Assembly (NCBI GenBank): GCA_963664625.1 | Contig: OY761541.1 | Location: forward strand, 2,571,670-2,635,669 | DNA length: 64,000 nt | Origin: Dehalococcoidia bacterium | GTDB lineage: Bacteria; Chloroflexota; Dehalococcoidia; Lucifugimonadales; UBA3495 | Direction of reading: 5' to 3' | Shown here: positions 1-64,000 of the stretch, piece after piece | Layout of the letters: each line of letters starts with the position of its first letter | Numbering within the stretch: the first letter of the stretch is position 1 | Notes under the pieces: model-generated | The model's database searches: none | Told to the model about the DNA's origin: nothing | Seen by the model: only the letters and a program-made list of their open reading frames with translations | Translations under genes and position numbers: made by a program

Positions 1-449
1 GGCGCGCCACCCCCGACGACCAAGCAACTATAGTCCGGTTCAACGAGGCCTTAGCTTGGGAATCGGAGGGCAAGACGCTGGATGTCGGCACATTGACTAC
101 CGGCGTTGCTGCCGTGTTCGCCAGCGGCGACCGGGGGTTTTATTGCATTGCGGAGTCGGAGGGCCGTGTCGTAGGCCAGCTCATGATAACCTACGAGTGG
201 AGCGACTGGCGCAACGGCTACTTCTGGTGGATTCAGAGCGTGTACGTATCATCCGAGTACCGGCGGCGCGGCGTTTACCGGGCCCTGGAGGCATACGTCA
301 AGGCCCAGGCGGAAGCTGAAGAGAACGTCTGCGGGTTCAGGCTGTACGTGGAGAAGAACAACCACGTGGCGCAGCAGGTCTACGCTAACCTGGGCATGGT
401 GCAGTCCGACTACGATTTATTGGAAATCGACTTCGTGCTGGGGTCCTGA
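1..449 (+). CDS. GNAT-family N-acetyltransferase (5' end outside window)
   Basis: Frame 3 is open from base 3 to the stop at 447-449, and the track ORF 93..449 begins at an internal TTG. The QSVYVSSEYRRRGVYRAL segment fits the GNAT acetyl-CoA-binding region. Confidence 0.7.
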   Translation, partial: RATPDDQATIVRFNEALAWESEGKTLDVGTLTTGVAAVFASGDRGFYCIAESEGRVVGQLMITYEWSDWRNGYFWWIQSVYVSSEYRRRGVYRALEAYVKAQAEAEENVCGFRLYVEKNNHVAQQVYANLGMVQSDYDLLEIDFVLGS

Positions 450-462
450 TGTGGAGAGAGTG

Positions 463-1449
463 ATGAAGGGCTTGCTTCGGGTGATGCTCGTAGTTCTTAT
501 TGCGACGATGGTGGCGTCCTTGTGGACAGCCTGCACACAGGAGGTCCCCGCGCCGCCTTCAACCGCTACCCCACCGACTGAAACCGTTGCGGCGGCGACT
601 CCTTCGTCCATCAGCCCAGTTCCGCCTACCGCAAAACCGACCTCCGCACCTGCGATGACTGCGGTCGCTCCCCGCACTACAACAGCCGGTCCACCCCCAA
701 CGGTTGCCCCGGCAAGGCGAGAATCGAAGGGCGCTTCCCTGAGATTGATAAGCTCCAAGTCGGCCACCGCGCCGTCCAGCATACTATCCGGGTTTTCCGT
801 CGGTTTCCACGGTTCAGTCGTGCCCCAAACCGTGCCCACCGAGGGCGGACTAACGGTTTCGGCCATCGGCTCGGTGACCGTGGCGGCTGATGAGGCTTAC
901 GTAGTTGTAGTGCCCGAGCAGTACTTCGGCCCCTCCGGGTCTGGGCAGATGACAGACGAGGACCGCCAACAGATCAGGGATAGTTTGGCCGAAATAGGCA
1001 TATCTGAGGAGCGGGTTGAATTCAAGGATGTGGCAAGATACGGCCCTCCCAGCATTTCCGTGGAGGTCGAACTGGACGAATTGGCCGAAAAGCGGGAGTC
1101 AATACTCGTTGTAGTGGAGGACGTGGTCCGCCGGTACGAATCTCATGGAGTCATTTACAGTCTGTCGGAGGAAAACTGCGAAGCCGCTATATCCTTGGCC
1201 CGCCAAGAGGCCATCCCGAAGGCGGAAAGGGCCGTTGATGATTTGGCGCAAGCCTTGGGGGTGAGCCGAGGGATGATCGTAGGCGCCTTGGAGTACCCGC
1301 TAACCGCTCCGGGATTCGGGCCATGGGGGATAAGCGCCCACGCCTGCGGTGCGCAGCTACCCCTGCCTTATCCTAATCTCGTTCCTTTCGATGCCGAGCC
1401 GGAGGTCGAGGTGACCGTCGGGCTTCAAATTACTTACAGCATTCGTTAG
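463..1449 (+). CDS. Secreted lipoprotein with Pro/Thr/Ala-rich linker and SIMPL/DUF541-like C-terminal domain
   Basis: ATG at 463 follows GGAGAGAG. Signal peptide plus lipobox-like LWTAC. The C-terminal part (ISLARQEAIPKAERAVDDLAQALGVSRGMIVGALEYP) resembles SIMPL-domain proteins. Confidence 0.55.
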   Translation: MKGLLRVMLVVLIATMVASLWTACTQEVPAPPSTATPPTETVAAATPSSISPVPPTAKPTSAPAMTAVAPRTTTAGPPPTVAPARRESKGASLRLISSKSATAPSSILSGFSVGFHGSVVPQTVPTEGGLTVSAIGSVTVAADEAYVVVVPEQYFGPSGSGQMTDEDRQQIRDSLAEIGISEERVEFKDVARYGPPSISVEVELDELAEKRESILVVVEDVVRRYESHGVIYSLSEENCEAAISLARQEAIPKAERAVDDLAQALGVSRGMIVGALEYPLTAPGFGPWGISAHACGAQLPLPYPNLVPFDAEPEVEVTVGLQITYSIR

Positions 1450-1523
1450 GCTTGCGGCAGGACTTGTTCGACGATGTTGGACTACTATGGACCCGGCGGT
1501 CCAACGATTAGCAGGAGGAATAC

Positions 1524-1943
1524 ATGCTTCCCGACAAGGTAAGAGAATTCGCTACGCAGACCCACCGGGGCGTACTAACCACCTTTCGACGCAATGGCAA
1601 CGCCCAGATGAGCATCATCAGTTGCGGCCCCTACAGGGACGGCATCGCCTTCACGGTCACCGAAACGAGGGCCAAGCTGCACAACCTGCGGCGCAACCCC
1701 CGCTGCTCGCTGCTGGTGTCCAACGAAAGCTGGTGGGGGTTCGTGGTGCTGGAGGGCCAAGCCACCGTACTGTCGGCCAACAACACCGATGCCGATGAGT
1801 TGCGGCTGGCCTTGCGGGAGACCTACAAGGCCGCGTCCGGAGAGGACCATCCCAACTGGGAAGAGTACGACCAAGCGATGCGCGACGACCGCCGCTCGGT
1901 AATCATCGTTGTGCCGGAGCGTATCTACGGGACGGCGGCGTAG
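1524..1943 (+). CDS. PPOX-class (pyridoxamine 5'-phosphate oxidase-like) probable F420-dependent enzyme
   Basis: 139 aa. THRGVLTTFRRNGNAQMSIISCG...RAKLHNLRRNPRCSLLV is typical of the PPOX split-barrel family. Confidence 0.7.
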   Translation: MLPDKVREFATQTHRGVLTTFRRNGNAQMSIISCGPYRDGIAFTVTETRAKLHNLRRNPRCSLLVSNESWWGFVVLEGQATVLSANNTDADELRLALRETYKAASGEDHPNWEEYDQAMRDDRRSVIIVVPERIYGTAA

Positions 1944-1953
1944 GGCGGTTGTA

Positions 1954-2772
1954 TCAACGCTGGCAGGCAGGGCAGTAGTAGGTGCCGCGGCCCCGGACGC
2001 GGATGGCGGCGAAGGGGCCGGCGCAACGGGGGCACGGCACTCCCTGTGTACGCGAAATGGTCCAGCCGGTCAGGGCGCGCGGCGGGTCAGGCCACATTTC
2101 ATCCCTGGCCTTGTCGTATACTGACACGCCGTAGGTCAGGGCGGTGACGATGCCCTGTTGCAGCCGTTCTATTTCTTGGCTGGAAAGTTCGCCCGCCAAG
2201 CGCGTTGGGCTGATTTCCGCCAGATAGAGTGACTCGTCGGCGTAGATGTTCCCCATGCCAGCCACCACCGATTGCTCCAGCAGCAACCCTTTGATGGGGA
2301 CCTTGCGGCCTTCCATCGATTTGGCCAGCCACTCCACCGTCAGTCCACCATCCAAAGGCTCCGGGCTCAGTGGCGGAAGGACTTCCGCCGGGTCGTCTAC
2401 CAGCCACAGCTTGCCGAACTTCCGGCCGTCGACGAATCGCAGTTCGTCGCCGTCATCCAATGGGAAGGTGTGGCGCACCATTGGGTCTAGGGCAGTGTAC
2501 TTGGGATAGACTCCCAGTCCCCCGGTCATGCCCAAGTGCAGGATGAAGGTCTTGTCCCGGCCTTCATCGTCTAGCAGTGGGACCAAGATGTACTTGCCCC
2601 GGCGGTGTACGTCCAAGGCGCGACTGCCCCGCAGTCCAAGGACAAATTCCTCGAGCGCCGGCGTCTTGACGGTCTTCGCCCACCCTACCTCTGCCCCGGC
2701 AAAGGTCTTGCCGGGAAGTCCGGCGCGGACCAAGCAGCGGCGGGCGTTTTCTACTTCGGGAAGCTCCGGCAT
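1954..2772 (-). CDS. mutM: Formamidopyrimidine-DNA glycosylase
   Basis: N-terminal MPELPEVE catalytic motif. C-terminal zinc finger CPRCAGPF...YYCPACQ. Confidence 0.92.
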   Translation of the reverse strand: MPELPEVENARRCLVRAGLPGKTFAGAEVGWAKTVKTPALEEFVLGLRGSRALDVHRRGKYILVPLLDDEGRDKTFILHLGMTGGLGVYPKYTALDPMVRHTFPLDDGDELRFVDGRKFGKLWLVDDPAEVLPPLSPEPLDGGLTVEWLAKSMEGRKVPIKGLLLEQSVVAGMGNIYADESLYLAEISPTRLAGELSSQEIERLQQGIVTALTYGVSVYDKARDEMWPDPPRALTGWTISRTQGVPCPRCAGPFAAIRVRGRGTYYCPACQR

Positions 2773-2784
2773 CGGATGGCCCGC

Positions 2785-5700
2785 TTATATGCGGCGCACC
2801 CCCAGCGTTATCTCCATCCCCTCGACCTTGGACTCCTCTGAAGCCGCGCCTTCCCCGTGCCATCCGGCGGGATCCGGCGGCGGGCCGGCCACCAAGTCTT
2901 CGCTGAGGGTTTCCTGGCGGATGTAGTCGGAGAAGTTGCCCCGCATTACGCTGCTGATTTCCGACGGCGCGTCGTAGTAGGTGACGATCCGGTCGGTCAG
3001 TTCGAACTGGGCGGCGCGGCGCAGGTTCTGTATCCGGTGCACCAATTCCCTGGCCAAGCCCTCCTCCGCCAGTTCCGGGGTGATGGTTGAGTCCACCGCC
3101 ACCATGTAGCCGCCTTCCAGCGCGACGGACCATTTCCGTTCGATCCCTTCTCCGGGGGACCATTCCACCTGTACAACTCCTTCTGTTTTATCTTCTAGTC
3201 TCCCAAGTGCCATCTCATATAGAGACGACGACAACTCATCAATGAAGTCTTCCTTAACGTTTAGTTCCTCTAGAATCTGAGGCCTTATCCAGCCAAAGTA
3301 TTTTCTCTCTTCAGCAGACCTTGGCTTGATGAGTACTCTGGCAAGCGGCTGGCGCACCTTGAGTCCGGCCTTGGAGCGGGCATTGCGGCCCATGCTGGAG
3401 ATACGCATTGCCAGCCGCATCGCTTCCATCAACGGCTCTTCGATGAGGGATTGATCAGGTATTGGGAAGTCGGCCAGGTGCACACTGTCGGGTGCTTCGG
3501 CGTCCACCGAGCATACCAGGTTCTGGTATATCTCCTCGGCGATGAAGGGAGACAAGGGAGCCATCAGCTTGGAAAGAGTCACCAAGCAGGTGCGCAGCGT
3601 GATGTACCCCGACAGCTTGTCTTGGTCGTTCTCGCTCTTCCAGAAGCGGCGGCGGCTGCGCCGGACGTACCAGTTGGACAGTCGGTCGATGAACTCCTGC
3701 ATCCGCCGCCCGGCGTTGGTGGGGTCGTACCCGCCCAGGTACCCGTCAACCTGGCCGACAAGGGCGTTCAATTCCGACAGTATCCACCGGTCCAGTTCGT
3801 GCTCCGGCTTCCACCCGTCCGGCGTCTGATCGGGATGAAACCCGTCGATGGAGGCGTAGTTGGTGAAGAACGAGTAGACGTTCCAGAGGGTCATCAACAC
3901 CCGGCGCAGCGTCTCGTTGACCAGCTTGGCCGAGAAACGGCGCGCCTCGCCCGGATGGGACGCGGTGAACAGGTACCAGCGCAGGGCATCGGCCCCGTGC
4001 TGGTCCAACACCGGAATTGGTTCGACGACGTTGCCGGAGCTTTTGCTCATCTTCCGGCCCCGCTCGTCCAGGATCAGGCCCAAGCAGATTACGTTGCGGT
4101 ATGAAGGCGTGCCTTCCAGCAACGTGGACAGTGCGTGGAGGCTGTAGAACCAGCCCCGCGTCTGGTCGACGGCTTCGCAGATGTAGTCGGCGGGAAACCG
4201 CCCGTCCTGGCTGATGCCAGGATTGTCGAAGGGATAGTGCCACTGGGCAAAGGGCATGGCGCCCGAGTCGAACCAAGCGTCCATCACCTCCGGGATGCGG
4301 CGCATCTGCCCTTCGCATCCCTCTTCCGGGCACTTCAGCAGGACTGTATCGACGTATGGGCGGTGCAGGTCCAGGTCGTTCAACAGGGGTGTGTGCTCCG
4401 GGATGGCATGGGACTTCAGCTCCTCCACGCTGCCTATGCACATGGTATTGTTGCAGTCATCGCACTGCCAGATGGGTATGGGCGTTCCCCAATACCGCTC
4501 CCGCGAAATGGCCCAGTCCACGTTGTTGCGGAGCCACTCCCCGAACCGGCCTTCCTTGATGTAGTCGGGGTACCAGTTGATGGAACTGTTGCCGGAAACG
4601 AGTTGGTCTTTCAGCGCCGTGGTGCGGATGTACCAAGAGTCCTTGGCGTAGTAGAGCAGGGGCGTATTGCACCGCCAGCAGAAGGGGTAAGTGTGGTAGT
4701 AGGTGTCCTTGTTGAACAAGAGTCCACGCTTGTCCAAGTCCTTAATGATTTCTGGATCGGCGTCCTTTACGAACTTCCCCTTCCATTCGTAGTCCCCGGT
4801 AACGTTGCCTTGAAGGTCAACGGGTTGGACAAAAGCCAGGCCTTTCTCCCGGCCCAGACCCAGGTCCTCGTCGCCGAATGCCGGGGCAATGTGGACGATG
4901 CCGGTGCCGTCGTCCATGGACACGAAATCGGCGGCCACTACTTGCGGATTGACCGTAGTATCGGCTGACAACTCGGTGATCGTACCGCCGGGGGTCTGTC
5001 GGTGCATGAACCGCTGGATTTCCACGCTGTATTCCGGAGGTGAGTACAGGGGCCGGTAGCCGATGCCGACAAGGTCGGCACCTTTAACCGTGCCTAACAC
5101 GCCGTAGGAGTCCCGCATGTTGGCGTCCAGCAGTTCGGAAGCCAAAACCAGCCGTTCCGTAGCCCCGTCCCTTTCCAATTCCACTATGGAGTAGTCGGCG
5201 GCCTCGTCCACGGCCAATCCCGTATTGCCGGGAAGGGTCCAGGGAGTAGTCGTCCATGCCAGAAGGTAAGTGGGCACGCCCGAAGTCAGCATAGCCGCTC
5301 CGTCGTCACCCTCTGGTGCGGTCTCTACCAAGAACTTGACGAACACTGACGGGTCGGGGGTGTCCTCACGATAACCCAGCGCCACCTCATGTGAACTGAG
5401 GCTGGTGACGCAACGGGGGCAGTGGGGAGTGCCGCGCATGTCCCGGTAGAGGAGACCCTTGTTCCACAACTCCTTCAGGATCCACCATCCCGACTCTATG
5501 TACTCGTTCTCCAGAGTCACGTAGGGGTCGTCCATATCCACCCAGTAGCCGATGCGGTCGGTCAGCACTTCCCACTCTTTCAGGTAGTGGAACACACTCT
5601 CCCGGCACTGCTGGTTGAACTTCTCTATGCCGTACTCTTCCACTTCGCGCTTGGTGCTCAAACCGAGGGACTTCTCCACCTCCAACTCCACCGGCAGGCC

Positions 5701-5964
5701 GTGGGTGTCCCATCCGCCCTTGCGCAGGACACGGTAGCCCTTCATGGTGCGGTAGCGGCAGATAACGTCTTTGAACACCCGGGCCAGGACATGATGGATG
5801 CCGGGACTGCCGTTGGCGGTGGGAGGGCCCTCGAACAGGGTAAAGAGAGGGCTGTCCTCCCGTTCGGTCTCGGTGCGGCGGAAGACGTCCTTGTCTTTCC
5901 AGTATTGCAGTATGCCGGCGTCCACCTCGGGAAAGTTGACGCGGCTGGAAACGGGCTTAAACAT
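2785..5964 (-). CDS. ileS: Isoleucine--tRNA ligase
   Basis: 1059 aa. Class I HIGH-type motif (PGIHHVLARV), KMSKS motif and editing domain, with length and layout typical of IleRS. Confidence 0.95.
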   Translation of the reverse strand: MFKPVSSRVNFPEVDAGILQYWKDKDVFRRTETEREDSPLFTLFEGPPTANGSPGIHHVLARVFKDVICRYRTMKGYRVLRKGGWDTHGLPVELEVEKSLGLSTKREVEEYGIEKFNQQCRESVFHYLKEWEVLTDRIGYWVDMDDPYVTLENEYIESGWWILKELWNKGLLYRDMRGTPHCPRCVTSLSSHEVALGYREDTPDPSVFVKFLVETAPEGDDGAAMLTSGVPTYLLAWTTTPWTLPGNTGLAVDEAADYSIVELERDGATERLVLASELLDANMRDSYGVLGTVKGADLVGIGYRPLYSPPEYSVEIQRFMHRQTPGGTITELSADTTVNPQVVAADFVSMDDGTGIVHIAPAFGDEDLGLGREKGLAFVQPVDLQGNVTGDYEWKGKFVKDADPEIIKDLDKRGLLFNKDTYYHTYPFCWRCNTPLLYYAKDSWYIRTTALKDQLVSGNSSINWYPDYIKEGRFGEWLRNNVDWAISRERYWGTPIPIWQCDDCNNTMCIGSVEELKSHAIPEHTPLLNDLDLHRPYVDTVLLKCPEEGCEGQMRRIPEVMDAWFDSGAMPFAQWHYPFDNPGISQDGRFPADYICEAVDQTRGWFYSLHALSTLLEGTPSYRNVICLGLILDERGRKMSKSSGNVVEPIPVLDQHGADALRWYLFTASHPGEARRFSAKLVNETLRRVLMTLWNVYSFFTNYASIDGFHPDQTPDGWKPEHELDRWILSELNALVGQVDGYLGGYDPTNAGRRMQEFIDRLSNWYVRRSRRRFWKSENDQDKLSGYITLRTCLVTLSKLMAPLSPFIAEEIYQNLVCSVDAEAPDSVHLADFPIPDQSLIEEPLMEAMRLAMRISSMGRNARSKAGLKVRQPLARVLIKPRSAEERKYFGWIRPQILEELNVKEDFIDELSSSLYEMALGRLEDKTEGVVQVEWSPGEGIERKWSVALEGGYMVAVDSTITPELAEEGLARELVHRIQNLRRAAQFELTDRIVTYYDAPSEISSVMRGNFSDYIRQETLSEDLVAGPPPDPAGWHGEGAASEESKVEGMEITLGVRRI

Positions 5965-6078
5965 GTGACTTTACCATCTGGACTAGAGTTGGGGCGTTCG
6001 GTATCCCCCAGAGATTGACGGGAAGGTGCCCCGGTTGCCCTTATTATAACGCCCTTGCCCGCTATTCAAATACCACGC

Positions 6079-6615
6079 TTACAGGTAAGTGAAACCAGGC
6101 AGTACCATACCCCCGTCAAGCGTGTCCTGATCGGTGAGTGCCACAACTGGGGCATCGAGTTGGTGTACGTATATCGTTCTTCTGTCGGGATCGACTACCC
6201 ACACCAGTCTCGCGCCATTATTGAGCCACATGTGCGCCTTATCATGGACTGCTCGCAGGGTATCGCTTGGTGAGACAATCTCTACGACCAATTCAGGGAC
6301 TATATCCGCGTAACTGTTGACCCTTTGCCCCAGCGGCAGCCGTTCGGCAGATATAAACGCCACGTCAGGCTCGCGCACAGTGTCGGGTTCCCGTTGCAGC
6401 CGAAACCCGGAGTCTGATCCGACGATTCGCCCCAATCCCGCGGGTCTGACAAAGGCCCGCAGTTCTCCGCCGATGTTCATCACAATTTGGCCGTGCTCTA
6501 TGGTGGCGCTCACCGTCTCGCACAACACTCCCATAATGAGTTCGCCCTTGACGCCCTGGCTATGCACGCGGAGCAAATCCTCGGCGGTCAACAACTCTCT
6601 TTTTGTAGTCGTCAT
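6079..6615 (-). CDS. Uma2-family (DUF820) endonuclease-like protein
   Basis: EPDVAFISAERLP...VPELVVEIVSPSD...KAHMWLNNGARLVWVVDPDRRTIYVH is the PD-(D/E)xK Uma2 signature. The start is placed at the internal ATG (MTTTKRELLTAEDLL); the track ORF extends to 6690 and overlaps thiD. Confidence 0.8.
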   Translation of the reverse strand: MTTTKRELLTAEDLLRVHSQGVKGELIMGVLCETVSATIEHGQIVMNIGGELRAFVRPAGLGRIVGSDSGFRLQREPDTVREPDVAFISAERLPLGQRVNSYADIVPELVVEIVSPSDTLRAVHDKAHMWLNNGARLVWVVDPDRRTIYVHQLDAPVVALTDQDTLDGGMVLPGFTYL

Positions 6616-6679
6616 AGTACGATCAAGCCTTGCTGTTGTTATGACTCCTGAAATCCGTGACTGCCGGTCCCAACTCCAT

Positions 6680-7492
6680 TCAACCGGCATCCTCCCACAA
6701 ACGCCACAGGTGGCTCAGCGGGCCGTGGCCCTGGCCGATGGGGAAGGAGTGGCGGATGGCTTCGGTCACGTATTCCTTGGCTGCGCCCACGGCATCGAGT
6801 ACAGGCAGACCCTTGGCCAAGCCCGCCGCCACCGCCGAGGCAAAGGTGCAGCCGGTGCCGTGGGTATTCACCGTGTCTATACGGGCGGTGGTGAATTCGT
6901 GAAACTGGTCGCCGTCGAAAAAGATGTCGGTGGCGGGCCCTTCCCGGTGGCCTCCCTTGACCACCACCGCCTTGGCCCCCATCCCCACAATGGCGCGGGC
7001 GGCGTCCCGCACGTCCGCGTCGGAACTAATGTTTATCCCTGTGAGGACTTCAGCCTCCGGTACGTTGGGAGTGACGACCGACGCCAAGGGGAGCAGGCGG
7101 ATGCGCAATGCCCCGACAGCCTCTTCCTGCAAAAGAGAGTCCCCGCTCTTCGCCACCATCACCGGGTCGACGACCAATGCCGGAACGCTCCAATGTTCCA
7201 GGGCATCGGCAACGCATTCTATGATGGCGCTGCTGGACAACATGCCCGTCTTGACCGCGTCGGCCCCTATGTCGGTCAGCACCGCGTCGATCTGTGCCCT
7301 GATGACGCTAGTGGGTATCTCGTGCACCGCCGTTACGCCCACCGTATTCTGGGCTGTGATTGCCGTCAATGTGGACGCGCCGTACACACCCAAGGCGGCG
7401 AAGGTCTTGAGGTCGGCCTGCACCCCCGCGCCGCCGCCTGAGTCTGACCCGGCGATGGTCATGGCTTTGGGTCTGGTCGTGGGAGTCATCAT
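6680..7492 (-). CDS. thiD: Hydroxymethylpyrimidine/phosphomethylpyrimidine kinase
   Basis: MTIAGSDSGGGAGVQADLKTFAALGVYG...TAQNT is a canonical ThiD N-terminus. The start ATG overlaps the stop of the upstream GYD gene (ATGATGA). Confidence 0.9.
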   Translation of the reverse strand: MMTPTTRPKAMTIAGSDSGGGAGVQADLKTFAALGVYGASTLTAITAQNTVGVTAVHEIPTSVIRAQIDAVLTDIGADAVKTGMLSSSAIIECVADALEHWSVPALVVDPVMVAKSGDSLLQEEAVGALRIRLLPLASVVTPNVPEAEVLTGINISSDADVRDAARAIVGMGAKAVVVKGGHREGPATDIFFDGDQFHEFTTARIDTVNTHGTGCTFASAVAAGLAKGLPVLDAVGAAKEYVTEAIRHSFPIGQGHGPLSHLWRLWEDAG

Positions 7493-7836
7493 TCTATCGG
7501 CGTCGATTGTTCGGGAGACAGTTCCACTGACTGGAATACACCAGCAGGGTCTTCCGGCGACCTGTCGGCGAGGAAGCCCATGGGTATCGCCGGGAGCGTT
7601 TCGATGTGTAGTCCGGTCCTGACCCCTATCTCAACCGACAGGCGGGCCACGGCATCATTGTCCTCGGCGTCCGCCATCATTACGAAGTCGTAACGTCCCA
7701 AAACCGCGTATTGGCCCAGCAGCATCGCCCCTTCTATCTGCACTTCCCTGGCGGTGTTCACCACCAAGTCCGGGTCGCGGTGGACCATGGTCTGGCCCGA
7801 ATAGGTCAGAGTTCCCAGGAGAAAATACAGCGACAT
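7489..7836 (-). CDS. GYD-domain protein
   Basis: ATG at 7836 is preceded by GGGAGG. LGQYAVLGRYDFVMMADAEDNDAVARLSVEIGVRTGLHIETLPA matches the GYD family pattern. Confidence 0.65.
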   Translation of the reverse strand: MSLYFLLGTLTYSGQTMVHRDPDLVVNTAREVQIEGAMLLGQYAVLGRYDFVMMADAEDNDAVARLSVEIGVRTGLHIETLPAIPMGFLADRSPEDPAGVFQSVELSPEQSTPIE

Positions 7837-7971
7837 GCCTGCCTCCCGACGAAAAGTCCGGTTGGTCACCGGGTTGAAGTATATCATCAACCCATCAAAA
7901 GCGACGACGGGGACCGTGACAGTCCCCGTCGTACTCGCGTTCCAACGCTGTCTTGAGGGCGAAAGGCGGGC

Positions 7972-9738
<1,767 letters not shown>

Positions 9739-9760
9739 TTACCTCCGGGAAGATACAGGC

Positions 9761-9799
9761 ACAAAAATAAAGGCCGCCAACGTAAGCGTGTTGGCGGCC
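9761..9799 (-). terminator. Intrinsic terminator (expression platform of the TPP riboswitch)
   Basis: Minus strand reads GGCCGCCAAC-ACGCTTAC-GTTGGCGGCC followed by TTTATTTTTGT. It lies between the aptamer and the thiC RBS. Confidence 0.6.
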
Positions 9800-9828
9800 C
9801 GATAAAGAGCAGACCAAAAGCAAAGCGC

Positions 9829-9923
<95 letters not shown>

Positions 9924-9955
9924 CCTCGACCTTCTTGAGTTGTTAAAGATGGGCC

Positions 9956-9985
9956 ATTATAGGAGAGGGTAAAGTGGGGTGTCAA
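9956..9985 (-). promoter_or_regulatory. Sigma-70-type promoter for the riboswitch-thiC operon
   Basis: Minus strand reads TTGACA-18 nt-TATAAT, about 25 nt upstream of the aptamer. Confidence 0.6.
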
Positions 9986-10061
9986 ATTGGACGCTCTGAT
10001 GTCAGGGTAACCGACTATCCAAAAACGGGCATTTTATTGTTCGTCGCTACTTCGCTCCAGA

Positions 10062-10553
10062 TTACTTTGTCATTAACTCTGGGCACAGAAAAACTGCTTT
10101 AATGCCGTGGCGACGTGACCCTTCACGATGAATCCACCAGTCAGTATCTGAAGCGTTCAGGATATCCGGCTCGTTGCCGCTGGCATGGGCCACCGCAACG
10201 AACTTCCGGTCGCTGCGGTCGAAGGCCATAAGGTCTGGGTCATCAGGAAATTCCTCGAAATCCCGGTCAGAGTGAAGGTTTACTGTTACTTTACGGCAAT
10301 GTTCCGGGTTTGCCTGATTTTCAAAGAGCCACCGGAAAAAGGCATCCCCAATCCCGGGCTGCCCGGACGGGTGAAGGTTGTTACGGTATTCCGTGAGGAT
10401 CAAGCTGCTATCGTTCAACAAGACCCAGCCGTCATTCTGTATACGTTGCAACGTCCGTATGCACTTAAGTATGCAGTCCAGTCCTGCCTGTTGGGTCTTG
10501 CCGTTAGCCACAACAGCAACGTTTGTGTCTATTACTACCTCCAATCCCGTCAT
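10062..10553 (-). CDS. PIN-like nuclease-fold protein (163 aa), partner of the upstream ATPase
   Basis: The ATG overlaps the ATPase TGA (ATGA). VVIDTNV at the N-terminus, then acidic positions TEY, DRSDRKFVAVAHAS and NASDTDW in the order expected for the four PIN acidic residues. Confidence 0.55.
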   Translation of the reverse strand: MTGLEVVIDTNVAVVANGKTQQAGLDCILKCIRTLQRIQNDGWVLLNDSSLILTEYRNNLHPSGQPGIGDAFFRWLFENQANPEHCRKVTVNLHSDRDFEEFPDDPDLMAFDRSDRKFVAVAHASGNEPDILNASDTDWWIHREGSRRHGIKAVFLCPELMTK

Positions 10554-11923
10554 GCCGGCTCGGAATTCTTTTGTCGGTTCAGGGAGGCCTCGCTCATGGC
10601 GGCGATCTCGCCAAATTGGTCTCCAAAGAAATCCCTGGGCCAATTGACAATATTCCCGTATTCGTCGAGTTGAAGGTGACTGAGGCTTGAACTCCCATTC
10701 TCTCCCATAGAGCAGAAATACAGCCCTACATCATCTTGCTCGATACCCTCTTCGGCAATGCGTCGCTGGAGTCTGCGAAGCAGATGTTCGCTGTGACTCT
10801 CGAACAGTATCTGAATTCGATAATTCTTCCAAGCGTCGATGAAGACATCGGCAAGGTCGGCTTGGGCGGAGGGGTGTAAGTGGATGTCCGGTTGTTCTAA
10901 GATCAAAGTAGACATTGGAGGCACATAGAAGCATAAGACAAGAACCGGCAAAACTTGGGAAATTCCAAACCCTACGTCTGCTAGGAGAACCTCAGGGGCA
11001 GTGGGTGACCTCCGCACCGTGGCTTCAAATAAACGGTTGCCAGCGTCCAGTGCCTCGACTCGAAAGTCATGGGCGAGTCCGAGCCGTTTAAGCCAGCTTG
11101 CGATGTATGCGTCAATTCTGGAGAATCGTAGTGCAGAGTCATCCCATATAGCCCGACCATCCTGCTTGGATGCGGCTATAGCGCCGACTACAAATTCTCC
11201 TGTCCGACCCACACCTGAGGGTCGGGTACCGGACCAGCGGTATATGCGCTGTGGCTCGGCACGAAGAGGGCCAAGATAATGCACATTGTGCAAGAGCGAT
11301 TCTAGCCCGTGCTGCAAGCTGGAAAGGAAACCACGGTCTTCAAAGTCCCCCTCTATCCAGCGACTAAAATCGTTAAACTGAAGTGTCGGTGTAGGAATTA
11401 TTTGCCCCGGGCGAGGATTGTGTTTGAACTCCTTGCCATCGACCAATTGGGCGTAACCCCGCCCATTTGGTAGACGTCGCACTCCGAATCGCCGACGATG
11501 GGGAATCCGATAAGACATTTCTTTCAGTACCGGAGGCCCTCTGAATTCGACGACCTCTTTGCCTATTTCAGTATCGAAACCGACGTCGGCATGACTGTCT
11601 ACAGAGCTGTTCCCATACTTTTCTGGAACCACTATTTCTCTTTCGGATTGCCAGTCTAGCGAAAACTTAATGGTCTGATTCGTGTCTTGACAGTGGATGA
11701 CACCCTCGAAGTCGCCTACGGCGACGAGCGTTCGCTCGTCGCCGAAATGGAGCACGACTCCGCGGTCTGAAGAATCAACTGTCTGCTTCATCAGGAGTAG
11801 GGCCTGAAGCAGGCTGGTCTTGCCGGAACTGTTTGTCCCGAATAACCCGGTAATGGGCTTCATCGGGATATCCCCGGTATCCTTCCAGGACTTGAAGTTC
11901 TCCAGCCGCAGCCGCGTAAGCAT
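10550..11923 (-). CDS. ABC/SMC-like AAA ATPase (AAA_15/21 type) with DUF3696-like C-terminus
   Basis: ATG at 11923 is preceded by GAGGAG. RLENFKSW...GLFGTNSSGKTSLLQAL (Walker A), LGPLRAEPQRIY, LILEQPDIHLHP (Walker B/D-loop), ESHSEH (H-loop), NWPRDFF tail. Confidence 0.8.
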   Translation of the reverse strand: MLTRLRLENFKSWKDTGDIPMKPITGLFGTNSSGKTSLLQALLLMKQTVDSSDRGVVLHFGDERTLVAVGDFEGVIHCQDTNQTIKFSLDWQSEREIVVPEKYGNSSVDSHADVGFDTEIGKEVVEFRGPPVLKEMSYRIPHRRRFGVRRLPNGRGYAQLVDGKEFKHNPRPGQIIPTPTLQFNDFSRWIEGDFEDRGFLSSLQHGLESLLHNVHYLGPLRAEPQRIYRWSGTRPSGVGRTGEFVVGAIAASKQDGRAIWDDSALRFSRIDAYIASWLKRLGLAHDFRVEALDAGNRLFEATVRRSPTAPEVLLADVGFGISQVLPVLVLCFYVPPMSTLILEQPDIHLHPSAQADLADVFIDAWKNYRIQILFESHSEHLLRRLQRRIAEEGIEQDDVGLYFCSMGENGSSSLSHLQLDEYGNIVNWPRDFFGDQFGEIAAMSEASLNRQKNSEPA

Positions 11924-11948
11924 CGGGATTCTCCTCATAAGGCCCAGG

Positions 11949-12176
11949 TTACTCGGACTGGTCTGCATCCCATCGGATGCCTGTGCTGAAAATGTCGCCC
12001 TTGATTTCGATCTGGTCCCGCAAGCTGCCGATCAGTTCTGCCCATCGCCCGTCAAATGATGTGACCTTCGCAACAGGCTTTCCATTCCGGGTGATAATCA
12101 GTGCTTCGCTGCCGAGTTCGTCCAGAAGCCTCAGGCACTGTCCTTTGAAACCAGCCACGTCAATGGTTTTCATCAT
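11949..12176 (-). CDS. Phd/YefM-family type II antitoxin-like protein
   Basis: 75 aa. MMKTIDVAGFKGQCLRLLDEL...IITRNGKPVAKVTS...IEIKGDIFSTGIRWDA resembles the Phd subtype usually paired with VapC toxins. Confidence 0.7.
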   Translation of the reverse strand: MMKTIDVAGFKGQCLRLLDELGSEALIITRNGKPVAKVTSFDGRWAELIGSLRDQIEIKGDIFSTGIRWDADQSE

Positions 12177-12199
12177 GAATCACTTGATCTAATCTGGAT

Positions 12200-12208
12200 A
12201 CATTATCA
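12200..12208 (-). promoter_or_regulatory. Candidate extended -10 element (TGATAATGT) for the antitoxin-ATPase-PIN operon
   Basis: Minus strand TGATAATGT lies 23 nt upstream of the ATG. Similar TGATAnAAT elements precede the two other ATPase operons. Confidence 0.35.
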
Positions 12209-12254
12209 ATTGTACCCATACCCCACTACCAGCCGCATCCAGTCAGTCATCCTT

Positions 12255-12773
12255 CTATTCGAGCTTCGGAAGGATCTGGTACCAACCAGAACCGAAGAGA
12301 AGGCCGTCGTGTCGAACGACCCAAGAGTGCTTGTACTCCTGGTTGCCTGTATTGGGGTTGAGGAACAGGTAGTCTACCCACAGCCCGTCCTCTCCGGCCT
12401 CCAGCATTACGTCTCCGAACCGGTAACCCGCCGAATCGACGCCCAAGTCGCCCTTCAGGTCACGGCCCAACTGCTCAGGAACAGCATGGGCGATGATCCG
12501 GTCATCTTCGTCCAGAATAAACACATACCATTCCCCATTCACGCTCTCCGGGGAGTTGTAATATCTGACGGTAGCCTCCCGCCCTTCCTTGTCATATCGT
12601 TTCAGCGCCTGCTTCACTTGGTCAACGGTAAACTCACCCCGGTCCGCCAGATGAATGCTTTCATCTTCACTTTCGGCGACGCTCATTGAGGAGACCAGTG
12701 TGAAAATGGATACGGCCAGCGCGGCCACGGCCACCACCGACGCAAATGACGCGAGAATCACCGCTTTGCCCAT
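12255..12773 (-). CDS. Membrane-anchored extracytoplasmic Cache-like (sCache_2-type) domain protein
   Basis: Start at the internal ATG (MGKAVILASF...), one TM helix, then YYNSPESVNGEWYVFILDEDDRIIAH...GLWVDYLFLNPNTGNQEYKHSWVVRHDGLLFGSGWY, typical of single-Cache domains. Confidence 0.6.
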   Translation of the reverse strand: MGKAVILASFASVVAVAALAVSIFTLVSSMSVAESEDESIHLADRGEFTVDQVKQALKRYDKEGREATVRYYNSPESVNGEWYVFILDEDDRIIAHAVPEQLGRDLKGDLGVDSAGYRFGDVMLEAGEDGLWVDYLFLNPNTGNQEYKHSWVVRHDGLLFGSGWYQILPKLE

Positions 12774-12959
12774 CTTAATAACTCCAAACGGTCGAGAGGT
12801 AATTGTAGCTGCAACCAGTCCTGTGTGGCGGCAAACGTGAGACATTATCTCAACAATGAGGCCACTTTGAAAGAGAGGCCTCTAACCCTCATTTGTGACC
12901 GTCAACGTAGGGTGTTAAACTGAGGCCGATTCGAAAATCGTGAGGCGCAGGGTACTTCC

Positions 12960-13394
12960 ATGAAAGTCTTGTTTGTTTGCAACGCCAACGTGTCCCGCAG
13001 CCAAGTGGCCGAAGCCCTGTATGTCAAGCTGTCGGGCTGCCCTGCGGAAAGCGCCGGCACGCGAGCCGACGAGGTGCTGGCGAGGACGGGTGGACCCACC
13101 AGGATGCTGAAGGAGACCCCCAGCCGGGCAATGGCCTACATGGAGGCAGAAGGCGTTGACATTTCCGAGAACCTGCGGACCCAGTTGACCGCCGAAATGG
13201 TTGAGGGGGCCGACAAGGTGGTCGTCATGGCCGACGTCGACAGTTGGCCGCCCTACCTGCGTAACAACCCAAAGGTGGTTCACTGGGAGTTGACCGATAC
13301 CATCGGCTTGGACGAAGAGGCCGCCAGGAAGATATTCGACGAGATAAAGCGGCGGGTGACGGAGTTGGTTAGCCAGTCCGCTCAAGATTCTTAA
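12960..13394 (+). CDS. Low-molecular-weight phosphotyrosine phosphatase / ArsC-like protein
   Basis: MKVLFVCNANVSRSQ carries the CX5R(S) P-loop of the LMW-PTP family. Confidence 0.75.
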   Translation: MKVLFVCNANVSRSQVAEALYVKLSGCPAESAGTRADEVLARTGGPTRMLKETPSRAMAYMEAEGVDISENLRTQLTAEMVEGADKVVVMADVDSWPPYLRNNPKVVHWELTDTIGLDEEAARKIFDEIKRRVTELVSQSAQDS

Positions 13395-13433
13395 CTCAAC
13401 GTAACACCCAGTCATTTATTAGGAGAGGACGCG

Positions 13434-14813
13434 ATGACTACACGCACGTCAGAGGAAGTCAAAGCCCTGCAGGAAACTGCTCTCGAACACTTGTGGGTCT
13501 ACCTCCGGGAACCCAGCGACATGGCCGAGAAGGGCGAACCCCAGATTTTCGTGGAAGGGAAGGGCGTCCACGTAACCGACGCCCTTGGCAACCAGTTCAT
13601 CGACGCCATGTCCGGCTTGTGGCTCAAGAACGTGGGCTACGGACGGACGGAGATAGCCGACGCGGCCTACCAACAGATGCTCCAGTTGACTTACATGCCC
13701 ATGGGGACCACCAGCGAGGCTGCGGTGCGGCTGTCGGACAAGATAGCCAGCATCACCCCCGGCGACCTGTCCCGCTGTTTCTTCACCAGCGGCGGATCCG
13801 AGTCCAACGAGACCGCAATGAAGCTGGCCCGCGCCTACTTCAAGCGGGTGGGCGAGCCGGGCCGGTACAAGTTCATCAGCCGCAAGGGGTCCTACCACGG
13901 CGCCACCTTCGGCACCCTGGCCTTGGGCGGCACCACCAACTTCCCCAAGGGCGACTATGAGCCGTTGCTGAGCGGCGTCTTTCACGGGCCTCAGCCCAAC
14001 CCCTACCGCTGCGAGTACGGCAGTACCACGCCTGAGGAATGCGCCGAGCTGTCCGTCAAAGCCATCGAGAACATCATCAGGTTCGAGGGACCTGATTCCA
14101 TCGCGGCGGTCATCGCCGAGCCCGTTTCCAGTCCCCAGGGCGCGGTCGTGCCTCCTCCCAACTACTGGCCCATGCTTCGGGAGGTCTGCGACCGCTACGG
14201 TTGCCTGCTGATCGCCGACGAGGTCATTACCGGGTTCGGCCGCACCGGCAAGATGTTCGCTTGCGAACACTGGGGGATCACCCCGGACCTGATGACCATG
14301 GCCAAAGGCATCACCAGCGGCTACATTCCCATGGGAGGGGCCATCGCCCGCAAGCCGATTTCCGACGCCTTCGTGGGCAGCGCCCAAGCTGCCTTCCGCC
14401 ACGTAATCACCTTCGGCGGCCACCCGGTAGCCGCCGCGGCCTCCCTGCGGAACATCCAGATTATGGAAGACGAGGGACTGGTGGAAAATTCCGCCCGCAT
14501 GGGCCGGTACCTGCTGGACGGCCTTGAAGAGCTGAAGGAAAAGCACACCATCATAGGCGACGTGCGGGGTCTGGGTCTCCTCTGCGGATTGGAAATCGTC
14601 AAGGACCGCGAGACCAAGGAGTACTTCCCCGCCGATGCGGAGTTGGGCGCACGGCTGACCCAGGGATTCGCCGAAAGCGGCGTGCTGCTGAGAGGCGGCG
14701 ACGCGATGAACGTTGCTCCGCCCCTCTGCGTCACCGCCGGGGAAATCGACGACATCATCACCGCGATGGACAAGGCCTTTGAGAAGACCTCCCGCGATCT
14801 GGGTATGGCGTAG
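13434..14813 (+). CDS. Class III (omega) aminotransferase, PLP-dependent
   Basis: 459 aa. SGGSESNETAMKLAR, LLIADEVITGFGRTG and TMAKGITSGY (Schiff-base Lys) motifs. Confidence 0.85.
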   Translation: MTTRTSEEVKALQETALEHLWVYLREPSDMAEKGEPQIFVEGKGVHVTDALGNQFIDAMSGLWLKNVGYGRTEIADAAYQQMLQLTYMPMGTTSEAAVRLSDKIASITPGDLSRCFFTSGGSESNETAMKLARAYFKRVGEPGRYKFISRKGSYHGATFGTLALGGTTNFPKGDYEPLLSGVFHGPQPNPYRCEYGSTTPEECAELSVKAIENIIRFEGPDSIAAVIAEPVSSPQGAVVPPPNYWPMLREVCDRYGCLLIADEVITGFGRTGKMFACEHWGITPDLMTMAKGITSGYIPMGGAIARKPISDAFVGSAQAAFRHVITFGGHPVAAAASLRNIQIMEDEGLVENSARMGRYLLDGLEELKEKHTIIGDVRGLGLLCGLEIVKDRETKEYFPADAELGARLTQGFAESGVLLRGGDAMNVAPPLCVTAGEIDDIITAMDKAFEKTSRDLGMA

Positions 14814-14823
14814 CCCAAGCCCT

Positions 14824-15531
14824 TTACCCGAAGATCCCGAAGGGGTTGAGGGTGCGCGGATTGTCGTAGGCGTCCATTTGCTCAGTGCGCTTGAGCCAGC
14901 CCACCACTAAGTAAGTCAGGGGGGTCGCGGCGGCTTCGTACAGAGACTTGGCAATCCAGCCCGTGACCACCAGGTTGAACGCCTGCGTCCAAGTCAGGAA
15001 GCCCGACACTCCGAAAGCGATGGTGAAAAAGAGCAGGGAATCAACCCCCTGCCCTATGACAGTGGACGAAATGGTGCGTACCCAAAGGAACCGCCCCTTC
15101 GTCCACAACTTGAGAACCACCATGACCCCGGCGTTTACGAACTCTCCGGTAATATAGGCGGAGAAGGACCCCAGCAGAATCCACCCGGTGGAGCCGAGTA
15201 TTGTCTCGTAGGCTTCCTCCCCCTCCCAGAAGGCCGGGCCGGGCAGAATGTTCCCGACCCAGAACAGGAACACCATCAACAAGTTGCAGGCGAAGCCCAG
15301 CCAGATGACGCCCCGCGCCGTTCGGAACCCGTACACTTCCACCAGTACGTCGCTGATGATGTAGCCGATTGGGAAGCAAATAATGGAGGCGGCGATTATG
15401 AACTGGTCGCTGCCAATAAAGCTGAACGGCATGGTGAACAGGTAGACTTGCTTGACCGCTATGATGTTGCTGACCAGCAGCACGGTGACGGCTAAGGCGA
15501 CGATGATTACGAGTTTCCCGGAGAATTGCAT
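14824..15531 (-). CDS. Queuosine-precursor transporter (YhhQ/DUF165 family)
   Basis: Polytopic membrane protein. FPIGYIISDVLVEVYGFRTARGVIWLGF is the family signature. Confidence 0.75.
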   Translation of the reverse strand: MQFSGKLVIIVALAVTVLLVSNIIAVKQVYLFTMPFSFIGSDQFIIAASIICFPIGYIISDVLVEVYGFRTARGVIWLGFACNLLMVFLFWVGNILPGPAFWEGEEAYETILGSTGWILLGSFSAYITGEFVNAGVMVVLKLWTKGRFLWVRTISSTVIGQGVDSLLFFTIAFGVSGFLTWTQAFNLVVTGWIAKSLYEAAATPLTYLVVGWLKRTEQMDAYDNPRTLNPFGIFG

Positions 15532-15575
15532 CAGCTAACGGTCCTTGAAGTCTGAAGGTTGTTTGGAGCCGGGCT

Positions 15576-16376
15576 TCATCGACCTGCCTCGGCGAATACA
15601 GAGGCCAATCGTTTCACCCGGTCAAGCTCTATGGGGTTGCTGACCACCCCGTCCCTTTTCAGGCTGGTGCCTACGATCGCCCCGTTAGCGTGGGCCAGCA
15701 GGCCCGGAGCGTTGGTCTCGGTGACGCCGCTGCCCACCAGGATAAATCCCTCCGGCACAGCCTTCCGGGCTGCCGCCACGTCCGACGCATCGGTGGCCTG
15801 CCCGGTCACGGGCCCGCTCACTATCAGCCCGTCGGCCAGGGCCCGGTACATCGTCTCTTGCGCCATCTGCCCCAGGTCTTGCTCGCCCACCGGAACGGCG
15901 TGCTTCACCAGCACGTCGGCCAGTATTTTCACGTCTACGCCCAAGGATGCCCGCCTTCGCAGGGTATCATAGGCCTCTCCCTGCACCAGTCCTTCTTCAG
16001 CCGCCATTACGCCGTAGTGGATGTTCACCCGGATGAAGTCCGCGCCGGTCACCGCCGCGATGGACAGGGCGGCGCGGGCGTCGTTCCGCAGGACGTTGAT
16101 GCCGATGGGAAGCGACGTGACCTGCTTCACTTGGTCCACCGCCAAAGTCATGGCGGCCACCGTCTCCGGCTCGACAGGGCCGATGCGGAATGGGGCGTCC
16201 CAGAAGTTTTCGACTATGATGCCGTGAGCGCCTCCTCGTTCCAGGGTTTCCGCCTCCGCTTGGGCCTGCCGCATCACCCGCATCATGTCGCCCCCCCAAC
16301 GCGGCGAACCGGGTAGCGGAGGCAAGTGTACGACGCCGATGAGGGGTTTTTTGGCTCCAAACAGTGGGTCATTCAT
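15576..16376 (-). CDS. BtpA/SgcQ-family TIM-barrel protein
   Basis: Start at the internal ATG (MNDPLFGAKKPLIGVVHLPPLPGSPRW), which overlaps the stop of the upstream gene (ATGAATGA). The longer track ORF is an upstream extension. Confidence 0.75.
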   Translation of the reverse strand: MNDPLFGAKKPLIGVVHLPPLPGSPRWGGDMMRVMRQAQAEAETLERGGAHGIIVENFWDAPFRIGPVEPETVAAMTLAVDQVKQVTSLPIGINVLRNDARAALSIAAVTGADFIRVNIHYGVMAAEEGLVQGEAYDTLRRRASLGVDVKILADVLVKHAVPVGEQDLGQMAQETMYRALADGLIVSGPVTGQATDASDVAAARKAVPEGFILVGSGVTETNAPGLLAHANGAIVGTSLKRDGVVSNPIELDRVKRLASVFAEAGR

Positions 16377-16947
16377 TGGTGGCGCCGTTGCCCTTGGGTC
16401 CGGTTCCACGTCGGCCTCGATGTCGGTTGCCGCGCGGTCGGCGGCTGCGCCGGGTGTGAGCGAATCCGGCGTCGGAGTGATATCCAATGGGATATCTTCG
16501 GCTCGTAAGATTTTCCAAGCGGTCCTGGTCGGCTTGGGTTTTGACAGTAACCGGCCTTGGAGGGGAAGAGCGCACCTTGTCCAGTTCGGTAACAAACTGC
16601 TCTATGTCATCTATGGCGGTACTAATGGCTTCTTCGCTTCTCTGGTTCTCGTAGAAATTGATGTGATGCGCGCTGGCGACATCCATTGACCTGTGAAAGT
16701 CGGGGCGGTCGAACTCCTTCGCTATTTGCTCGGATATTGCTGTCAACTGGCCGTGATGCCTGTGCCTCCACCCGCGCTGCATCCCGATAGCCTTGAGAGC
16801 ATGAGCGGTTGCCCCCCAGACTTTCTCGGACGCTTGGAGACGATTGCCCCGCTCCAGTTCATCCCTGGCATGGGCAATAAACCTGTGGCTCACGGTCACG
16901 TGATCATCAACATTATTGGAACCGGGCGTGGGAAGTGTCGTCGTCAT
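16369..16947 (-). CDS. PaREP1-like (HEPN-superfamily) protein with Arg-rich C-terminal tail
   Basis: LQASEKVWGATAHALKAIG...ASAHHINFYEN resembles the PaREP1/HEPN helical pattern. The tail RRSRRPRGNRHRGRRGTG is low complexity. Confidence 0.5.
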   Translation of the reverse strand: MTTTLPTPGSNNVDDHVTVSHRFIAHARDELERGNRLQASEKVWGATAHALKAIGMQRGWRHRHHGQLTAISEQIAKEFDRPDFHRSMDVASAHHINFYENQRSEEAISTAIDDIEQFVTELDKVRSSPPRPVTVKTQADQDRLENLTSRRYPIGYHSDAGFAHTRRSRRPRGNRHRGRRGTGPKGNGATNE

Positions 16948-17036
16948 CTTACTGCGTTCCTCCGCTCACATTATACAAGGCGCAAGGATTCGGGCGGTGC
17001 TAAAATAGGCCGGGAAAGAAAAAATGCAGGTGTGGT

Positions 17037-19949
17037 GTGATGCCCCAGGAATTCATCGTTGTCAAGGGCGCCCGTGAGCATAACTTAAAGAACGTTGAAA
17101 TATCCATCCCCAGGGAAAAGCTGGTGGTCATAACCGGCGTTTCCGGGTCGGGCAAGAGTTCGCTGGCCTTCGATACCATTTACGCCGAGGGCCAGCGTCG
17201 CTATGTCGAGTCGCTGTCTGCCTACGCCCGCCAGTTCCTGGGCAGGATGGATAAACCCGACGTCGATTACATCGAGGGTCTGTCTCCCGCCATATCCATC
17301 GACCAGAAGGGAGTATCCCACAATCCCAGGTCCACCGTTGGCACCGTAACTGAGATTTACGACTACATGCGGCTCCTCTTTGCCCGTGTCGGCACGCCCC
17401 ACTGTCCCAAGTGCGACCGTCCTGTCGAGCGGCAGACGGTGCAGCAGATCGCCGATGCCATCATGGCATTGCCGGAGGGCAGCCGCGTATTGTTGCTGGC
17501 CCCCAAGGTGCGGCGCAAGAAGGGTGAACACAAGGACGTTTTCGAGGCGGCCCGCAAGGCCGGATTCGTCCGTGTGCGCGTCAACGGAACCGTCCACCTG
17601 CTGGACGAGATGGGCGACCTGAACCTGGACAAGCGCAAGTGGCACTACATCGAAATCGTGGTTGACCGGCTGATCATCCGTGAAGATACCGAAGTCAGCA
17701 GGGTCTCAGAGTCAGTAGAGACTTCCATAAGGGAAGGGGACGGCGTGGTCCAGGCCGTGGTGGAAGGTGGAGAAGACCTGACCTTCTCCGAGCAGTTCGC
17801 CTGCGTCAACTGCGGCACCGGCTTGGTGGAAATAGAGCCGCGCACCTTCAGCTTCAACAGCCCCCACGGCGCCTGTACCGAGTGTACCGGGTTGGGGTAC
17901 CGGCTGGAGGTGGACCCGGACCTGGTGATATACGACAAGTCGTTGTCCTTGGCCGACGGCGCCATAGCTCCCTGGTCACGGGGCGGCCCGTCGGCCAGTT
18001 GGTACGTCAGCCTGCTGGAGTCCATCGCCGACGCCCACGGCTTCTCCACCAAGGTCCCGGTCAAGGACCTGAGTCAGGAGCAGGTGGACCTCGTCCTCTA
18101 CGGCAACGGCACCAAGAAAGTGACCATCCGTCACAAGACCCACCGGGGCCGGGAATACAAGTGGGACACCTCCTTCGAAGGGGTGATTCCCAACCTTGAG
18201 CGGCGATACAAGAAGACCGAGTCGGACCACACGCGCCAGGAGATCGAGCGTTACATGGCGGCCCGTCCCTGCCGCGGTTGCGGCGGCAGACGGCTACGCC
18301 CGGAGGCATTGGCTGTCAAAGTCTGCGGGTCCGGCATTATGGACGTTTCCGCCAGGAACATCCGCCAAGCCCTGGAGTGGGTCAGGGAAATAGACCCCGA
18401 CGCACCCTGGAGCGGGCCGCGGCAGACCCTCACCGTTCGTGAAAAGACCATTGGCAACCAGATTCTCAAGGAAATCGAAGGGCGGCTCAAGTTCCTTGAG
18501 GGCATCGGGCTGGACTATGTGACCCTGGATCGCACCGCCCGCACCTTGTCCGGCGGCGAGGCCCAGCGGGTAAGGCTCGCCACCCAGATAGGCTCCGGCC
18601 TTACCGGCGTTCTCTACGTCTGCGACGAGCCGACGGTGGGACTCCATCCCCACGACGACCACCGTCTCATCAACACCCTCAGCAGCCTGCGCGACATGGG
18701 CAACACGGTGCTGGTGGTGGAGCACGACGAGGCGATGATGCGGGCGGCGGACTTCATCGCCGACATGGGCCCCCGGGCCGGCGAGTACGGGGGAGAGTTG
18801 GTGGCATCCGGTGACATCGAAGAGATAAAGAAGTCCCCCGACTCGCTTACCGGCCAGTACCTGAGCGGGCGTAAGGTCGTGCCGGTGCCCGAAGAGCGGC
18901 GCCCCGGGAATGGATTGCACGTCGGCGTCCAAGGTGGACGTGAAAACAACCTGCGAAATATCGACGTGACCCTGCCCTTGGGCCGGTTGGTGTGCGTCAC
19001 CGGCGTTTCCGGTTCCGGCAAGAGCACCCTGATTTACGACATCCTCTACAAGCGGCTGGCCCAGGTCCTCAACCGGGCGCGGGACCTGCCCGGCAAGCAC
19101 GACCGGATACTGGGCGTGGAAAACATCGACAAAGTAGTGAACATCGACCAGTCGCCCATCGGCAGGACTCCCCGCAGCAACCCGGCCACCTACACGGGGG
19201 CCTTCACCCCCATCCGCGAGTTGTTCGCCAACCTGCCCGAGGCGCGGATCAGGGGCTATGCCCCCGGCCGCTTCTCCTTCAACGTCAAGGGGGGCCGTTG
19301 CGAGGCCTGCCAAGGCGAGGGGTACAACCAGATTGAGATGCAATTCCTGCCCGACGTTACGGTGCCCTGCGAGGTCTGCCACGGTAAACGCTACAACAAC
19401 CAAGCCTTGGAGGTCACCCTGCGGGGCCGGACCATCGCCGATGTGCTGAACATGACGGTGGACCAAGCCCTGGAGTTCTTCGGCAGCTTCCCCCGCATCC
19501 GGCCCAAGCTGGAAACGCTGCGGGACGTGGGGCTGGGCTACATCCGGCTGGGCCAGCCCGCCACCACCCTGTCCGGCGGCGAGGCCCAGCGGGTCAAGCT
19601 GTCCACCGAGCTGTCCAAGCGGGCCACCGGCAAGACCCTCTACCTGCTGGACGAACCCACCACCGGCCTCTCCTTCGAAGACTGCGCTGCCCTGCTGCGG
19701 GTGCTGCACCGCTTGGTCGACGCTGGCAACACCGTGGTCCTCATCGAGCACAACCTGGACGTAATCAAGAACGCCGACTGGATAGTGGACCTCGGCCCCG
19801 GCGCCGGGGATATGGGCGGCCAACTGATCGCCGCCGGCACGCCGGAAGAAATCGTCCAAAATGCGGAGTCACTTACCGGGCGGTATTTGCGGGATGTGTT
19901 GGCGAACGGCAAGCATCCGGCGGAGATGGAGGCTGCGGCGGTGGGGTGA
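17037..19949 (+). CDS. uvrA: Excinuclease ABC subunit A
   Basis: 970 aa with two ABC modules (GVSGSGKSS twice, LSGGEAQR twice) and zinc-finger Cys clusters. GTG at 17037 and ATG at 17040 are both possible starts. Confidence 0.97.
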   Translation: MMPQEFIVVKGAREHNLKNVEISIPREKLVVITGVSGSGKSSLAFDTIYAEGQRRYVESLSAYARQFLGRMDKPDVDYIEGLSPAISIDQKGVSHNPRSTVGTVTEIYDYMRLLFARVGTPHCPKCDRPVERQTVQQIADAIMALPEGSRVLLLAPKVRRKKGEHKDVFEAARKAGFVRVRVNGTVHLLDEMGDLNLDKRKWHYIEIVVDRLIIREDTEVSRVSESVETSIREGDGVVQAVVEGGEDLTFSEQFACVNCGTGLVEIEPRTFSFNSPHGACTECTGLGYRLEVDPDLVIYDKSLSLADGAIAPWSRGGPSASWYVSLLESIADAHGFSTKVPVKDLSQEQVDLVLYGNGTKKVTIRHKTHRGREYKWDTSFEGVIPNLERRYKKTESDHTRQEIERYMAARPCRGCGGRRLRPEALAVKVCGSGIMDVSARNIRQALEWVREIDPDAPWSGPRQTLTVREKTIGNQILKEIEGRLKFLEGIGLDYVTLDRTARTLSGGEAQRVRLATQIGSGLTGVLYVCDEPTVGLHPHDDHRLINTLSSLRDMGNTVLVVEHDEAMMRAADFIADMGPRAGEYGGELVASGDIEEIKKSPDSLTGQYLSGRKVVPVPEERRPGNGLHVGVQGGRENNLRNIDVTLPLGRLVCVTGVSGSGKSTLIYDILYKRLAQVLNRARDLPGKHDRILGVENIDKVVNIDQSPIGRTPRSNPATYTGAFTPIRELFANLPEARIRGYAPGRFSFNVKGGRCEACQGEGYNQIEMQFLPDVTVPCEVCHGKRYNNQALEVTLRGRTIADVLNMTVDQALEFFGSFPRIRPKLETLRDVGLGYIRLGQPATTLSGGEAQRVKLSTELSKRATGKTLYLLDEPTTGLSFEDCAALLRVLHRLVDAGNTVVLIEHNLDVIKNADWIVDLGPGAGDMGGQLIAAGTPEEIVQNAESLTGRYLRDVLANGKHPAEMEAAAVG

Positions 19950-19990
19950 CTATAGCGGCTATATGGCGCGAGTAAGGCGGGCAGGGTCTT

Positions 19991-20938
19991 TCACGTCTTG
20001 GTGATTTTCGGGCCGACGTAAACCACGTATAGAGGCTCGCCCGCAGGCACCGGCCAGGAAAAATGAAGCCGTATTACTTCTGTCTTTACCTTGCCGTGCC
20101 AAGTGCAAAACAGGCGTTGACCGGGTGAGTCGGGGTGGGGAAACGTCAGATCGTTCTCGAAGCGGCTCTTTTCAGTGGTTGAGGAGTCCGTAAACCAAGC
20201 ATTTCCTCCGGTGAAATGGTCCTGAAGTATCCGGTAGTTCTCCGGTGTGTAGTGGCCTCGTTCGTCGATAGCCCCCATAAACCGGTCGAGGGTATTCAAA
20301 AGACGTTGGATGCCGTGGGCGGCTCCCGGAACAAAAGGATGACCTTCCAAGGGAGCGAAACTATCTTCCGAGAACCTCAGTCTTTGATAGCGTGAAATGG
20401 AGATGTTTTCCAATTGCCGCCAAGTGGTAACTGGCGGCTCTGCGCGCTCCAGCGCCGCCGCTAGTCCCTTCTCTTCCCACCAGTTAGGCGTCTCGATAGT
20501 GTCCCTGCCGTTTTCCGTCAAGACGACAGGGATGGGCGAATATTCCCAAGCCGACGGAGATACGCTCACCAACTGGCGGTCGATTCCCATAGTTTTGCAG
20601 TAGGCAGCCTCGCCGACAGCAGTGTCGGTGACAATCTTGCCGCCGCACTCCAGCCAATGGTCGGGGTTATGTTCCCGCACATCCTCCCAGAATGGCCCTT
20701 GTTTTGTCATCCACGACAGAAGAGACCCCTTTTGGTCACGGGAAAATGTCTGGAGGGCTTGAAAGACCGAAGTGGACGGGTTGATAGAACAGTTCAGTGT
20801 GTTCCTGTGGCAATGCAATTCGCGGCCAAATCGCTGGGCGAGTCTGCGCATCCCGACGATTCGGCCAATGGCTACCCGGAACACCGCTGCATCGTGAAAC
20901 TGCTGATGAATCGACAGATCGTTGAGAAGAAGTTCCAC
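19991..20938 (-). CDS. Hypothetical 315-aa protein, third gene of the DUF262-ATPase operon
   Basis: The GTG start abuts the ATPase TAA (TAAGTG). I recognise no motif with confidence. The C-terminus FCTWHGKVKTEVIRLHFSWPV..LYVVYVGPKITKT is faintly RelE/HigB/Gp49-like. Confidence 0.5.
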   Translation of the reverse strand: MELLLNDLSIHQQFHDAAVFRVAIGRIVGMRRLAQRFGRELHCHRNTLNCSINPSTSVFQALQTFSRDQKGSLLSWMTKQGPFWEDVREHNPDHWLECGGKIVTDTAVGEAAYCKTMGIDRQLVSVSPSAWEYSPIPVVLTENGRDTIETPNWWEEKGLAAALERAEPPVTTWRQLENISISRYQRLRFSEDSFAPLEGHPFVPGAAHGIQRLLNTLDRFMGAIDERGHYTPENYRILQDHFTGGNAWFTDSSTTEKSRFENDLTFPHPDSPGQRLFCTWHGKVKTEVIRLHFSWPVPAGEPLYVVYVGPKITKT

Positions 20939-22081
20939 TTATTCGCCCCAACCGGCAAAGTAGTCCAGGTCCTTGTCGAACTGGTCGAAAAAGCCTTCAG
21001 GCCAAACGTCAATGCTACCGGAACTGTCCAGGGTTGGACTCAACACTTGGGAAGCACCCCGAGTGCGTTGCCTGAAAAAGTGAATCGCTACCTCATCAGC
21101 CGAGATGCGCTCCGACTTGACGGACCGGCGAATCCCGTTGAGAACATGGTCACTGTGGGTTTCCACGATCGTCTGAATACCGGCATGGGCAACGTCCGCC
21201 AGCAATTGTCCCATAAGGGCCTGTCCGGCTGGGTGTAAATGCACTTCCGGGTTTTCTATCAGCATAAGACTGCCCTTGGTGACAGTGAGGGCAGCGACTA
21301 TGATCGGTAGGATTTGCGTAATGCCAAACCCACAGTGGACTGGTCTTAGGAACCCCGTATCGTTGGAAGTGCGGATTCCCAGGGTCGCTGCATTGGCGTT
21401 AGGCACCTGCTGCACGTCAATGGCGCAACCCGGGAAGAATGACGAGAGCCTTGCCCCGACCTGATGTAGCAGAGTCGGAAGATCGTCCTCTAGCAAGAGA
21501 TCCCTCGCGATAAGTTCATCTCCTCTGCCCCAGTATAAAACGCTTACCGCATTCTCCCCCTGAGGGCCAACTAATGTGGCGATATGCTGGTCTTCCAGTA
21601 GATAAGTTTCACGGGGTCCCTCACGCTCCGCCGTAATATATGTTAAATTTCTAATCTGGCTTATCAAAGATATGATGGCATCGTCCGCATCAGCGGGCAA
21701 CAGGTAATGGAGAGTGTCAGGGTTATCATATCTGGCATCTCCGATCTGAACGCGATTGACTTGCATAGACATGTCCTGCCGGTCGCCAGTGAAGGACCAT
21801 CGACAAATTGCACTTTCGTCCATGAGTCCAATGTCGAACCGGCGAGTGCCATTTACCTGGTCAACCACGTCCGTCACGGTTCCAAGTTTGGTTATTGAGC
21901 CGTTAAGCATCAGACGAGTGGACCATTCACGTTCGCGCATGGTTTGGTGTAGTAAGACGAGAGACTGTATAACCGTAGACTTTCCAGACGCATTTGTTCC
22001 CGACAGTAGAGTAAGTGGGCAGAGCGGAAGTCTCAGAAGTTCAAAGCACTTGAACGTCTCGAGGTCAAGTCGAGTCAGCAC
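20939..22081 (-). CDS. ABC/SMC-like AAA ATPase with DUF3696-like C-terminus (paralog 2)
   Basis: GTG at 22081 lies 6 nt after GGAGG and overlaps the DUF262 gene by 17 nt. LETFKCF...LLSGTNASGKSTVIQSL (Walker A), YITAEREGPRETY, LMLIENPEVHLHP, ETHSDH, VWPEGFFDQF. Confidence 0.8.
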   Translation of the reverse strand: MLTRLDLETFKCFELLRLPLCPLTLLSGTNASGKSTVIQSLVLLHQTMREREWSTRLMLNGSITKLGTVTDVVDQVNGTRRFDIGLMDESAICRWSFTGDRQDMSMQVNRVQIGDARYDNPDTLHYLLPADADDAIISLISQIRNLTYITAEREGPRETYLLEDQHIATLVGPQGENAVSVLYWGRGDELIARDLLLEDDLPTLLHQVGARLSSFFPGCAIDVQQVPNANAATLGIRTSNDTGFLRPVHCGFGITQILPIIVAALTVTKGSLMLIENPEVHLHPAGQALMGQLLADVAHAGIQTIVETHSDHVLNGIRRSVKSERISADEVAIHFFRQRTRGASQVLSPTLDSSGSIDVWPEGFFDQFDKDLDYFAGWGE

Positions 22082-23174
22082 CAAACACCTCCTGAAACAT
22101 CTTCGCGGTTGCATTGAACCTATGATCAACCCTTCGAGTATCGTTGGTGCCGTAAGTGATGGACGTTATGAAATCATCATCTTTCATAAGCTTATGGAAT
22201 GCTTTCTTGAGAGCACATGCTCGGCTCTTGACCAACTCTTGCGGGAATCGTGAGAGGCCGGTCGTCATAACATCCCACAAAGAGGCATTGATGACACTCC
22301 GGCGGCTTTGGCCTTCGAGATGCTTCCGAAAAGCGTGTTCTTTAAACACTACAAAGTTGTTGTTCAACCCAGTGTAAAACTCGGCTGATAGCCTTGAAAG
22401 CTCAGCATCTCCAAGATGATTCATAAGTTTGAGTGTGTCCGCCAGAAAATCATCCATTTCACCACGATAAGTGTCACGCGACAAAAGTTGAAATCCACAG
22501 AAACGGTTCACGAACTCCCGGTCGCGCATTTGTGCGGTGTTCAGACTGCCACCCGTAGCTTCCAGAAAAAGAGGTTTATTAGCTTCTTCTTTCAAAAAGC
22601 GGGTTCCTGGCCCCATGTATAGGCAATTCCGCATCTGTTGGCGGGTCAGGGGTGCACCGCCGTTCACACGCTCAAATATGTCTAGGCGTGCCCTTTCAGG
22701 CGCTTTTGAGTCTATGATGTATAGCGTAAGGTTACAGTCCTCAATTCGGTTCTGTAGCCTGGACGGTAAGTCATTAAAATGCTTCCCGTTCAATTCGGGA
22801 TGATCGTGCAGCCGTAGAGCAAGTCTATTGTCTACGAAGTTCTGAAAGGTAGAAAGCCGTTGCAAGCCGTCAACCACGACCATCCGGCCGTCTTCATTTT
22901 CCGCGATGTAGAAGACCGGCAATGGTATTCGCATCAACACCGACTCGATTAACTTGCTTTGTTTATCTACAGGCCAAATGAAGTCACGTTGAAAGTCTGG
23001 GTCCATAATGAAATTGCCTTGGCTAATCCTTCGCAGCACGTCGTGAATAGTGCGACTCTCATTGCGAATAAGCATAGTGTCAAGAGGATATTCGCCTAGA
23101 GCACTATCTTCAGGACTCCCGATGCCTTCAGGTTCTTCTACTTCTGAATCCACCTGTTGCGTAGTCACGAACAT
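22065..23174 (-). CDS. DUF262 (ParB/Srx-fold, DGQQR-type) protein
   Basis: DPDFQRDFIWPVDKQSKLIESVLMRIPLPVFY...VVVDGLQRLSTF is the DUF262 N-terminal signature. At 369 aa, no DUF1524/HNH-like His-Me motif was noticed. Confidence 0.75.
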   Translation of the reverse strand: MFVTTQQVDSEVEEPEGIGSPEDSALGEYPLDTMLIRNESRTIHDVLRRISQGNFIMDPDFQRDFIWPVDKQSKLIESVLMRIPLPVFYIAENEDGRMVVVDGLQRLSTFQNFVDNRLALRLHDHPELNGKHFNDLPSRLQNRIEDCNLTLYIIDSKAPERARLDIFERVNGGAPLTRQQMRNCLYMGPGTRFLKEEANKPLFLEATGGSLNTAQMRDREFVNRFCGFQLLSRDTYRGEMDDFLADTLKLMNHLGDAELSRLSAEFYTGLNNNFVVFKEHAFRKHLEGQSRRSVINASLWDVMTTGLSRFPQELVKSRACALKKAFHKLMKDDDFITSITYGTNDTRRVDHRFNATAKMFQEVFGADST

Positions 23175-23200
23175 TACCTCACTGACATATCTGTCAGTTC

Positions 23201-23209
23201 ATTTTATCA
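23201..23209 (-). promoter_or_regulatory. Candidate extended -10 element (TGATAAAAT) for the DUF262 operon
   Basis: Minus strand TGATAAAAT lies 26 nt upstream of the ATG. The palindrome CTGACA-TATC-TGTCAG (23182-23197) lies between it and the start codon. Confidence 0.35.
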
Positions 23210-23273
23210 TTAGGAACAACTTGGGCTGGACCAAGCGATTTACCCTTCTTGACTCTATTCCGTCCTCCCCTTT

Positions 23274-23302
23274 TTGTCACCTTCAATCCCGTTTGGTAGA
23301 AT
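23274..23302 (+). promoter_or_regulatory. Sigma-70-type promoter for the MBL-fold hydrolase gene
   Basis: TTGTCA-17 nt-TAGAAT, about 35 nt upstream of the ATG at 23339. Confidence 0.5.
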
Positions 23303-23338
23303 ATTCCCGCCATCCAGGAAAGAATTGGGAGAGGAAGA

Positions 23339-23977
23339 ATGCCGCTGCATTACGACGGAGAAATCAAGATTACCAAGATAAACATGGGGCCCTACGACAA
23401 CAACGGCTACATTGTGACCTGTCCGGAGACCAACGAGGGCATCATCATCGACACGCCTGCCGAGGCGGAGAAGCTTCTCAGCCGGATTGGCGACGTACAG
23501 ATTAAGCACATCCTTATCACCCACAAGCACCAGGACCACCTGTTGGGGTTCGACGACATCACAGGCGCCGTTGACGCTCCCGTTGGTATCGGAGTGAACG
23601 ACGTGGACGGCCTGCCTCGAGCCCCCGAGACCGAGCTGTCTGACGGCATGATAATCAGGTTCGGCAATCAGGAGATGAAGGTGTTGGACACCCCCGGCCA
23701 TACCGAGGGAGCGACCTGCTTCCTTCTTGGCAAGCACCTGTTCTCCGGCGACACCCTGTTCCCCGGTGGGCCGGGGCGCACTCGCAGCCCCGAAGGCTTC
23801 CAGCAGATCGTCGACAACATCACCAAGAAGCTATTGACCCTGCCCGACGATACCCTTGTGTACCCCGGTCATGGGGCGGACACCACCATCGGCAAGTCCC
23901 GGGAAGAGTACCAGAACTTCGCTTCCAGGCCCCACGCCCCCGACATTTTCGGCGAAATCACTTGGTTGGGCGGCTAG
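23339..23977 (+). CDS. MBL-fold metallo-hydrolase (glyoxalase II-like)
   Basis: ILITHKHQDH (HxHxDH) metal-binding motif, plus downstream TPGHTEG and PGHG motifs. Confidence 0.85.
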   Translation: MPLHYDGEIKITKINMGPYDNNGYIVTCPETNEGIIIDTPAEAEKLLSRIGDVQIKHILITHKHQDHLLGFDDITGAVDAPVGIGVNDVDGLPRAPETELSDGMIIRFGNQEMKVLDTPGHTEGATCFLLGKHLFSGDTLFPGGPGRTRSPEGFQQIVDNITKKLLTLPDDTLVYPGHGADTTIGKSREEYQNFASRPHAPDIFGEITWLGG

Positions 23978-24058
23978 GTCAATCCGGCATGATACGGTTA
24001 CCATTCCAGGGAGCGAAGTTTTTGCTCCCTGATTTTGTTCCGGGACTTTGAGGTGTGA

Positions 24059-25324
24059 ATGTACCAGCGTTCAGTCTTGGATAATCAACTCCGGGTTTTG
24101 ACATCCACCATGCCCCATACCAGGTCGGTGTCCATCATGCTCTGCGTCGGCGCTGGGTCCCGGTACGAGTCGCCTGACATGGCCGGCGTGTCCCACTTCC
24201 TTGAGCATCTGCCGTTCAAAGGCACTCGTCAATGGCCCACCGCCCAAGCGGTCAGCGAGGCTATCGAGGGAGTGGGCGGCATTATGAACGCCAGCACCGA
24301 CCGTGAGATGACCGTCTTCTGGTGCAAGGTGGCCGCGATTCACGTCAGGAAGGCCCTGTCGGTGATGCTCGACATGGTCATCAATCCCAGGCTGGACCCG
24401 GAGGAGGTGGAGAAGGAGCGGGAGGTTATCCAGGAAGAGCTGCGGATGACCTACGACCATCCCACCTACTGGGTTGACCTCTTGATAGACGAAGCCTTGT
24501 GGCCGGACCAAGCCATGGGACGCGACGTGGGCGGCACGCCGGAGACGGTGGAAAAAATCTCGCAGCAAAGCATCCGCGATTACATGCTTCGACAGTACAC
24601 GCCCGCCAATACAGTGTTGGCCGTGGCCGGGAACGTTGCCCACGACGATATGGTGCAATTGGTGGAGGAAGCTACCGCAGGTTGGCAGCCTTCCCAGCAA
24701 TCGTTGGACTGGGAGCCGGTAGCCAGCGGCAATACTGGCCCTGTGGTGCGCCTGGAAAACCGGAGGACCGACCAGACCCACCTATGCCTGGCTCTGCCCG
24801 GGTTGTCCATGAACGACCCGGACCGTTACAACCTGACCATCCTGAACGTTATTCTGGGAGACGGGATGAGCAGCAGGTTGTTCCAGCGCTTGCGTGAAGA
24901 GCAAAGCCTGGCATACGACGTGAACAGCACGTTGAGTCATTACCGGGACTGCGGGGCATTGACCGTTTACTGCGGCGTGGAGCCAAAGAAGAGCCGCAGC
25001 GCCGTGAAAGAAGTTGTTCACCAACTGGAACAGATGCACGAGGAGGTCACCGCGCAGGAACTGGCCAAGGCGAAGGAGTACACCAAGGGGCGGCTGTTGC
25101 TTCGGATGGAGGATACCAGGGCCGTGGCCGGTTGGTTGGCCAGCCAAGAGTTGCTACAGGGGAAGGTCACCACTCCCGATGAAGTCGTTGACATGATCGA
25201 CGCCGTAAAGACCGAGGACATTGCCAGGGTTGGGCAAAAATTGCTGAACCCCGATAGTCTGCGGCTTGCCGTTGTCGGCCCCCACCGCGGAGACCAACAG
25301 TTCCTGAAATTGTTAAGCTTCTAA
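24059..25324 (+). CDS. M16-family (pitrilysin/insulinase-like) zinc peptidase
   Basis: Inverted zinc motif HFLEH followed by LPFKGT. 421 aa, typical length. Confidence 0.85.
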   Translation: MYQRSVLDNQLRVLTSTMPHTRSVSIMLCVGAGSRYESPDMAGVSHFLEHLPFKGTRQWPTAQAVSEAIEGVGGIMNASTDREMTVFWCKVAAIHVRKALSVMLDMVINPRLDPEEVEKEREVIQEELRMTYDHPTYWVDLLIDEALWPDQAMGRDVGGTPETVEKISQQSIRDYMLRQYTPANTVLAVAGNVAHDDMVQLVEEATAGWQPSQQSLDWEPVASGNTGPVVRLENRRTDQTHLCLALPGLSMNDPDRYNLTILNVILGDGMSSRLFQRLREEQSLAYDVNSTLSHYRDCGALTVYCGVEPKKSRSAVKEVVHQLEQMHEEVTAQELAKAKEYTKGRLLLRMEDTRAVAGWLASQELLQGKVTTPDEVVDMIDAVKTEDIARVGQKLLNPDSLRLAVVGPHRGDQQFLKLLSF

Positions 25325-25355
25325 CCCAAGCCAACGCTGAGTAAAAGAGGAACTT

Positions 25356-25604
25356 ATGGTAATGACAGACGACCGGTTAGACCGACTGGAAAACAGAATG
25401 GAGGGGGTAGAAAACAGGGTTTCCCGTCTTGAAGAATCGGTGGCTGGACTGGTCGAGAGAGTTGCCCGTCTTGAAGGCGTGGTAGCGGAAATGTCCAGCC
25501 GGGTAACCAGTTTGGAAACGCGGGTGACTATCATGTTCGCATCAATGGTCGGTATGTGGGCGGTAACGATGGGCACGGTGTTGGCGTCTCTCTTCCTCAA
25601 GTAG
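25356..25604 (+). CDS. Small coiled-coil protein with C-terminal TM helix (XhlA-like architecture)
   Basis: AAGAGGA RBS. Roughly 11-residue repeats (RLDRLENRMEG / VENRVSRLEES / ...RVARLEGV / ...RVTSLETRV), then IMFASMVGMWAVTMGTVLASLFL. Confidence 0.5.
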   Translation: MVMTDDRLDRLENRMEGVENRVSRLEESVAGLVERVARLEGVVAEMSSRVTSLETRVTIMFASMVGMWAVTMGTVLASLFLK

Positions 25605-25634
25605 CGTGCGGTGTAAATCCACAGATCCGCGTCG

Positions 25635-26435
25635 TCAGGGCTTGGAAGGATCGAACTCCTCGGCTACCGGGTTGCTTAGCACCCCGATGCCCGCCACATC
25701 CACATCCACCGTGTCGCCGGGCTTGATGGCGCCGGTTACCCCGGCGCAGCCGGAAAACACCAAGTCCCCGGGCCGAAGTGTGACGGACTGGCTGATGTAG
25801 CTCACGATATCATCAAAGCTGAACAGCATATCCTTGGTGTGAAACCGTTGCACTTCCTCGCTGTTCAAGTGAACAACGATTTCCAACCGTTGGGGGTCGC
25901 ATTCGGTCTCAATCCAAGGACCGACCGGGGCAAAGGTGTCGGCTCCCTTGGCTCGCCAGAAAGAAAAGTCTCCCTTTTGCCACGTCCGTTCGCTGACGTC
26001 ATTGCCGCAGGTGAAGCCCAGGATATACCTCTTGGCCTCCGCCGGGGTTACCCTCCGGCAGTTCTTGCCGATGACCGCTACTACCTCTCCCTCGTAGTGC
26101 ACCTCGCCGGTGGAGTCCTTGGGAATGATTATCGGGTCGCCGGGGCCGGTGAGGGAACTGCGGGCCTTTTGCCAAGGGTTGGGATGATCGGGTATGGGCA
26201 CCACGTCTTTCCCCAAGGCCATCGCCGCCGTTTCCAGGTGATCGGCGAAATTGATCCCAGGACCCCATATTTCCTTGGGGTCAGTTGGAGGCAGGATCTT
26301 CACCTCCGCTAGTGGGTGCCGGGTGTCAGTAAGCCTGAAGCGGGAGTATATGCTTCCCCGTATTTCAATGATTTCATCTCCGTCTACAACGCCAAAAGCC
26401 ACTCTGCGAGCGGCACGGAAACGCGCAATTTTCAT
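25635..26435 (-). CDS. Fumarylacetoacetate hydrolase (FAH) family protein
   Basis: YEGEVVAVIGK...GFTCGNDVSERTWQ...AKGADTFAPVGPW...GDLVFSG is the FAH-fold signature. Confidence 0.85.
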   Translation of the reverse strand: MKIARFRAARRVAFGVVDGDEIIEIRGSIYSRFRLTDTRHPLAEVKILPPTDPKEIWGPGINFADHLETAAMALGKDVVPIPDHPNPWQKARSSLTGPGDPIIIPKDSTGEVHYEGEVVAVIGKNCRRVTPAEAKRYILGFTCGNDVSERTWQKGDFSFWRAKGADTFAPVGPWIETECDPQRLEIVVHLNSEEVQRFHTKDMLFSFDDIVSYISQSVTLRPGDLVFSGCAGVTGAIKPGDTVDVDVAGIGVLSNPVAEEFDPSKP

Positions 26436-26618
26436 AAGGTGAGAAACCTCGTTGACATAATAAAAGAAGAGTAGGAGCCGATTTTAACCCTTGCCCTACA
26501 CGTCGGCAAGGGAAATTTTGAGCTTGTTGACGCGTTGCTTCGAGACTAAAATGGAGGCGTTTACCGGTTATCCGGTCAGTTGCCGAACGCGAAGTTAGTC
26601 TTGTAAACGGGAGCTGCT

Positions 26619-27632
26619 TTGAAAATCGGAATGTTGGTCAATAGCCAATATGTGGTCGGGGAGTCCATGCCCGTCAAGATACAGGAAAGCGTGGAACAGG
26701 TACGGGCCGCGAGGGACGCGGGCTTTGACATTATCTGCGGCGCGCAACACTACCTGACCGCGCCTTATCAGATGAGCGCCACCCTGCCCTTGCTGGGACG
26801 CTTGGCCGCCGAGGCAGGGGACATGGAAGTCGCTACGACAATCGTGTTGCTGCCCTTGCACAACCCGGTGGAAATGGCGGAGAGCGTCGCCACCATGGAC
26901 GCGATATGCGGCGGACGTTTCATCTTCGGCATCGGCTTGGGGTACCGGGACGAAGAGTATACCGCCTTTGGCATGGACCGCACCCAACGTGTGGGCCGTG
27001 CGCGAGAGGCGCTGGAGGTAATGAAACTTCTCTGGTCAGAGGGCGAAGTGGAATTCCACGGGCAGTACTACAATGTCCCCAAGGTGCAAACGGCCACTCG
27101 TCCGGTCCAGCAACCCCATCCTCCAATCTGGGTCGCCGCCAACGCCGATGCAGCGATTCGCCGGGCGGCCCGCTGGGGCTATCCTTGGTTGATCAACCCT
27201 CACGTAACCGTCGCCACGGTGGCTGAGCAGCTTTCCGCATATCGCCGGTTGGCGGCGGAAGCGGGCCATACCCAAGTACATTCCTTCCCCATGATGCGGG
27301 AGCTTTACGTAGCCCATGACAGGGAGACCGCCTTCCTGGAAAGCCGGCCGTATTTGGAAAGCAAGTACGCCGCCTACGCCTCTTGGGGCCAGGACAAAGT
27401 GCTTCCGGGAGAGGAAACCTTCTCGGTGCCTTACGATGAGTTGGCCGCAGACCGGTTCCTGTTGGGTTCCCCGGACGACGTCGCCGGGGATATACAACGC
27501 TACGGTCAGGAACTGGGCGTTGACTACATGATTTTCCGTATGCAATGGCCCGGAATGGGCCACCGGCAGTGCATGGAGCAGATAGATATCATGGGCCGGG
27601 AAGTCATCCCCCGTGTAAGGGCCGCCGGTTAG
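26619..27632 (+). CDS. LLM-class (luciferase-like) flavin/F420-dependent oxidoreductase
   Basis: TTG start after GGGAG. MKIGMLVN...FIFGIGLGYRDEEY...HPPIWVAA is typical of LLM proteins. Confidence 0.8.
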   Translation: MKIGMLVNSQYVVGESMPVKIQESVEQVRAARDAGFDIICGAQHYLTAPYQMSATLPLLGRLAAEAGDMEVATTIVLLPLHNPVEMAESVATMDAICGGRFIFGIGLGYRDEEYTAFGMDRTQRVGRAREALEVMKLLWSEGEVEFHGQYYNVPKVQTATRPVQQPHPPIWVAANADAAIRRAARWGYPWLINPHVTVATVAEQLSAYRRLAAEAGHTQVHSFPMMRELYVAHDRETAFLESRPYLESKYAAYASWGQDKVLPGEETFSVPYDELAADRFLLGSPDDVAGDIQRYGQELGVDYMIFRMQWPGMGHRQCMEQIDIMGREVIPRVRAAG

Positions 27633-27689
27633 TCGTTCTTGGAGCATTCGCGGGCGGCTTTCATACCGCAACTTCTACGGCGGGTGAGA

Positions 27690-28529
27690 CTAGCCCCCCA
27701 CGAATCCGCGAACAAAGTCTGTTACCAGTTGCGGCTCGCCTTCGGCGGACATAGCTCCACTGGCCAGGGCGTTACCCATCTTCAGCCTGCCGAAGATTGT
27801 CATCACGTAGGTTCGGGCGTCCGAACGGAAGACTACGTCGGCATCCCCTTGTGGTGAGGAGTCGTAGACGACTCCCTCAGATGACAGTACGACGTCGTCG
27901 GTAGTGTTTACCGGCTCCCCGATTTCGAAACGGTAGCGCACCGGCTTGGTCCGGTTGGAGTCCGGGCGAAACGCCCTTCTTGCCGCCCGATAGGCGGTGT
28001 TCACCATGCCCGGCAAGCAGTCGTCCGGCAGTTGGACGCCAGGGTCGAAAGCCCAGCGAATGTCCCACTCGTGCATCGCCAGTTCCGTCAACCGTATGTC
28101 CACTTTCGACCGAACAGTCTCCAGCCTCAGGCGGTGATAGCACGGAGTGTCCCAGTCCTGCGGTCCCAACCCCTCGATCACTTGGTCGAAGCGCCGGTCC
28201 TGGTCGGATAACGCCGCCGCCAGTTGGTCTCCCAACCGCATCCGCAGGTCCACCGCGTCGCGGCCCAGGTCTTCCCGGAACTGGTCCTCGTTCGTTGGCG
28301 GGCCGGGAGGAGTGCCGGGCGACGCCGACGTGTCGCCCGCTAGTCCCCTGGCAATCTGGTCGGGCATAGGCGCTCCCCGTTCCACCAGATGGGCCACCAC
28401 GTCAGCGACAGTCCAACCTTCGCAGGCGCTGGGGCGAGTCCAGTCATCCGGCCCCAGCGTTTCCAGGAACCGTTCGAGGCGTTGGGCCGCGATTTTCAGT
28501 ACAACGGGACGTTCGTTGTCGGTGTACAT
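27690..28529 (-). CDS. DinB/MDMPI_N-family (maleylpyruvate isomerase-like) protein with SCP2-like C-terminus
   Basis: WTRPSACEGWTVADVVAHLV N-terminal motif. C-terminal LKMGNALASGAMSAEGEPQLV. Confidence 0.7.
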   Translation of the reverse strand: MYTDNERPVVLKIAAQRLERFLETLGPDDWTRPSACEGWTVADVVAHLVERGAPMPDQIARGLAGDTSASPGTPPGPPTNEDQFREDLGRDAVDLRMRLGDQLAAALSDQDRRFDQVIEGLGPQDWDTPCYHRLRLETVRSKVDIRLTELAMHEWDIRWAFDPGVQLPDDCLPGMVNTAYRAARRAFRPDSNRTKPVRYRFEIGEPVNTTDDVVLSSEGVVYDSSPQGDADVVFRSDARTYVMTIFGRLKMGNALASGAMSAEGEPQLVTDFVRGFVGG

Positions 28530-28765
28530 GTTTCGACTTCCAGTTCATCGTTAAGGTGATTAAGCTTCAGGGGGTCCACGCTGGTCGTTAGTCCGCTTGG
28601 ATGCGGGTCAACCGTGAATGCAGACGGTGGTACATCGTCATATAACGGAGATATCCCACGCCGAAGCGTGTCGTTCACCACCTGCTTGAACGACTGATTG
28701 AGAAGCTTGGCCCGCTCCTTCAGGTAGTCGGCAATGTCGTCGTCAATCGTCAGTGTAGTTCTCAT
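28496..28765 (-). CDS. VapB-like ribbon-helix-helix antitoxin (orphan)
   Basis: Internal ATG gives MRTTLTIDDDIADYLKERAKLLNQSFKQVVNDTLRRG, the N-terminus of RHH antitoxins normally paired with VapC. Its 3' end overlaps the next gene by 34 nt, and no toxin is adjacent. Confidence 0.55.
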   Translation of the reverse strand: MRTTLTIDDDIADYLKERAKLLNQSFKQVVNDTLRRGISPLYDDVPPSAFTVDPHPSGLTTSVDPLKLNHLNDELEVETCTPTTNVPLY

Positions 28766-28902
28766 GTCAACATCATCATATACCATCTTACCGATGGCAA
28801 GACATGGGAGTGATAGTACCACCAAGATTTGCGCTTCGCTGGTTGGCCTTCAAACCCCCGTGTTAAACTGTATGCCGTGTTGAGCCGGGAGAGTATATAG
28901 AC

Positions 28903-30933
28903 GTGGTCCCTCCAGGAGACATAGGCCCAATCCCCATTTGGGCAGGCGTCTATTTGGCTTTGCTTGTAGCCTGCGCCATATCGGGTTACGTGCTGTACTG
29001 GCGCGTTTTCCGATTGATTCGCCAAGGCAAGGGTGTAGCACGGTTTGACCGGCCGTGGGAAAGACTCAAAGGGGCAATGATAATTGTCCTTGGTCAACGC
29101 CGGGTGTTGCAGCGAGTACCACAACGAGACTGGGCCGGTATAGGCCACGCGCTGATATTCTGGGGATTTCTCTCCTTTTCTCTCAGCTACCTCATCTTCA
29201 TTTTCATCGGCTCCGTCTGGCGGCCATTCCCCGAGGTACTGCTGACGGAGACCGGTGTAGGCGTTTACAGCGCTTACTTGGATATACTGGCGTCGGTGCT
29301 TCTGGTAGTCTTAGCTTGGGCTTTGGCCCGCCGTTGGATAGCCAAGCCACACCGCTTGAGTTTCGATTTGACCCGCAACTGGGACTCGGTCGTGGTGGTG
29401 GCATTGGTTGCCGCATTGATGGTTTCCACCCTGTTGACTCATGCCTTTTATGTCGCCGGCAGCGGCGAGGGGCCAGAGGCCAAAGTGTTCGTTGGAGGCA
29501 TGATCGGTAACGGCTTCACGGCTTTGGGCCTGACACCTGCTGCTTCCGACATTCTCCAAGCGGTATCCTGGTGGGTGCACCTTGGGATAGTTCTCGGCTT
29601 CATGGTATACATCCCCTTCTCCAAGCACATGCACATGGTGGCGGCCCCCATGAACGCCTTCTTCCGCTCCTTGGAACCGCGGGGTGTGCTGGCGTCCATG
29701 GACTTGGAGAACTCGGAACGGTTCGGCGCGTCTCGCGTCCAGGACTTCACATGGAAGCAGCTTCTGGACGGGTACGCGTGCGCAGTCTGCGGACGGTGCA
29801 CGTCCGTTTGCCCGGCCAACCTGACCGGGAAAGTCCTGTCGCCCATGCACATTGTGGAAAACTTGAAGGACCACATGATTGCCATAGGGCATCAAGGCGT
29901 CCGGGATGCGGAACACGTCGAACCCGCGCCATTGGTCGGCGGCCCCATCTCCGAGCAGGCGATATGGGACTGCTTGTCCTGCGGCGCCTGCATGGAGGAG
30001 TGCCCGGTGGTGGTGGAGCATGTGCCTACGATCATCGACGTGCGGCGACACTTGGTATTGGAGGAGACCAACATCCCCGAAACAGGCATGAACGCATTGC
30101 TCAGCATGGAGCAGCGGGGGCATCCATGGCGCGGCAGCCAGTATACCCGGACCGATTGGGCCCAAGGTCTGGACGTGCCGACGCTAGAGGAAAATCCCGG
30201 GGCTGAAGTGCTCCTCTGGGTGGGGTGCACCGGCGCATTGGAACAGCGGAGCCAAGCGGTCACCAGATCGATGGCCAAGGTGTTAAGGTCCGCAAACGTT
30301 GATTTTGCCATCCTGGGTGATGAGGAGACCTGCACCGGCGACCCTGCCAGGCGGATGGGAAACGAGTATCTTTTCCAGATACTGGCCCAGCAGGCTATAG
30401 AGACGCTGGACCGGTATGGCGTGCAGACCATCGTGACCCTTTGCCCGCATTGCTTCAACACCATGCGAAACGAATACCCGCAGTTCGGCGGCAACTACCG
30501 GGTACTCCATTACAGCCAGTTCGTTGATGGCCTGATCAAGGAAGGCCGAATTAAGCCGGTGAAGATGATGGATGCTACGATGGCCTATCACGATTCGTGC
30601 TACCTGGGGCGTCATAACGGTGTTTATGACGAGCCGCGGAATATAGCCAATGCAATCCCCGGACTCAAGCTGGTGGAGATGGAACCGAGGTGCCGGGAGC
30701 GCGGCTTCTGCTGCGGCGCCGGCGGCGGCCATATGTGGATCGAGGACAGCCAAGGCACGCGGGTAAACCACGCACGGACCGGCCATTTTTTGGAGACCAG
30801 CGCCGACACTGTGGGGGTGTCTTGTCCTTTCTGCCTGCAAATGTTGACAGAGGGTATCCAATCTGCCGGTCAACAGGAAGACAAGCAGGCGAAGGACGTG
30901 CTAGAGATACTGGCGGAAAGCTTGGAAGACTGA
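28903..30933 (+). CDS. Membrane-anchored (Fe-S)-binding oxidoreductase, HdrD/GlpC/DsrK-like
   Basis: N-terminal polytopic His-bearing membrane domain, 4Fe-4S motifs CAVCGRCTSVCP and CLSCGACMEECP, then two CCG-type Cys-rich domains (CPHC..., CCGAGGG, CPFC). Confidence 0.8.
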   Translation: MVPPGDIGPIPIWAGVYLALLVACAISGYVLYWRVFRLIRQGKGVARFDRPWERLKGAMIIVLGQRRVLQRVPQRDWAGIGHALIFWGFLSFSLSYLIFIFIGSVWRPFPEVLLTETGVGVYSAYLDILASVLLVVLAWALARRWIAKPHRLSFDLTRNWDSVVVVALVAALMVSTLLTHAFYVAGSGEGPEAKVFVGGMIGNGFTALGLTPAASDILQAVSWWVHLGIVLGFMVYIPFSKHMHMVAAPMNAFFRSLEPRGVLASMDLENSERFGASRVQDFTWKQLLDGYACAVCGRCTSVCPANLTGKVLSPMHIVENLKDHMIAIGHQGVRDAEHVEPAPLVGGPISEQAIWDCLSCGACMEECPVVVEHVPTIIDVRRHLVLEETNIPETGMNALLSMEQRGHPWRGSQYTRTDWAQGLDVPTLEENPGAEVLLWVGCTGALEQRSQAVTRSMAKVLRSANVDFAILGDEETCTGDPARRMGNEYLFQILAQQAIETLDRYGVQTIVTLCPHCFNTMRNEYPQFGGNYRVLHYSQFVDGLIKEGRIKPVKMMDATMAYHDSCYLGRHNGVYDEPRNIANAIPGLKLVEMEPRCRERGFCCGAGGGHMWIEDSQGTRVNHARTGHFLETSADTVGVSCPFCLQMLTEGIQSAGQQEDKQAKDVLEILAESLED

Positions 30934-30975
30934 CCACGGAATCACAAAGATTGCCAACACTCGACAACGGGGAGT

Positions 30976-31230
30976 GTGTACATGCCTGACAATGATTTGG
31001 TTATCACGCAAAGTTGCGGCGATTGCGGCCACGAGGTGGGGTCTTTCAGCGTTAAGAAAGACAACATGATGCTCATGTCGAAGGAACTGGTCTGGTGCCC
31101 TGAGTGTCAAGCCGACAAGCCGGAAGTCCGGGACTTGGCAGGCCGCAGTTCGGCCATACAAAGGGAGCAACAGAGCTACGCGAAGAATGAGGCTGTCCAG
31201 TCTGAGACCCGTGTTCGAAACCCTACATAA
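30976..31230 (+). CDS. Possible small zinc-ribbon protein
   Basis: 84 aa with CGDCGH...CPECQ pairs. Support is only ORF length and the Cys pairs. Confidence 0.3.
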   Translation: MYMPDNDLVITQSCGDCGHEVGSFSVKKDNMMLMSKELVWCPECQADKPEVRDLAGRSSAIQREQQSYAKNEAVQSETRVRNPT

Positions 31231-31259
31231 CGGACCTCGTCCTTCCGGTTACCGGCAGG

Positions 31260-32159
31260 ATGACCCGTATCAACCTCATCAGCAAGCCTTCCCTGATAGC
31301 GTACGCAAATCCGACGGCATGGACTTTGCCAGTCAAAATCCTCGTTGGCTTTACCCTTTTATGCCTGTTGGCGGTGTTTTTGTTCTGGCCATTAATTGAG
31401 AGGCGGTTTGTATTCTTTCCCACCGCGGAAATCGTCCAGACCCCGGCCGCAGTGGGGTTGGCCTACGAGGAAGTGTTCTTTACCACCAGCGACGGGCTGC
31501 GGTTGCACGGTTGGTTCGTGCCAGGGAGCGGCGACGTTACTTGGGTGTGGTTCCACGGGAACGGCGGGAACATAGGCCACCGGGTCGACGAACTTGCGCT
31601 GTTCCATCACAAGCTGGGCGTTGACCAGTTCATCTTCGATTATCGGGGCTACGGACGCAGCGAAGGGACACCCTCGGAAAAAGGGACATATCAAGACGCC
31701 CGAGCCGCTATGGCGTACCTGCATAGCCGTCCCGGCATAGACGCCGGGAAGATTGTCTACTTCGGGCGGTCTTTGGGAGCGGCGGTAGCGGTTGAGTTGG
31801 CCGGGAGCCATCCGCCATCGGGCCTGGTCCTGGTTGCTGCCTTCTCGTCGATGGAAGACATGGCCCGGTTAACGTTCCCCTTCCTGCCGGTGCATTTCCT
31901 GGTGAAGGGCCATTACGACTCCTTGAGCCGCATCCGGCAGGTCCATAGCCCCCTCTTGGTCATGCACGGTGATTTGGACGACACCGTGCCGCTTGTCCAA
32001 GGCGAAAAGCTGTTCAACTCGGCCAATGTTCCCAAGCGGTTTCACCTGCTCACTGGCGCGGGTCACAACGACACCTACCTGGCCGGGCAGGGCTATTGGG
32101 AAGTGCTGGATGAATTCCTGGCCGCCTTGTCCGCTGCCGGGTCAAGCGGCGACCACTAG
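31260..32159 (+). CDS. Alpha/beta hydrolase (N-terminal TM anchor)
   Basis: Nucleophile elbow GRSLGAAVA, HGNGGN oxyanion region, C-terminal GAGHND. Confidence 0.8.
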   Translation: MTRINLISKPSLIAYANPTAWTLPVKILVGFTLLCLLAVFLFWPLIERRFVFFPTAEIVQTPAAVGLAYEEVFFTTSDGLRLHGWFVPGSGDVTWVWFHGNGGNIGHRVDELALFHHKLGVDQFIFDYRGYGRSEGTPSEKGTYQDARAAMAYLHSRPGIDAGKIVYFGRSLGAAVAVELAGSHPPSGLVLVAAFSSMEDMARLTFPFLPVHFLVKGHYDSLSRIRQVHSPLLVMHGDLDDTVPLVQGEKLFNSANVPKRFHLLTGAGHNDTYLAGQGYWEVLDEFLAALSAAGSSGDH

Positions 32160-32232
32160 AAAACCGCCCCGGATGTCGTCCAGAGCGGTTTCTTGTAAGG
32201 TTGCCGGTTAGTCCTTTGGAGTTTGCGAGTGC

Positions 32233-32427
32233 TTAAAGCTGTTCGGCGTAGTCCAGGTTGTGCAAATACTTATTGCCTTCAAACTCGCCTTCAACGATAA
32301 CTACCTCGTGGACATTGACCTCGTGGGACTCCACGTTGAGTGAAACTCCGGTCGTCTCAACCGTTAATCCCGAGCGGGTCTTGAACCGCAATCCAGCTTC
32401 CACACTGGTCATTTCCGCATAAGCCAA
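32233..32427 (-). CDS. Small hypothetical protein (64 aa)
   Basis: TTG start 8 nt after GGAGG. No recognisable motif. Confidence 0.3.
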   Translation of the reverse strand: MAYAEMTSVEAGLRFKTRSGLTVETTGVSLNVESHEVNVHEVVIVEGEFEGNKYLHNLDYAEQL

Positions 32428-32667
32428 TTTCCTTTCCTCCGTTTCAGGACCATTGTCCTGTGTAATTTTGATTAACGAAATTTTACTGTCGTGCTGACAC
32501 GCTTGAAGCTAACTGGAATCCCGGATACGCAGCCTACAAGCGATTGCATCCAGAGTACCCTCCAGCGTCAGCAGTCTACAAATCGAGCTTTATAACGTCA
32601 AGCCTTCTATTGTCCAGTGTTCGCTTCAGTTACACGGAATGAGGTCCAACATTCGTCACGCGAGCGG

Positions 32668-32967
32668 TTAAAAGCCTGACATAATCTCTATTTCGTAGTC
32701 CAAAAGCTCCAAGTCGTCGCGGCTCTGCTCCAAGAATTCCACCACTTTGGAGAGAACTTGATTCGCGTGACGAGAGTCATTGCTGAGGCAACATACGGCA
32801 AGAGTCAAGTGCTGCCATAGCTCGTTGTTCTCGGACTCCGCCACGGCTACGTTGAACTTGTTGCGAATCCTCGCCGTGACGGACCGGCTGACTTGGCGTT
32901 TGCCTTTCAAGCTATGGTTGTCATGCAGGTGGATCTCCAGACGGCAGAACCCAATGTGTAAACTCAT
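32668..32967 (-). CDS. DUF503 (YlxP-like) protein
   Basis: 99 aa. LEIHLHDNHSLKGKRQVSRSVTARIRNKFNVAVAE matches the DUF503 pattern. Confidence 0.75.
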   Translation of the reverse strand: MSLHIGFCRLEIHLHDNHSLKGKRQVSRSVTARIRNKFNVAVAESENNELWQHLTLAVCCLSNDSRHANQVLSKVVEFLEQSRDDLELLDYEIEIMSGF

Positions 32968-32980
32968 ACTCTCGACTTTT

Positions 32981-33027
32981 ACCGCTGATTATCTTGATTT
33001 ATCAGATAAATCAAGATAATCAGCGGT
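32981..33027. repeat. Perfect 47-bp AT-rich palindrome (23-bp arms, 1-nt centre)
   Basis: ACCGCTGATTATCTTGATTTATC-A-GATAAATCAAGATAATCAGCGGT, checked base by base. It lies 14 nt upstream of the DUF503 ATG. A related element is at 53490-53576. Confidence 0.95.
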
Positions 33028-33169
33028 CCATGATAATCAAAGGTCGGTTTTCTTGACGCAACGTAAACAAACATTATAGATTATGGCATGGACTAACCTC
33101 ATTTGGAGCGTCTCTGACGCGGAAACCAACCCATACTACCGGGCAAGGCTTGCCCCCCGCCTGGCCCCA

Positions 33170-33200
33170 GGTTCCCGCCTGCGCGGGAAAGACAGAGTGG
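33170..33200 (+). repeat. REP-like hairpin repeat copy (TTCCCGC-N4-GCGGGAA + purine-rich tail)
   Basis: GGTTCCCGCCTGCGCGGGAAAGACAGAG. Confidence 0.85.
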
Positions 33201-33205
33201 GGCGC

Positions 33206-33240
33206 GGGATGCCCGCCTACGCGGGCATGACGGGAAGTGG
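33206..33240 (+). repeat. REP-like hairpin repeat copy (variant stem)
   Basis: GGGATGCCCGCCTACGCGGGCATGACGGGAAGTGG. Confidence 0.85.
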
Positions 33241-33299
33241 GGGTTTCCACGCCGGCACACCCTCTGTTGACGGCGTCGTCGGGACGAACAGGCACGATT

Positions 33300-33959
33300 A
33301 TGGCGGCCGATTCCCCTATCCGCCACCAGCGGCGCGAAGAAGCGCCTGAAGTGGTGGTTGCGAGACTACCCCAGTACGTTCGCGTACTGACTCGCCTGCT
33401 TCAGGACGGAGCAGAGGTAGTCAGCTCGCAGCAACTGGGAGAGACGCTCCAAGTTACTCCGGCCCAGATCAGGAAAGATTTAAGCTACTTCGGCCGGTTC
33501 GGGAAGCAGGGCCGCGGTTACAGCGTCCTTCACTTGCTGGAACGCTTGAAACAAATCCTGGGTCTCAACGATTCCTGGAATGTAGCCGTCGTGGGCGTAG
33601 GGCGATTGGGCAGGGCGATATTGAGTTATCCGGGGTTTACCCCGGACGGGTTCCAGCTTGTTGCCGCGTTCGACGACGACCCCAGCGTGATTGGACAAGC
33701 AATCGCCGGGCTTACGGTCGAGCATACCGATATGATGGCCGCCGAGGTGGAAGCCAAGGACATCAGCATAGCTATAGTCGCCGTGCCAACCGAGCACACT
33801 CAAGAGGTTGTGGACCGGTTGGTAGAGTGCGGAATACGGGCGGTGCTGAATTATGCTCCCATCACCCCTCAAGTGAAGGACGGGGTGATGGTCCGAAACA
33901 TCGACCCTGTACTGTCGTTGCAGTCGATGACTTACTATCTAGCTAGTGGTCAGTGCTGA
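33300..33959 (+). CDS. rex: Redox-sensing transcriptional repressor Rex
   Basis: Start at the internal ATG (MAADSPI...). RLPQYVRVL...ISSQQLGE-type wHTH, RKDLSYFGRFGKQGRGY, Rossmann motif VAVVGVGRLGRAI. Confidence 0.9.
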   Translation: MAADSPIRHQRREEAPEVVVARLPQYVRVLTRLLQDGAEVVSSQQLGETLQVTPAQIRKDLSYFGRFGKQGRGYSVLHLLERLKQILGLNDSWNVAVVGVGRLGRAILSYPGFTPDGFQLVAAFDDDPSVIGQAIAGLTVEHTDMMAAEVEAKDISIAIVAVPTEHTQEVVDRLVECGIRAVLNYAPITPQVKDGVMVRNIDPVLSLQSMTYYLASGQC

Positions 33960-33977
33960 GTGGTTAGTGACTAGCCA

Positions 33978-34418
33978 CTATTCACTGGTCACTGGCGGCT
34001 GGCCGCCGCCCCTTGACCTGCGCCTGCGGGCCACAGTCAGCCGTACTTGGGCCCGACGCAGCGACGCCATTGCCTGCTCCAATTGAACATCGCCTTCCCG
34101 GCTGTTTATCCGCTCCCTGGCGCGTTCAATGGCCTCTTGTGCCCGCTGCTCGTCGATTTCGTCGGACCGCTCACAGGCGTCGGCCAGGATGGTGACACGG
34201 TTTCCCATGACCTCCATAAACCCGCCGGATACCGCCAGGAACGAATCGTCGCCGTCTTTGCGGATGAGGATTTCCCCCGGCTGCAACGCGGTCATTAACG
34301 GGGCATGGTGAGGCAGGATGCCCAATTGCCCCTCTAGGCCGGGAGCGACCACCATGTCCACTGCATCGCTATAGACCTGCTGCTCGGCAGTAATTATTTC
34401 AAGCTCCATTGGGGGCAT
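33978..34418 (-). CDS. atpC: ATP synthase F1 epsilon subunit
   Basis: LEIITAEQQVYSDAVDMVVAPGLEGQLGILPHHAPLMTAL is a typical epsilon N-terminal beta-sandwich. Last gene of the atp operon. Confidence 0.9.
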   Translation of the reverse strand: MPPMELEIITAEQQVYSDAVDMVVAPGLEGQLGILPHHAPLMTALQPGEILIRKDGDDSFLAVSGGFMEVMGNRVTILADACERSDEIDEQRAQEAIERARERINSREGDVQLEQAMASLRRAQVRLTVARRRRSRGGGQPPVTSE

Positions 34419-34457
34419 GAATGTTCCTCCAAGGTAACCACAAGGCCTGTCCTCGGC

Positions 34458-34492
34458 GGGATTCCCGCCTACGCGGGAATGACGGGAAGGAG
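34458..34492 (+). repeat. REP-like hairpin repeat copy
   Basis: GGGATTCCCGCCTACGCGGGAATGACGGGAAGGAGG, in the atpD-atpC spacer. Confidence 0.9.
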
Positions 34493-34561
34493 GTTACCCC
34501 TACAGTGTAGGGGCAGGTCTTGTACCTGCCCTATGTCAGGCGCCTACGAGTCCGATGCAGG

Positions 34562-35971
<1,410 letters not shown>

Positions 35972-35982
35972 TTACCCCCGTC

Positions 35983-36055
35983 GGGTTTCCCGCCCTGCCC
36001 TCGGCCCCCGCCTTCACGGGGGAGACGATGGGTGTGCGGGAAAGACGGGAAGGGG
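35983..36055 (+). repeat. Nested REP-like element (one hairpin inserted in the loop of another)
   Basis: GGTTTCCCGC-[CCTGCCCTCGG CCCCCG CCTTCA CGGGGG AGACGATGGGTGT]-GCGGGAAAGACGGGAAGGGG. Confidence 0.8.
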
Positions 36056-36056
36056 C

Positions 36057-36431
36057 TTAAGCTCGCAGTCGAAGGGCTCGAGGGTCTACGGTGACAGACT
36101 CTTGGTCAAGGTCAAGACTTATCTTCCAGCGTTGCATCATGTCCGCGCCGATAATCATCTCCTCGGCCAAGTCTGGGGCAATGAGGAAGGTATAAAAGAT
36201 CGGAGCGTCACCGATTGCAAAATCTAAATTGATAGTCTGGTCAACTGTCAAAGCAACTGTACCATCGGCTAGTGTGAATCTCTGTGGTTGGGGAAGGGCT
36301 GCGGGCGTCCCAATACGTTCCGCGATGTCCTGCCTCAAGAACGAGGCCCCGGCGCCCGTATCGAACAGAGCATTTACAGTCGCCTTGCTCCGTTCCCCTG
36401 ATATTTCGTAACTCTTGTAAATGAGACCCAT
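36057..36431 (-). CDS. Retropepsin-like (clan AA) aspartic protease
   Basis: 124 aa. ALFDTGAGASFL contains the DTG active-site triplet, with IIGADMM later. It sits between atpG and atpD. Confidence 0.7.
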   Translation of the reverse strand: MGLIYKSYEISGERSKATVNALFDTGAGASFLRQDIAERIGTPAALPQPQRFTLADGTVALTVDQTINLDFAIGDAPIFYTFLIAPDLAEEMIIGADMMQRWKISLDLDQESVTVDPRALRLRA

Positions 36432-36437
36432 ACCGCA

Positions 36438-37301
36438 CTAACCTTCCAGCGCAATCTGGCCGCCGATGAGGTCCAGCAACTCGTTGGTAATGCTGTCCTG
36501 CCGCAGCTTGTTCATAACGACGGTGAGGTCGCTTACCAGTTCACTGGCGTTGTCGGTGGCGTTGCGCATGGCGACCATCCGCGCCGATTGTTCGCTGGCG
36601 ATGGACTCCAACAGGCTGTGGTATACCTCCATTTCCACGAAACGGGGCAACAGGCTGTCGAGCACCGCCAAGCTGTCGGGTTCGTAGATGTATCCGACAC
36701 GCTCCGCTCCGGTCAACTCCGCGGGAGTTACCGGCAGCAACCGCTCGATAACCGGACGTTGGGAAACGGTCGAGACGAATCTGGTGTAAGCCAGGTACAC
36801 CTCGTCCACCTCTTCCTCGATATAGGAATCGATTACCATCCTGGAAATGGCGATGGTGTCGGCGAGTACGGGGCGCTCCGATATTTCGGTAAAGACGGCT
36901 TTGACGTTCTGCCCTGACCGAATCATAAAGTCACGGGCCTTTCGCCCCACGATTATGGAGGTTACCGGCGAGACACATTCCTGGATGAACCCGCCTACGG
37001 CACGGTTCAGGTTTGAGTGCATACCGCCGCAGAGCCCCCGGTCAGGGCTGATGATCAATATCCCGATGCGTTGCACCGGGCGCACTCGGAGCAGGGGGTG
37101 TGCTTGGGCCCCGTCCTCGCTTGGCTGTGCCGCGAGGTGAGTGATGACCTCCTGGATTTTCTCTGCGAAGGGGCGGCCCTGGGTCACCGACATTTGAGCG
37201 CGCCGCATTTTCGACGCGGCAATCAACGACATGGCGTTGGTCACTTTGCCGGTGTTCTCCACGCTGCGGATACGGCGGCGCATGTCTCTTACACTGGGCA
37301 T
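36438..37301 (-). CDS. atpG: ATP synthase F1 gamma subunit
   Basis: Start at the internal ATG (MPSVRDMRRRIRSVENTGKVTNAMSLIAASKMRRAQ); the track ORF extends upstream spuriously. Confidence 0.93.
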   Translation of the reverse strand: MPSVRDMRRRIRSVENTGKVTNAMSLIAASKMRRAQMSVTQGRPFAEKIQEVITHLAAQPSEDGAQAHPLLRVRPVQRIGILIISPDRGLCGGMHSNLNRAVGGFIQECVSPVTSIIVGRKARDFMIRSGQNVKAVFTEISERPVLADTIAISRMVIDSYIEEEVDEVYLAYTRFVSTVSQRPVIERLLPVTPAELTGAERVGYIYEPDSLAVLDSLLPRFVEMEVYHSLLESIASEQSARMVAMRNATDNASELVSDLTVVMNKLRQDSITNELLDLIGGQIALEG

Positions 37302-37366
37302 TTTACGCTTCCCTGAACAACCGGTTGCAAGACTTGCCGGGGTTGGTTGCGCAGTCCCTTTCCACG

Positions 37367-38878
37367 CTAAACGTTGAAACCGCCCTTGAACTGGTTTATT
37401 GCGGCGGTCAGGGCCGTCTCCGTCTCGGGAGTCAAGTCCCGGGTCTCGGCAATGCTGTGTTGAATCTCCGGGTGAGTGGAGGAAATAAACCGGAGCAACT
37501 GGTCCTGGAAGTCTCCGCAACGATTGAGAGGGATGTCCTCGGCGAGTCCCTCGTTGACCGCGAACAGGATGATTACCTCTTCTTCCAAGGAGAGGGGGTT
37601 GGAGTGGGGTTGTTTCAGCATCTCCGTAGCAAGCTGCCCGCGGGTCAACTGGGCCCTCGTGGCGGCGTCCAGGTCGGCGGTCCCGAATTGAGCGAAGGTC
37701 GCCAACTCCCGGTACTGGGCCAAGTCCAGCCGCAAGCGTCCCGCCACACGGCGAATAGCCCGGGACTGGGCGGCGCCGCCGACGCGGGAGACGGACAGAC
37801 CAACGTTGACCGCCGGGCGTATGCCGGCGTTGAACAACTCGGTTTCGAGGTATATCTGTCCGTCGGTGATGGAGATCACGTTGGTTGGGATATAGGCGGA
37901 AACGTCGCCGGCTTGGGTCTCAATAATGGGCAGGGCCGTAATAGACCCTCCGCCCAACTCCTGGCTCAACCGGGCGGACCGCTCCAGCAACCTGCTGTGC
38001 AAGTAGAAAATGTCGCCGGGATAGGCTTCACGGCCTGCGGGACGGCGAAGCAACAAGGACATCTGACGGTAGGCCCAAGCGTGCTTGGTAAGGTCGTCGT
38101 AAATGATCAGGACGTCTTTGCCCTGCTCCATAAACTCCTCGGCCATGGAGCAGCCGGCGTATGGAGCCATGTATTGCAGGGGCGCTGAGTCTGACGCGCC
38201 AGCGTTTACGATGATGGTGTGGTCCATCGCGTTGTTCTGTTCGAGGGTCGTTACTACTTGGGCTACTTTGCCCTGCTTCTGACCGATTGCGACGTAGATG
38301 CAGATAAGGTCGCCGCCGCGCTGGTTGATGATGGAGTCCAGCGCAATGGCCGTCTTGCCGGTGGAACGGTCGCCAATGATCAGCTCCCTTTGCCCCCGGC
38401 CTATGGGGATCATTGCGTCGACGGCCTTGATGCCGGTCTGCACTGGGGTATCCACCGATTGGCGCACCACCACGTTAGGGGCGACCCGCTCAACCGGGCG
38501 TGTGACGGTCGTATTGACCGGCCCTTTGCCGTCCAACGGACGCCCCACGGGATCAACCACGCGGCCAATAAGGGCGTCTCCCACCGGCACCTCAATGATT
38601 CTCCCGGTGGAACGTACCCGGTCTCCTTCTTTGATCGCGTTCGGGTCGCCTAGGATGGCCGCGCCCACCAAATCGGCCTCGAGGTTCAAGGCCAGCCCCA
38701 GAATGTCGTTGCCGAAGTCCAGCAACTCGTTGGATCGGACGCCTTGAAGACCTTGTATGCTGGCGATGCCGTCGCCAACCTGGACTACGGTCCCCACGTC
38801 GACCAAGGTCAAGTCGCCGGCGAACTCTTCGATCTGGCGCCTGATCAAAGAAACGATTTCTTGTCCTCTAATGGCCAT
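37367..38878 (-). CDS. atpA: ATP synthase F1 alpha subunit
   Basis: Start at the internal ATG ([19 protein letters not shown]). GDRSTGKTA Walker A. Confidence 0.97.
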
Positions 38879-38900
38879 TGGCTGCTCCCTTGCGCCCGGT

Positions 38901-39452
38901 TCACGACCGGGGCACGATGATCTCCGAGTGCATTCGATTACGCAACGCTTCCAGTTGAGACCGTGTGCTGCCGTCAAGCAGTTGGTCGCCGACCTGAATT
39001 ACGATCCCGCCCATGATGGACTCGTCCACCTCGGTCGAGACAACCACCTCTTTGCCGGTCAGCGCAGCCGCGAATTGGGCAACACGCGTTGATTCAGCAT
39101 CACTCAAGGGTACGGCCGTTGTGACACGGACCCGTTGCCGCCCGTGGTGCTGGTCCAGGAGAGCGTTGTAAGCGTCTTCCAAGTCAGAGGCCGCATCCAC
39201 CAGTCCCTTGGTGACCATCAGATTGACCAGGTTCTGCATCAGGGGATGAATCTCACTCAACACTACCCCGATTGACCTGGTCTTCTCTTCAAGCGGGACC
39301 TCGGCGTGGTTCAGGAAGGCGCGAAATTCCGGGTCCTGCAAGACCTGGCTGGCCAGTTGCAGGTCTACGGCCCACTGGTCCACTTGCCCATGTTCCAAGG
39401 CCAACTGGAATATAGCTTGGGCGTATTGTTTGCCCGAAACGCGTCTGGGCAT
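38901..39452 (-). CDS. atpH: ATP synthase F1 delta (OSCP) subunit
   Basis: 183 aa. [18 protein letters not shown] is an OSCP-type N-terminus. Position is between atpF and atpA. Confidence 0.85.
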
Positions 39453-39455
39453 CGC

Positions 39456-39965
39456 CTACCTCGACCGCGAGCCTTCGTCCAACACTTGGGCGATGAGTTC
39501 TTCATGGGCCTGACGGTCCAGCGAGCGCCGTATGACCCGTTCGGCAGCCGTTATGGCCAAGTCACCGAAGTTTGCGCGCACTTCCTGGATGGCGGCGTCG
39601 CGTTCTCGCTGGATTTCCGAGCGGGCACGCTCTATCATCGCGTCGGCATCGTTTCGGGCCCGTTCCATCTCTTCGCCGCGATACCTTTCAGCCGCCTCAC
39701 GCGCCTGGTCCAAGAGTTGTTGACCCTGCCGCCTGGCTTCGTTCAGTTGCTCTTCGATGGCCTCTCTTGAACTGGACGCTTCCTGCCTGGCTTGGTCCGC
39801 GGCCGAAAGGCTTTCCCTGATCCGCTCGGCTCGTTGGTCCATAACCCGGATCAGCGGCTTGTAGGCGAACAGGAAAAGGATGCCCAGCAGAATCCCGAAG
39901 TTGATCACGTAAGCGATCAGGCTGGGGAGGTTAATTCCCAGTTCGGTAATTCCCAAGAGTATCAT
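39456..39965 (-). CDS. atpF: ATP synthase Fo subunit b
   Basis: N-terminal TM helix plus a long charged coiled coil (EARRQGQQLLDQAREAAERYR...). Operon position supports the call. Confidence 0.85.
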   Translation of the reverse strand: MILLGITELGINLPSLIAYVINFGILLGILFLFAYKPLIRVMDQRAERIRESLSAADQARQEASSSREAIEEQLNEARRQGQQLLDQAREAAERYRGEEMERARNDADAMIERARSEIQRERDAAIQEVRANFGDLAITAAERVIRRSLDRQAHEELIAQVLDEGSRSR

Positions 39966-39966
39966 G

Positions 39967-40227
<261 letters not shown>

Positions 40228-40255
40228 TTAACCTCCTATGAACCGTTTTAAGGTA

Positions 40256-41227
40256 TCAATGCTCTTCGTGGCTGACCGCCACCGATACGAATACCAGAGT
40301 AAGAGAAGCGAATATTACTGCCTGTATCAGTCCCACCAGCAACTCCAAGCCGAACACGAACTCCACCGCCACCAGAGGGACCAGGAATGTGATCATTACT
40401 ACCAGGATCTCCCCGGCGGTCATGTTGCCGAACAGCCGGAAGGTAAAGCTGACCACCCGCACCAGTTCACTGATAAGCTCGAGAAAGCCCACAAAGGCGT
40501 CAATCAGCCCAGTTGGGCGAAGCCGCAACAGGTTGCCCAGGGCGAAAAACTTTTTCAGGTAGCCAAAACCGTTGTACTTGAACCCCCAGTACTCGACGAA
40601 GACGAACGAGATCAGCGCCAAGGCCAAGGGCATATTCAGGTCGGTGCCGGCGGAGCGTATCAGGTGGGCCTTGAGGTGCCCATCCTGCATGAACCCAAGG
40701 AATTGATAGAAGGGCAGCAGCGCCAGCCAAGCATTGAACAGGACAAAGAAGAAGATGGTGGCTACTACGGGGAAGGCCTTTCGCCCTAACTCCGGACCCA
40801 GGACACTAATGCAGAAGTTCAACCCTGTCTCGATGAGTATCTCCACCAAAGCCTGAAATCTGCCCGGGATAATGCTTCTCTTGGCGGAGCCGAGCACGAA
40901 GAAAAGGATAATGACGATAGTGGCGAACCAAGCCGACAGCAACGTGTTAGTCAACGCCACTTGGGTCATGGTCAACGGTATTGCGTGAGGTTTCTCTCCC
41001 TCTTTGACCTCGTGTCCATCGGCGGACGTCAACCCCAAATGTTGGTCTCTGAGAGCTGCGGGGAAAATTGGCTGCGGCGCCAAGTGTATCTCGGGCTTCT
41101 CTATGAAACCGTCGCCTTGGGTCAGGATTTTCTGGCCGATGACGCCTATGATTAGACCGACAATCAACAGGACTATCAGCCCTACCGCGGCCAAAAGCAA
41201 AAGAGACCTGGTGGCGCTGGCCGACAC
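40256..41227 (-). CDS. atpB: ATP synthase Fo subunit a
   Basis: Polytopic. SFTFRLFGNMTAGE contains the conserved Arg motif. Confidence 0.9.
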   Translation of the reverse strand: MSASATRSLLLLAAVGLIVLLIVGLIIGVIGQKILTQGDGFIEKPEIHLAPQPIFPAALRDQHLGLTSADGHEVKEGEKPHAIPLTMTQVALTNTLLSAWFATIVIILFFVLGSAKRSIIPGRFQALVEILIETGLNFCISVLGPELGRKAFPVVATIFFFVLFNAWLALLPFYQFLGFMQDGHLKAHLIRSAGTDLNMPLALALISFVFVEYWGFKYNGFGYLKKFFALGNLLRLRPTGLIDAFVGFLELISELVRVVSFTFRLFGNMTAGEILVVMITFLVPLVAVEFVFGLELLVGLIQAVIFASLTLVFVSVAVSHEEH

Positions 41228-41475
41228 TAATTATCTCCCTTGCTGGTATCCGACCCCGTCGATTTTACGCCGTAGCTCGACAAGAACGGTCGAACCATCT
41301 TATAGAGACCCCAAAAGGCTATCGTGGTGCCCAACACTGCTCCCAATAGAAGAAACAAGACCTTGGTGCCCGCCAGCCGGTCCAGCCATGCTCCACCCGC
41401 CACGCCGATAACGATACACACGGCCACATACCAGCCCAAGCCTGTAAGGCGTAAGGCAAAAGCCCACCACTTCAT
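41227..41475 (-). CDS. atpZ: AtpZ/AtpI-family protein
   Basis: MKWWAFALRLTGLGWYVAVCIVIGVAGGAWLD... is a small two-TM protein at the head of the atp operon. Confidence 0.7.
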   Translation of the reverse strand: MKWWAFALRLTGLGWYVAVCIVIGVAGGAWLDRLAGTKVLFLLLGAVLGTTIAFWGLYKMVRPFLSSYGVKSTGSDTSKGDN

Positions 41476-41496
41476 CCCTGCCGCCAAGCCGCGTGA

Positions 41497-41525
41497 ATAT
41501 TAGCAGGATGCATTTTAAAAGTCAA
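41497..41525 (-). promoter_or_regulatory. Sigma-70-type promoter of the atp operon
   Basis: Minus strand TTGACT-17 nt-TAATAT. Confidence 0.6.
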
Positions 41526-41566
41526 TTGAGCCTCGCTTTACGAATTCCTGCGATTCGGTAACGATT

Positions 41567-41599
41567 ATCGGCCCCGGCATAGACCATGCCGGGGCCGAT
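41567..41599 (-). terminator. Stem-loop terminator candidate after the bifunctional-nuclease gene
   Basis: Perfect 14-bp stem ATCGGCCCCGGCAT / ATGCCGGGGCCGAT with a 5-nt loop. The downstream U-tract is weak. Confidence 0.45.
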
Positions 41600-41623
41600 A
41601 TGAACAGCTAAATCGCCCTTATT

Positions 41624-42184
41624 TCACCTGCCGGGCTGTGACTTGCCGAAGTCCTCCAAGTCCAGAGTGTCAATGAAGTCCGTGAACGCCGACATCCGCC
41701 GAAGCTCTTCTTCGTTTACTTCGGAAGGCCCTTCCGCAACCTGCTGCTCTTCCGCGCCCGGCACTATGGGCTTGCCGGTTTCCTTGTCCAACAGGATGCC
41801 AGCCTTGTCCAACACCGATTCGTCCACGTAAATCGGCACCTGCACCCGTACCGCCAAGGCCACCGCGTCGCTGGGGCGACAGTCTATCTCCGTCGCCGTC
41901 CCGTTGGTCTGCAAGGTTATCTTGGCGTAGAACGTGTCGTTTTGGAGATCACTTACCAGGATGTGCTTGACCGACGCCCCCAACGTGTCGATGACCGTCC
42001 GCAATAAGTCGTGGGTCAGCGGGCGAGGTACGGAGAGGTCCTGGAGTTTGACGGCTATCGCATCAGCTTCGGCCGGCCCGATCCAGATAGGGAGGTAGCG
42101 ATCGGAGTCCTTCTCTTTGAGGATGACTACACGCTGGTAGTTCATCGGGCTCACCCGAATGCTATCGATACTCATCTCCAGCAT
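41624..42184 (-). CDS. Bifunctional nuclease (BFN/DUF151) family protein
   Basis: VVILKEKDSDRYLPIWIGPAEADAIAVKLQDLSVPRPLTHDLL is the family signature. Confidence 0.8.
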   Translation of the reverse strand: MLEMSIDSIRVSPMNYQRVVILKEKDSDRYLPIWIGPAEADAIAVKLQDLSVPRPLTHDLLRTVIDTLGASVKHILVSDLQNDTFYAKITLQTNGTATEIDCRPSDAVALAVRVQVPIYVDESVLDKAGILLDKETGKPIVPGAEEQQVAEGPSEVNEEELRRMSAFTDFIDTLDLEDFGKSQPGR

Positions 42185-42222
42185 TGATGTCGCCTCCGTC
42201 TTTCATCCCTGAGCAGTACCGA

Positions 42223-42252
42223 ATTTTATTCTCCGCACAATTTCAATGTCAA
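42223..42252 (-). promoter_or_regulatory. Sigma-70-type promoter for the BFN gene
   Basis: Minus strand TTGACA-18 nt-TAAAAT. Confidence 0.55.
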
Positions 42253-42327
42253 CCCAGACGGGCGGCCTATACAGGGCCCTAAGGATGTTGCTCAATCAGT
42301 ATGCCAACCGTTCTTATACGAGAATGA

Positions 42328-42350
42328 GGCGGCGTCATATCCACGCCGCC
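42328..42350 (-). terminator. Stem-loop terminator candidate
   Basis: GGCGGCGT-7 nt-ACGCCGCC, downstream of the coiled-coil gene. Poor U-tract. Confidence 0.3.
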
Positions 42351-42386
42351 CCATTGGCTTGAGACAAATTGCAATGTTGGATGGGA

Positions 42387-42875
42387 CTATTCTTCTTTGT
42401 AGTGACCGTTGCTCGCGCTCAACACGGTATCCGGCGCTAGCATGTCGATACCTTTGCGCACTGAGGCCGTGATGCTGTTAAGCTGCCGTTCCAGGTTCCG
42501 AAGACTGTGCAGCGCGTAGGCGTCCGCGTCGGATATTTGTGACCTGGCGGTGTTTTCGGACTGGTGGATCAGCCGTTGGGCCCGTTCCTCAGCATCCGAG
42601 ATGATTTGGTCGGCTCTCTGCTGCGCTTTATTGATGATGTCGTTCTGGTCCAATCGCTCCCGATAGTCGTCCTCGGCTCGAGCCTTGGTGCGCCGGGCGT
42701 CAATAATGGCCTGATTGATGATTTGGTCTTTTTGCGCCAGTACCTCCTGGGCCGCCTTGTACTCTTGAGGTATGGCCAAGCGCAGTTGGTCCACCAACTC
42801 CATCACTTTCGTTTTATCGATAAGAAGGCCGCCGCTCACAGGCACAACCTTGCTGGTGTCGAGTAGGGTCTCCAA
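42387..42875 (-). CDS. Coiled-coil protein (ATP-synthase-b/DivIVA-like charged helix)
   Basis: Long charged helix (AQEVLAQKDQIINQAIIDARRTKARAEDDYRERL...QRADQIISDAEERAQRLI). The TTG start is uncertain. Confidence 0.4.
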   Translation of the reverse strand: METLLDTSKVVPVSGGLLIDKTKVMELVDQLRLAIPQEYKAAQEVLAQKDQIINQAIIDARRTKARAEDDYRERLDQNDIINKAQQRADQIISDAEERAQRLIHQSENTARSQISDADAYALHSLRNLERQLNSITASVRKGIDMLAPDTVLSASNGHYKEE

Positions 42876-42926
42876 CCGGTCAATAACATTTATTATATCG
42901 ATGATGTCCTCCTCACCCGGCCTACG

Positions 42927-43415
42927 CTAGTTCGACGCCGGTGCTCCAAATTTTCGATAGACCGCTTCCGCTACGTAAGGCGGCACCATGCCGGTGATGT
43001 CCCCGCCTAACATTGCTACCTCTTTAATTAAGCTTGAGCTAAGGAACATGTGTTCCTGCGAGGTCATGAAGGAGACCAGGTCCACTTCAGGGGCCAGCTT
43101 CCGGTTCATGATTCCCATGTCAAATTCATACTCGAAGTCCGAACCGCTGCGCAGTCCCCGCACAATGACATTAGCTCCCATGTCCTGCGCAAACCTGACT
43201 ACCAACCCCTCGAATCCTCTTACTTCCACGTTGGGCAACCCCTCAACCGCTTTGGTGAATAGCGCGATACGGTCGTCCGAGTCGAACAACAAGTTCTTGG
43301 AAGGGGTTGCGTAGACACCGACTATCACTTTGTCGAACAAAGCCGCGGCGCGCGTGGCAATGTCCAAGTGTCCGTAGGTTACAGGATCGAAGCTTCCCGG
43401 ATAAACGGCAGTCAA
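42927..43415 (-). CDS. coaD: Phosphopantetheine adenylyltransferase
   Basis: AVYPGSFDPVTYGHLDI (T/HxGH motif), 162 aa. Confidence 0.93.
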   Translation of the reverse strand: MTAVYPGSFDPVTYGHLDIATRAAALFDKVIVGVYATPSKNLLFDSDDRIALFTKAVEGLPNVEVRGFEGLVVRFAQDMGANVIVRGLRSGSDFEYEFDMGIMNRKLAPEVDLVSFMTSQEHMFLSSSLIKEVAMLGGDITGMVPPYVAEAVYRKFGAPASN

Positions 43416-43420
43416 TTTGT

Positions 43421-43972
43421 CTAGGCCTCGTTGCGATAAAAGTCTACGGCGTTGTCGCCATAGCGACGCTGGGAGGTGATCCGCAAGGACCCGTAAGCAT
43501 CCTGAAGTTCCGACCGTTTGGAGTGCCCGGCTACCACCATTCCTCCGACACTCACCAAGCCCGGCGTGGATGCGATGGCGTCTAATACCTCTCCCAAGGT
43601 TTGGAGGCGGTATGGCGGGTCCAGCAGGACCAATTGATAAGGCCCATTGAGTCTGCCCAGGGCCGATTCAACCGAGGTGCAACTGACCTTTGAGAGGTCC
43701 CGAAAGCCAGTGGCATCCAGGTTGGCTTGAATCACGGCGCACTGGCGGCGGTCTTGCTCCACGAAGTCGGCCCACCCGGCGCCTCTGCTAAGGGCTTCTA
43801 TACCCAGGCTGCCCGTCCCGGCGTACAGGTCCAGTACACGCTGGTCCTCATACGTATGAGGCTGAAGGATATTGAAGATAGCCGCCCTCACTCGCTCTGT
43901 GGTAGGCCGGACCGCCTCGGAGGTTGCACCCCTCAGCCGACTGCCTTTGGCCTTGCCGGCTACCACACGCAT
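43421..43972 (-). CDS. rsmD: 16S rRNA (guanine966-N2)-methyltransferase
   Basis: RPTTERVRAAIFNIL, DLYAGTGSLGIEALSRGA, LDPPY motifs. Confidence 0.88.
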   Translation of the reverse strand: MRVVAGKAKGSRLRGATSEAVRPTTERVRAAIFNILQPHTYEDQRVLDLYAGTGSLGIEALSRGAGWADFVEQDRRQCAVIQANLDATGFRDLSKVSCTSVESALGRLNGPYQLVLLDPPYRLQTLGEVLDAIASTPGLVSVGGMVVAGHSKRSELQDAYGSLRITSQRRYGDNAVDFYRNEA

Positions 43973-44130
43973 AACGTTTCCTGTCGGTATTTAAGCATAA
44001 TGTCAATATGGTTACCAAGGAACTGAAATATCGATTTCGACCACTTTAGAGGCCAACGGGAAAACCCTTCCAGCTGCGGCTTGGCGCTGGATGTAATGGG
44101 AATGTTCATCGGCCCGGAAACGGATTCAAG

Positions 44131-44159
44131 TTGACGCTCCTATCTGGCTATGCTACCAT
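44131..44159 (+). promoter_or_regulatory. Possible promoter for ribF-tyrS
   Basis: TTGACG-17 nt-TACCAT. The -10 is weak. Confidence 0.3.
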
Positions 44160-44249
44160 CCGAACGCATCGAATGTTAGAATTTTAACGCCGTTTTCCCT
44201 GCAAAGGTCACGTCTGACGGGGGATGGTACCCACGGAACCTGAGTCGGC

Positions 44250-45188
44250 ATGAAGTTGCAACAGTGCCTTGCCACCGTCGCCCCTGACAGGGATACGATC
44301 GTGACCGTCGGCGTCTTCGACGGCGTCCACCAAGGCCATTGCCATTTACTGAGACGTTTGGTTGAACTGGCCCACCCGCAGTTCCTGCCCACCGTTCTCA
44401 CCTTTGTCAATCACCCGATCACCGTTCTGCAACCCCAGAGTGACGTCCGTTATATAACTACGCCAGAAGAACGGGTGCGCCTGTTGAAAGAGCAGGGAGT
44501 GGAATTGGTGGTGTGCCTTGACTTCACGCAGGAACTTTCCCAAGTTACGGCCGACGACTTTGTCAGCGAAATGGTCAGTGGCTTGAGAATGAAGGGACTG
44601 GTGGCCGGACCGGACTCGGCGTTGGGACGAGACCGGCAGGGAGACTTGGACTTCCTGAAAAGAAAGGGCGAGGAGTTGGGTTTTTGGGTGGATTCGGTGC
44701 AGCCCCTGGAGGTTGACGGCGATCAAGTGAAGAGCCGCCGCATTCGCGGGAACCTGGCCGAGGGCGACGTAGCTACCTGCGCCAAGCTCCTGGGTCGCAA
44801 GTTCTCTCTGGACGGCATCGTAGTAAAGGGTTACCAGCGCGGGCAAACGCTGGGCTTCCCCACGGCCAACCTCCAACCTACCCCACAGATGGCGCTGCCC
44901 GGCGACGGTATATACGCAACCTGGGCAATCATAGATGGCGTTCGCCATCCTTCCGCCACCAGCATAGGCGTCCGGCCCACATTCAACTTGTCCGAAAGAC
45001 TGATTGAAGTATATGTGATGGACTTTGACGACGATTTGTACGACAAGAGGTTGGGGGTGGAATTTGTAAGCAAGTTGCGAGACCAGGAGACTTTTAACAG
45101 CGTCGATGAATTAGTTGTCCAAATTAACCAGGACGTTGCGGACTCCAGAGCAGCCTTGAACGAAGACATGGAGGCCGGTATTGCTTAG
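44250..45188 (+). CDS. ribF: Bifunctional riboflavin kinase / FMN adenylyltransferase
   Basis: TVGVFDGVHQGH N-terminal motif. C-terminal kinase domain GFPTANL...RPT...VEV(Y)..DFD.DLY. Confidence 0.92.
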   Translation: MKLQQCLATVAPDRDTIVTVGVFDGVHQGHCHLLRRLVELAHPQFLPTVLTFVNHPITVLQPQSDVRYITTPEERVRLLKEQGVELVVCLDFTQELSQVTADDFVSEMVSGLRMKGLVAGPDSALGRDRQGDLDFLKRKGEELGFWVDSVQPLEVDGDQVKSRRIRGNLAEGDVATCAKLLGRKFSLDGIVVKGYQRGQTLGFPTANLQPTPQMALPGDGIYATWAIIDGVRHPSATSIGVRPTFNLSERLIEVYVMDFDDDLYDKRLGVEFVSKLRDQETFNSVDELVVQINQDVADSRAALNEDMEAGIA

Positions 45189-46422
45189 CGACGAAGCAAT
45201 AGAGAGGATAACCCGGCGGGGAGTTTCCGACATTATTTCCCGGGAAGAGTTTGTCCGCATGTTGGGCCGGGGCGAGCCTCTCCGGCTGAAGATGGGGTTC
45301 GATCCCAGCCGCCCTGATATTCACTTGGGCCACGTAGTAGGCCTCCGCAAGCTCCATCAGCTTCAAGAACTGGGCCACCAGGTCATATTGATCGTTGGCG
45401 ACTGGACTGCCCAGATAGGAGATCCCAGCGGCCAGTCGGCAACCAGGCCTGTGTTGACTCACGACGAGGTGGTCGCAAACGCCGAGTCATACCTGCGGCA
45501 GTTCTTCAAAGTGGTAGACAAAGACCGCACCCAGGTAGTCTGGCAAAGCGAGTGGTTCGGTAAGTTCAGCTTGGAAGACGTAATCAAGCTTACCGGCAAG
45601 TTCACCGTGGCCCAGTTCCTGGAGCGGGATGACTTTGCCAAGAGGTTCCACGAGCATCGGCCTATTGCGATTACAGAGTTGTTATACCCCCTGCTTCAAG
45701 CCTACGACTCGGTTGTGATTCAGTCCGACGTAGAGTTTGGGGGCACCGACCAGCGGTTCAATCTCCTGGTTGGGCGTGAATTGCAGGAGATGGAAGGGCA
45801 GAGGCCTCAACAGTGCTTCCTCATGCCCATTCTCGTAGGCACCGATGGTGCACAGAAGATGAGCAAAAGCTTGGGGAACTACGTGGGTGTCGAGGAACCG
45901 CCGGGAGACATGTACGGCAAGATAATGTCTCTGCCCGACGAGTTGATCAGGCCTTACTTTGAGTACCTTACCGACATGCCGGATGAGGACCTGACTGCGC
46001 TGGCCCTCGACTTGGAAAACGATGCCGTAAACCCAATGGAGTTCAAGAAGCGGCTTGCCCTGGAGATAACCGCCCAGTTCCACGACCAAGCTGCCGCCGA
46101 TGGGGCGCAAGCCCACTTCGAGCGTGTGGTGCAGGGCCGGGACCTACCTCAAGAGATACCGGACTTCCCCGAGCCGTCGCTGTGGGCAGCTTCTGAAAAC
46201 GAGAACCGCCGCCTTAGCAACATTATCGTGGAAGCAGGCTTGACCTCCAGCGTCGCAGAGGCAAAGCGCTTGATAAACCAGGGAGCTGTTCAAGCTATAG
46301 ACGAAGCCAATGGAGACACGCGCACCCTGGACCGGGACGAGCGGGTATCGGGCCTGGCCCTGCAACCGCGGGTCGTGCTCAAGGTAGGCCGTCGCCGCTT
46401 CGTGCGCTTGGTGGCGAATTAA
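45181..46422 (+). CDS. tyrS: Tyrosine--tRNA ligase
   Basis: TTG start overlapping the ribF end. HLGH (HIGH-type) and KMSKS motifs, plus a C-terminal S4-like domain. Confidence 0.92.
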   Translation: MLSDEAIERITRRGVSDIISREEFVRMLGRGEPLRLKMGFDPSRPDIHLGHVVGLRKLHQLQELGHQVILIVGDWTAQIGDPSGQSATRPVLTHDEVVANAESYLRQFFKVVDKDRTQVVWQSEWFGKFSLEDVIKLTGKFTVAQFLERDDFAKRFHEHRPIAITELLYPLLQAYDSVVIQSDVEFGGTDQRFNLLVGRELQEMEGQRPQQCFLMPILVGTDGAQKMSKSLGNYVGVEEPPGDMYGKIMSLPDELIRPYFEYLTDMPDEDLTALALDLENDAVNPMEFKKRLALEITAQFHDQAAADGAQAHFERVVQGRDLPQEIPDFPEPSLWAASENENRRLSNIIVEAGLTSSVAEAKRLINQGAVQAIDEANGDTRTLDRDERVSGLALQPRVVLKVGRRRFVRLVAN

Positions 46423-46530
46423 ACTGTACTCCTGACATCCGCATTGCGTGCTTGAGTACGATGCGGAGTCTTTCCTGAATGTTCCCATTACAGGTCAAGG
46501 GGTGTTTCATATCCTCGCCGGAGGTGCCCG

Positions 46531-48195
46531 TTGTACTCCCACGAACAGTTGCAACATCTCAGGTCGCGCCTTGCCCAACGACGCGAAAAGAATTCCGCCC
46601 TTGTAGAGCGTAGGAAGGAGTTCAAGACTCCTTCGCAGATACCGGTGAACACGGTGTACACCCCCGATGACCTGTCTGACGTAGACTACTTGCGAGACCA
46701 AGGCCTGCCCGGCGAATACCCCTACTTGCGCGGAGTGCATGAGACGGGTTACCGGGGACGGCTGTGGACAATGCGGATGTTCGCCGGATTCGGCATGGCC
46801 GAGGAAACCAATGAGCGGTTCAAGATGCTGCTCGGCAACGGGGAAACCGGCCTGAGCGTGGCGTTCGACATGCCGACCCTTTACGGTTACGACACCGACG
46901 ATCCAAGGGGCGCAGGAGAGTTCGGCACCTGCGGCGTCGCCGTATCCAGCTTGGCGGACATGGAAGTCCTATTTGACGGCATCAAGCTGGACGATATAAC
47001 CACGTCGATGACCATTAACAGCCCGGCTGCCATCATCTGGGCCATGTTCATCGCGGTAGCCGAGAAACAGGGCGCCGACATACGCCGCATCGGCGGCACG
47101 TTGCAAAACGACATTCTGAAGGAGTTCACCGCTCAGAACGAGTATATCTTCCCGCCTGAGCCGTCGATGCGGTTGGTAGTCGACACGGTGGAATTCGCCA
47201 CCAACCACATGCCCAGGTGGAACCCTATCAGCATCAGCGGTTACCACATCCGTGAAGCCGGGTCTAACGCCACGCAGGAGTTGGCGTTTACTTTGGCTGA
47301 CGGTTTCGAGTACGTGCGTCAATGCGTGGCGCGGGGTATGGACGTCGACGGCTTCGCTCCCAGGTTGAGTTTCTTCTTCAACGTCCACAATAACTTCTTT
47401 GAGGAGATCGCCAAGTTTCGAGCCGCCAGACGCATCTGGGCCCGGGAGATGGCGGAAACGTTCAAGGCGCAGAATCCCCGGTCCGGTTGGCTGCGGTTCC
47501 ACGCCCAGACTTCCGGCGCCAGCCTTACCGCGCAACAACCGGAAAACAACGTGGTGAGAGTTTCCTTGCAAGCGTTGGCCGCAGTCCTGGGTGGCTGCCA
47601 GTCCCTGCACACCAACGGCAAGGACGAAGCTTGGGCGTTGCCGTCCGAGGAAGCGGCTCTTCAAGCCCTTCGGACGCAGCAGATCATCGCCCATGAGACC
47701 GGCGTCACTGACACGGTGGACCCCTTGGGCGGCAGCTACTTTGTGGAGACAATGACCAACCGGATGGAAGAGGGCGCCTACGACTATTTCCGCCAGATCG
47801 AGGACCACGGCGGGGTAATGGCGGCCTTGGAATCGGGTTTCTTCCAGCGTGAGATCGCCAACGCGGCCTACGTTTACCAGATGGAAGAGGACAAGGGCGA
47901 GCGGATAACCGTTGGCGTCAACGAGCACCGGACTGACGATGAACTGGAGATACCGCTGCTCCGGGTAGACCGGGAGGGTGAACGGCGTCAGATTGAAAGG
48001 CTTAACTTGGTCCGCCGCAGCCGCGACAACCGCTTGGTGAAGGAAAAGCTAAGGGCCTTGGAACAGGCCGCCCGAGGATCGGACAACCTGATGCCTCCAC
48101 TGCTGGAAGCGGTCAATGCCTACGCCACCCTGGGCGAAATGATGGACGTTTTCCGGGACGTGTTCGGGGAATATCAGCCGTCATGGGGCTTTTAG
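46531..48195 (+). CDS. Methylmalonyl-CoA mutase-family large subunit (catalytic TIM-barrel part; no B12-binding domain)
   Basis: TTG start after [27 protein letters not shown] and TINSPA motifs. It ends after the barrel at 554 aa. Confidence 0.9.
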
Positions 48196-48767
48196 GTGGA
48201 GGTATGTCGTCCATGACCACGTCACGCCCAAAAGTCAGGTTCACTTACAGCGACTATTGCCTGCTCCCCGAGGACAAGCGTTACGAATTGATCGGCGGTG
48301 AATTGTATATGGCCCCCGCTCCCCTAACGAGACATCAGGTCATCTTGCTCAATTTGGTGTTGTTGATCGGGCCTTTTGTCAGGCAACGTAACTTGGGCCG
48401 CTTATTGCCTGCCCCGGTCGATGTCATTTTTTCCGACGAAGATGTGCTCCAGCCGGACCTCATTTTCGTAGCTGCGGACCGGGAAGCAATCGTTACCGAG
48501 CGGGCCTGCGAAGGGGCGCCGGACCTTGTAATCGAGATACTGTCTCCATCCACCGGGCGGCGTGACCGGGAGTTGAAGCGCAAGGTCTACGCCAACTACG
48601 GGGTGAAGGAGTACTGGCTGGTGGACCCGGAAAGCGACTCAGTGCACGTCCTTCGGCTTGGCGACGCAGACTTCACAGACTGCGGTATCTTCCGGTCAGG
48701 GGCCAGTATCACCACACCATTGCTCCCAAGGTTGGAACTCCCGGTCTCCGATGTCTTTGCCCCTTAA
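48183..48767 (+). CDS. Uma2-family (DUF820) endonuclease-like protein (copy 2)
   Basis: [14 protein letters not shown]...[11 protein letters not shown]...[13 protein letters not shown]...[25 protein letters not shown]. The start is uncertain (48183, 48204 or 48213). It overlaps the mcm stop. Confidence 0.8.
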
Positions 48768-48800
48768 ACTGCGCCGCCGGAAATTCGACAGGGATGCGGA

Positions 48801-48839
48801 GGCCCCGTCCCATTTTTAGATGGACGGGGCCTTGTTTTT
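48801..48839 (+). terminator. Intrinsic terminator
   Basis: GGCCCCGTCC-11 nt-GGACGGGGCC followed by TTGTTTTT. Confidence 0.6.
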
Positions 48840-48863
48840 GACAATATCCAATGGGCCTGTAGC

Positions 48864-48940
48864 TGGTCGGGGCGCCCGGATTTGAACCGGGGGCCCCCTG
48901 CACCCCATGCAGGTGCGCTACCTGGCTGCGCTACGCCCCG
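48864..48940 (-). tRNA. tRNA-Pro (anticodon GGG), CCA encoded
   Basis: Manual cloverleaf fold: acceptor CGGGGCG/CGCCCCG, D arm GCGC/GCGC, anticodon arm CCTGC-ATGGGGT-GCAGG (U33, GGG, G37), T arm CCCGG-TTCAAAT-CCGGG, then ACCA. Confidence 0.9.
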
Positions 48941-49121
48941 ACAAGGTTAGAATATCATACCGGATGTGCGGCTTCAACCAGCACACCCGCACATACTTTT
49001 ATCGTCTCCGCGCTACCCTTGCTACCGGGATAGGCTGTGGGCATAATATGGCAAATTTATCCCCCCGCAACGGCGTGCGCCATGATTGAGCGTTGGGGTA
49101 GTCCTTTGCAGGAGAGTGCTT

Positions 49122-50405
49122 ATGTCCGGACCATTGGAAGGCATAAGAGTTGTGGACTTTACCGAGATCATCGCCGGGCCTCTGGCCGGTCGCCTTCTGG
49201 CCGAAATGGGCGCCGACGTCATCAAGGTGGAGCCCCCTTGGGGTGAGCCGTGGCGCACGACCCAGCGGTTTGCTCCAACCGAGAGCCGGGGGTTCATGGC
49301 CTACAACGGCGGCAAACGCAGCCTTCCTTTGGACCTTACCAAGCCGGAATGCCAGGACGTTATCAGCCGCTTGATACCCAAGACCGACGTTGTCCTGGTC
49401 AACTTCCGGCCTGACGTCGCGGCGAAGCTGGGGGTGGACTACGCTACGTTGAACGAGTTGAACCCAAGGTTGGTCTATTGCGAGATTACCGCCTATGGGC
49501 GGGAAGGCCCCGATGCGCATCGTCCCGGTTACGACATGATCCTGCAAGCCTTGACCGGGTTGATGGCAGCGGAGACGAAGCTGGAGAATGGCGTGCCGCA
49601 GCAGATCTGGGCGTCGCCGGTGATAGACACCACCGCCGGGTTCTGCATGGCTTGGTGTGTTTGCAGCGCCCTGTTCAATAGAGAACGGACCGGCCGCGGG
49701 CAGAAGATTGAGACCAGCCTGTTGGGCGCCGCGATGGCATTGCTGGGAACGCGGTTCCTGCACGTGGAGGACCTGGACAAGGAGGTCCGTGCCAAGGCAT
49801 TGGATGACATAGCAGACCGGCGGGCCGAGTCGGCATCATACCAGGAGATACTGGACGCTTCTCCGGGGAGCCGCCGTCCCAGGCACCACACCAACGTGTA
49901 CTACCGGACCTATTTGACGAAGGACGGCCCCATCGCCGTCGGCTGCCTCAGCGACCCGCTCCGCCGCCGCCTGCTGGATACCTTGGGGCTGACCGAGATG
50001 GCCCCGGAGCTGGAGTTCAGCGCCAACGATCCGGACGCCCAGTCCAGGGCCCGCAAGCTGGAGGCTGCGGCGGAAGAATTGTTCCGTCAAAAGACGTCCG
50101 ACGAGTGGTTGAGCATAATGGAGGGTAGAGGGATTCCCGCCGGGAGGGTCCGGTTTGTCGAGGAACTGTTCGACGACCCGCAAATCAAGGCCAACGGGTT
50201 GGTGAAGGAGTTGGAGCACAGCAAGGCAGGGAAGGTCAGGACAATGGGCGCCATAGCCCGCTTCAGTGAGACGCCCATGTCGGCGGACGTTGCGTCCCCG
50301 GCCTTGGGACAGCATACGTGGGACATACTCAGGGAGTTGGGCTACTCCGAAGAGCAAGTCCGCGAATGGGAAGCCGCCGGTTCCCTTGGATATACGGGAC
50401 CATAA
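49122..50405 (+). CDS. CaiB/BaiF-family (type III) CoA-transferase
   Basis: MSGPLEGIRVVDFTEIIAGPLAGRLLAEMGADVIKVEPP is a canonical N-terminus, with a GYD catalytic-Asp region. Confidence 0.88.
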   Translation: MSGPLEGIRVVDFTEIIAGPLAGRLLAEMGADVIKVEPPWGEPWRTTQRFAPTESRGFMAYNGGKRSLPLDLTKPECQDVISRLIPKTDVVLVNFRPDVAAKLGVDYATLNELNPRLVYCEITAYGREGPDAHRPGYDMILQALTGLMAAETKLENGVPQQIWASPVIDTTAGFCMAWCVCSALFNRERTGRGQKIETSLLGAAMALLGTRFLHVEDLDKEVRAKALDDIADRRAESASYQEILDASPGSRRPRHHTNVYYRTYLTKDGPIAVGCLSDPLRRRLLDTLGLTEMAPELEFSANDPDAQSRARKLEAAAEELFRQKTSDEWLSIMEGRGIPAGRVRFVEELFDDPQIKANGLVKELEHSKAGKVRTMGAIARFSETPMSADVASPALGQHTWDILRELGYSEEQVREWEAAGSLGYTGP

Positions 50406-50457
50406 CGAAGGGCTCCGATGAAGGAGCCCTTCGCAAGAACGCCGGAACAGGGGTTGG

Positions 50458-52308
50458 TTAGCGGTTTACCATGTCGTAGCTGCGGAGCAGCTTCCCCGGG
50501 GTGGCCCCGGTGCACACCGTGCCCTCGGTGAAGGTAACCTCACCGTTGACGATGGTGTAGCGGATTCCCTTGGCCTTCTGGATGATGCGGCGCTCACCGC
50601 CCGGGAAGTCGGTGTCGTAGACCGGGCTGTCGAACTGGAGACCCAGTTTGTCCAGGTCATAGACGATGATGTCGGCCGCGAACCCCTCTTTGAGGATGCC
50701 GCGGTCGGTGAACCCGGCAATCATGGCAGGCAGGCTGCTCATCTTGTAGTGGGCCTTCTCCAGGCTCATCATTCCTTGGTCCCTGACCCGGTCGGCGATC
50801 ATGTTGACCGGCCATGAACCGAGGGTCTGGTACCTGGTGTGGGCCCCGCCGTCCGACACGCAGGGGTGGGTGTAGGGGTGGTTCAGGATTTCGGACACAG
50901 CCTTCCTGTCGGTGCCTTGGGCCGAGTCGAAGGTGAACTCGGTGCGCAGCCCCTCGTCAATGGCAAGGTCGAGCATGGCGTCCATCGGATGCTTGCCCAT
51001 CATCTCGGCCAACTCGGCGATGGTCTTGCCCTCGTACTTGAGATTGCGGTCTTCCCGGACCTCGACCACCCGCATCTTGGACCACTCAGAGGCAGCGTCG
51101 GCAGCGCCACCCTGACCGGCGTATGCGCCTACGTCCTGGCGCATCTTGTCCCGGTTCTCGGGGAGGCTCAGCTTGGCGATGCGTTCCTCGGGGGTGCCGA
51201 CGAACGGGTCGATCCAGTTGGGCATGGCGTCAAAGCCGTTGTATTCGGCCAATTCGAACACCGGCGAGGGGGAATAGGCCGTCGTCTGGGCGAACATTGG
51301 CGCGCCTTCATGCCGGGCCCTTTCCAGGAACGCCAACTGCTCCAGGTACCGGCCGGGTGCGTTCTCGTTGAAGGCCACAGCGCCCCACTGGATGGGCCGA
51401 CCCGCGGCAATGCACATCTCGATCAGGAAGTCCTCGCGGCCGCGGCCAGGAGCGTCGCCTTCCACCGCGTCCATCAGGATTGCCGACTGCCCGGTCACGG
51501 CGGCCACCGCGGCCCCGGGGTCTCCGCCGCCGATCAGGTCCGGCTCACCGGGGGGCAGCGGACGCTCGGCAGGGCCGCGAGTCCAGCCGATGTGGCCGAC
51601 GCCAAACTCGTTCAAAACCTTGGCCAACGCCAGGAACTCGTCGTTGTGGGCGACCTGGCTGGGGATGAAACGCCCGTCGTCGGGACGGTTGGCCAGGGTC
51701 TTCATGGCCGACCAGCCGAAAGCGCCGGCGCGCATGGCCTCCCGCTGGAGTTCCTCCATCTGACGAATCTGTTCGTCGGAGGCCCGGACGACCGTGCGGG
51801 AGTCTTCCACGCCCATGACGTACATGCGAAGGGTGTTGAAGGGCACCAGCGCCCCCACGTTGACTCCGAGGGGATGGCTGTCAAGGCTGTCCAGCCACTG
51901 GGGGAAGCTCTCCCAGTCCCAGCGCAGGCCCAATTCCATTGTTCTCATAGGAATGGCTTCGATCCTGGTCATGAGGCGCATCGCTGCTTCCCGGTCTTCG
52001 GGCCTGCAGGGTGCGAAGCCGAAACCGCACTGGCCGATGGTCACCGAAGTGACGCCGTGCCAGCCGGACATGGTGGCGTAGGGTTCCCAGTTGAGCTGGA
52101 GATCGTAGTGGGTGTGGAGGTCTATAGCGCCAGGAGCTACGATACAGCCCGTGGCATCCAACTCCTCCGTGGCCGACCCCTGGATCCGCCCGCTGATCAT
52201 GGCGATTTTGCCGTTTTTGAGCGCGATGTCTCCACGGAAAGCCGGCGTACCTCCAGTGCCGTCGACAATCGTACCGTTGCGAATAATTTTGTCGTATTCC
52301 GCCATCAA
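50458..52308 (-). CDS. N-acyl-D-amino-acid deacylase (D-aminoacylase) family amidohydrolase
   Basis: IIRNGTIVDGTG...VAPGAIDLHTHYD (metal-binding HxH) and a C-terminal beta-barrel region. Confidence 0.8.
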   Translation of the reverse strand: MMAEYDKIIRNGTIVDGTGGTPAFRGDIALKNGKIAMISGRIQGSATEELDATGCIVAPGAIDLHTHYDLQLNWEPYATMSGWHGVTSVTIGQCGFGFAPCRPEDREAAMRLMTRIEAIPMRTMELGLRWDWESFPQWLDSLDSHPLGVNVGALVPFNTLRMYVMGVEDSRTVVRASDEQIRQMEELQREAMRAGAFGWSAMKTLANRPDDGRFIPSQVAHNDEFLALAKVLNEFGVGHIGWTRGPAERPLPPGEPDLIGGGDPGAAVAAVTGQSAILMDAVEGDAPGRGREDFLIEMCIAAGRPIQWGAVAFNENAPGRYLEQLAFLERARHEGAPMFAQTTAYSPSPVFELAEYNGFDAMPNWIDPFVGTPEERIAKLSLPENRDKMRQDVGAYAGQGGAADAASEWSKMRVVEVREDRNLKYEGKTIAELAEMMGKHPMDAMLDLAIDEGLRTEFTFDSAQGTDRKAVSEILNHPYTHPCVSDGGAHTRYQTLGSWPVNMIADRVRDQGMMSLEKAHYKMSSLPAMIAGFTDRGILKEGFAADIIVYDLDKLGLQFDSPVYDTDFPGGERRIIQKAKGIRYTIVNGEVTFTEGTVCTGATPGKLLRSYDMVNR

Positions 52309-52369
52309 CTTCCCTCTCTTTCGTGGCGATTTGGTGTCACACTCACCTTACCTAACAGCAATACACCCG

Positions 52370-52825
52370 TCAAGACCTGGGTTCCATTTCCAGAGGCCTG
52401 TCGTGGGGTGAACTATAGCCGGAAAGGCCCTGCTCCGACGGGAACCCCGACGGCGGGGCGTTGGGCGGCGTTGAAAGCACCCGGTCGGGGTCGTGAATCG
52501 GGAAAACGAACAGCAAACGAGCCGGAGTCTGGGAGCGGTTGACGAAACCGTGCACTGAACCGGCAGGCGCGAGGACTACGTCGCCGGGTCCAATGGTCAT
52601 TCGCTGTGAACCCACCAGTGCCTCCAACTCGCCTTCCAGCAAGACCATCGCCTCTTCGGTGTTGGTGTGGGTGTGGCGCGGCACGCGGGACATGCTGGCG
52701 ATGATCACTTCACCGAGTCTCAGAGACGTGCTGCCGTGGAACGCGTCCACGATGCCGAAGGACTCCAAGCCGGGAGAGGTTACATTTTCTCTCTTGGTCC
52801 TGTCGCTTCTCTTGATGATGGGCAT
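52370..52825 (-). CDS. Cupin-domain protein
   Basis: ATG at 52825 follows GGAAAGGAGG. PRHTHTNTEEAMVLLEG...GDVVLAPAGSVHGF are cupin motifs 1 and 2. The longer track ORF is an extension. Confidence 0.75.
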   Translation of the reverse strand: MPIIKRSDRTKRENVTSPGLESFGIVDAFHGSTSLRLGEVIIASMSRVPRHTHTNTEEAMVLLEGELEALVGSQRMTIGPGDVVLAPAGSVHGFVNRSQTPARLLFVFPIHDPDRVLSTPPNAPPSGFPSEQGLSGYSSPHDRPLEMEPRS

Positions 52826-52857
52826 GTCGCCTCCTTTCCAGGTTGTATAGGCGGGGG

Positions 52858-53475
52858 CTACTCCAGCCAACGGACAAAGTTGGATACAGGCGTGCGCTGG
52901 GAGTTGGGGTCTTCGGCGGGATAGCCGATGGAGAGCATCGTGGCCAGCGTCCAGTCTTCTTCGGCGCCCAAGGTTTTGGCCAAGTCCGGGTGGCGGGTGG
53001 GGCCGCCGGTCTCCCAAGTTACGGCCAAGCCCTCGGCCACTCCCGCCAGGGCGATGTTGTGGGCGGCGCAACAGACTGACGCGTAGTTCTCCTTGGTGCC
53101 TTCTTCGTCGCGGCCGGGAGTGGAGTACAGGTAGATGATCACCGGGGTCTTGAGCAAAGAGTCGCGGGTGGCTTCGGCGCGCCGGGCGTCGCCGCGCCGC
53201 TCCAAGGCGTAGTCATGGGCCAGACCGGCCACCTTCTCCGACGCCGCGCTGCCTTTCTCCATGACGAATATGCGCCAGGGCTCGGTGAGGCGATGGTTGG
53301 GCGCCCAGACCGCGGTGTCCAACATGCGGTCCAGGGCATCCTTGGGCACTGGTTGGTCTTTGAAGTCCCACGCCATGCGGCGGCGGTAGAGGGCTTCGTA
53401 AACGGTGACGTTCGTCTCCGGTACGGGGCAATCGGCGAAGCCTACTTTTTCCGGGCTTCCGGACTCAGTGGACAT
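52858..53475 (-). CDS. Nitroreductase-family protein
   Basis: ATG at 53475 lies 5 nt after GGAGG. RRMAWDFKDQPVPKDALDRMLDTAVWAPNHRLTEPWRIFV is typical of the family. Confidence 0.8.
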   Translation of the reverse strand: MSTESGSPEKVGFADCPVPETNVTVYEALYRRRMAWDFKDQPVPKDALDRMLDTAVWAPNHRLTEPWRIFVMEKGSAASEKVAGLAHDYALERRGDARRAEATRDSLLKTPVIIYLYSTPGRDEEGTKENYASVCCAAHNIALAGVAEGLAVTWETGGPTRHPDLAKTLGAEEDWTLATMLSIGYPAEDPNSQRTPVSNFVRWLE

Positions 53476-53489
53476 GCTGGCCTCCTCTC

Positions 53490-53576
53490 GCACCACTGAT
53501 TATCATGGACCACTGATTATCCTGATTTATCAGATGAATCAGATGAATCAGCGGTATCCCATGAATCAGCGGTAGG
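53490..53576. repeat. Composite imperfect palindrome related to the 32981-33027 element
   Basis: ACCACTGATTATCATGG ACCACTGATTATCCTGATTTATCAGATGAATCAGATGAATCAGCGGT ATCCCATGAATCAGCGGT. It shares the CTGATTATC(T/C)TGATTTATCAGAT core. The central arms match 18/23. Confidence 0.85.
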
Positions 53577-53669
53577 CGTTCCTGTTTCCTGTTCCGTCGT
53601 TACAAACGCTTCGGGTGGGTGTATACGGTAAACGAGACAGGCCGGTCCCATGCAGCCTGCCCCCGGCTT

Positions 53670-53705
53670 GGTTCCCGCCTACGCGGGAAAGACGAGGGAA
53701 GGGGG
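53670..53705 (+). repeat. REP-like hairpin repeat copy
   Basis: GGTTCCCGCCTACGCGGGAAAGACGAGGGAAGGGGG. Confidence 0.85.
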
Positions 53706-53744
53706 ATGACCGGCCTGTCCAATCGTGTAGCGATATGCGGGCTG

Positions 53745-55172
53745 TTAAGACCCTTGGGAAATCCGGGTGAAGGCGGCGTACTCGGTGGTGTTGGTGTCGG
53801 CTCCCTGCCAGCCCTCCTTGGCGACCTTGAGGTTGTCCTGGGCTGCGGCGAGGTCGCCGAGTCCCTGCTGGGCGCGGGCCATCCAGTAATTGTCGCGGGG
53901 CGACTCTCGCTTGGACAGGCGGTCCTTGAGCATTGCCGTCGCCTTGTCGAACTCTCCGGCCCTGAGGCAGGCTTCCACCAGAGTGTCCTCGAACACCAGC
54001 CGCTGGGCGTGGCTGCCGCCGACCCTGGTCAGTTGCGGGAACACCGGCTCCATCAACCGCACCGCTTCGGCGTAGTCGCCCTGACCGAATGCGCCGATGC
54101 CCTTGACCAGCGGCAGGGTGGCCTCAAGAGCGGTGGCGTCACCGCTGTCGGCCATCGCCTGAAGGCCGTCGACCAGCTTGTTGAACGACTGCTCGTCGCC
54201 GGCGGCGGTAAAGGCCAGGGCGGCGTGGGCATCGCGGAAGGACGGGCCGGGCCTGACCGCGGCCGGCGCGGCAAGGTCGACAATTTCCTGCCAGGGAGCG
54301 TCGGGAGCTTTGTCGCCGTAGACGCGCATCCGCCAGATGAGGGACGCGCTGTCGGCCAAGGCCTGGTACCTGAGACCCTGCACCGCCGGGCGGATGTCAT
54401 TCTCGTACCATCCCAGGGCGTCGTTGTAGCGGCCCCGGGCCAGTTCGAACAGGGCTTGATGCCAGGACAGGTGGACGCGGTAGGCGGAGCGGCGGTCGTA
54501 GTCCTCAAGCCAGTTGCCCAGGAAGGACGCTCCATCTTCATCCTGGCTCAACTCGTAGAAGACGTGGGCCACAGAGTGGACGGCCACGCCGTTGTCGGGT
54601 TTGATGTTGAGAGAACGCTCGGCCAAGTCCATGCCCTCGGCCATCAGGCCAATCTCATGGTTGGCCCAAGAGTACTGGCCCATGAAGGCCCAGTCGTCGC
54701 CGTACTTGGGCGCCACGCCACTCATCAGTTGGTAGAACCGGGGCGGGTAATCGGGGATTCCGGCCCCGACGCATCCTTGGACGTAGAGACGCTGGGCCAA
54801 GCGAAGGATCATTGCGTCGAGGGGGAACTCGTTCAAGTGCTCGTGCACCGCCGCGGTAGCCGGAAGGTTCTGTCCGTTGACGAACTTGGACACAACGTCG
54901 ATATACTGCCGCTCCCGCTGGGAGATGCCGGACGACTGCTTGACGGCGGTCTCAGCGCTCTCCCGGGCCTCCGGCATGGCGACGCGGGTGGCCTGCATGA
55001 AAGCCAACGCTGCGCGGGCCAGGGCAAACCCCTCGTCGGCCTCGATTGCTTGGGCAAACTCCTCTTCGGCGCCGTAGCTCTGGGCCAATGCCAGGTCCAA
55101 GCCCGTTTCGAAGTGGGCCAGCGCCGTGTTGGAAGATGTGGACACGGGAAGTCCGTAACGATCGTTAGGCAT
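53745..55172 (-). CDS. Tetratricopeptide-repeat protein (TTC38-like)
   Basis: 475 aa, all-helical with TPR-like periodicity. The N-terminus MPNDRYGLPVSTSSNTALAHFETGLDLAL resembles the TTC38 family. The antisense 522-aa ORF has shadow-like composition. Confidence 0.65.
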   Translation of the reverse strand: MPNDRYGLPVSTSSNTALAHFETGLDLALAQSYGAEEEFAQAIEADEGFALARAALAFMQATRVAMPEARESAETAVKQSSGISQRERQYIDVVSKFVNGQNLPATAAVHEHLNEFPLDAMILRLAQRLYVQGCVGAGIPDYPPRFYQLMSGVAPKYGDDWAFMGQYSWANHEIGLMAEGMDLAERSLNIKPDNGVAVHSVAHVFYELSQDEDGASFLGNWLEDYDRRSAYRVHLSWHQALFELARGRYNDALGWYENDIRPAVQGLRYQALADSASLIWRMRVYGDKAPDAPWQEIVDLAAPAAVRPGPSFRDAHAALAFTAAGDEQSFNKLVDGLQAMADSGDATALEATLPLVKGIGAFGQGDYAEAVRLMEPVFPQLTRVGGSHAQRLVFEDTLVEACLRAGEFDKATAMLKDRLSKRESPRDNYWMARAQQGLGDLAAAQDNLKVAKEGWQGADTNTTEYAAFTRISQGS

Positions 55173-55194
55173 GAGTCCTCCTTATGAAGATGAT

Positions 55195-55230
55195 GGATTC
55201 CCGCCTTTGCGGGAATGACGGGGGGATAGG
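55195..55230 (+). repeat. REP-like hairpin repeat copy
   Basis: GGATTCCCGCCTTTGCGGGAATGACGGGGGGATAGG. Confidence 0.9.
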
Positions 55231-55237
55231 GCGGCGT

Positions 55238-56065
55238 TCAGCCCAGGCCGGACAGGAACTCGTTGATGATGCGGTTGAACTCGTCGGGTTTCTCGGCGAG
55301 AGGGAAATGACCGCATTGATCGATTTCCCGGACGGTGGCGTTGGGGATGGCGTTGGCGTAGAGGTGGGCGCATTCCACCGGGACCACCGCGTCCTGGGAA
55401 CCCCAGATAATCAGCGTGGGGGTGTCGACCTTGGCCAGATAGTGAGGCAGGCTGGGGTTGTGCAGATAAGGCTTCCAGCAGAGCCGGGACGACATCTCGC
55501 GGTTGGAATGGTCAACCAGAGTCTCTTCCGGAGTCAGCTCGCGGGTCCAGTACGCCTTTTCGACCTCGGGGACTTGGGACTCGTCGTAGAAACGCTGGGC
55601 CGCGCGGGTCTGGGCCGACACCATGAAGACCTCGGCAATCTCCCCTTGCACGGGCTTGATCCCCGCGGCGTCCACCAGCACCAGCCCCTTCAGATCGTGG
55701 TGGTCCATAGCGGCCATCTCAGCGGCCACCCAGCCGCCCATGGAAAAGCCTACCAGGACATAGTCGCGGAGGCCAAGCTCGTGGACCATGGCTTGGTTGA
55801 AGTGGGCCAGGTCAGTAATGGTCGAAATCCAGGGAGGCCGCGGGGTGCCGTTGTATCCGGCTTGGGACGGCGCGTAAACGGTGTGGGTCCGGGCCAGGTT
55901 GTCCAGATACGGTTGCCATCCGGGACTTCCGCCGGCCCCGTGGAGGAACAGCAGGGGCGGCCCGGAGCCGCCGGAAAACATTTGGACTTCGTGCCCTTGT
56001 ACGGTAATCGTGGACTCGTGTTGACTGGCAGTAGTTGTCATTGAGACCCTCCAAACGCCTTCCAA
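55238..56065 (-). CDS. Alpha/beta hydrolase (meta-cleavage-product hydrolase-like)
   Basis: PLLFLHGAGG, GFSMGG nucleophile elbow, C-terminal CGHFP. Confidence 0.82.
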   Translation of the reverse strand: MEGVWRVSMTTTASQHESTITVQGHEVQMFSGGSGPPLLFLHGAGGSPGWQPYLDNLARTHTVYAPSQAGYNGTPRPPWISTITDLAHFNQAMVHELGLRDYVLVGFSMGGWVAAEMAAMDHHDLKGLVLVDAAGIKPVQGEIAEVFMVSAQTRAAQRFYDESQVPEVEKAYWTRELTPEETLVDHSNREMSSRLCWKPYLHNPSLPHYLAKVDTPTLIIWGSQDAVVPVECAHLYANAIPNATVREIDQCGHFPLAEKPDEFNRIINEFLSGLG

Positions 56066-56186
56066 GTCAGGCCAGGTCAGGCGTCACGTTCACCCGATTC
56101 TGGTACAGAATCAATATCGTGTCAAGGTTGGGGCCAGTGACCGTAGTGTTCCGCCTCGCGTGGTCAGTCCAACGATGACGGCACGG

Positions 56187-56216
56187 TGGATTCCCGTGCA
56201 GGCGGGAATGACGCGA
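56187..56216 (+). repeat. REP-like hairpin repeat copy (degenerate)
   Basis: GTGGATTCCCGTGCAGGCGGGAATGACGCG. Confidence 0.75.
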
Positions 56217-56320
56217 TGTGGTTGAGGTTACCGCCAGGATTTGGCAGCCGCTGTGAAATTCCAATGGAGATATTCTACGTAACCGGGTTTGCTTGATCAC
56301 CTGAACCATGCCTTGGCCGA

Positions 56321-56329
56321 TGATATAAT
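56321..56329 (+). promoter_or_regulatory. Candidate extended -10 promoter element (TGATATAAT) for the ATPase-PIN-membrane operon
   Basis: TGATATAAT lies 19 nt upstream of the ATG at 56349, inside the spurious 5' extension of the track ORF. Confidence 0.4.
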
Positions 56330-56348
56330 CGGCACGAGGACAGTCGGC

Positions 56349-57590
56349 ATGATAACGAACATCACACTGGGCAACTTCAAGTGCTTCCGGCACGTGAGCA
56401 TCGATCCGAAGCTGGTTACGGTCCTGATTGGGCCCAACGGCACCGGCAAGTCGGGGGTTCTGCAAGCGTTGATGTTGCTGAAGCAATCGAGGGACGATGT
56501 CAGGTCATTGAAATTGCATGGTGATTTGGTGTGGTTCGCGCCGGAGGCATTCGTGTTTCAAGGCTGGGATAGGGCATCGGACGAAGTCGGGCTGGCTCTG
56601 TCCGGATATTGGCTGGTCGAATCAAGAGCTGCTGAAACTCAGGTTGATTTTACGGTTGAGCTTCGGTATTCAAGAGACGCCCAGTTACAGGGAAGGCGAG
56701 GGAAAACGACACTTAAGGCATTTGGAGAGAATTGGGAGATTCCTGTCAGCCCCACGGACATACAGGATCGCATTGATACTTTCTCTGGTGCGCTCGTTTA
56801 TGTGAGCGGACATGGAATAAACGATTTCAGGGGTAACGGTGTAGGTAGGGTAGTAGCAGAATACCCTGAACTTTGGGAACAAGTATCACGAGCCCCCGGA
56901 TCTGTCGTCGGCAATCTGAAGATGGTCCCGGCAACCAGGGCGTTGACTCGAGGCACCTATCACTTGGGGCCAGAGCCTTTCGTGGACATTTCGGGCGTGG
57001 AAGGTCTAGGCAAACAAGAAGAAAACACAGCCACTACCTTGGCTTATTCGCGGCGCGATGTCGAAAAAGTTTCCCATTTGATGAAACGAGTCACAGGGGT
57101 GGGATTCAGAACGGACACTGTTCCTCCGCAATCGGCAATGCCAGTTTCGGAGTCTCCGGTTGGTGATTTCAGTCTCGTTGCCGAAGGATTCGGGACGAAC
57201 GCTTTGGTGCAACTTCTGTTTGAAGTGGTGAGGGCTGTTCCGGGGGTTACGGTGTTGATCGAGGAGCCGGAAGTCCACCTTCACCCCAGAGCGCAGGCCG
57301 ATTTGGCGTCGGTGCTGGTGGAGGAGGCCAAGGCGGCCGACAAGCAGATAATCATGACCACGCACAGCGAGCATGTAGCGGGGAGACTGCTTACACTGGT
57401 GGCGGAGGGGACACTATCGCCGGACGAGTTCGCCATCTACTCTTTCGAAAAGGATGATGACGGTGTCTGTTCCGCACAGAAAATCGAAGTAACCGAACAT
57501 GGTCAGGTCGTGGGTGGCCTGAGGAGCTTCTTCGAGACCGACCTGGACGAAATGCGGCGGTTTGTGGATGCGCTGCGCGCCAAGGCATGA
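56349..57590 (+). CDS. ABC/SMC-like AAA ATPase with DUF3696-like C-terminus (paralog 3)
   Basis: MITNITLGNFKCF...VLIGPNGTGKSGVLQAL (Walker A), VPATRALTRGTY, VLIEEPEVHLHP, TTHSEH, C-terminal LRSFFETD. Confidence 0.8.
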   Translation: MITNITLGNFKCFRHVSIDPKLVTVLIGPNGTGKSGVLQALMLLKQSRDDVRSLKLHGDLVWFAPEAFVFQGWDRASDEVGLALSGYWLVESRAAETQVDFTVELRYSRDAQLQGRRGKTTLKAFGENWEIPVSPTDIQDRIDTFSGALVYVSGHGINDFRGNGVGRVVAEYPELWEQVSRAPGSVVGNLKMVPATRALTRGTYHLGPEPFVDISGVEGLGKQEENTATTLAYSRRDVEKVSHLMKRVTGVGFRTDTVPPQSAMPVSESPVGDFSLVAEGFGTNALVQLLFEVVRAVPGVTVLIEEPEVHLHPRAQADLASVLVEEAKAADKQIIMTTHSEHVAGRLLTLVAEGTLSPDEFAIYSFEKDDDGVCSAQKIEVTEHGQVVGGLRSFFETDLDEMRRFVDALRAKA

Positions 57591-57994
57591 CGCCACGTTT
57601 CATCTTGGACGAAAACGTTGTAATACTGGCGCAACAGGGGCTTGATGAGAGGGGGAATCTCAATCCCGTCTGCGCCGAACTGATCCAACAGATCATAGAG
57701 ATATGCCACACCATTGTGGTGGATGATGTTTTGTGGGACAAGTTTGATGAGCAACTCAACCGGGCCGGTCACCAACAGCCTCAAGCGGGTTCCGTCCTAT
57801 TCCGTGTCCTTTGCAACGCCCTCGCGACGGCCAATAAGATGGACGGGTTGGGTCACACCGCACCGTCCTTCAATGAAGAAGGTTCGATTCCGCCCGGAAG
57901 CATAGACGACACGTATATCGTCCGACTGGCGGTGGAGTCCGAAGCGGTCCTTGTCACTACTGACGGTCCTCTTCGAGACGACCTGCGGGAATGA
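57587..57994 (+). CDS. PIN-like nuclease-fold protein (135 aa), paralog of 10062-10553
   Basis: The ATG overlaps the ATPase TGA (ATGA). FILDENVV at the N-terminus, SIDDTYIVRLAVESEAVLVTTDGPL at the C-terminus. Motif order is the same as in the first copy. Confidence 0.55.
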   Translation: MTPRFILDENVVILAQQGLDERGNLNPVCAELIQQIIEICHTIVVDDVLWDKFDEQLNRAGHQQPQAGSVLFRVLCNALATANKMDGLGHTAPSFNEEGSIPPGSIDDTYIVRLAVESEAVLVTTDGPLRDDLRE

Positions 57995-58551
57995 CCATCC
58001 AAGTCGCCGGAACTGGTCTGATACGGTACGATATAGACATGTTGAAGCAAGAAGATAAACCGCTTTATTGGGACAACCACGAGGGGTTTCGGCGGCTGCT
58101 GATAATCGGCAGTATCTCGCTGGTTATCGGTGTCTTTTTCGGCGACCAGATTGGGCTGTCTGATGGATTCACGTGGCTTCGAGGATGGTTCCCGATTTTC
58201 ATGTGGGCTTCCGGGCTGGTTACCTTGGCTATATGCTTCCTGGTCCATCCACGGCAGTATTCAATTTACCCGGACTACTTGGCGGTTGAGTGGTGGTATC
58301 CCCGCCGGAAGGTCGTCCCTTTCAATGAAATAACCGAGCTCCAAGCTTGGACCAGCGTGGGCCGGCGGAAAATCATCGTGCTAAGCAAGGGTGAGGACTA
58401 CGATTTCGGCTTCGACGCAATCGCGCCCCGGCGGGTAGAAGTATTTGCCCAACGGCTGGAAGAGTCGTTGAACCGCCACCGTTTCTATGCAGGCCGGGAC
58501 CCCCTCCAGATTCGGCCGGAACGGTCGCGCCGGGACAAGGATAAGGGCTAG
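57991..58551 (+). CDS. Membrane protein: two TM helices plus a C-terminal PH-like (bPH/YdbS-like) domain
   Basis: The ATG overlaps the PIN-like TGA (ATGA). Hydrophobic segments LLIIGSISLVIGVFFG and WFPIFMWASGLVTLAICFLV. Then YSIYPDYLAVEWWYPRRKVVPFNEITELQAW...IIVLSKG, resembling bacterial PH domains (inference). Confidence 0.5.
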   Translation: MTIQVAGTGLIRYDIDMLKQEDKPLYWDNHEGFRRLLIIGSISLVIGVFFGDQIGLSDGFTWLRGWFPIFMWASGLVTLAICFLVHPRQYSIYPDYLAVEWWYPRRKVVPFNEITELQAWTSVGRRKIIVLSKGEDYDFGFDAIAPRRVEVFAQRLEESLNRHRFYAGRDPLQIRPERSRRDKDKG

Positions 58552-58616
58552 AAGTCCCAACCCCGGAACCGTGTGTGCACTCAATTAAGCCGTGTTGACA
58601 TTTTGAAAAACCATAC

Positions 58617-58643
58617 CGTCATTCCGGCCTTGAGCCGGAATCC
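58617..58643 (-). repeat. REP-like hairpin repeat copy (inverted orientation)
   Basis: CGTCATTCCGGCCTTGAGCCGGAATCC. Confidence 0.8.
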
Positions 58644-58695
58644 AGTGCTCCAAATAAGAGTAACTGACCCGAAGTTAGATACGCTCAAACCCACT

Positions 58696-58728
58696 GGATT
58701 CCCGCTTTCGCAGGAATGACGGGAAATG
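58696..58728 (+). repeat. REP-like hairpin repeat copy
   Basis: GGATTCCCGCTTTCGCAGGAATGACGGGAAATG. Confidence 0.85.
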
Positions 58729-58816
58729 TCAACATAGCCTAGTGTGTGCGAGACGGGTAGGAAAGGCAATACTGGCTAACGCTACCGGCTCAGATCGTTT
58801 AGCATCCTTCTCAGCC

Positions 58817-60025
58817 CTACACCTCAATCCCCGTGGCCCTGGCCACAATATCTATGTCCTTGTCCCCGCGGCCGCTGAGGCAGACCAAGATAGTCTGGTC
58901 CTGGGGGAGGGTTTGGGCTAGTCGGGCGGCGTGGTAGATGGCGTGGGATGGTTCGAGGGCGGGGATGATGCCCTCGGTGCGGCAGAGGAGGTGGAAGCCT
59001 TCGAGGGCCTGGGGGTCGGTGACGCCGGTGTAGGAGGCGCGGCCGGACTCTTTGAGGTAGCTGTGCTCGGGGCCGACGCCGGGGTAGTCCAATCCGGCGG
59101 AGATGCTGTGGGTCTCGTGGACCTGGCCGTGTTCGTCCTGCAGCAGGTAGGACTTGGAGCCGTGGAGCACGCCCGTGCGCCCGGCGGTCAGGGTGGCCGA
59201 GTGCCGGTCGGTCTCGACCCCCTCGCCAGCGGCCTCGATGCCCACCAGCTTGACGCCGTCGTCGCTGAGGAAGGCGTGGAACGCGCCGATGGCGTTGCTG
59301 CCCCCACCCACGCACGCCACCACGTAGTCGGGGAGATGCCCGGCTGTATCGAGTATCTGCTGGCGGGCTTCCACCCCGATGACGCGCTGGAAGTCGCGCA
59401 CCAGCATGGGGTAGGGATGAGGGCCGACGACGCTGCCGATGAGGTAGTGGGTGGTCTCGACGTTGGTTACCCAGTCGCGGATGGCCTCGTTAATGGCGTC
59501 TTTGAGGGTGCGGGTGCCGGACTCGACAGGGATGACCTCGGCCTCCAGCAGGCGCATCCGGAAGACATTCAGGGACTGGCGCTGGACGTCCTCGGCGCCC
59601 ATGTAGACGATGCAGTCCAAGCCCAGCATGGCGCAGGCGGTGGCGGAGGCGACGCCGTGCTGGCCCGCACCGGTCTCGGCGATGATCCGCTGTTTGCCCA
59701 TGCTTTGGGCCAAGAGGGCTTGGCCTAAGGCGTTGTTTATCTTGTGGGCGCCCGTGTGGGCCAAGTCTTCCCGCTTGAGATATATTTTCGCGCCGCCGCA
59801 GTGCCGGGTGAGGTTCTCGGCGAAGTAAAGGGGAGTGGGACGGCCAGCGTAGGTGTTGAGGAGGTGGCCCAGCCTGGCTTGAAAATCCGGATCTTCTTTA
59901 ACGGCTGCATAGGCGGCCTCCAGTTCCTCCAAGGCGGCCATGAGCGTTTCGGGGACGAATTTTCCGCCGAAGTCGCCGAAGTGGCCCAGTTCGTCGGGAA
60001 GGGTGTCTATCGGGGTTATCGCCAT
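58817..60025 (-). CDS. trpB: Tryptophan synthase beta chain
   Basis: Start at the internal ATG ([29 protein letters not shown]) 10 nt after [17 protein letters not shown]-Lys motif. The upstream extension in the track runs through a repeat. Confidence 0.95.
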
Positions 60026-60061
60026 GCGGTTTGCGCCTCCTTGTTTTGGTGGCTGGTGTTT

Positions 60062-60134
60062 GTCTGAATCTGGATTCTCGGGATTTGACGGGCGGATCTT
60101 GGGAATCCTGTAATCCAGTGAATCTTGATTCAGA
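60062..60134. repeat. Imperfect palindromic spacer element between trpF and trpB
   Basis: GTCTGAATCTGGATTC...GGGAATCCTGTAATCCAGTGAATCTTGATTCAGAC. The terminal arms GTCTGAATC.../...GATTCAGAC are inverted. Confidence 0.7.
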
Positions 60135-60147
60135 CGATTTCCTCTGG

Positions 60148-60801
60148 TCACCGGCTACGGGCGTTCTGGATGAAATCGCGGATTTTCTGGTGGTCTTTGA
60201 CGCCGTTGGTTTCTACGCCGCTGGAGACGTCCACTCCCCAAGGGTGGGCTACCGCCACAGCGTCGGCCACGTTGTCTGGCGACAGGCCCCCGGCCAACAG
60301 GAAGGGATGGCCCTCTCGGGAAAGCTCTGCCGCAATGCTCCAGTCGAAGCTTTCCCCGGTGCCACCCTGGAGTCCTTCGACCAGCCGGTCCAAGGTAACC
60401 ATGTGGGCCGCCTCGGAGTGGGTCAGAATCCTGTCCGACAATTCCTTGGTAGATGCCGGTGATGCTTGGCCTTGGGGGACGTGCAGCACCTTGATGACTT
60501 GGGCGTTGGTGTTGCGGCAGTAGTCCAAAGATTCCGCACCGCATAGTTGGGCGGCGTCCAGGTTGCAGGCGTTGATGATATGGTTGACTTCTTCGAGGGA
60601 CTGATCGGCAAACAGACCGACGACCTTGGGAGGGGTTTCCAGGGATCCCTTCAGTCCGGCCAGAATCTCTCGGGCGACTTCGAGTTCCAAGCGTCTGCGG
60701 CGTCCTGGAACGAAGACCAAGCCGATAAAGTCCGTCCCGGCCTGCGCGGCCACCACGGCGTCGTCAAGGGTGCGGATTCCGCAAATCTTGACTCGTGTCA
60801 T
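60148..60801 (-). CDS. trpF: N-(5'-phosphoribosyl)anthranilate isomerase
   Basis: [30 protein letters not shown]... plus the LAGGL C-terminal motif. Confidence 0.92.
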
Positions 60802-61649
60802 GCGCTTGCCCTCAAGGGATTCCCGCCTTCGCTGGAATGACGGGAGTGGACGAGTGTAGGGATGACGGCGTTGGATAACTCCCGGACCTTTTGTCCGACG
60901 TCGTCGGAGGTGACGATGGACTCGCCCACCAGGACGGCGTTGACGCCGTAAGCCGACAGGTCGCGCAGGTCGTCGGGGTTGTGAATGCCGCTTTCGCTGA
61001 CCAGCACCTTGTCCTCGGGGACCAAAGAGGCCAAGTCGCGGGTAACCTGGAGGTCGGTGACGAAAGTTCTCAGGTCGCGGTTGTTGATGCCAATAATTTC
61101 GGCGCCGGCGTCCAGCGCCACGTGTACCTCATCGGGTTCGTGCACCTCTACCAAGCAGTCCATGCTGAGGCTGCCCGCCAGTTGGAGGTATTCCTTGATC
61201 TGGGAAGGATTCAGGATGGCTACGATGAGCAGGATGGCGTCGGCCCCGGCAGCTCGGGCCTCGTGGACTTGGTAGGGGTCGAAGATGAAGTCCTTGCGGA
61301 GCACCGGGGCAGTGTTGCTTGCTCCGGCGGCTTTCACTTGGACGATGTGGTCCAGTTCGCCCTGGAACCTTGGGTCGGTGAGTATGGAGATGGCCGACGC
61401 GCCGTTGGCCGAATAGGTGCGGGCCAGGTCCACGGGGTCGAAATCGGGCCGGAGCAGGCCGCGGGAAGGCGAGGCTTTCTTGACCTCTGCGATGAGCCGG
61501 ACGCCCCCGGCTTTAAGGGCGCCGGACATGCTCAGGGCGGGCGGCTGGGACGCGATTTTGTCAGCCAGCGCCTCTATGGGTACAGCATACTTTTGTCGGG
61601 CCAGTTCTTCTGTCTTGGCGGCTACTATTTCGTCGAGGATGTTCGGCAT
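60798..61649 (-). CDS. trpC: Indole-3-glycerol phosphate synthase (C-terminal about 25 aa encoded by a REP copy)
   Basis: Start at the internal ATG (MPNILDEIVAAKTEEL). IAEVKKASPS, ISILTD, NNRDL and ESGI motifs. The stop overlaps the trpF ATG (ATGA). Confidence 0.92.
   Translation of the reverse strand: MPNILDEIVAAKTEELARQKYAVPIEALADKIASQPPALSMSGALKAGGVRLIAEVKKASPSRGLLRPDFDPVDLARTYSANGASAISILTDPRFQGELDHIVQVKAAGASNTAPVLRKDFIFDPYQVHEARAAGADAILLIVAILNPSQIKEYLQLAGSLSMDCLVEVHEPDEVHVALDAGAEIIGINNRDLRTFVTDLQVTRDLASLVPEDKVLVSESGIHNPDDLRDLSAYGVNAVLVGESIVTSDDVGQKVRELSNAVIPTLVHSRHSSEGGNPLRASA
60816..60850 (+). repeat. REP-like hairpin repeat copy, inside the 3' end of the trpC reading frame
   Basis: GGGATTCCCGCCTTCGCTGGAATGACGGGAGTGGA. 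On the minus strand it is translated as ...[16 protein letters not shown]. Confidence 0.9.
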
Positions 61650-61659
61650 ATCAGCTTCT

Positions 61660-62688
61660 CTAGCTCCCATTCCGGCCCAAGCTCTGGGTAAGCTCAACGA
61701 ACTTGTCCAGCTTATCCAATGCCGCGCCGCTGTCGATGATTTGCGCGGCCATTTCCACGCCCTCACGGATGGTCGAGACCAGGTCTCCCACCAGCAAAAC
61801 GCCGGCGCTGTTGAGCAGGACCATGTCGCGCACCGGCCCCGGTTCGCCCTGGAGGAGCCGGCGCATGGTGGCGGCGTTCTGCTCCCTGTCTCCACCGCGC
61901 ACGGCCTCGACCGGCGTGAGGGGAAGGCCGGTATCGTCCACATGCAGGGTCCATTCCCTGACTTGGTCTCCTTGAAGTTCCCAAACGGAGGTGTCCCCGG
62001 ATAGGGATATTTCGTCCAAGCCGCCGTGGCCGTGGACAATCATGGCGCGGTGGGAGCCAAGCAGCCGCAGCACCTCGGCCATGGTCGCGCCCAGCTCAGG
62101 GAAGGCCACGCCGATAAGCTGGACTTGGGCGCCGGCGGGATTGGTTAGCGGTCCCAGGATGTTGAACACGGTGCGTATGCCGATTTCCCGCCGGACGGGG
62201 CCCGCGTGGCGCATTGCGGGATGGAAGGCTTGGGCGAACATGTATCCGACGCCCACCTCGTTGATGCAACGGGCAACGACGTCGGGTGTAAGCTCGATGC
62301 TTGCGCCTAGGGCCTCAAGGATGTCGGCGCTGCCGCAGGAGCTTGAGGCGGCGCGGTTGCCGTGCTTGGCGACTTTCAGTCCGGCGCCCGCTGCGACAAA
62401 GGCGGTGGCGGTGGAGATGTTGAAGGAGTTGCTGCCGTCGCCGCCGGTGCCCACGGTATCCACTACCGTTCCGTCAACCTCCACTCTCAGGGCGAACTCG
62501 CGCATGACGGCGGCCATGCCGGCTATTTCCTGAGTGGTCTCCCCCTTAAGCCGTAGGGCTGTAAGGAAGGACCCCAGTTGGGCCGGGGTAGCTTCGCCTC
62601 CCATGATTTCACGCATCACAGCCGATGCGTCGGCCATGTCGAGGGAACCGCCGGAGACTACTTGGTCGATTGCTTCACGGATGTTCAA
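61660..62688 (-). CDS. trpD: Anthranilate phosphoribosyltransferase
   Basis: DTVGTGGDGSNSFNISTA and KHGNRAASS motifs. Confidence 0.95.
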   Translation of the reverse strand: MNIREAIDQVVSGGSLDMADASAVMREIMGGEATPAQLGSFLTALRLKGETTQEIAGMAAVMREFALRVEVDGTVVDTVGTGGDGSNSFNISTATAFVAAGAGLKVAKHGNRAASSSCGSADILEALGASIELTPDVVARCINEVGVGYMFAQAFHPAMRHAGPVRREIGIRTVFNILGPLTNPAGAQVQLIGVAFPELGATMAEVLRLLGSHRAMIVHGHGGLDEISLSGDTSVWELQGDQVREWTLHVDDTGLPLTPVEAVRGGDREQNAATMRRLLQGEPGPVRDMVLLNSAGVLLVGDLVSTIREGVEMAAQIIDSGAALDKLDKFVELTQSLGRNGS

Positions 62689-62749
62689 GGATGTTGCTCC
62701 TGGAAGATGGGCGTCAAATTCTGGTCGGATCGTTTCATATTCTCCGAAC

Positions 62750-62992
62750 TCAAGATTGTCTGACGGCTTGCAGAAATTCCTCTCTGGTGACGCCCAGTTG
62801 GGTACAGATAGCCCTTAATGTAGAAGACTTCAGGGTGCGATGATTTGGCATGACTAACGGAGTTTCGGTCCCGTCGCTGTTGTCTCTTGTCATGATTATA
62901 TGTGCGCCCGTCCTGATAACCCGAAATCCAAGTATCTCAAAGGTCCTGATTGCTCTGGCTCTTGATAAATCTCTGGGAAATCTTGCCATCAA
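62750..62992 (-). CDS. hicA: HicA-family toxin (YcfA-like mRNA interferase)
   Basis: 80 aa. RARAIRTFEILGFRVIRTGAHIIMTRDN....LVMPNHRTLKSSTLRAICTQLGVTREEF is a typical HicA layout. Confidence 0.75.
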   Translation of the reverse strand: MMARFPRDLSRARAIRTFEILGFRVIRTGAHIIMTRDNSDGTETPLVMPNHRTLKSSTLRAICTQLGVTREEFLQAVRQS

Positions 62993-63213
62993 ACTGGAAT
63001 TTCGGCGTCAACCAAATAAGCTTCGAGCATAGAAGTATGTTCTTCCAATGAATCTTTCCCGAAGGTTGCTACGTATAAGCAAATTGCCGACTTCACGTCT
63101 TCTAAAACTTCTTGATAAGTATCACCTTGCCCCACGATGACGCCTTTCAGGCCTACCGGATAGGCAACGAATCCATCGTGGTGCTTTTCGACCAATACTT
63201 TCATACGTTTCAT
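62989..63213 (-). CDS. hicB: HicB-family antitoxin (UPF0150)
   Basis: 74 aa. KVLVEKHHDGFVAYPVGLKGVIVGQGDTYQEVLEDVKSAICLYV. 4-nt overlap with hicA. Confidence 0.7.
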   Translation of the reverse strand: MKRMKVLVEKHHDGFVAYPVGLKGVIVGQGDTYQEVLEDVKSAICLYVATFGKDSLEEHTSMLEAYLVDAEIPV

Positions 63214-63230
63214 GAAGTTCCACCGCTAAA

Positions 63231-63584
63231 TTAAAGTTTGCTAAGGTCGGCTAACCTTCGCATGACCTCCTCGTGGGGGATTCCTTCACCATTGTCGAGC
63301 TCTTCAAGCCCTATCTCGACTTTAAGAATCACGTACAGCCAATCCACCGCTTCATCAATCGTCTCGTCGTGAGGCAGTCCACCGGGCAACCGCTGGAACG
63401 ACTCGATCACTTGGGCTTTCTTGAGGGGGAATGTGGCTCCGGGAGTGGCTTTCCGCCCATGTTTTGGGTGTTCCAAATTCAACGGAACCGTGTAGAGCTT
63501 GCTTAACCGGACGACGGCTTCGTCAAAGGTGAAGTGGTCCGGGAATCCCTGTATCAGGTTCAGGATATCTTCTTTGGCAGTCAT
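63231..63584 (-). CDS. Small helical protein with an internal duplication (antitoxin-like, unassigned)
   Basis: Two similar halves: EDILNLIQGFPDHFTFDEAVVRL and AQVIESFQRLPGGLPHDETIDEAVDWL. The C-terminus reads LKVEIGLEELDNGEGIPHEEVMRRL. Confidence 0.45.
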   Translation of the reverse strand: MTAKEDILNLIQGFPDHFTFDEAVVRLSKLYTVPLNLEHPKHGRKATPGATFPLKKAQVIESFQRLPGGLPHDETIDEAVDWLYVILKVEIGLEELDNGEGIPHEEVMRRLADLSKL

Positions 63585-63615
63585 GTTGATGCCTCGGCGA
63601 TTTCTTCTAACCGGA

Positions 63616-64000
63616 TTATTGTTGCATTGTACTGTATTCTTCCACGCGGTTGAGGAAGTTTTGCAGCAGGTGTTTGCCGTCGGGGGTCATTATGGACTCC
63701 GGGTGGAACTGGACGGCTTCGACCGGGTATTCCTTGTGGCGCAGGCCCATGATGAGGCCATTGTCGGTCCAGGCGGTTACTTCCAGGCAGTCGGGAACGG
63801 TCTCGGGGTAGATGACGAGGGAGTGGTAGCGTATGGCCTCGAAGGGTTGGGGCAGGCCCGACAGGACTCCGGCGCCGTTGTGGTGGATCATGGATGTCTT
63901 GCCGTGGCGAATCTCGCCGGCCCGGTCAACCTTTGCGCCGTAGACGTGGCCGACGCACTGGTGGCCGAGGCAGACGCCCAAGGTGGGAAGTCTTGGACCA
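63616..64000 (-). CDS. trpG: Anthranilate synthase component II (glutamine amidotransferase), 5' end outside window
   Basis: GVCLGHQ catalytic Cys motif and VQFHPES. The frame is open to the window edge. Confidence 0.9.
   Translation of the reverse strand, partial: GPRLPTLGVCLGHQCVGHVYGAKVDRAGEIRHGKTSMIHHNGAGVLSGLPQPFEAIRYHSLVIYPETVPDCLEVTAWTDNGLIMGLRHKEYPVEAVQFHPESIMTPDGKHLLQNFLNRVEEYSTMQQ

Follow-up and report, generated by a model that had tools for sequence, protein, structure and literature searches.

Three ORFs lie close together on the minus strand of the window, by which we mean the whole 64,000-nt stretch of DNA that was analysed. They encode, in this order, a 75-aa Phd-like protein, a 457-aa ABC ATPase, and a 163-aa PIN-like protein (Table 1). 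An earlier reading of this DNA (hereafter, the sequence-only reading) had described three minus-strand genes with a 25-nt GAGGAG gap after the first and an ATGA overlap between the other two, and all of this could be read back from the sequence. The three ORFs are real genes rather than chance ORFs; the 163-aa protein has ~1,600 homologous clusters at 90% identity. As for the start of the ATPase, alignment to the family profile pairs its position 1 with residue 1 of the 457-aa form. A start at 11968 (472 aa) was ruled out, since it is the RBS-bearing ATG at 11923 that coincides with that position.

Table 1 Positions of the genes and sites of the locus, and of a second system encoded in the same window.
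Feature	Position	Strand	Details
Phd-like ORF	11949..12176	-	75 aa
ABC ATPase ORF	10550..11923	-	457 aa; ATG at 11923
PIN-like ORF	10062..10553	-	163 aa; own ATG overlaps ATPase TGA (ATGA, 10550-10553)
Spacer, phd TAA stop to ATPase ATG	11948..11924	-	exactly 25 nt
GAGGAG RBS within spacer	11936..11931	-	7 nt before ATPase ATG at 11923
-10-like box, TTGATAAT	12202..12209	-	25 nt upstream of phd ATG
Tail of window-specific segment, 3' of PIN stop	9995..10061	-	67 nt; abuts thiC -35 box
thiC promoter	9985..9956		perfect TTGACA-n18-TATAAT; thiC side of cassette
TPP riboswitch	9815..9928		64.7 bits; thiC side of cassette
Complete Menshen system	19991..23174		NsnA at 22065..23174

The block is AT-richer than its surroundings, as the sequence-only reading had noticed. 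Its GC content is 52.3% vs. 58.7% for the whole window and 60–63% for the thiC, LMWPc, and aminotransferase genes, and its GC3 is 0.56–0.59 vs. 0.78–0.85 in the housekeeping neighbours. The thiC riboswitch promoter reported on one side was found there, together with the TPP riboswitch. The gene on the other side had been called a Cache-domain gene; it does give Cache-domain matches in Pfam, but these are weak and sub-threshold. No terminator-like site was detected in a scan of the interval from the PIN stop to the thiC promoter. Terminator-like sites numbered 6 vs. 3.4 expected by chance, and the one inside the ATPase gene (10975..10948) was rejected as a chance match with only 3 G-C pairs.

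Among PADLOC profiles, the ATPase matched PDLC04148 (labelled HEC-03B) with residues 1–452 on profile positions 1–453 of 458 (E = 8.9e-126, 418.6 bits). The runner-up families, NsnB (2.5e-61) and PDC-M55A (8.9e-58), scored far below the HEC-03 profile, and the AriA profiles were weaker (1.7e-22). In Pfam, AAA_15 (3e-21), AAA_21 (2.7e-20), and DUF3696 (3.4e-10, at the C-terminal tail) all matched, which agrees with the DUF3696-type ABC ATPase recognized earlier. The protein carries the motifs GTNSSGKTS, LILEQPDIHLHP, ESHSEH, and NWPRDFF. A comparison of 76 family members shows conservation of Walker A (G29, N31, S32, S33, G34, and K35) and of E343-Q344 at the position where the DE of Walker B is expected; R221, G318/G320, ESHSEH, and the NWPxxFF tail are likewise conserved in these members. 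The ATPase could also be aligned end to end and motif for motif with the window's own NsnB (E = 1e-27), EQ pairing with EN, R with R, GFG with GFG, and the two DUF3696 tails with each other. Judged by these matches, it is an NsnB-like AAA_15/AAA_21 ABC ATPase with a C-terminal DUF3696 tail.

The sole PADLOC match of the 163-aa protein was PDLC04147 (labelled HEC-03A; E = 1e-36, residues 5–160 on profile positions 2–154 of 159). Sequence-only searches gave no significant PIN match, as Pfam returned PIN_3 alone (E = 0.17, not significant), NCBIfam profiles returned nothing, and PDB sequences searched with a profile yielded nothing beyond spurious SH3/antibody matches (E > 0.4). It is thus the fold and the conserved residues that carry the assignment as PIN. 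A first AlphaFold2 alignment of 27 sequences was unusable (pLDDT 43). A family member of 51% identity then served as query to add 120 more divergent homologues, and the resulting model of the 163-aa protein has pLDDT 94.9 and pTM 0.90. (The PIN gene of another locus, L080, was dropped as a query for this diversity search; it carries an in-frame stop and is probably a pseudogene.) The top Foldseek matches of the model in the PDB were the PIN domains of VapC, FitB, SMG6, and HARP, with probabilities up to 1.0, TM values of 0.5–0.6 (7vwo_A, probability 1.0, TM 0.51/0.57; 5sv2, TMt 0.59), and modest E-values (best 3e-3). Four acidic residues, D9, E55, D115, and D136, occupy the positions expected of a PIN protein; none of them varies among 150 homologues, and the protein of this window has all four. 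The fold model and these residues support a PIN-like protein, as the sequence-only reading had supposed, with a conserved D-E-D-D quartet. The PIN of this locus is a divergent family member, given the modest Foldseek E-values and the non-significant PIN_3 match. In public records, the PIN partner is still annotated as a hypothetical protein.

It is conceivable that the 163-aa protein is instead a catalytically dead PIN-like adaptor, as in NsnC of Menshen, with the true effector located elsewhere. The ATPase does lie near NsnB, whose NsnC partners carry inactive PIN domains according to the Menshen paper (PMC12065111), and Pfam offers nothing better than the PIN_3 match. Such an adaptor would be at odds with the invariant quartet, with a single-domain protein that lacks an additional effector domain, with a conserved unit of two genes and no more (below), and with the similarity to active VapC RNases given in the HEC-03 preprint (bioRxiv 10.1101/2024.01.29.577857). 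We give this explanation very little credence. Profiles of NsnC, AriB, and Toprim in Pfam and PADLOC did not match the protein.

Because the HEC-03 profiles of PADLOC-DB v2 already name the pair, with both proteins matched at full length, the locus is annotated as HEC-03 plus an orphan Phd/VapB gene and no new system name is needed. The sequence-only reading had taken the pair for part of an undescribed system; this did not hold, as an existing tool (PADLOC) already assigns the locus to a named one. HEC-03 (Hma-embedded candidate 03) was described by Payne et al. (bioRxiv 10.1101/2024.01.29.577857) as an ABC ATPase with a VapC-like PIN protein. In the preprint, the HEC-03 tested in E. coli lowered plaquing by orders of magnitude for at least two phages, both genes were required for this defence, the tested homologue was apparently toxic upon IPTG induction, and no active-site mutants are reported. 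We note that the preprint names the ATPase HEC-03A and the PIN protein HEC-03B, and that the labels of the PADLOC-DB HMMs are reversed.

Conservation of the pair beyond this genome, which the sequence-only reading had proposed to check, was evident: in 79 of the 80 loci with a PIN homologue the ATPase gene stands immediately upstream of the PIN gene on the same strand, and the one exception sits at a contig end. The identical 4-nt overlap occurs in 59 of those 79 loci, a sign of translational coupling. Upstream of the ATPase no conserved small gene was found across the 79 loci, whose neighbours differ widely (DUF1156 methylases, DUF4432, thiolase, VWA, assorted TA, and divergent genes). With the tested system, our locus shares both protein families at full length, the two-gene make-up, the tight coupling, and the combination of an ABC ATPase with a VapC-like PIN whose acidic quartet is intact. 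Four relatives (L049, L053, L066, and L078) lie embedded next to the DUF1156 methylases of Hma systems, which agrees with the preprint, whereas the locus described here is not Hma-embedded and occupies the place of the toxin gene in a Phd-VapC module beside thiC. The host also differs, being a Dehalococcoidia-like member of the Chloroflexota vs. E. coli for the tested system. By analogy with the E. coli literature, phage defence may be carried over from the tested family to this locus.

The pair could also be a TA or addiction module in which the PIN protein is the toxin and the ATPase plays the part of a non-canonical antitoxin; it would then stabilize mobile DNA and not be primarily anti-phage. 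A VapC-like PIN, translational coupling as in TA operons, the occurrence of homologues on 12 plasmids and among TA genes in many loci, and the toxicity of over-expression indicated in the preprint would all fit such a module. It would fit less well with the strong loss of plaquing reported there, for which both genes were needed, with the position of HEC-03 inside the Hma defence systems of the four relatives named above, and with the place of the ATPase among the sensor ABC ATPases of PARIS, Menshen, and Gabija. We consider an addiction module quite unlikely, bearing in mind that one pair may serve both TA and defence. A search of phage records brought up no homologue of the HEC-03 PIN.

The Phd-like protein scored 24.5 bits with Pfam PF02604 (E = 2.2e-5), which is below the cut-off of 29.8 and covers the N-terminal half and no more. 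All eight other homologous Phd clusters found carry PF02604; its description as Phd/YefM-like is thus upheld by its homologues but not by its own score. That this subtype normally precedes a VapC/PIN toxin, as the sequence-only reading stated, was borne out in 66 of 77 loci, where a ~120-aa VapC is encoded directly downstream, mostly with a 14-nt overlap. The locus resembles type II VapBC modules in having a Phd of this VapC-paired subfamily (C-terminal GDIFSTGxxWDA) and in the predicted VapC-like fold of the HEC-03 effector. It differs from them in that the cognate VapC is gone, that a 457-aa ATPase lies between antitoxin and PIN after the 25-nt gap, and that the sequence of the HEC-03 PIN shows no relationship to that of the cognate VapC (BLASTP against the VapC of L086, E = 3.6). 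This antitoxin-ATPase-PIN arrangement is unique to this lineage. A homologue of the Phd family's VapC was not found anywhere in the 64-kb window (best tblastn E = 0.39), nor did the window hold VapC or DUF4268 remnants or a VapC in trans. HEC-03 adjoins this Phd subtype in 0 of 80 phd loci, and a Phd homologue lies upstream of HEC-03 in 0 of 80 HEC-03 loci, so that the three-gene system of the sequence-only reading is not conserved as a trio. The closest HEC-03 relatives (L001 and L044, 73% and 69% PIN identity) have no upstream antitoxin.

The phd gene is intact, retains the C-terminal toxin-binding motif GDIFSTGIRWDA, and has a dN/dS of 0.13–0.25 (purifying selection) whatever the cargo of the slot. 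When phd upstream regions were aligned, the TGATAAT core of the -10-like box was conserved in 5/5 syntenic phd loci; a consensus scan of this region called no full sigma-70 promoter. The box is a probable candidate promoter for phd and, via read-through, for HEC-03.

Comparison with syntenic relatives that lack HEC-03 indicates how the present arrangement arose. The flanks are ~90% identical to four metagenome contigs (L081, L082, L084, and L086), but the segment 9995..~11947 occurs in the window and in none of them. On the left, homology to these relatives ends at ~11947–11965, and the junction lies at the phd stop codon, in the 25-nt spacer. On the right, the junction lies at 9994/9995, at the thiC -35 box, flank homology resumes at 9994–9988, and from 'CCAATTTGACAC' onward all loci align. 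At the nucleotide level, the HEC-03 loci L001 and L044 (77%) match 11935..10071 alone, starting 12 nt before the ATPase ATG. In L086 the slot after phd holds a VapC (PF01850 PIN), in L082 a VapC remnant, in L084 a DUF4268 gene, and in L081 a DUF4268 gene split by an IS element. Since the flanks are shared with relatives that hold VapC, DUF4268, or nothing after phd, HEC-03 is an acquired cassette in the VapC slot. The DUF4268 gene of the slot resembles the PADLOC candidate PDC-S11. The block looks horizontally acquired, a history that its AT-richness and lower GC3 also fit, and the syntenic relatives show, by alignment, a phd gene older than the cassette at this locus. The hotspot could be traced in metagenome contigs L081–L086 alone; among species-representative genomes the LMWPc-phd-thiC arrangement is not shared, and the closest ThiC, in Dehalococcoidia MAGs, is 81% identical.

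We therefore regard the Phd gene as an orphaned VapB-type neighbour, a leftover of the resident Phd-VapC module, and not as a conserved or required third component. A cassette of ~1.95 kb, promoter-less and consisting of an RBS and two overlapping ORFs, was acquired horizontally and has taken the toxin slot of the resident Phd(VapB)-VapC module, replacing the old toxin gene. The slot belongs to a small hotspot of variable content, bounded by the LMWPc phosphatase gene on one side and the thiC promoter on the other, and the Phd gene most likely gives HEC-03 its promoter and possibly autoregulation. Taken as one reading, an ordinary, bona fide two-gene HEC-03 system that entered a VapC slot and left Phd behind is very probable. 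In this series of loci, a toxin gene was swapped precisely from the antitoxin stop codon for unrelated defence cargo, a small example of part exchange between toxin-antitoxin loci and defence cassettes that has an independent parallel. In L025, an AbrB/MazE-type VapB whose homologues normally precede a 131–134-aa PF01850 PIN lies directly upstream of HEC-03. In L011, a syntenic sister species of L025, the antitoxin is a pseudogene and both HEC-03 genes are intact. The AbrB-VapB and HEC-03 case belongs to the Caldilineaceae. Given two independent antitoxin-HEC-03 junctions, the association may not be pure accident.

Could Phd still be an integral part, neutralizing the PIN protein or repressing the operon while the ATPase senses phage, in an ATPase-gated TA defence trio? 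The tight linkage (25-nt gap and ATGA overlap), the dedication of this Phd subtype to PIN toxins, the purifying selection and intact C-terminal motif of phd, and the unrelated VapB-type antitoxin of L025 are compatible with a trio, and an extra brake could help if over-expressed HEC-03 is toxic, as the preprint indicates. A trio is nonetheless very unlikely, considering that it is conserved in neither set of 80 loci, that L001 and L044 do without an antitoxin, that the HEC-03 PIN is dissimilar to the cognate VapC, that HEC-03 is intact beside the L011 pseudogene, that two genes defended E. coli in the preprint, and that phd predates the cassette in the syntenic relatives. For the leftover Phd of the two-gene reading, some function (as a regulator, a safety catch, or an antidote to a VapC elsewhere in the genome) is possible, because an intact, 25-nt-coupled gene under selection is unlike a plain decaying relic.

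One such function would be regulatory. Phd may have been kept as an autoregulator of the shared promoter that buffers toxic cargo (VapC, DUF4268, or HEC-03) at a low level, with VapB genes serving as reusable landing pads for defence cargo. The cassette arrived without a promoter region of its own, the -10-like box is conserved in all syntenic phd loci, selection on phd persists under each cargo, four cargo states occur at one slot, the AbrB-HEC-03 junction offers a parallel, and the preprint's IPTG result suggests a cargo that needs buffering. Set against this, the L011 pseudogene shows that such regulation is dispensable there, the promoter and operator are putative given that the scan found no full sigma-70 site, the selection could equally reflect neutralization of a VapC paralogue elsewhere in the genome, and the sample is small (two independent events). 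We hold regulatory co-option to be a serious but tentative possibility. The broader proposition, by which defence cassettes would reuse VapB-type antitoxin genes as landing pads, as donors of a promoter, and possibly as safety catches, in its strongest form with Phd regulating or neutralizing the HEC-03 PIN directly, is rather unlikely. If this strongest form were true, the locus would be a natural antitoxin-gated variant of HEC-03.

With regard to how the two-gene HEC-03 system may act, the Walker A motif of the ATPase is intact, E-Q stands where Walker B would have D-E, and GxG stands where SGG is expected, which suggests an ATP-binding switch with slow hydrolysis. The ATPase would oligomerize and hold the PIN protein via its C-terminal DUF3696 tail; upon sensing a phage cue, it would release or activate the PIN protein. 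The PIN could then cut RNA, its presumed target, with the D9-E55-D115-D136 metal site, such that growth of the infected cell stops and phage production is blocked. The best available model for the contact comes, by analogy, from Menshen, in which the partner is also PIN-like and NsnB is predicted to bind PIN-like domains via DUF3696 (PMC12065111).

Menshen NsnB is a sister ATPase with a DUF3696 tail, although the HEC-03 profile fits our protein far better than the NsnB profile does, and both depart from the usual motifs at the same three points (E-Q/E-N for D-E, Arg at the Q-motif position, and GxG for SGG). The systems differ in that NsnA (ParB-DUF262 + ParBDB) is absent here, where phd and the Cache-like gene lie upstream, and in that the HEC-03 PIN is free-standing, keeps its D-E-D-D quartet, and lacks a nuclease fused to its C-terminus; NsnC combines an inactive PIN-like N-terminal domain with a separate C-terminal effector nuclease. 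A complete Menshen system is encoded elsewhere in the same window (Table 1). Menshen is one of the defence systems that the preprint names for the similarity of their ABC ATPase domains (bioRxiv 10.1101/2024.01.29.577857), and the term HEC does not occur in the text of the Menshen paper (PMC12065111); a relationship between HEC-03 and NsnB is not drawn in the available text of either source. Because the NsnB motif changes are shared and the partner is a free-standing, seemingly competent PIN, HEC-03 looks, from these sequence comparisons, like a minimal, NsnA-less relative of Menshen, and it offers a simple system for how DUF3696 ATPases gate PIN proteins. The logic is also that of PARIS, which has two genes and whose AAA_15/AAA_21 ABC ATPase detects infection and controls a nuclease directed at host RNA. 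The PARIS effector AriB is a DUF4435/Toprim protein vs. a PIN protein here, and the ATPase is much nearer to HEC-03 and NsnB than to AriA.

The ATPase and the 163-aa protein encoded between LMWPc and thiC matched, over their full lengths, the PADLOC-DB profiles PDLC04148 ('HEC-03B'; 8.9e-126) and PDLC04147 ('HEC-03A'; 1e-36), respectively. According to the passages of the preprint that deal with it (bioRxiv 10.1101/2024.01.29.577857), HEC-03 belongs to the 'Hma-embedded candidates' and consists of an ABC ATPase and a VapC-similar PIN-domain protein; in E. coli, it lowered plaquing by orders of magnitude for at least two phages, required both genes for defence, and was toxic under IPTG induction. 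The sequence-only reading had proposed an undescribed Phd, ATPase, and PIN operon and knew of no named system of this composition. Because both proteins match HEC-03 profiles and HEC-03 is described in the preprint, this claim was wrong: an existing tool (PADLOC) already names the locus, and the pair, judged by its sequence, belongs to the known HEC-03. The suggested defence role is probably right, given the phage tests in E. coli reported in those same preprint passages. We note that the labels in PADLOC-DB v2.0.0 are reversed relative to these passages, where the ATPase is HEC-03A and the PIN protein HEC-03B.

The gene layout that had been read from the sequence was reproduced, with three minus-strand ORFs, exactly 25 nt from the phd stop codon to the ATPase ATG, GAGGAG within this spacer (11936..11931, 7 nt ahead of the ATG), and an ATGA overlap of the ATPase TGA with the PIN ATG. 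A longer ATPase ORF from 11968 was set aside, since it is the first residue of the 457-aa form at which the alignment with the family profile begins; the ribosome-binding site belongs to this 457-aa start. The HEC-03 pair (hereafter the cassette) is foreign by composition and, as noted earlier, AT-richer than its surroundings (GC 52.3% vs. 60–63% in thiC, LMWPc, and the aminotransferase gene; GC3 0.56–0.59 vs. 0.78–0.85 in the same genes). The phd and Cache genes also have atypical GC3 (0.63–0.65). The host is Dehalococcoidia-like, and the nearest ThiC proteins, 81% identical, were in Dehalococcoidia MAGs. Between the PIN stop codon and the thiC promoter no terminator-like site was found, so transcription from HEC-03 into the thiC leader by read-through is possible.

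Table. Positions of features in the window and in related loci (contig coordinates for the latter).
Feature	Position	Strand	Remarks
thiC promoter	9985..9956	minus	perfect TTGACA-n18-TATAAT, sigma-70-type; thiC side of cassette
TPP riboswitch RF00059	9815..9928	minus	64.7 bits; downstream of the thiC promoter, ahead of thiC
HEC-03 PIN-like gene	10062..10553	minus	163 aa
HEC-03 ATPase gene	10550..11923	minus	457 aa, ATG at 11923
Phd-like gene	11949..12176	minus	75 aa, TAA stop
Cache-like gene	12246..12878		
NsnC	19991..20938	minus	PADLOC 4.6e-113
NsnB	20939..22129	minus	PADLOC 8e-102; AAA_15/AAA_21/DUF3696
NsnA	22065..23174	minus	PADLOC 6e-117
tRNA gene	48867..48940	minus	
L025 antitoxin-HEC-03 locus	4389..6498		
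L011 antitoxin-HEC-03 locus	4388..6498		
L084 DUF4268 gene	2397..3242		
L085 DUF4268 gene	2393..2956		
L081 DUF4268 pieces	5084..5842, 7039..7287		split by IS element (rve transposase)
L080 HEC-03 PIN homologue	6001..6486		in-frame stop

With regard to the domain assignments, Pfam agreed with the proposed type of the ATPase (AAA_15, AAA_21, DUF3696); for the 163-aa protein it gave PIN_3 alone (E=0.17), and a search of NCBIfam gave no match. An AF2 model of this protein from 27 close homologues had a pLDDT of 43, and the model built with 150 sequences (pLDDT 94.9, pTM 0.90) was used instead. Its best PDB matches were PIN proteins (M. tuberculosis VapC 7vwo_A, FitB, R. felis VapC2, PAE0151, SMG6, and HARP), with a probability of 1.0 and TM of 0.51/0.57 for 7vwo_A, although the structure-match E-values were modest (best 3e-3). 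D9, E55, D115, and D136 were invariant in all 150 homologues and correspond to the canonical PIN D-E-D-D pattern. Together with the structure matches, this makes the protein a divergent, apparently catalytically competent PIN, in line with the PIN-like nature proposed earlier.

The protein has about 1,600–1,750 homologous 90%-identity clusters and lacks a Pfam assignment. In 80 species-representative genomes (Chloroflexota, Latescibacterota, Acidobacteriota, Proteobacteria, Planctomycetota, and others), the ATPase lay directly upstream on the same strand in 79, with the identical 4-nt overlap in 59; the single exception was cut by a contig end. The coupling of the two genes is hence conserved well outside the window. 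Four loci (L049, L053, L066, and L078) directly follow DUF1156 methylases, an arrangement that corresponds to the Hma embedding described in the HEC-03 passages of the preprint (bioRxiv 10.1101/2024.01.29.577857). Homologues of the PIN protein (38–43% identity) were also present on 12 plasmids of Aeromonas, Acinetobacter, Tistrella, Azotobacter, and Rhodococcus (including NZ_AP022291.1, NZ_AP021928.1, CP119202.1, and NC_017966.1), mostly conjugative or mobilizable; they are labelled 'hypothetical protein', and a 'DUF3696 domain-containing protein' adjoins in 4/8 of the records listed. None was found in phage records. One Caldilineaceae homologue (L080) is probably a pseudogene, but another copy in that genome (L065) is intact.

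The Phd-like gene behaves differently from the pair. A Phd homologue was found upstream of the ATPase in 0/80 HEC-03 loci (phmmer and a nine-sequence profile), the sole match being marginal, downstream, and on the opposite strand (L071). Reciprocally, we sampled 80 genome loci carrying this Phd subtype (C-terminal GDIFSTGxxWDA), and HEC-03 was found in none. The phd ORF could be located in 77, and a ~120-aa VapC homologue followed it in 66 of these, mostly with a 14-nt overlap, in line with the expectation that the subtype usually precedes VapC. These reciprocal counts do not bear out a three-component system, and they indicate that phd is not part of HEC-03. It is nonetheless not obviously a dead relic, because its pairwise dN/dS was 0.13–0.25 whatever the cargo (LMWPc, 0.06–0.11) and its C-terminal motif is retained.

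Metagenome contigs of close relatives share ~90% identical flanks with the window (aminotransferase-LMWPc on one side, thiC-GYD-thiD on the other) but differ in the content between LMWPc and thiC. This interval holds Phd, a PF01850 VapC (119 aa), and Cache in L086; Phd, a 5' remnant of VapC, and Cache in L082; Phd and a DUF4268 protein (281 aa) with a weak match to the PADLOC candidate PDC-S11 (5e-12) in L084 and L085; Cache, Phd (92% identical), and an IS-split DUF4268 gene in L081; and Cache, Phd, and HEC-03 in the window. Homology to the relatives ends at the phd stop codon (window ~11947–11965) and starts again at 9994, precisely where the -35 box of thiC lies. Homology to the HEC-03 loci L001 and L044 (77% nt) is limited to 11935..10071, that is, to the ribosome-binding site and the two ORFs without a promoter region. 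These breakpoints mark HEC-03 as a cassette without a promoter of its own, lodged where a resident Phd-VapC module would have its toxin gene. Upstream of phd, TTGATAAT (12209..12202) contains a -10-like box, TGATAAT, with GATAAT at 12207..12202; the TGATAAT box is kept in 5/5 loci, and no terminator-like site was found between phd and the ATPase gene; HEC-03 is therefore likely to be transcribed by read-through from the phd promoter. That phd was, in addition, co-opted as a regulator or promoter is a tentative extension, which we hold somewhat less likely than not. In the window and L081 the Cache-like gene precedes phd, in L082 and L086 it follows phd(-VapC), and L084 lacks it, so the LMWPc-thiC intergenic region is a small rearrangement hotspot. 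Phd and DUF4268 may together form a distinct module, as yet uncharacterised, of a toxin-antitoxin-like or defence kind.

An independent case was found in Caldilineaceae OZ253474.1 (loci L025/L248), where a MazE/AbrB-type antitoxin gene lies 35 nt upstream of HEC-03. Homologues of this antitoxin (45 loci) are mostly followed by a 131–134-aa PF01850 PIN with an ATGA overlap, and the homology of L025 to these loci ends at the antitoxin stop codon, as at phd in the window. The local history is mildly interesting in that a VapC gene has been precisely replaced behind a retained VapB, twice independently. In L011, a syntenic sister species of L025 (81.5% nt identity), the antitoxin is frameshifted with internal stops, and HEC-03 is intact (ATPase 453 aa, PIN 167 aa); because the antitoxin is a pseudogene beside intact genes, HEC-03 evidently does not need it. 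This argues, as does the lack of detectable sequence similarity between the HEC-03 PIN and the cognate VapC of Phd, against Phd directly neutralising the toxin as an integral third component, a role that the constrained dN/dS and retained motif would fit but that we regard as very improbable.

A complete Menshen system is likewise encoded in the window (minus strand, 19991..23174), where it adjoins uvrA and is low in GC (51.6%); two paralogous systems with a DUF3696 ATPase thus lie within about 8 kb of each other. Its NsnB aligned end-to-end with the HEC-03 ATPase (26% identity, E=1e-27) and matched it motif for motif, DUF3696 tails included. Over 76 family members, the HEC-03 ATPase conserves Walker A (G29, N31, S32, S33, G34, K35), E343-Q344 where the Walker B D-E would be, R221 in LGPLR, G318 and G320 (GxG replacing SGG), ESHSEH, and the NWPxxFF tail. 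The Menshen paper (PMC12065111), in the passages on NsnB, describes E-N, Arg for the Q motif, and GxG, so the two ATPases share three changes (E-Q/E-N for D-E, Arg at the Q-motif position, and GxG for SGG); AF3 models in those passages have NsnB tetramers binding the PIN-like NsnC N-domain via DUF3696. For the HEC-03 ATPase, contact with the PIN would be expected through its own DUF3696 tail (residues ~394–441). We found no mention of a relationship between HEC-03 and Menshen in those parts of the HEC-03 preprint or the Menshen paper that bear on these systems (bioRxiv 10.1101/2024.01.29.577857; PMC12065111). The locus suggests such a link: because of the motif changes and DUF3696 tail common to NsnB, HEC-03 looks like a minimal, NsnA-less Menshen relative with an active PIN, in which the PIN itself would be the effector.

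Follow-up and report, generated by a model that had tools for sequence, protein, structure and literature searches.

Three ABC ATPase cassettes in a Dehalococcoidia genome: the known HEC-03 and Menshen systems and an uncatalogued HEC-03-like relative

The window (the whole 64,000-nucleotide stretch of a Dehalococcoidia bacterium contig, OY761541.1, that was analysed) contains three loci that are very probably horizontally acquired cassettes of HEC-03, Menshen and HEC-03-like type (Table 1), each built on a DUF3696-type ATPase gene with a partner gene directly after it, and each predicted to work by clamp and release and to be transcribed from its own extended -10 promoter. Loci 1 and 2 are the already published HEC-03 and Menshen systems, and the idea of an ABC ATPase combined with diverse effectors is itself a published framework (bioRxiv 10.1101/2024.01.29.577857; PMC12065111). 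Overall, the loci thus represent mostly known biology, with the third cassette as an uncatalogued relative; that they act against phages in this organism, and that their promoters are used, is what we infer.

Table 1. Features of the three loci in the window (positions are those of the 64,000-nucleotide stretch).
Feature	Position	Strand	Description
Locus 1: HEC-03 system, full-length	10062-11923	-	ATPase + active-looking PIN
HEC-03 PIN-domain effector, 163 aa	10062-10553	-	PADLOC HEC-03A
HEC-03 ABC ATPase ORF, 457 aa	10550-11923	-	Pfam AAA_15/AAA_21 + DUF3696; PADLOC HEC-03B
Phd/YefM-like ORF, 69 aa	11970-12176	-	between promoter-like box and HEC-03 ATPase
TGATAATGT, extended -10-like box	12200-12208	-	23 nt upstream of Phd-like ORF
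Locus 2: Menshen NsnA-NsnB-NsnC system	19991-23168	-	PADLOC
NsnC effector, 315 aa	19991-20938	-	PADLOC NsnC
NsnB ABC ATPase ORF, 380 aa	20939-22081	-	DUF3696 tail; PADLOC NsnB, E 1.4e-102
NsnA, ParB/DUF262 protein, 367 aa	22065-23168	-	PADLOC NsnA; Pfam GmrSD_N
TGATAAAAT, extended -10-like box	23201-23209	-	32 nt upstream of nsnA GTG
TGATATAAT, perfect extended -10 box	56321-56329	+	19 nt upstream of ATPase ATG
Locus 3: ATPase + PIN-fold two-gene cassette	56349-57994	+	without dedicated PADLOC model
Third ABC ATPase ORF, 413 aa	56349-57590	+	uncatalogued subfamily; Pfam AAA_15/AAA_21
PIN-fold partner, 135 aa here	57587-57994	+	family norm 156 aa
Membrane-like protein, 186 aa	57991-58551	+	adjoins locus 3 PIN gene

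The initial annotation had ascribed to the three ATPases a set of common landmarks in the same order, and every one of these was found with the order kept: an N-terminal L-x-NFK; a Walker A motif that reads GTNSSGKT, GTNASGKS and GPNGTGKS in loci 1, 2 and 3, respectively; an R..R..Y segment; a Walker B motif (LILEQPDIHLHP, LIENPEVHLHP and LIEEPEVHLHP); an H-loop (SHSEH, THSDH and THSEH); and a C-terminal end of FFG, FFD and FFE. Pairwise BLASTP comparisons yield E-values of 3e-28, 1e-23 and 4e-18 at 26–30% identity, and the top PADLOC ATPase models are the same for all three proteins (NsnB, HEC-03B and PDC-M55A, 95–419 bits), which upholds the claim of one ATPase family as opposed to generic P-loop likeness. 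Among the PADLOC matches listed, the GajA, PtuA, HEC-01A and OLD models reach at most 64 bits with any of the three and the generic AriA models about 57–102 bits; for the third ATPase the generic AriA score is higher than those of PDC-M55A and HEC-03B. A DUF3696 domain is recognized by Pfam in the ATPases of loci 1 and 2 (E 2.1e-14 for the NsnB tail), and no significant Pfam DUF3696 match was found in the third, the C-terminal tail of which can be aligned to the DUF3696 regions of its two counterparts and is assigned to the DUF3696 type from alignments only. These sequence comparisons support the placement of all three in a single specific subfamily, that of the OLD-type ABC ATPases with a DUF3696 tail. 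They are also spread out and not gathered in one island, as first described, lying in three separate islets among the housekeeping genes thiC, uvrA and that of a PALP enzyme.

The ATPase of locus 1 matches the HEC-03B model over its full length (E 8.9e-126, 419 bits) and starts with the ATG at 11923, for which GAGGAG provides the Shine-Dalgarno sequence. The adjacent gene, with a 4-nt overlap at the ATPase stop codon, encodes the partner originally called PIN-like, and its product does match the HEC-03 PIN model (E 1e-36); the PIN gene lies directly 3' of the ATPase in ~35 metagenomic loci. Residues D9, D115 and D136 are invariant over 20 homologues and E55 is nearly so, and from its sequence the effector is an active-looking VapC-like PIN protein. 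HEC-03 (Hma-embedded candidate 03; Payne et al. 2024) has been validated experimentally, with both genes required, and is toxic when induced in E. coli (bioRxiv 10.1101/2024.01.29.577857).

In locus 2 the partners that had been described as DUF262 and unknown proteins correspond to NsnA (PADLOC NsnA, E 6.2e-117; Pfam GmrSD_N, E 1.2e-22) and NsnC (E 4.6e-113, full length), respectively. NsnA homologues are 367 aa long, and conservation does not extend to the ATG further upstream; nsnA probably starts with the GTG at 23168. The DUF262 domain starts near residue 43, leaving no space for an extra N-terminal sensor, and the locus therefore looks like type I Menshen. Its ATPase has an 'EN' Walker B, an Arg where the Q-loop would have Gln and the signature GFG; an 'EN' Walker B, Arg at the Q position and GxG are features described for NsnB (PMC12065111). 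NsnC has been reported to combine an inactive PIN N-terminus, predicted in AlphaFold models to be bound by the DUF3696 tail of NsnB, with a nuclease C-terminus, and to be polymorphic (PMC12065111). The divergence of its N-terminal half here (~64% identity to close relatives, where NsnA has 78–91%) fits the reported polymorphism. A single-sequence AF2 model of the locus 2 NsnC has a pLDDT of 37, and hhalign gave no match between this protein and either PIN family.

Locus 3 is, to judge from sequence comparison, a self-contained two-gene cassette, uncatalogued and HEC-03-like. The best PADLOC model for its ATPase is NsnB at only 149 bits, and homologues with 48–72% identity occur in Dehalococcoidia MAGs. 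The partner had been described as PIN-like, consistent with the AF2 model made for a homologue with 90% identity (pLDDT 86), for which the top Foldseek matches are VapC, PIN and HARP structures; on this modelling the family is assigned a PIN fold. Its conserved residues are D8, E9, D108 and D126, its relation to the HEC-03 PIN family is remote (hhalign E 1.8e-4, probability 49%), and full-length members have no match in PADLOC. With 300 clusters at 50% identity the family is a small one, and its named relatives are all Dehalococcoidia MAGs. The cassette recurs in seven other genomic contexts (L001, L005–L007 and L075–L077), three of them named Dehalococcoidia MAGs, all seven with different flanks; the genes for the ATPase and the 156-aa partner are adjacent in L007 and overlap by 4 nt in the other six. 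The edges of the cassette are the promoter box on the 5' side and a point ~15 nt beyond the PIN stop codon on the 3' side.

The copy in the window may nevertheless be a decaying remnant, in which loss of the PIN C-terminus has inactivated the system and left only two functional ones, a reading that deserves serious weight, if somewhat less than an even chance. A deletion of ~207 bp relative to L005 took 21 codons off the 3' end of the PIN gene and joined it to the membrane-protein gene; almost every listed homologue has the corresponding residues, which in the AF2 model make up the last beta-strand, the C-terminal helix and one further helix, and without these elements the cassette may be inactive. 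That such cassettes do decay is shown by the related loci L002–L004, which have split ATPase genes. However, the ATPase ORF is unbroken and has every motif, the truncated PIN protein keeps D8, D107/D108 and D126, and its frame comes to a clean stop at an ATGA overlap.

The membrane/PH gene, proposed at first as an effector of locus 3, is probably a backbone neighbour outside the system. Its DNA identity to L005 is 91.5%, as in the upstream backbone (91%), and that of the cassette is 79%; in L005 it lies 127 nt past the stop codon of the full-length PIN gene. It was not found in L001–L004, L006, L007 or L075–L077, and is thus missing from six other contexts of the cassette; its product has no match in Pfam, PADLOC or NCBIfam.

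The Phd/YefM-like ORF, 46 nt upstream of the locus 1 ATPase, is not part of canonical HEC-03. It could make locus 1 a three-gene hybrid in which its product serves as antitoxin and/or autorepressor for the PIN toxin, as would suit the toxicity of induced HEC-03 in E. coli and the promoter box that the ORF has in common with the ATPase; its plasmid homologues carry the Phd/YefM antitoxin annotation and are followed by an annotated VapC toxin gene in Acaryochloris (and by an unannotated 142-aa gene in Paracaedimonas). This is unlikely, however: the match to Pfam PhdYeFM_antitox (E 1.8e-5) is under the gathering score, none of the 59 loci searched (~45 of them HEC-03-like) has a homologue of the ORF, in the four closest relatives of locus 1 the interval from the upstream gene to the ATPase has no called ORF, and the ATPase separates the putative antitoxin from the PIN protein.

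A TGATA-type box had been placed 19–26 nt from the start codon of each ATPase operon. The three boxes are indeed present, upstream and on the right strand, and TGATAWWDT has only these three matches in the window, but the count is not above chance (1.5 expected; at least three in 19 of 100 shuffles). The distance holds for locus 3 and probably not for locus 2, where the GTG start gives 32 nt instead of 26, and the locus 1 box precedes the Phd/YefM-like ORF and not the ATPase. The hexamer of TGATAATGT, TAATGT, matches TATAAT at only 3/6 positions, and this box was not found in the closest HEC-03 relatives at the same chromosomal site (L060–L063), which have TTGACA-18-GAAATT in its place. TGATAAAAT is kept in L064 and L066, with TGTTAGAAT in L067 in another genomic context. 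DNA homology of locus 3 to L001 and L005 starts ~8 nt upstream of TGATATAAT, which marks the 5' boundary of this mobile cassette, and 5/7 of its relatives have a TGnTATAAT or TGTTAGAAT box; the third base is variable among relatives (TGTTATAAT, TGCTATAAT, TGTTAGAAT). Housekeeping promoters, said to be classical -35/-10 pairs, include a perfect pair at thiC, but TGnTA extended -10 boxes precede uvrA, an hdr-like gene, lactamase_B, ribF and tRNA-Pro. The TGnTA box is therefore not defence-specific, and the TGATA type, far from a special promoter shared by the three operons, seems to be the extended -10 box that is usual in this genome, the boxes being predicted promoters.

These observations bear on the proposal that one ATPase sensor/motor family with truly interchangeable effectors is co-regulated by a special, non-housekeeping TGATA-type promoter. 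Although the ATPases do form one subfamily, the partner sets differ in gene number and the only TGATAWWDT matches lie upstream of the three operons, the proposal is very unlikely, given the housekeeping use of the same box type, its variable third base, the assignment of the locus 1 box to an ORF missing in the closest relatives, and the probable backbone origin of the membrane protein. Moreover, in loci 1 and 3 the product of the gene following the ATPase has a PIN fold, and since the N-terminus of NsnC too is reported to be a PIN domain, an inactive one to which the DUF3696 tail binds (PMC12065111), a core ATPase-PIN pair may be conserved and only elaborated; 'interchangeable effectors' thus overstates the difference among partners.

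The origin of the loci is reflected in their base composition, with GC of 0.50–0.56 in the islets vs ~0.60–0.64 elsewhere and GC3 of 0.56–0.62 vs 0.75–0.85. Relatives of the locus 1 ATPase occur at 54% identity in Caldilineaceae and those of NsnA at 75% in Rhodothermaceae, and the insertion sites recur in related genomes, adjoining thiC for locus 1 (ATPase identity 81–82%) and uvrA for locus 2. The low GC3 and the closer relatives elsewhere point to three independent horizontal acquisitions and not to local duplicates. That the ATPase genes are instead true paralogues, duplicated in this region and diverged before capturing new partners, as the term 'paralogous' had implied and as three subfamily members within 48 kb might suggest, is scarcely credible in view of their low mutual identity, their closer relatives (54–91% identity) in other genomes and phyla, a separate insertion site for each cassette that is conserved in related genomes, and their foreign-looking composition.

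For independently acquired cassettes of this kind a common mechanism can be proposed from the published Menshen models (PMC12065111) and by analogy with PARIS, Septu and Gabija. The ATPase would form an oligomer, the DUF3696 tails of which clamp the PIN-fold partner and hold it inactive. A phage cue, which in Menshen would be DNA sensed by NsnA (the ParB/DUF262 DNA sensor) and in the two-gene systems would be detected directly by the ATPase, would alter the ATP-dependent conformation of the ATPase; the nuclease would then be released or activated, cleave RNA and halt the infection. Each cassette would carry its own extended -10 promoter (TGnTA...T), of a form common in this genome.

Among known systems, PARIS (AriA-AriB), Septu (PtuA-PtuB) and Gabija (GajA) supply the template, in which a nuclease effector is held or regulated by an oligomeric OLD-type ABC ATPase, but they have Toprim and HNH effectors and no DUF3696 tail, and their ATPase models give the scores listed above with the window proteins. 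VapBC and Phd-VapC type II toxin-antitoxin systems likewise have VapC-like PIN-fold nucleases, and locus 1 also has a Phd/YefM-like ORF upstream; however, the PIN genes of the window lack an adjacent paired small antitoxin, and the ATPase takes its position, a point also made by the HEC-03 authors (bioRxiv 10.1101/2024.01.29.577857). The PADLOC candidate PDC-M55 belongs to the same ATPase subfamily (the three window ATPases match PDC-M55A at 95–194 bits), and in it, as in other plasmid DUF3696 ATPase pairs, the partner gene is directly 3' of the ATPase, but no partner in the window matches PDC-M55B (~315–350 aa). Menshen NsnABC (Millman et al. 2022; Li et al. 2025, PMC12065111) shows no substantive difference from locus 2, which has the canonical order and three strong full-length HMM matches, with an NsnA that lacks an N-terminal sensor domain. 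HEC-03 agrees with locus 1 in both HMMs over their full length, in the ATPase-then-PIN order and in the overlap of the genes, the upstream Phd/YefM-like ORF being extra in locus 1. With locus 3, where the ATPase scores 99 bits on the HEC-03 model vs the 419 bits of locus 1, HEC-03 shares the same two-gene plan of a DUF3696-type ABC ATPase and a small PIN-fold protein in which acidic residues are conserved.

Alignment of the three ATPases encoded at loci 1, 2 and 3 (457, 380 and 413 aa, respectively) shows that all three ORFs are real and that every landmark listed for them in the initial annotation is present, with its order kept. An N-terminal L-x-NFK hairpin is found in all three, together with Walker A (GTNSSGKT, GTNASGKS and GPNGTGKS at loci 1 to 3), an R..R..Y segment that corresponds to the arginine-for-glutamine Q-loop as described for NsnB, a GFG signature, Walker B (LILEQPDIHLHP, LIENPEVHLHP and LIEEPEVHLHP), the H-loop (SHSEH, THSDH and THSEH) and a C-terminal FF motif. 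Motifs of the EPE.HLHP and THS kind are generic to OLD-type ABC ATPases. In pairwise BLASTP the ATPases are 26-30% identical (E 3e-28, 1e-23 and 4e-18); those of loci 1 and 2 align end to end, and both pairs that include the locus 3 ATPase align as two local pieces, the N-terminus and the C-terminal half. Among the PADLOC defence-system profiles, NsnB, HEC-03B and PDC-M55A (the last from a PADLOC candidate system) score 95-419 bits on the three ATPases and are the top three models at loci 1 and 2; at locus 3 the generic AriA ranks second, ahead of HEC-03B and PDC-M55A. The generic AriA models are the only others that score near the top ones, and the GajA, PtuA, HEC-01A and OLD models shown reach at most 64 bits on any of the three. 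The Pfam DUF3696 tail is significant in two of the three ATPases (loci 1 and 2); the locus 3 ATPase has no significant Pfam DUF3696 match, but BLASTP aligns its tail with the DUF3696 regions of the locus 1 and locus 2 ATPases. The PADLOC ranking, the DUF3696 tail and the pairwise alignments are thus more specific than the merely generic P-loop similarity that the initial annotation had named as the alternative, and on sequence grounds the three ATPases are members of one DUF3696-tailed ABC ATPase subfamily, alike beyond what P-loop or AAA_21 membership entails.

Membership in one subfamily is not local duplication, however, and in that sense the word paralogous is better avoided. The islets have a GC content of 0.50-0.56 and a GC3 of 0.56-0.62, against a GC of ~0.60-0.64 in the window outside them and a GC3 of 0.75-0.85 in housekeeping genes. 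For every cassette, relatives in other genomes are much closer than its siblings in the window, and each lies at its own site, two of these being conserved in related genomes (HEC-03 by thiC, Menshen by uvrA). By composition, kinship and placement, therefore, the ATPases are independently acquired members of the subfamily, and they are indeed spread, as had been proposed, over three separate islets rather than gathered in one island. The remaining window ORFs that were scanned are housekeeping; ten ORFs scanned in the remaining lower-GC stretches include no further defence genes, with a weak mad2 match in an RsmD-like methyltransferase among them.

Features of the three loci and their surroundings, with the matches on which each assignment is based
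Feature	Position	Strand	Match or remark
TPP riboswitch	9815-9928	-	Rfam RF00059, 64.7 bits; ahead of thiC
thiC promoter	9956-9985	-	perfect TTGACA-18-TATAAT, upstream of TPP riboswitch
HEC-03 PIN (locus 1)	10062-10553	-	PADLOC PDLC04147, E 1e-36
HEC-03 ATPase (locus 1)	10550-11923	-	PADLOC HEC-03B PDLC04148, E 8.9e-126, residues 1-452 vs profile 1-453 of 458
Phd/YefM-like ORF (locus 1)	11970-12176	-	69 aa; between TGATAATGT box and HEC-03 ATPase
NsnC (locus 2)	19991-20938	-	PADLOC NsnC, E 4.6e-113, full-length match
NsnB (locus 2)	20939-22081	-	PADLOC NsnB, E 1.4e-102; Pfam DUF3696, E 2.1e-14
NsnA (locus 2)	22065-23168	-	PADLOC NsnA, E 6.2e-117; Pfam GmrSD_N, E 1.2e-22; ParB/DUF262 domain
Palindrome (locus 2)	23181-23198	-	perfect 6+6
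ATPase (locus 3)	56349-57590	+	
PIN-fold partner (locus 3)	57587-57994	+	truncated
'Membrane/PH' gene	57991-58551	+	
REP-like palindrome	33169-33231, 34459, 53669, 55195, 56188, 58696, 60817	+	

Locus 1 is, as judged from its profile matches, a complete HEC-03 system. Its ATPase carries the Pfam domains AAA_15, AAA_21 and DUF3696, and the co-oriented PIN gene overlaps it by 4 nt, an arrangement with the PIN gene immediately 3' of the HEC-03 ATPase that recurs in ~35 metagenomic loci. Among 20 homologues of the PIN protein three acidic residues, D9, D115 and D136, do not vary, and a fourth, E55, hardly varies. HEC-03 is a two-gene defence composed of an ABC ATPase and a PIN protein that has been validated by plaque assay, both genes being needed for anti-phage activity in the one representative tested, in E. 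coli (bioRxiv 10.1101/2024.01.29.577857). The Phd/YefM-like ORF that precedes the ATPase gene is absent in all HEC-03 relatives examined; its homologues on plasmids are Phd/YefM antitoxins, and a VapC (PIN) toxin is annotated directly after one of these. In a type II toxin-antitoxin system of the Phd-VapC kind the antitoxin gene lies directly 5' of, and is coupled to, the toxin gene, whereas at locus 1 the 1.4-kb ATPase gene sits between the Phd-like ORF and the PIN gene.

At the other end of locus 1 the islet boundary is marked by the TPP riboswitch, which begins ~77 nt past the end of the PIN gene. Some 30 metagenomic HEC-03 loci (L014, L016, L019-L037, L048-L055) have in common a leader ~45 nt 5' of the ATPase start, with a TGnTAAACT box at -42/-43 followed by CTCTCC; this leader is not present in the window. 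In RNAalifold its CUCUCC can form six pairs with the Shine-Dalgarno sequence GGAGGG ~15 nt downstream, and the hairpin was set aside as it shows no compensatory changes. HEC-03 pairs are also found on plasmids, where they neighbour further defence-like genes, in Acinetobacter soli (L069) beside an N-6 DNA methylase, a type IIG-like protein and an HNH endonuclease, and in Azotobacter (L068) beside an RNA ligase family protein and a DEAD/DEAH helicase fragment.

Locus 2 is, by the same kind of evidence, a Menshen system (nsnA-nsnB-nsnC). NsnB is reported to have variant motifs, namely 'EN' in Walker B, Arg in place of the Q-loop Gln, and GxG in place of SGG (PMC12065111), and all of these are found in the locus 2 ATPase, which has LIENPE, ER..PRETY and GFG at the aligned positions. 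Alignments with two relatives (L064, L066) and with a differently placed relative put the start of nsnA at a GTG at 23168. NsnA offers no space for an N-terminal sensor domain, so that the system looks like type I. According to Li et al. 2025 (PMC12065111), the N-terminal part of NsnC is a PIN-like domain that is inactive and that, in AlphaFold models, is clamped by the DUF3696 tails of an NsnB dimer. For the NsnC of the window a single-sequence AF2 model was unusable (pLDDT 37), and hhalign gave no signal between the NsnC N-terminus and either of the two PIN families (probability below 1%). The stretch from the TGATAAAAT box to the nsnA Shine-Dalgarno sequence contains a palindrome, CTGACAGATATGTCAG, that is kept only partly in L064 and L066 (TTAACAGATTCGTCAG) and could be an operator.

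With loci 1 and 2 being systems already known, most of the apparent novelty is gone; locus 3, however, is a new, uncatalogued member of the ABC-ATPase and PIN kind, truncated in the window genome. Its ATPase reaches 149 bits with the NsnB model and 99 bits with that of HEC-03B, its truncated partner matches the HEC-03 PIN model at E 3.5e-4, full-length members of the partner family from two other loci (L001, L007) have no PADLOC match, and PADLOC v2.0.0 holds no dedicated model for the pair. The partner family is usually 156 aa long, and for a 90%-identical homologue (AF2 pLDDT 86) every top PDB fold match found by Foldseek is a VapC toxin, a PIN domain or HARP RNase P. D8, E9, D108 and D126 are conserved among 110 full-length representatives; the family is linked weakly to the HEC-03 PINs (hhalign E 1.8e-4, probability 49%), and its profile gives marginal PRORP/HARP matches among PDB sequences (E 0.4-0.8). 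It is also small, with 300 clusters at 50% identity among 1.84 billion representatives. The pair is found again in seven further genomic contexts whose flanks are unrelated; in six of them the genes overlap by 4 nt, and three of the seven are named Dehalococcoidia MAGs. A genome-contig search with the locus 3 ATPase gave these three loci alone, a number too small for cataloguing partners.

An upstream protein of 343-360 aa was considered as a conserved third gene and rejected, as it occurs in L001 and L005 only and is absent in the window, L006 and L007. In those two loci (L001:3580-4614 and L005:1735-2769) it is a 344-aa protein, 86% identical between them, that lies just 5' of the cassette, has a D...EVK motif reminiscent of PD-(D/E)xK nucleases and matches no PADLOC profile. 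In three metagenome contigs (L002-L004) the ATPase is called as two ORFs of 284 and 111 aa, either through a frameshift or through assembly error; the split hints that the cassette decays in some populations.

The truncation is apparent from comparison with L005, a related Dehalococcoidia genome, relative to which the window lacks ~207 bp (window 57985-57995; L005:4643-4849). This deletion has cost the PIN gene its last 21 codons, has removed the intergenic spacer and leaves an ATGA overlap with the next gene. The residues lost form, in the AF2 model, a helix, the last beta-strand and the C-terminal helix, and the effector may thus be impaired. The next gene had been taken for a 'membrane/PH' effector of the system. 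In L005, however, it lies 127 nt past the stop of a full-length PIN gene; its DNA is 91.5% identical to that of L005, a value close to the 91% of the upstream backbone and far from the 79% of the cassette; none of the other six contexts with a locus 3-type cassette contains it, and its product has no family match. Most likely, then, from these comparisons, it is not part of the system. A REP-like palindrome, GGATTCCCGCCTnCGCGGGAATGAC, is dispersed in the window (10 matches against 0.9 expected), with copies flanking locus 3 and one in the L005 spacer that the window has deleted, and gives rise to spurious ORFs (e.g. '...SRLCGNDG' at 55184). Because it is so dispersed, the element GGATTCCCG...CGGGAATGAC was ruled out as a boundary of the locus 3 cassette.

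As to transcription, a shared TGATA-type promoter had been proposed for the three operons, with classical -35/-10 pairs for housekeeping genes. The boxes exist, and the three 9-mers that fit TGATAWWDT, at 12200-12208 (-), 23201-23209 (-) and 56321-56329 (+), are the only ones within the window, each correctly placed, although their number is not above chance (1.5 expected; 19 of 100 shuffles give three or more). With TG one base 5' of the hexamer, a poor -35 and a position near the first gene, they are predicted extended -10 promoters. The best -35 match at loci 2 and 3 is 2-3 of 6, and the locus 1 hexamer is itself weak (3 of 6 vs TATAAT). The locus 1 box precedes the Phd/YefM-like ORF, and the closest HEC-03 relatives (81-82% identical, at the same thiC-adjacent site) are without both ORF and box and have TTGACA-18-GAAATT instead. 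At locus 3 the DNA becomes homologous to that of L001 and L005 from ~8 nt upstream of the box, which in relatives is TGATATAAT, TGTTATAAT or TGCTATAAT; at locus 2 the box is retained in L064 and L066 and is TGTTAGAAT in the differently placed relative. This conservation supports a function for the boxes at loci 2 and 3, and their variation indicates that the conserved feature is a generic TGn extended -10 and not TGATA as such. Nor is the predicted element specific to defence, as it is also found upstream of uvrA (TGCTAAAAT at 16998-17006, 30 nt), an hdr-like gene (TGTTAAACT, 33 nt), lactamase_B (TGGTAGAAT, 36 nt), ribF (TGTTAGAAT at 44174-44182) and tRNA-Pro (TGATATTCT); thiC, in contrast, has the classical pair, followed by its riboswitch. 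The supposed division between defence and housekeeping promoters thus does not hold.

The core ATPase observation of the initial annotation therefore stands, and its readings of promoters and partners were only partly right. The partner sets do differ, as interchangeable effectors would require, but a PIN fold follows the ATPase at loci 1 and 3 and is reported for Menshen. If the published NsnC model (PMC12065111) holds for the NsnC of the window, all three loci would share a core of ATPase tail and PIN fold, and Menshen would be this core with a DUF262 sensor and a fused nuclease added. The occurrence of a PIN fold after a DUF3696 ATPase in HEC-03, in the new family and reportedly in Menshen suggests a common ATPase-tail/PIN interface. 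By analogy with the Menshen model, PARIS, Septu and Gabija, the C-terminal tails of an ATPase oligomer would keep hold of the PIN-fold partner; once infection is sensed, the ATPase would free the partner or activate it, with RNA cleavage and abortive infection as the outcome. Sensing might proceed through DNA binding by NsnA in Menshen and directly through the ATPase itself in the two-gene systems.

A broader reading, which we regard as possible rather than probable, is that the pairing of DUF3696 tail and PIN fold is the ancestral and conserved core of a superfamily comprising HEC-03, Menshen, probably PDC-M55 and the locus 3 family. Menshen would then derive from a system of ATPase and active PIN in which the PIN, no longer catalytic, turned into an adaptor for a new nuclease, a ParB/DUF262 sensor being added; the genome would hold 'simple' and 'elaborated' stages side by side, and locus 3 would be a new anti-phage system whose named occurrences are as yet confined to Dehalococcoidia MAGs. 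The Phd-like ORF would hint at yet another variant, one regulated by an antitoxin.

If the interface is common, the published Menshen model becomes testable in simpler two-gene systems, and the natural C-terminal truncation of the PIN protein and the Phd-like add-on offer variants for probing how the effector is restrained. Locus 3 itself is a compact cassette of ~1.75 kb with its own putative promoter and mapped edges, absent from PADLOC v2.0.0, and a candidate HEC-03-like defence system from Chloroflexota, a phylum under-sampled for phage defence. Its ATPase and partner fall outside the HEC-03 profiles, but in architecture it matches HEC-03, with a DUF3696-type ABC ATPase followed by a PIN-fold protein as a conserved pair.

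Follow-up and report, generated by a model that had tools for sequence, protein, structure and literature searches.

Does the plus-strand stretch at 56321–58551 encode a three-gene operon, in which an ATPase and a PIN-like protein are extended by a translationally coupled membrane protein, or does it encode a two-gene module that has acquired a chance neighbour? The window, by which we mean the whole 64,000-nucleotide stretch of Dehalococcoidia DNA that was analysed, contains two ATPase–PIN pairs: locus 1, near its start, and locus 2, considered here. An earlier note had read locus 2 as the same core as locus 1 with a membrane protein added to it. The features of locus 2 are:

56187–56216, unstranded: REP-like hairpin 5' of the ATPase–PIN pair (GGATTCCCG...CGGGAATGACG; ΔG −15 kcal/mol, z −2.4).
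56349–57590, plus strand: intact ABC-type ATPase of 413 aa (AAA_15/AAA_21, NsnB-like), from the ORF, Pfam and PADLOC.
57587–57994, plus strand: PIN-like nuclease gene, 135 aa, C-terminally truncated, from the ORF, homologue lengths and AF2/Foldseek.
57987–57992, unstranded: putative deletion junction with GGGAAT microhomology, from DNA alignments with the related loci L001 and L007, whose blastn blocks abut here.
58039–58551, plus strand: neighbour gene (ORF3) for a 170-aa protein with two transmembrane (TM) helices and a bacterial PH (bPH_5-like) domain, from homologue starts, AF2, Foldseek and bPH_5.
58617–58721, unstranded: two REP-like hairpins 3' of ORF3 (58617–58641 and 58695–58721), forming an inverted pair.

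The first two genes largely bear out their earlier description. All three motifs picked out in the ATPase are present, GPNGTGKSG (Walker A), VLIEEPEVHLHP (Walker B-like) and TTHSEH; its stop codon is joined to the 135-aa ORF by an ATGA overlap (57587–57590), and there is indeed no Phd gene at locus 2. Pfam assigns the protein to AAA_15 (3.7e-27) and AAA_21 (1.3e-20). The label 'DUF3696-type' does not apply, because the Pfam DUF3696 model has no match in this protein at E ≤ 1 and only the locus 1 ATPase matches it; the C-terminal region of the locus 2 ATPase aligns with the DUF3696-bearing tail of its locus 1 counterpart. Among PADLOC models the best match was NsnB (5.8e-44, residues 1–397), which outscored HEC-03B (PDLC04148; 8.3e-29, in two partial stretches only), and AriA was the third-best (1e-29). 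The ranking of NsnB above HEC-03B was repeated in six relatives, and scores across the family were 149–186 bits for NsnB, over the full length, and 99–142 bits for HEC-03B. Sequence-level matches in the PDB were confined to the OLD-family nuclease 6p74 and PtuA.

Wherever a genome locus is not broken by a contig end, the ATPase gene lies directly 5' of the PIN gene, with a nearly universal 4-bp overlap; in all related loci the gene in this position is an orthologue with 72% identity. We found the pair in 31 species-level Chloroflexota genomes, all of them MAGs, and 29 of these are labelled Dehalococcoidia (about 30 Dehalococcoidia species). It is also held by nine of nine remote metagenome loci (38–57% GC, PIN identity 24–36%), which were found with a subset alignment of the PIN family and in several of which the contig ends within the ATPase gene. 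With HMMER, the PIN family comprised 304 clusters at 50% identity, and PIN and an NsnB-like ATPase were paired in all loci examined. Besides these two genes, no neighbour is conserved across the related genome loci. The large upstream ORFs of some loci were considered as components and rejected, since they encode ABC exporters and an Ldh_2 dehydrogenase and reflect clade-level synteny. Because some 30 Dehalococcoidia species and distant low-GC metagenome contigs show the pairing with its overlap, we conclude that the ATPase and PIN genes of locus 2 form a genuine two-gene module. The proposal that ATPase and PIN-like protein make up a modular unit is upheld in this form, with two diverged paralogous families in the window and the tight overlap in many genomes.

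Does the membrane protein belong to the module? In a three-gene operon, the 2TM/PH-like protein would be a dedicated coupled accessory, serving as a sensor or as a membrane effector. The ORFs are co-directional, the PIN stop codon shares bases with the ATG at 57991, and ORF3 is also found 3' of the pair in L001 and L007. The 186-aa plus-strand ORF (57991–58551) and its ATGA exist as described in the earlier note; however, the overlap coincides with the deletion junction, and the conserved start is Met17. Most of the 29 ORF3 homologues begin at this residue (58039), which leaves a gap of 44 nt after the PIN gene and no overlap. In L001 and L007, the closest relatives, an intact PIN tail is followed by a spacer of about 170–190 nt with a REP hairpin, and only then by ORF3. 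The window lacks approximately 235 bp of these two loci, namely the spacer with its REP hairpin and, before it, the final 21 codons and stop codon of the PIN gene. The second 'ATGA overlap', between PIN and ORF3, thus appears to be the scar of a deletion of about 235 bp that truncated the conserved PIN tail. We presume that the loss occurred between GGGAAT-like microhomologies and removed tail, stop codon and spacer together. This allele is present on one contig only, and in principle a misassembly could have produced the apparent deletion.

The 16-codon extension of ORF3 that starts at the 57991 ATG shows six to seven nonsynonymous against one to two synonymous changes, whereas the ratio is about 1:1 over the 164 codons of the body. 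Because substitutions in the extension are mainly nonsynonymous, it evolves like non-coding DNA. A derivation of the extension (MTIQ...GL...ML) from a frameshifted PIN tail (SGIQ..YGL..EML) was considered and rejected, as L001 and L007 carry both sequences with the spacer between them.

The distribution of ORF3 also argues against a dedicated accessory. It lies 3' of the pair in three loci only (the window, L001 and L007) and is missing from 30 of the 31 species-level pair loci and from all remote loci. In L002–L004, ORF3 homologues are solitary, between DctP and FMN_red genes, and on the chromosome OY282565.1, which has both, ORF3 (L002) and the pair (L022) are about 650 kb apart. A gene that is rare beside the pair, stands alone elsewhere and overlaps the PIN gene at a deletion scar is not the translationally coupled extension that had been proposed; ORF3 appears instead to be an unrelated neighbour, set against the truncated PIN gene by the deletion. 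Read-through may well co-transcribe ORF3 with the pair since the deletion, but we consider a three-gene operon highly improbable. Its correction illustrates how a small deletion can mimic operon coupling.

As a protein, ORF3 fits its earlier description of a PH-like domain following two hydrophobic helices. The AF2 model (pLDDT 76) has two TM helices, then six to seven strands and then a helix, and Foldseek retrieved PH domains with a probability of 1.0. The bPH_5 model was matched by 26 of the 29 family members (best 1.2e-4), the window copy scoring E 0.16, under the Pfam gathering threshold. The YdbS/YdbT-like proteins of Pfam bPH_5/bPH_4 have the same two N-terminal TM helices, PH-like β-sandwich and C-terminal helix.

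What did the deletion remove from the PIN-like protein? Its homologues have 154–160 aa, typically 156, compared with 135 in the window, and the window copy is without the family's conserved last helix, strand and helix. It keeps D8, E9, E98, D107/D108, T124 and D126. Over 47 diverse family members, D8, E9, D108, T124 and D126 are conserved, and D8, D108 and D126 are near-invariant. Proteins of the PIN superfamily share a Rossmann-like α/β/α fold with a parallel sheet, in which conserved acidic residues follow strands 1 and 4 and also begin the helix that leads into strand 4. An AF2 model of the homologue P0002, which is 90% identical to the window PIN, had a pLDDT of 89, and Foldseek placed VapC, PAE2754, PAE0151 and HARP on top (probability 0.99–1.0, TM 0.5–0.6). 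By its predicted fold and its acidic residues, the locus 2 PIN family belongs to the PIN-domain superfamily. The Pfam PIN models were all sub-threshold on the family, and a sequence-profile search of the PDB gave only sub-threshold NYN/PRORP matches. With a cut-off of 1e-3, the PADLOC HEC-03 PIN model (PDLC04147) matched none of the 47 diverse full-length members and none of four remote members, with a marginal hit (3.5e-4) on the 135-aa window copy, and the PADLOC NsnC model matched neither the locus 2 protein nor the family members tested. Because the lost tail is conserved in the family, the window nuclease is probably impaired and the system probably crippled in this genome. The truncated allele would then be a natural example of such a system decaying.

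Is the pair an already described system? At locus 1 the answer is straightforward. Its features are:

10062–10553, minus strand: PIN gene, canonical HEC-03 component, 163 aa from Met31 of the listed ORF (PADLOC HEC-03A, 1.9e-36).
10550–11968, minus strand: ATPase gene, canonical HEC-03, with a DUF3696 tail, 457 aa from Met16 at 11923 (HEC-03B 1e-125, DUF3696 3.6e-10).

HEC-03B covers the locus 1 ATPase over its full length, the PIN protein has 1596 homologues, and the two genes are joined by the same ATGA junction as at locus 2, as had been claimed. Judged by these matches, locus 1 is a textbook HEC-03 and so corresponds outright to a described system; locus 2 does so by architecture only. HEC-03 (Hma-embedded candidate 03), composed of an ABC ATPase and a PIN protein, shields E. 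coli from phages; defence requires both genes, and their induction is toxic (Payne et al., bioRxiv 10.1101/2024.01.29.577857). Locus 2 has the HEC-03 architecture of adjacent, co-directional genes for an ABC ATPase and a stand-alone PIN protein. In both, the ATPase gene comes first with overlapping stop and start codons, the ATPase is of the AAA_15/AAA_21 type with 410–460 aa and variable inserts, and the PIN-like partner of about 155–165 aa has conserved acidic residues. In contrast to HEC-03, the locus 2 ATPase favours NsnB and has no Pfam DUF3696, its PIN partner is missed by the PADLOC model, the family's genome matches are all Chloroflexota MAGs, and the window copy is truncated.

In a C-terminal stretch of 178 aa the ATPases of the two loci are 30% identical (E 1e-23), and identity within their conserved N- and C-terminal parts is 30–42%. 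The relatedness claimed for the two PIN-like proteins did not appear in pairwise BLASTP (E 0.8) but did when family profiles were compared (hhalign 94%, E 1.3e-7, 134 columns). Against the locus 1 sequence alone, the locus 2 profile reached a probability of only 16%, and the link appeared only family against family. On this profile–profile comparison, a single one, and on the shared architecture, the locus 2 family would be a sister family, or distant cousin, of HEC-03.

The preference of the ATPase for NsnB raises the possibility that locus 2 is a degenerate Menshen system, an NsnB with an NsnC-like protein from which NsnA and the C-terminal effector domain have been lost. In Menshen, NsnC has an inactive PIN-like N-terminal domain, with its acidic residues lost, fused to a C-terminal nuclease, and the DUF3696 tails of NsnB are predicted to hold this PIN-like domain in a clamp (Millman et al., 2022; Li et al., 2025, PMC12065111). 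Both systems thus combine an NsnB-like ATPase with a PIN-fold partner, and the full-length NsnB scores across the family, together with an NsnC that begins with a domain docking on NsnB, are what a Menshen remnant would predict. However, no NsnA (ParB-DUF262) gene adjoins the pair in the window (56–59 kb) or in about 40 related loci, and there is no PADLOC match to NsnC. The locus 2 partner is a stand-alone, single-domain protein of about 156 aa that keeps the acidic PIN residues and has no C-terminal effector nuclease, and the Walker B motif is EEPE in locus 2 and an EN variant in NsnB. The uniform two-gene architecture is likewise more in keeping with a stable system than with a remnant, and we consider a degenerate Menshen very unlikely.

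Locus 2 also resembles PARIS (the ABC ATPase AriA with the Toprim protein AriB) and Septu/Gabija in its logic of an AAA_15/21 ABC ATPase with a small nuclease, although its effector is PIN-like, not Toprim or HNH, and there is no fused nuclease domain. In PARIS and Septu/Gabija-type systems the nuclease effector is inactive until a phage trigger appears. At locus 2, a candidate for recognition of such a trigger is the Insert-1 region of the ATPase (residues ~61–200), which is hypervariable in the family (13–39% identity, compared with 50–86% elsewhere), as expected for a sensor under arms-race selection.

Could the pair instead be a toxin–antitoxin or addiction module that stabilizes the islet, with PIN as the toxin and the ATPase as a type IV-like or ATP-dependent antitoxin? 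The VapC-like fold, the acidic residues and the compact bicistronic layout with its tight overlap recall type II VapBC. The Pfam entry AAA_21 is described as 'putative AbiEii toxin, type IV TA system', in L001 the pair is flanked by VapBC-like modules, and HEC-03 is toxic upon induction. Damaged copies, typical of toxin–antitoxin loci, are found in the window, in L031, and in L020 and L024 with their split ATPases. The upstream gene, however, encodes a 413-aa ABC ATPase and not a small DNA-binding VapB antitoxin, and both the hypervariable insert and the antiphage activity of the closest characterized architecture favour sensor–effector immunity. We therefore regard a toxin–antitoxin module as unlikely, noting that such a function and abortive infection are compatible and do not exclude each other.

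Of the functions considered for locus 2, abortive-infection defence in which an ATPase sensor controls a PIN RNase is, by analogy, the most likely. If the pair works as HEC-03, Menshen and PARIS suggest, an ATPase oligomer would keep the PIN nuclease inactive, probably via its C-terminal helical tail. Once the hypervariable insert had detected a trigger derived from the phage, the binding or hydrolysis of ATP would activate or release the RNase, which would cut cellular or phage RNA and so abort the infection. We believe that the combined reading, a two-gene ATPase–PIN module for abortive-infection-type defence, its PIN gene cut by a deletion and ORF3 unrelated to it, is probably correct. More tentatively, and with slightly less than even confidence, we propose that the locus 2 type, with its apparently catalytic PIN, is a distinct, uncatalogued antiphage family lying between HEC-03 and the NsnB–NsnC core of Menshen in evolutionary terms. 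If so, the family may preserve an 'active PIN' ancestor of the inactive-PIN adaptor of Menshen, and the hypervariable insert would be the trigger-recognition surface. The family is overlooked by current defence-finder models, and its addition to PADLOC and DefenseFinder should improve annotation in Chloroflexota; it also offers a comparison point for the control of PIN-fold partners by NsnB/HEC-03-type ATPases.

The neighbours of locus 2 in the window are an abhydrolase gene and trpB, with no recognizable defence island, and a scan of the islet for promoters and terminators gave nothing beyond shuffled controls. The islet has a GC content of 54.5%, about 9–10 points below its flanks (64%), and the spot count of 30/60 at 57001–57060 in the earlier note was reproduced. 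The REP hairpins said to bound the islet are present (~56187–56216, 58617–58641 and 58695–58721) and bear CGTCATTCC/GGAATGACG, with a 9-mer count in the window of 6, compared with 0.88 expected.

The ORF listing of the window places three ORFs in a row on the plus strand at 56.3–58.6 kb, which the earlier note had read as an operon in which the third gene, ORF3, is translationally coupled to an ATPase–PIN pair. ATGA is present at both junctions, ATPase/PIN and PIN/ORF3. An alternative ATPase start, TTG at 56289 (433 aa), was rejected because orthologues begin MITNITLGNFK.

ORFs of locus 2
56349–57590, plus strand: ATPase, 413 aa, ATG at 56349; Pfam AAA_15 and AAA_21
57587–57994, plus strand: PIN-like protein, 135 aa; truncated family copy
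57991–58551, plus strand: ORF3, 186 aa as read; real gene 58039–58551, 170 aa

Close homologues of the PIN-like protein number 313, and a scan with one genome per species recovered 31 loci. All are from Chloroflexota MAGs, and 29 carry the label Dehalococcoidia. Wherever the contig end does not interrupt the locus, an orthologous ATPase gene lies directly upstream of the PIN gene, and the ATPase stop and PIN start overlap by 4 bp in nearly all loci (ATPase end 5004, PIN start 5001). An exhaustive HMMER search with the PIN family profile yielded 304 clusters (50% identity), of which 174 have E ≤ 1e-10; most are 150–165 aa long. Nine remote metagenome loci (PIN identity 24–36%, GC 38–57%) also have a locus 2-like ATPase directly upstream (31–41% identity), cut by the contig end in several of them. 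There is no conserved third gene around the pair in the related loci; the neighbours in common (abhydrolase, ABC exporters, Ldh_2) reflect clade-level synteny. Conserved adjacency and overlap across species and metagenome loci thus uphold the proposal that the pair is a modular unit, and this ATPase–PIN module is real and consists of two genes. It defines an uncatalogued, Chloroflexota-rich family, mostly from Dehalococcoidia.

PIN homologues are 154–160 aa long in 28 of 30 loci, and the window copy ends at residue 135. In the AF2 model of P0002, a full-length homologue 90% identical to the window copy, the truncation removes helix 138–142, the last strand (146–147) and helix 149–154. In the two closest relatives, the metagenome contig L001 and L007 (OZ241919.1), a full 156-aa PIN gene is followed by a 170–190-nt spacer with a REP hairpin and then by ORF3. 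DNA alignment shows that the window lacks ∼235 bp relative to both. The homology blocks meet at 57987–57992, inside GGGAAT, and the edges of the lost segment in L001/L007 are GGGAAT/GGGACT (5′) and GGCAAT/GGAAAT (3′), a sequence pattern typical of microhomology-mediated deletion. The deletion both creates a premature TGA in the PIN gene and makes that TGA overlap an upstream ATG that is out of frame. The PIN/ORF3 ATGA overlap therefore exists, but as a deletion scar and not as translational coupling; it is a clear instance of a deletion mimicking operon coupling. Without a conserved structural element, the window PIN allele is probably impaired. Decayed alleles occur elsewhere: the P0015 PIN is C-terminally frameshifted (143 aa), that of L031 (5001–5490) is disrupted by an internal duplication or frameshift, and the ATPase is split into two ORFs in L020 (3658–5004) and L024 (3798–5004). 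Erosion of these systems appears to be recurrent in the family.

ORF3 has 29 homologues (43–89% identity), nearly all of which begin at the equivalent of Met17. The 16-codon extension before it differs from L001 and L007 by 6–7 nonsynonymous and 1–2 synonymous changes, compared with a nonsynonymous:synonymous ratio of about 1:1 over the 164 codons of the body, and homology to the standalone copy in L003 starts only 14 nt upstream of Met17. The Met17 starts, the noncoding-like extension and the L003 homology therefore place the gene at 58039–58551 (170 aa), after a 44-nt gap from the PIN stop. Its AF2 model (pLDDT 76) has two TM helices followed by a beta-sandwich and a helix at the C-terminus; its Foldseek hits are PH domains (GRK2, FACT, Rtt106), 26 of the 29 family members match Pfam bPH_5, and hydropathy agrees on two TM segments, so that the 2TM plus PH-like description was right. 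In L002, L003 and L004 the gene occurs by itself, with DctP and FMN_red genes on either side, and on chromosome OY282565.1 its position is 2.88 Mb, compared with 3.54 Mb for the ATPase–PIN pair (same assembly, as we infer). Only one of the 31 species-level loci, L007, has it downstream of the pair. ORF3 is a real gene and an unrelated neighbour, not a coupled extension of the system. The ORFs and two-gene module of the earlier note stand; its accessory gene and translational coupling do not.

The PDB neighbours of the P0002 model (pLDDT 89) are PIN folds: VapC toxins, PAE2754/PAE0151 and HARP RNase P (probability 0.99–1.0, TM 0.5–0.6). Residues D8, E9, D108, T124 and D126 are (near-)invariant across 47 diverse members, in which a C-terminal Y..VL.P.EAL element is also conserved. 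Pfam PIN models gave only scattered sub-threshold matches to the family, and PADLOC models detected none of the 47 full-length members and none of four in a further set; the window's PIN does no better than 3.5e-4 against the HEC-03 PIN model. It also matches PDC-M11A, a 486-aa PADLOC candidate, weakly (3.5e-4) over the N-terminal ∼120 residues of the latter, and two of the 47 members reach 2.7e-5. A related PIN-like domain may therefore form one part of a fusion protein in a further candidate defence system.

The ATPase motifs quoted earlier are present in the 413-aa protein, which matches Pfam AAA_15 (3.7e-27) and AAA_21 (1.3e-20). Pfam gives it no DUF3696 match that would confirm the label 'DUF3696-type'; the locus 1 ATPase (10550–11968, minus strand) has one (3.6e-10). 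Among PADLOC models NsnB is best (5.8e-44, full length), followed by AriA (1.1e-29) and HEC-03B (8.3e-29, partial). Residues ∼61–200 are hypervariable (13–39% identity, against 50–86% elsewhere) and shorter in some genomes. We equate this region, which directly follows the Walker A helix, with Insert-1 of ABC ATPases, one of two inserts proposed to determine trigger specificity (Payne et al., bioRxiv 10.1101/2024.01.29.577857). In three species (L022, L027 and L028) the ATPase (∼3925–5004) is 347–359 aa and lacks residues ∼54–185, the hypervariable insert, with the PIN partner kept; these may represent a naturally 'insert-less' variant or another way of sensing.

Locus 1 matches the PADLOC HEC-03 models cleanly (ATPase 1e-125, PIN 1.9e-36) and is an already known system. 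Its ATGA junction is identical to that of locus 2, and pairwise comparison bears out the suggested relatedness for the ATPases (the C-terminal 178 residues are 30% identical, E 1e-23, and the first 59 are 42% identical). The PIN-like proteins show no BLASTP similarity (E 0.8) and are related at profile level only: hhalign of the two family alignments gives 94% probability (E 1.3e-7, 134 collinear columns), with the motifs D-x-N-V, DD..V..A and T/S-D in register. The weak similarity and profile-level homology therefore indicate paralogous systems that diverged long ago rather than a recent duplication. The two systems occur together in the L007 lineage, where the same 4.6-Mb contig also encodes a locus 1-type PIN (P0404). 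Ahead of the HEC-03 pair (10062–12176 overall) is a 75-aa gene for a Phd/YefM-like antitoxin (11949–12176, minus strand; Pfam PhdYeFM 2.2e-5, below gathering); no cognate toxin is evident between the two.

HEC-03 (ABC ATPase plus PIN) has been validated in E. coli, where both genes are required and induction is toxic (Payne et al., bioRxiv 10.1101/2024.01.29.577857). Locus 2 resembles it in architecture and in remote homology of both proteins, but its PIN falls outside the operational HEC-03 test and its ATPase is closer to the NsnB model. It differs from Menshen, and falls outside the Menshen test, in having no NsnA and no effector fusion and in retaining the acidic PIN residues. From these sequence comparisons we file locus 2 as a probable variant among ABC ATPase plus nuclease defence pairs. 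AF3 models of Menshen place the NsnC PIN-like domain between the C-terminal DUF3696 tails of the NsnB dimer, an arrangement shared with PARIS and Septu (Li et al. 2025, PMC12065111). The locus 2 family has conserved gene coupling, a PIN fold with acidic residues, ATPase motifs and a variable insert; an ATPase–PIN interaction, trigger, target and defence phenotype we infer by analogy. An ATPase oligomer would sequester or allosterically control the PIN RNase, the hypervariable insert would sense a phage cue, and ATP-dependent activation or release would then lead to RNA cleavage and abortive infection.

The islet has a GC content of 54.5%, against ∼64% in each flank, and the earlier 30/60 spot count at 57001 was correct. 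It does have small REP-like hairpins on either side, based on CGTCATTCC/GGAATGACG; the window contains the REP 9-mer six times (0.88 expected). The palindromic family (…GGATTCCCGC…GCGGGAATGACG…) is dispersed between genes in this genome and its relatives, and one copy lies within the spacer deleted from the window. Translated, these elements yield spurious ORFs, such as 56067–56486 on the minus strand. The interval from the conserved upstream abhydrolase gene to the ATPase, only ∼175 bp in the window (56138–56313), holds an extra 2–3.8 kb in relatives and is a second indel polymorphism of the same islet.

REP-like elements and extra upstream DNA
Window 34476, 55212, 56205, 58617, 58713 and 60834: REP-like elements
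L001 ∼5880–5960: REP-like elements
L007 ∼5530–5570: REP-like elements
L001 280–4090: extra upstream DNA
L005 666–3726: extra upstream DNA
L007 1566–3727: extra upstream DNA

L001 has small VapBC-like modules on both sides of the ATPase–PIN–ORF3 block (3286–3965 and 6686–7325; Pfam PIN 6e-8 and 9e-7, each after a short ORF). These are missing from the window, and the islet is therefore a hotspot for small mobile toxin modules.
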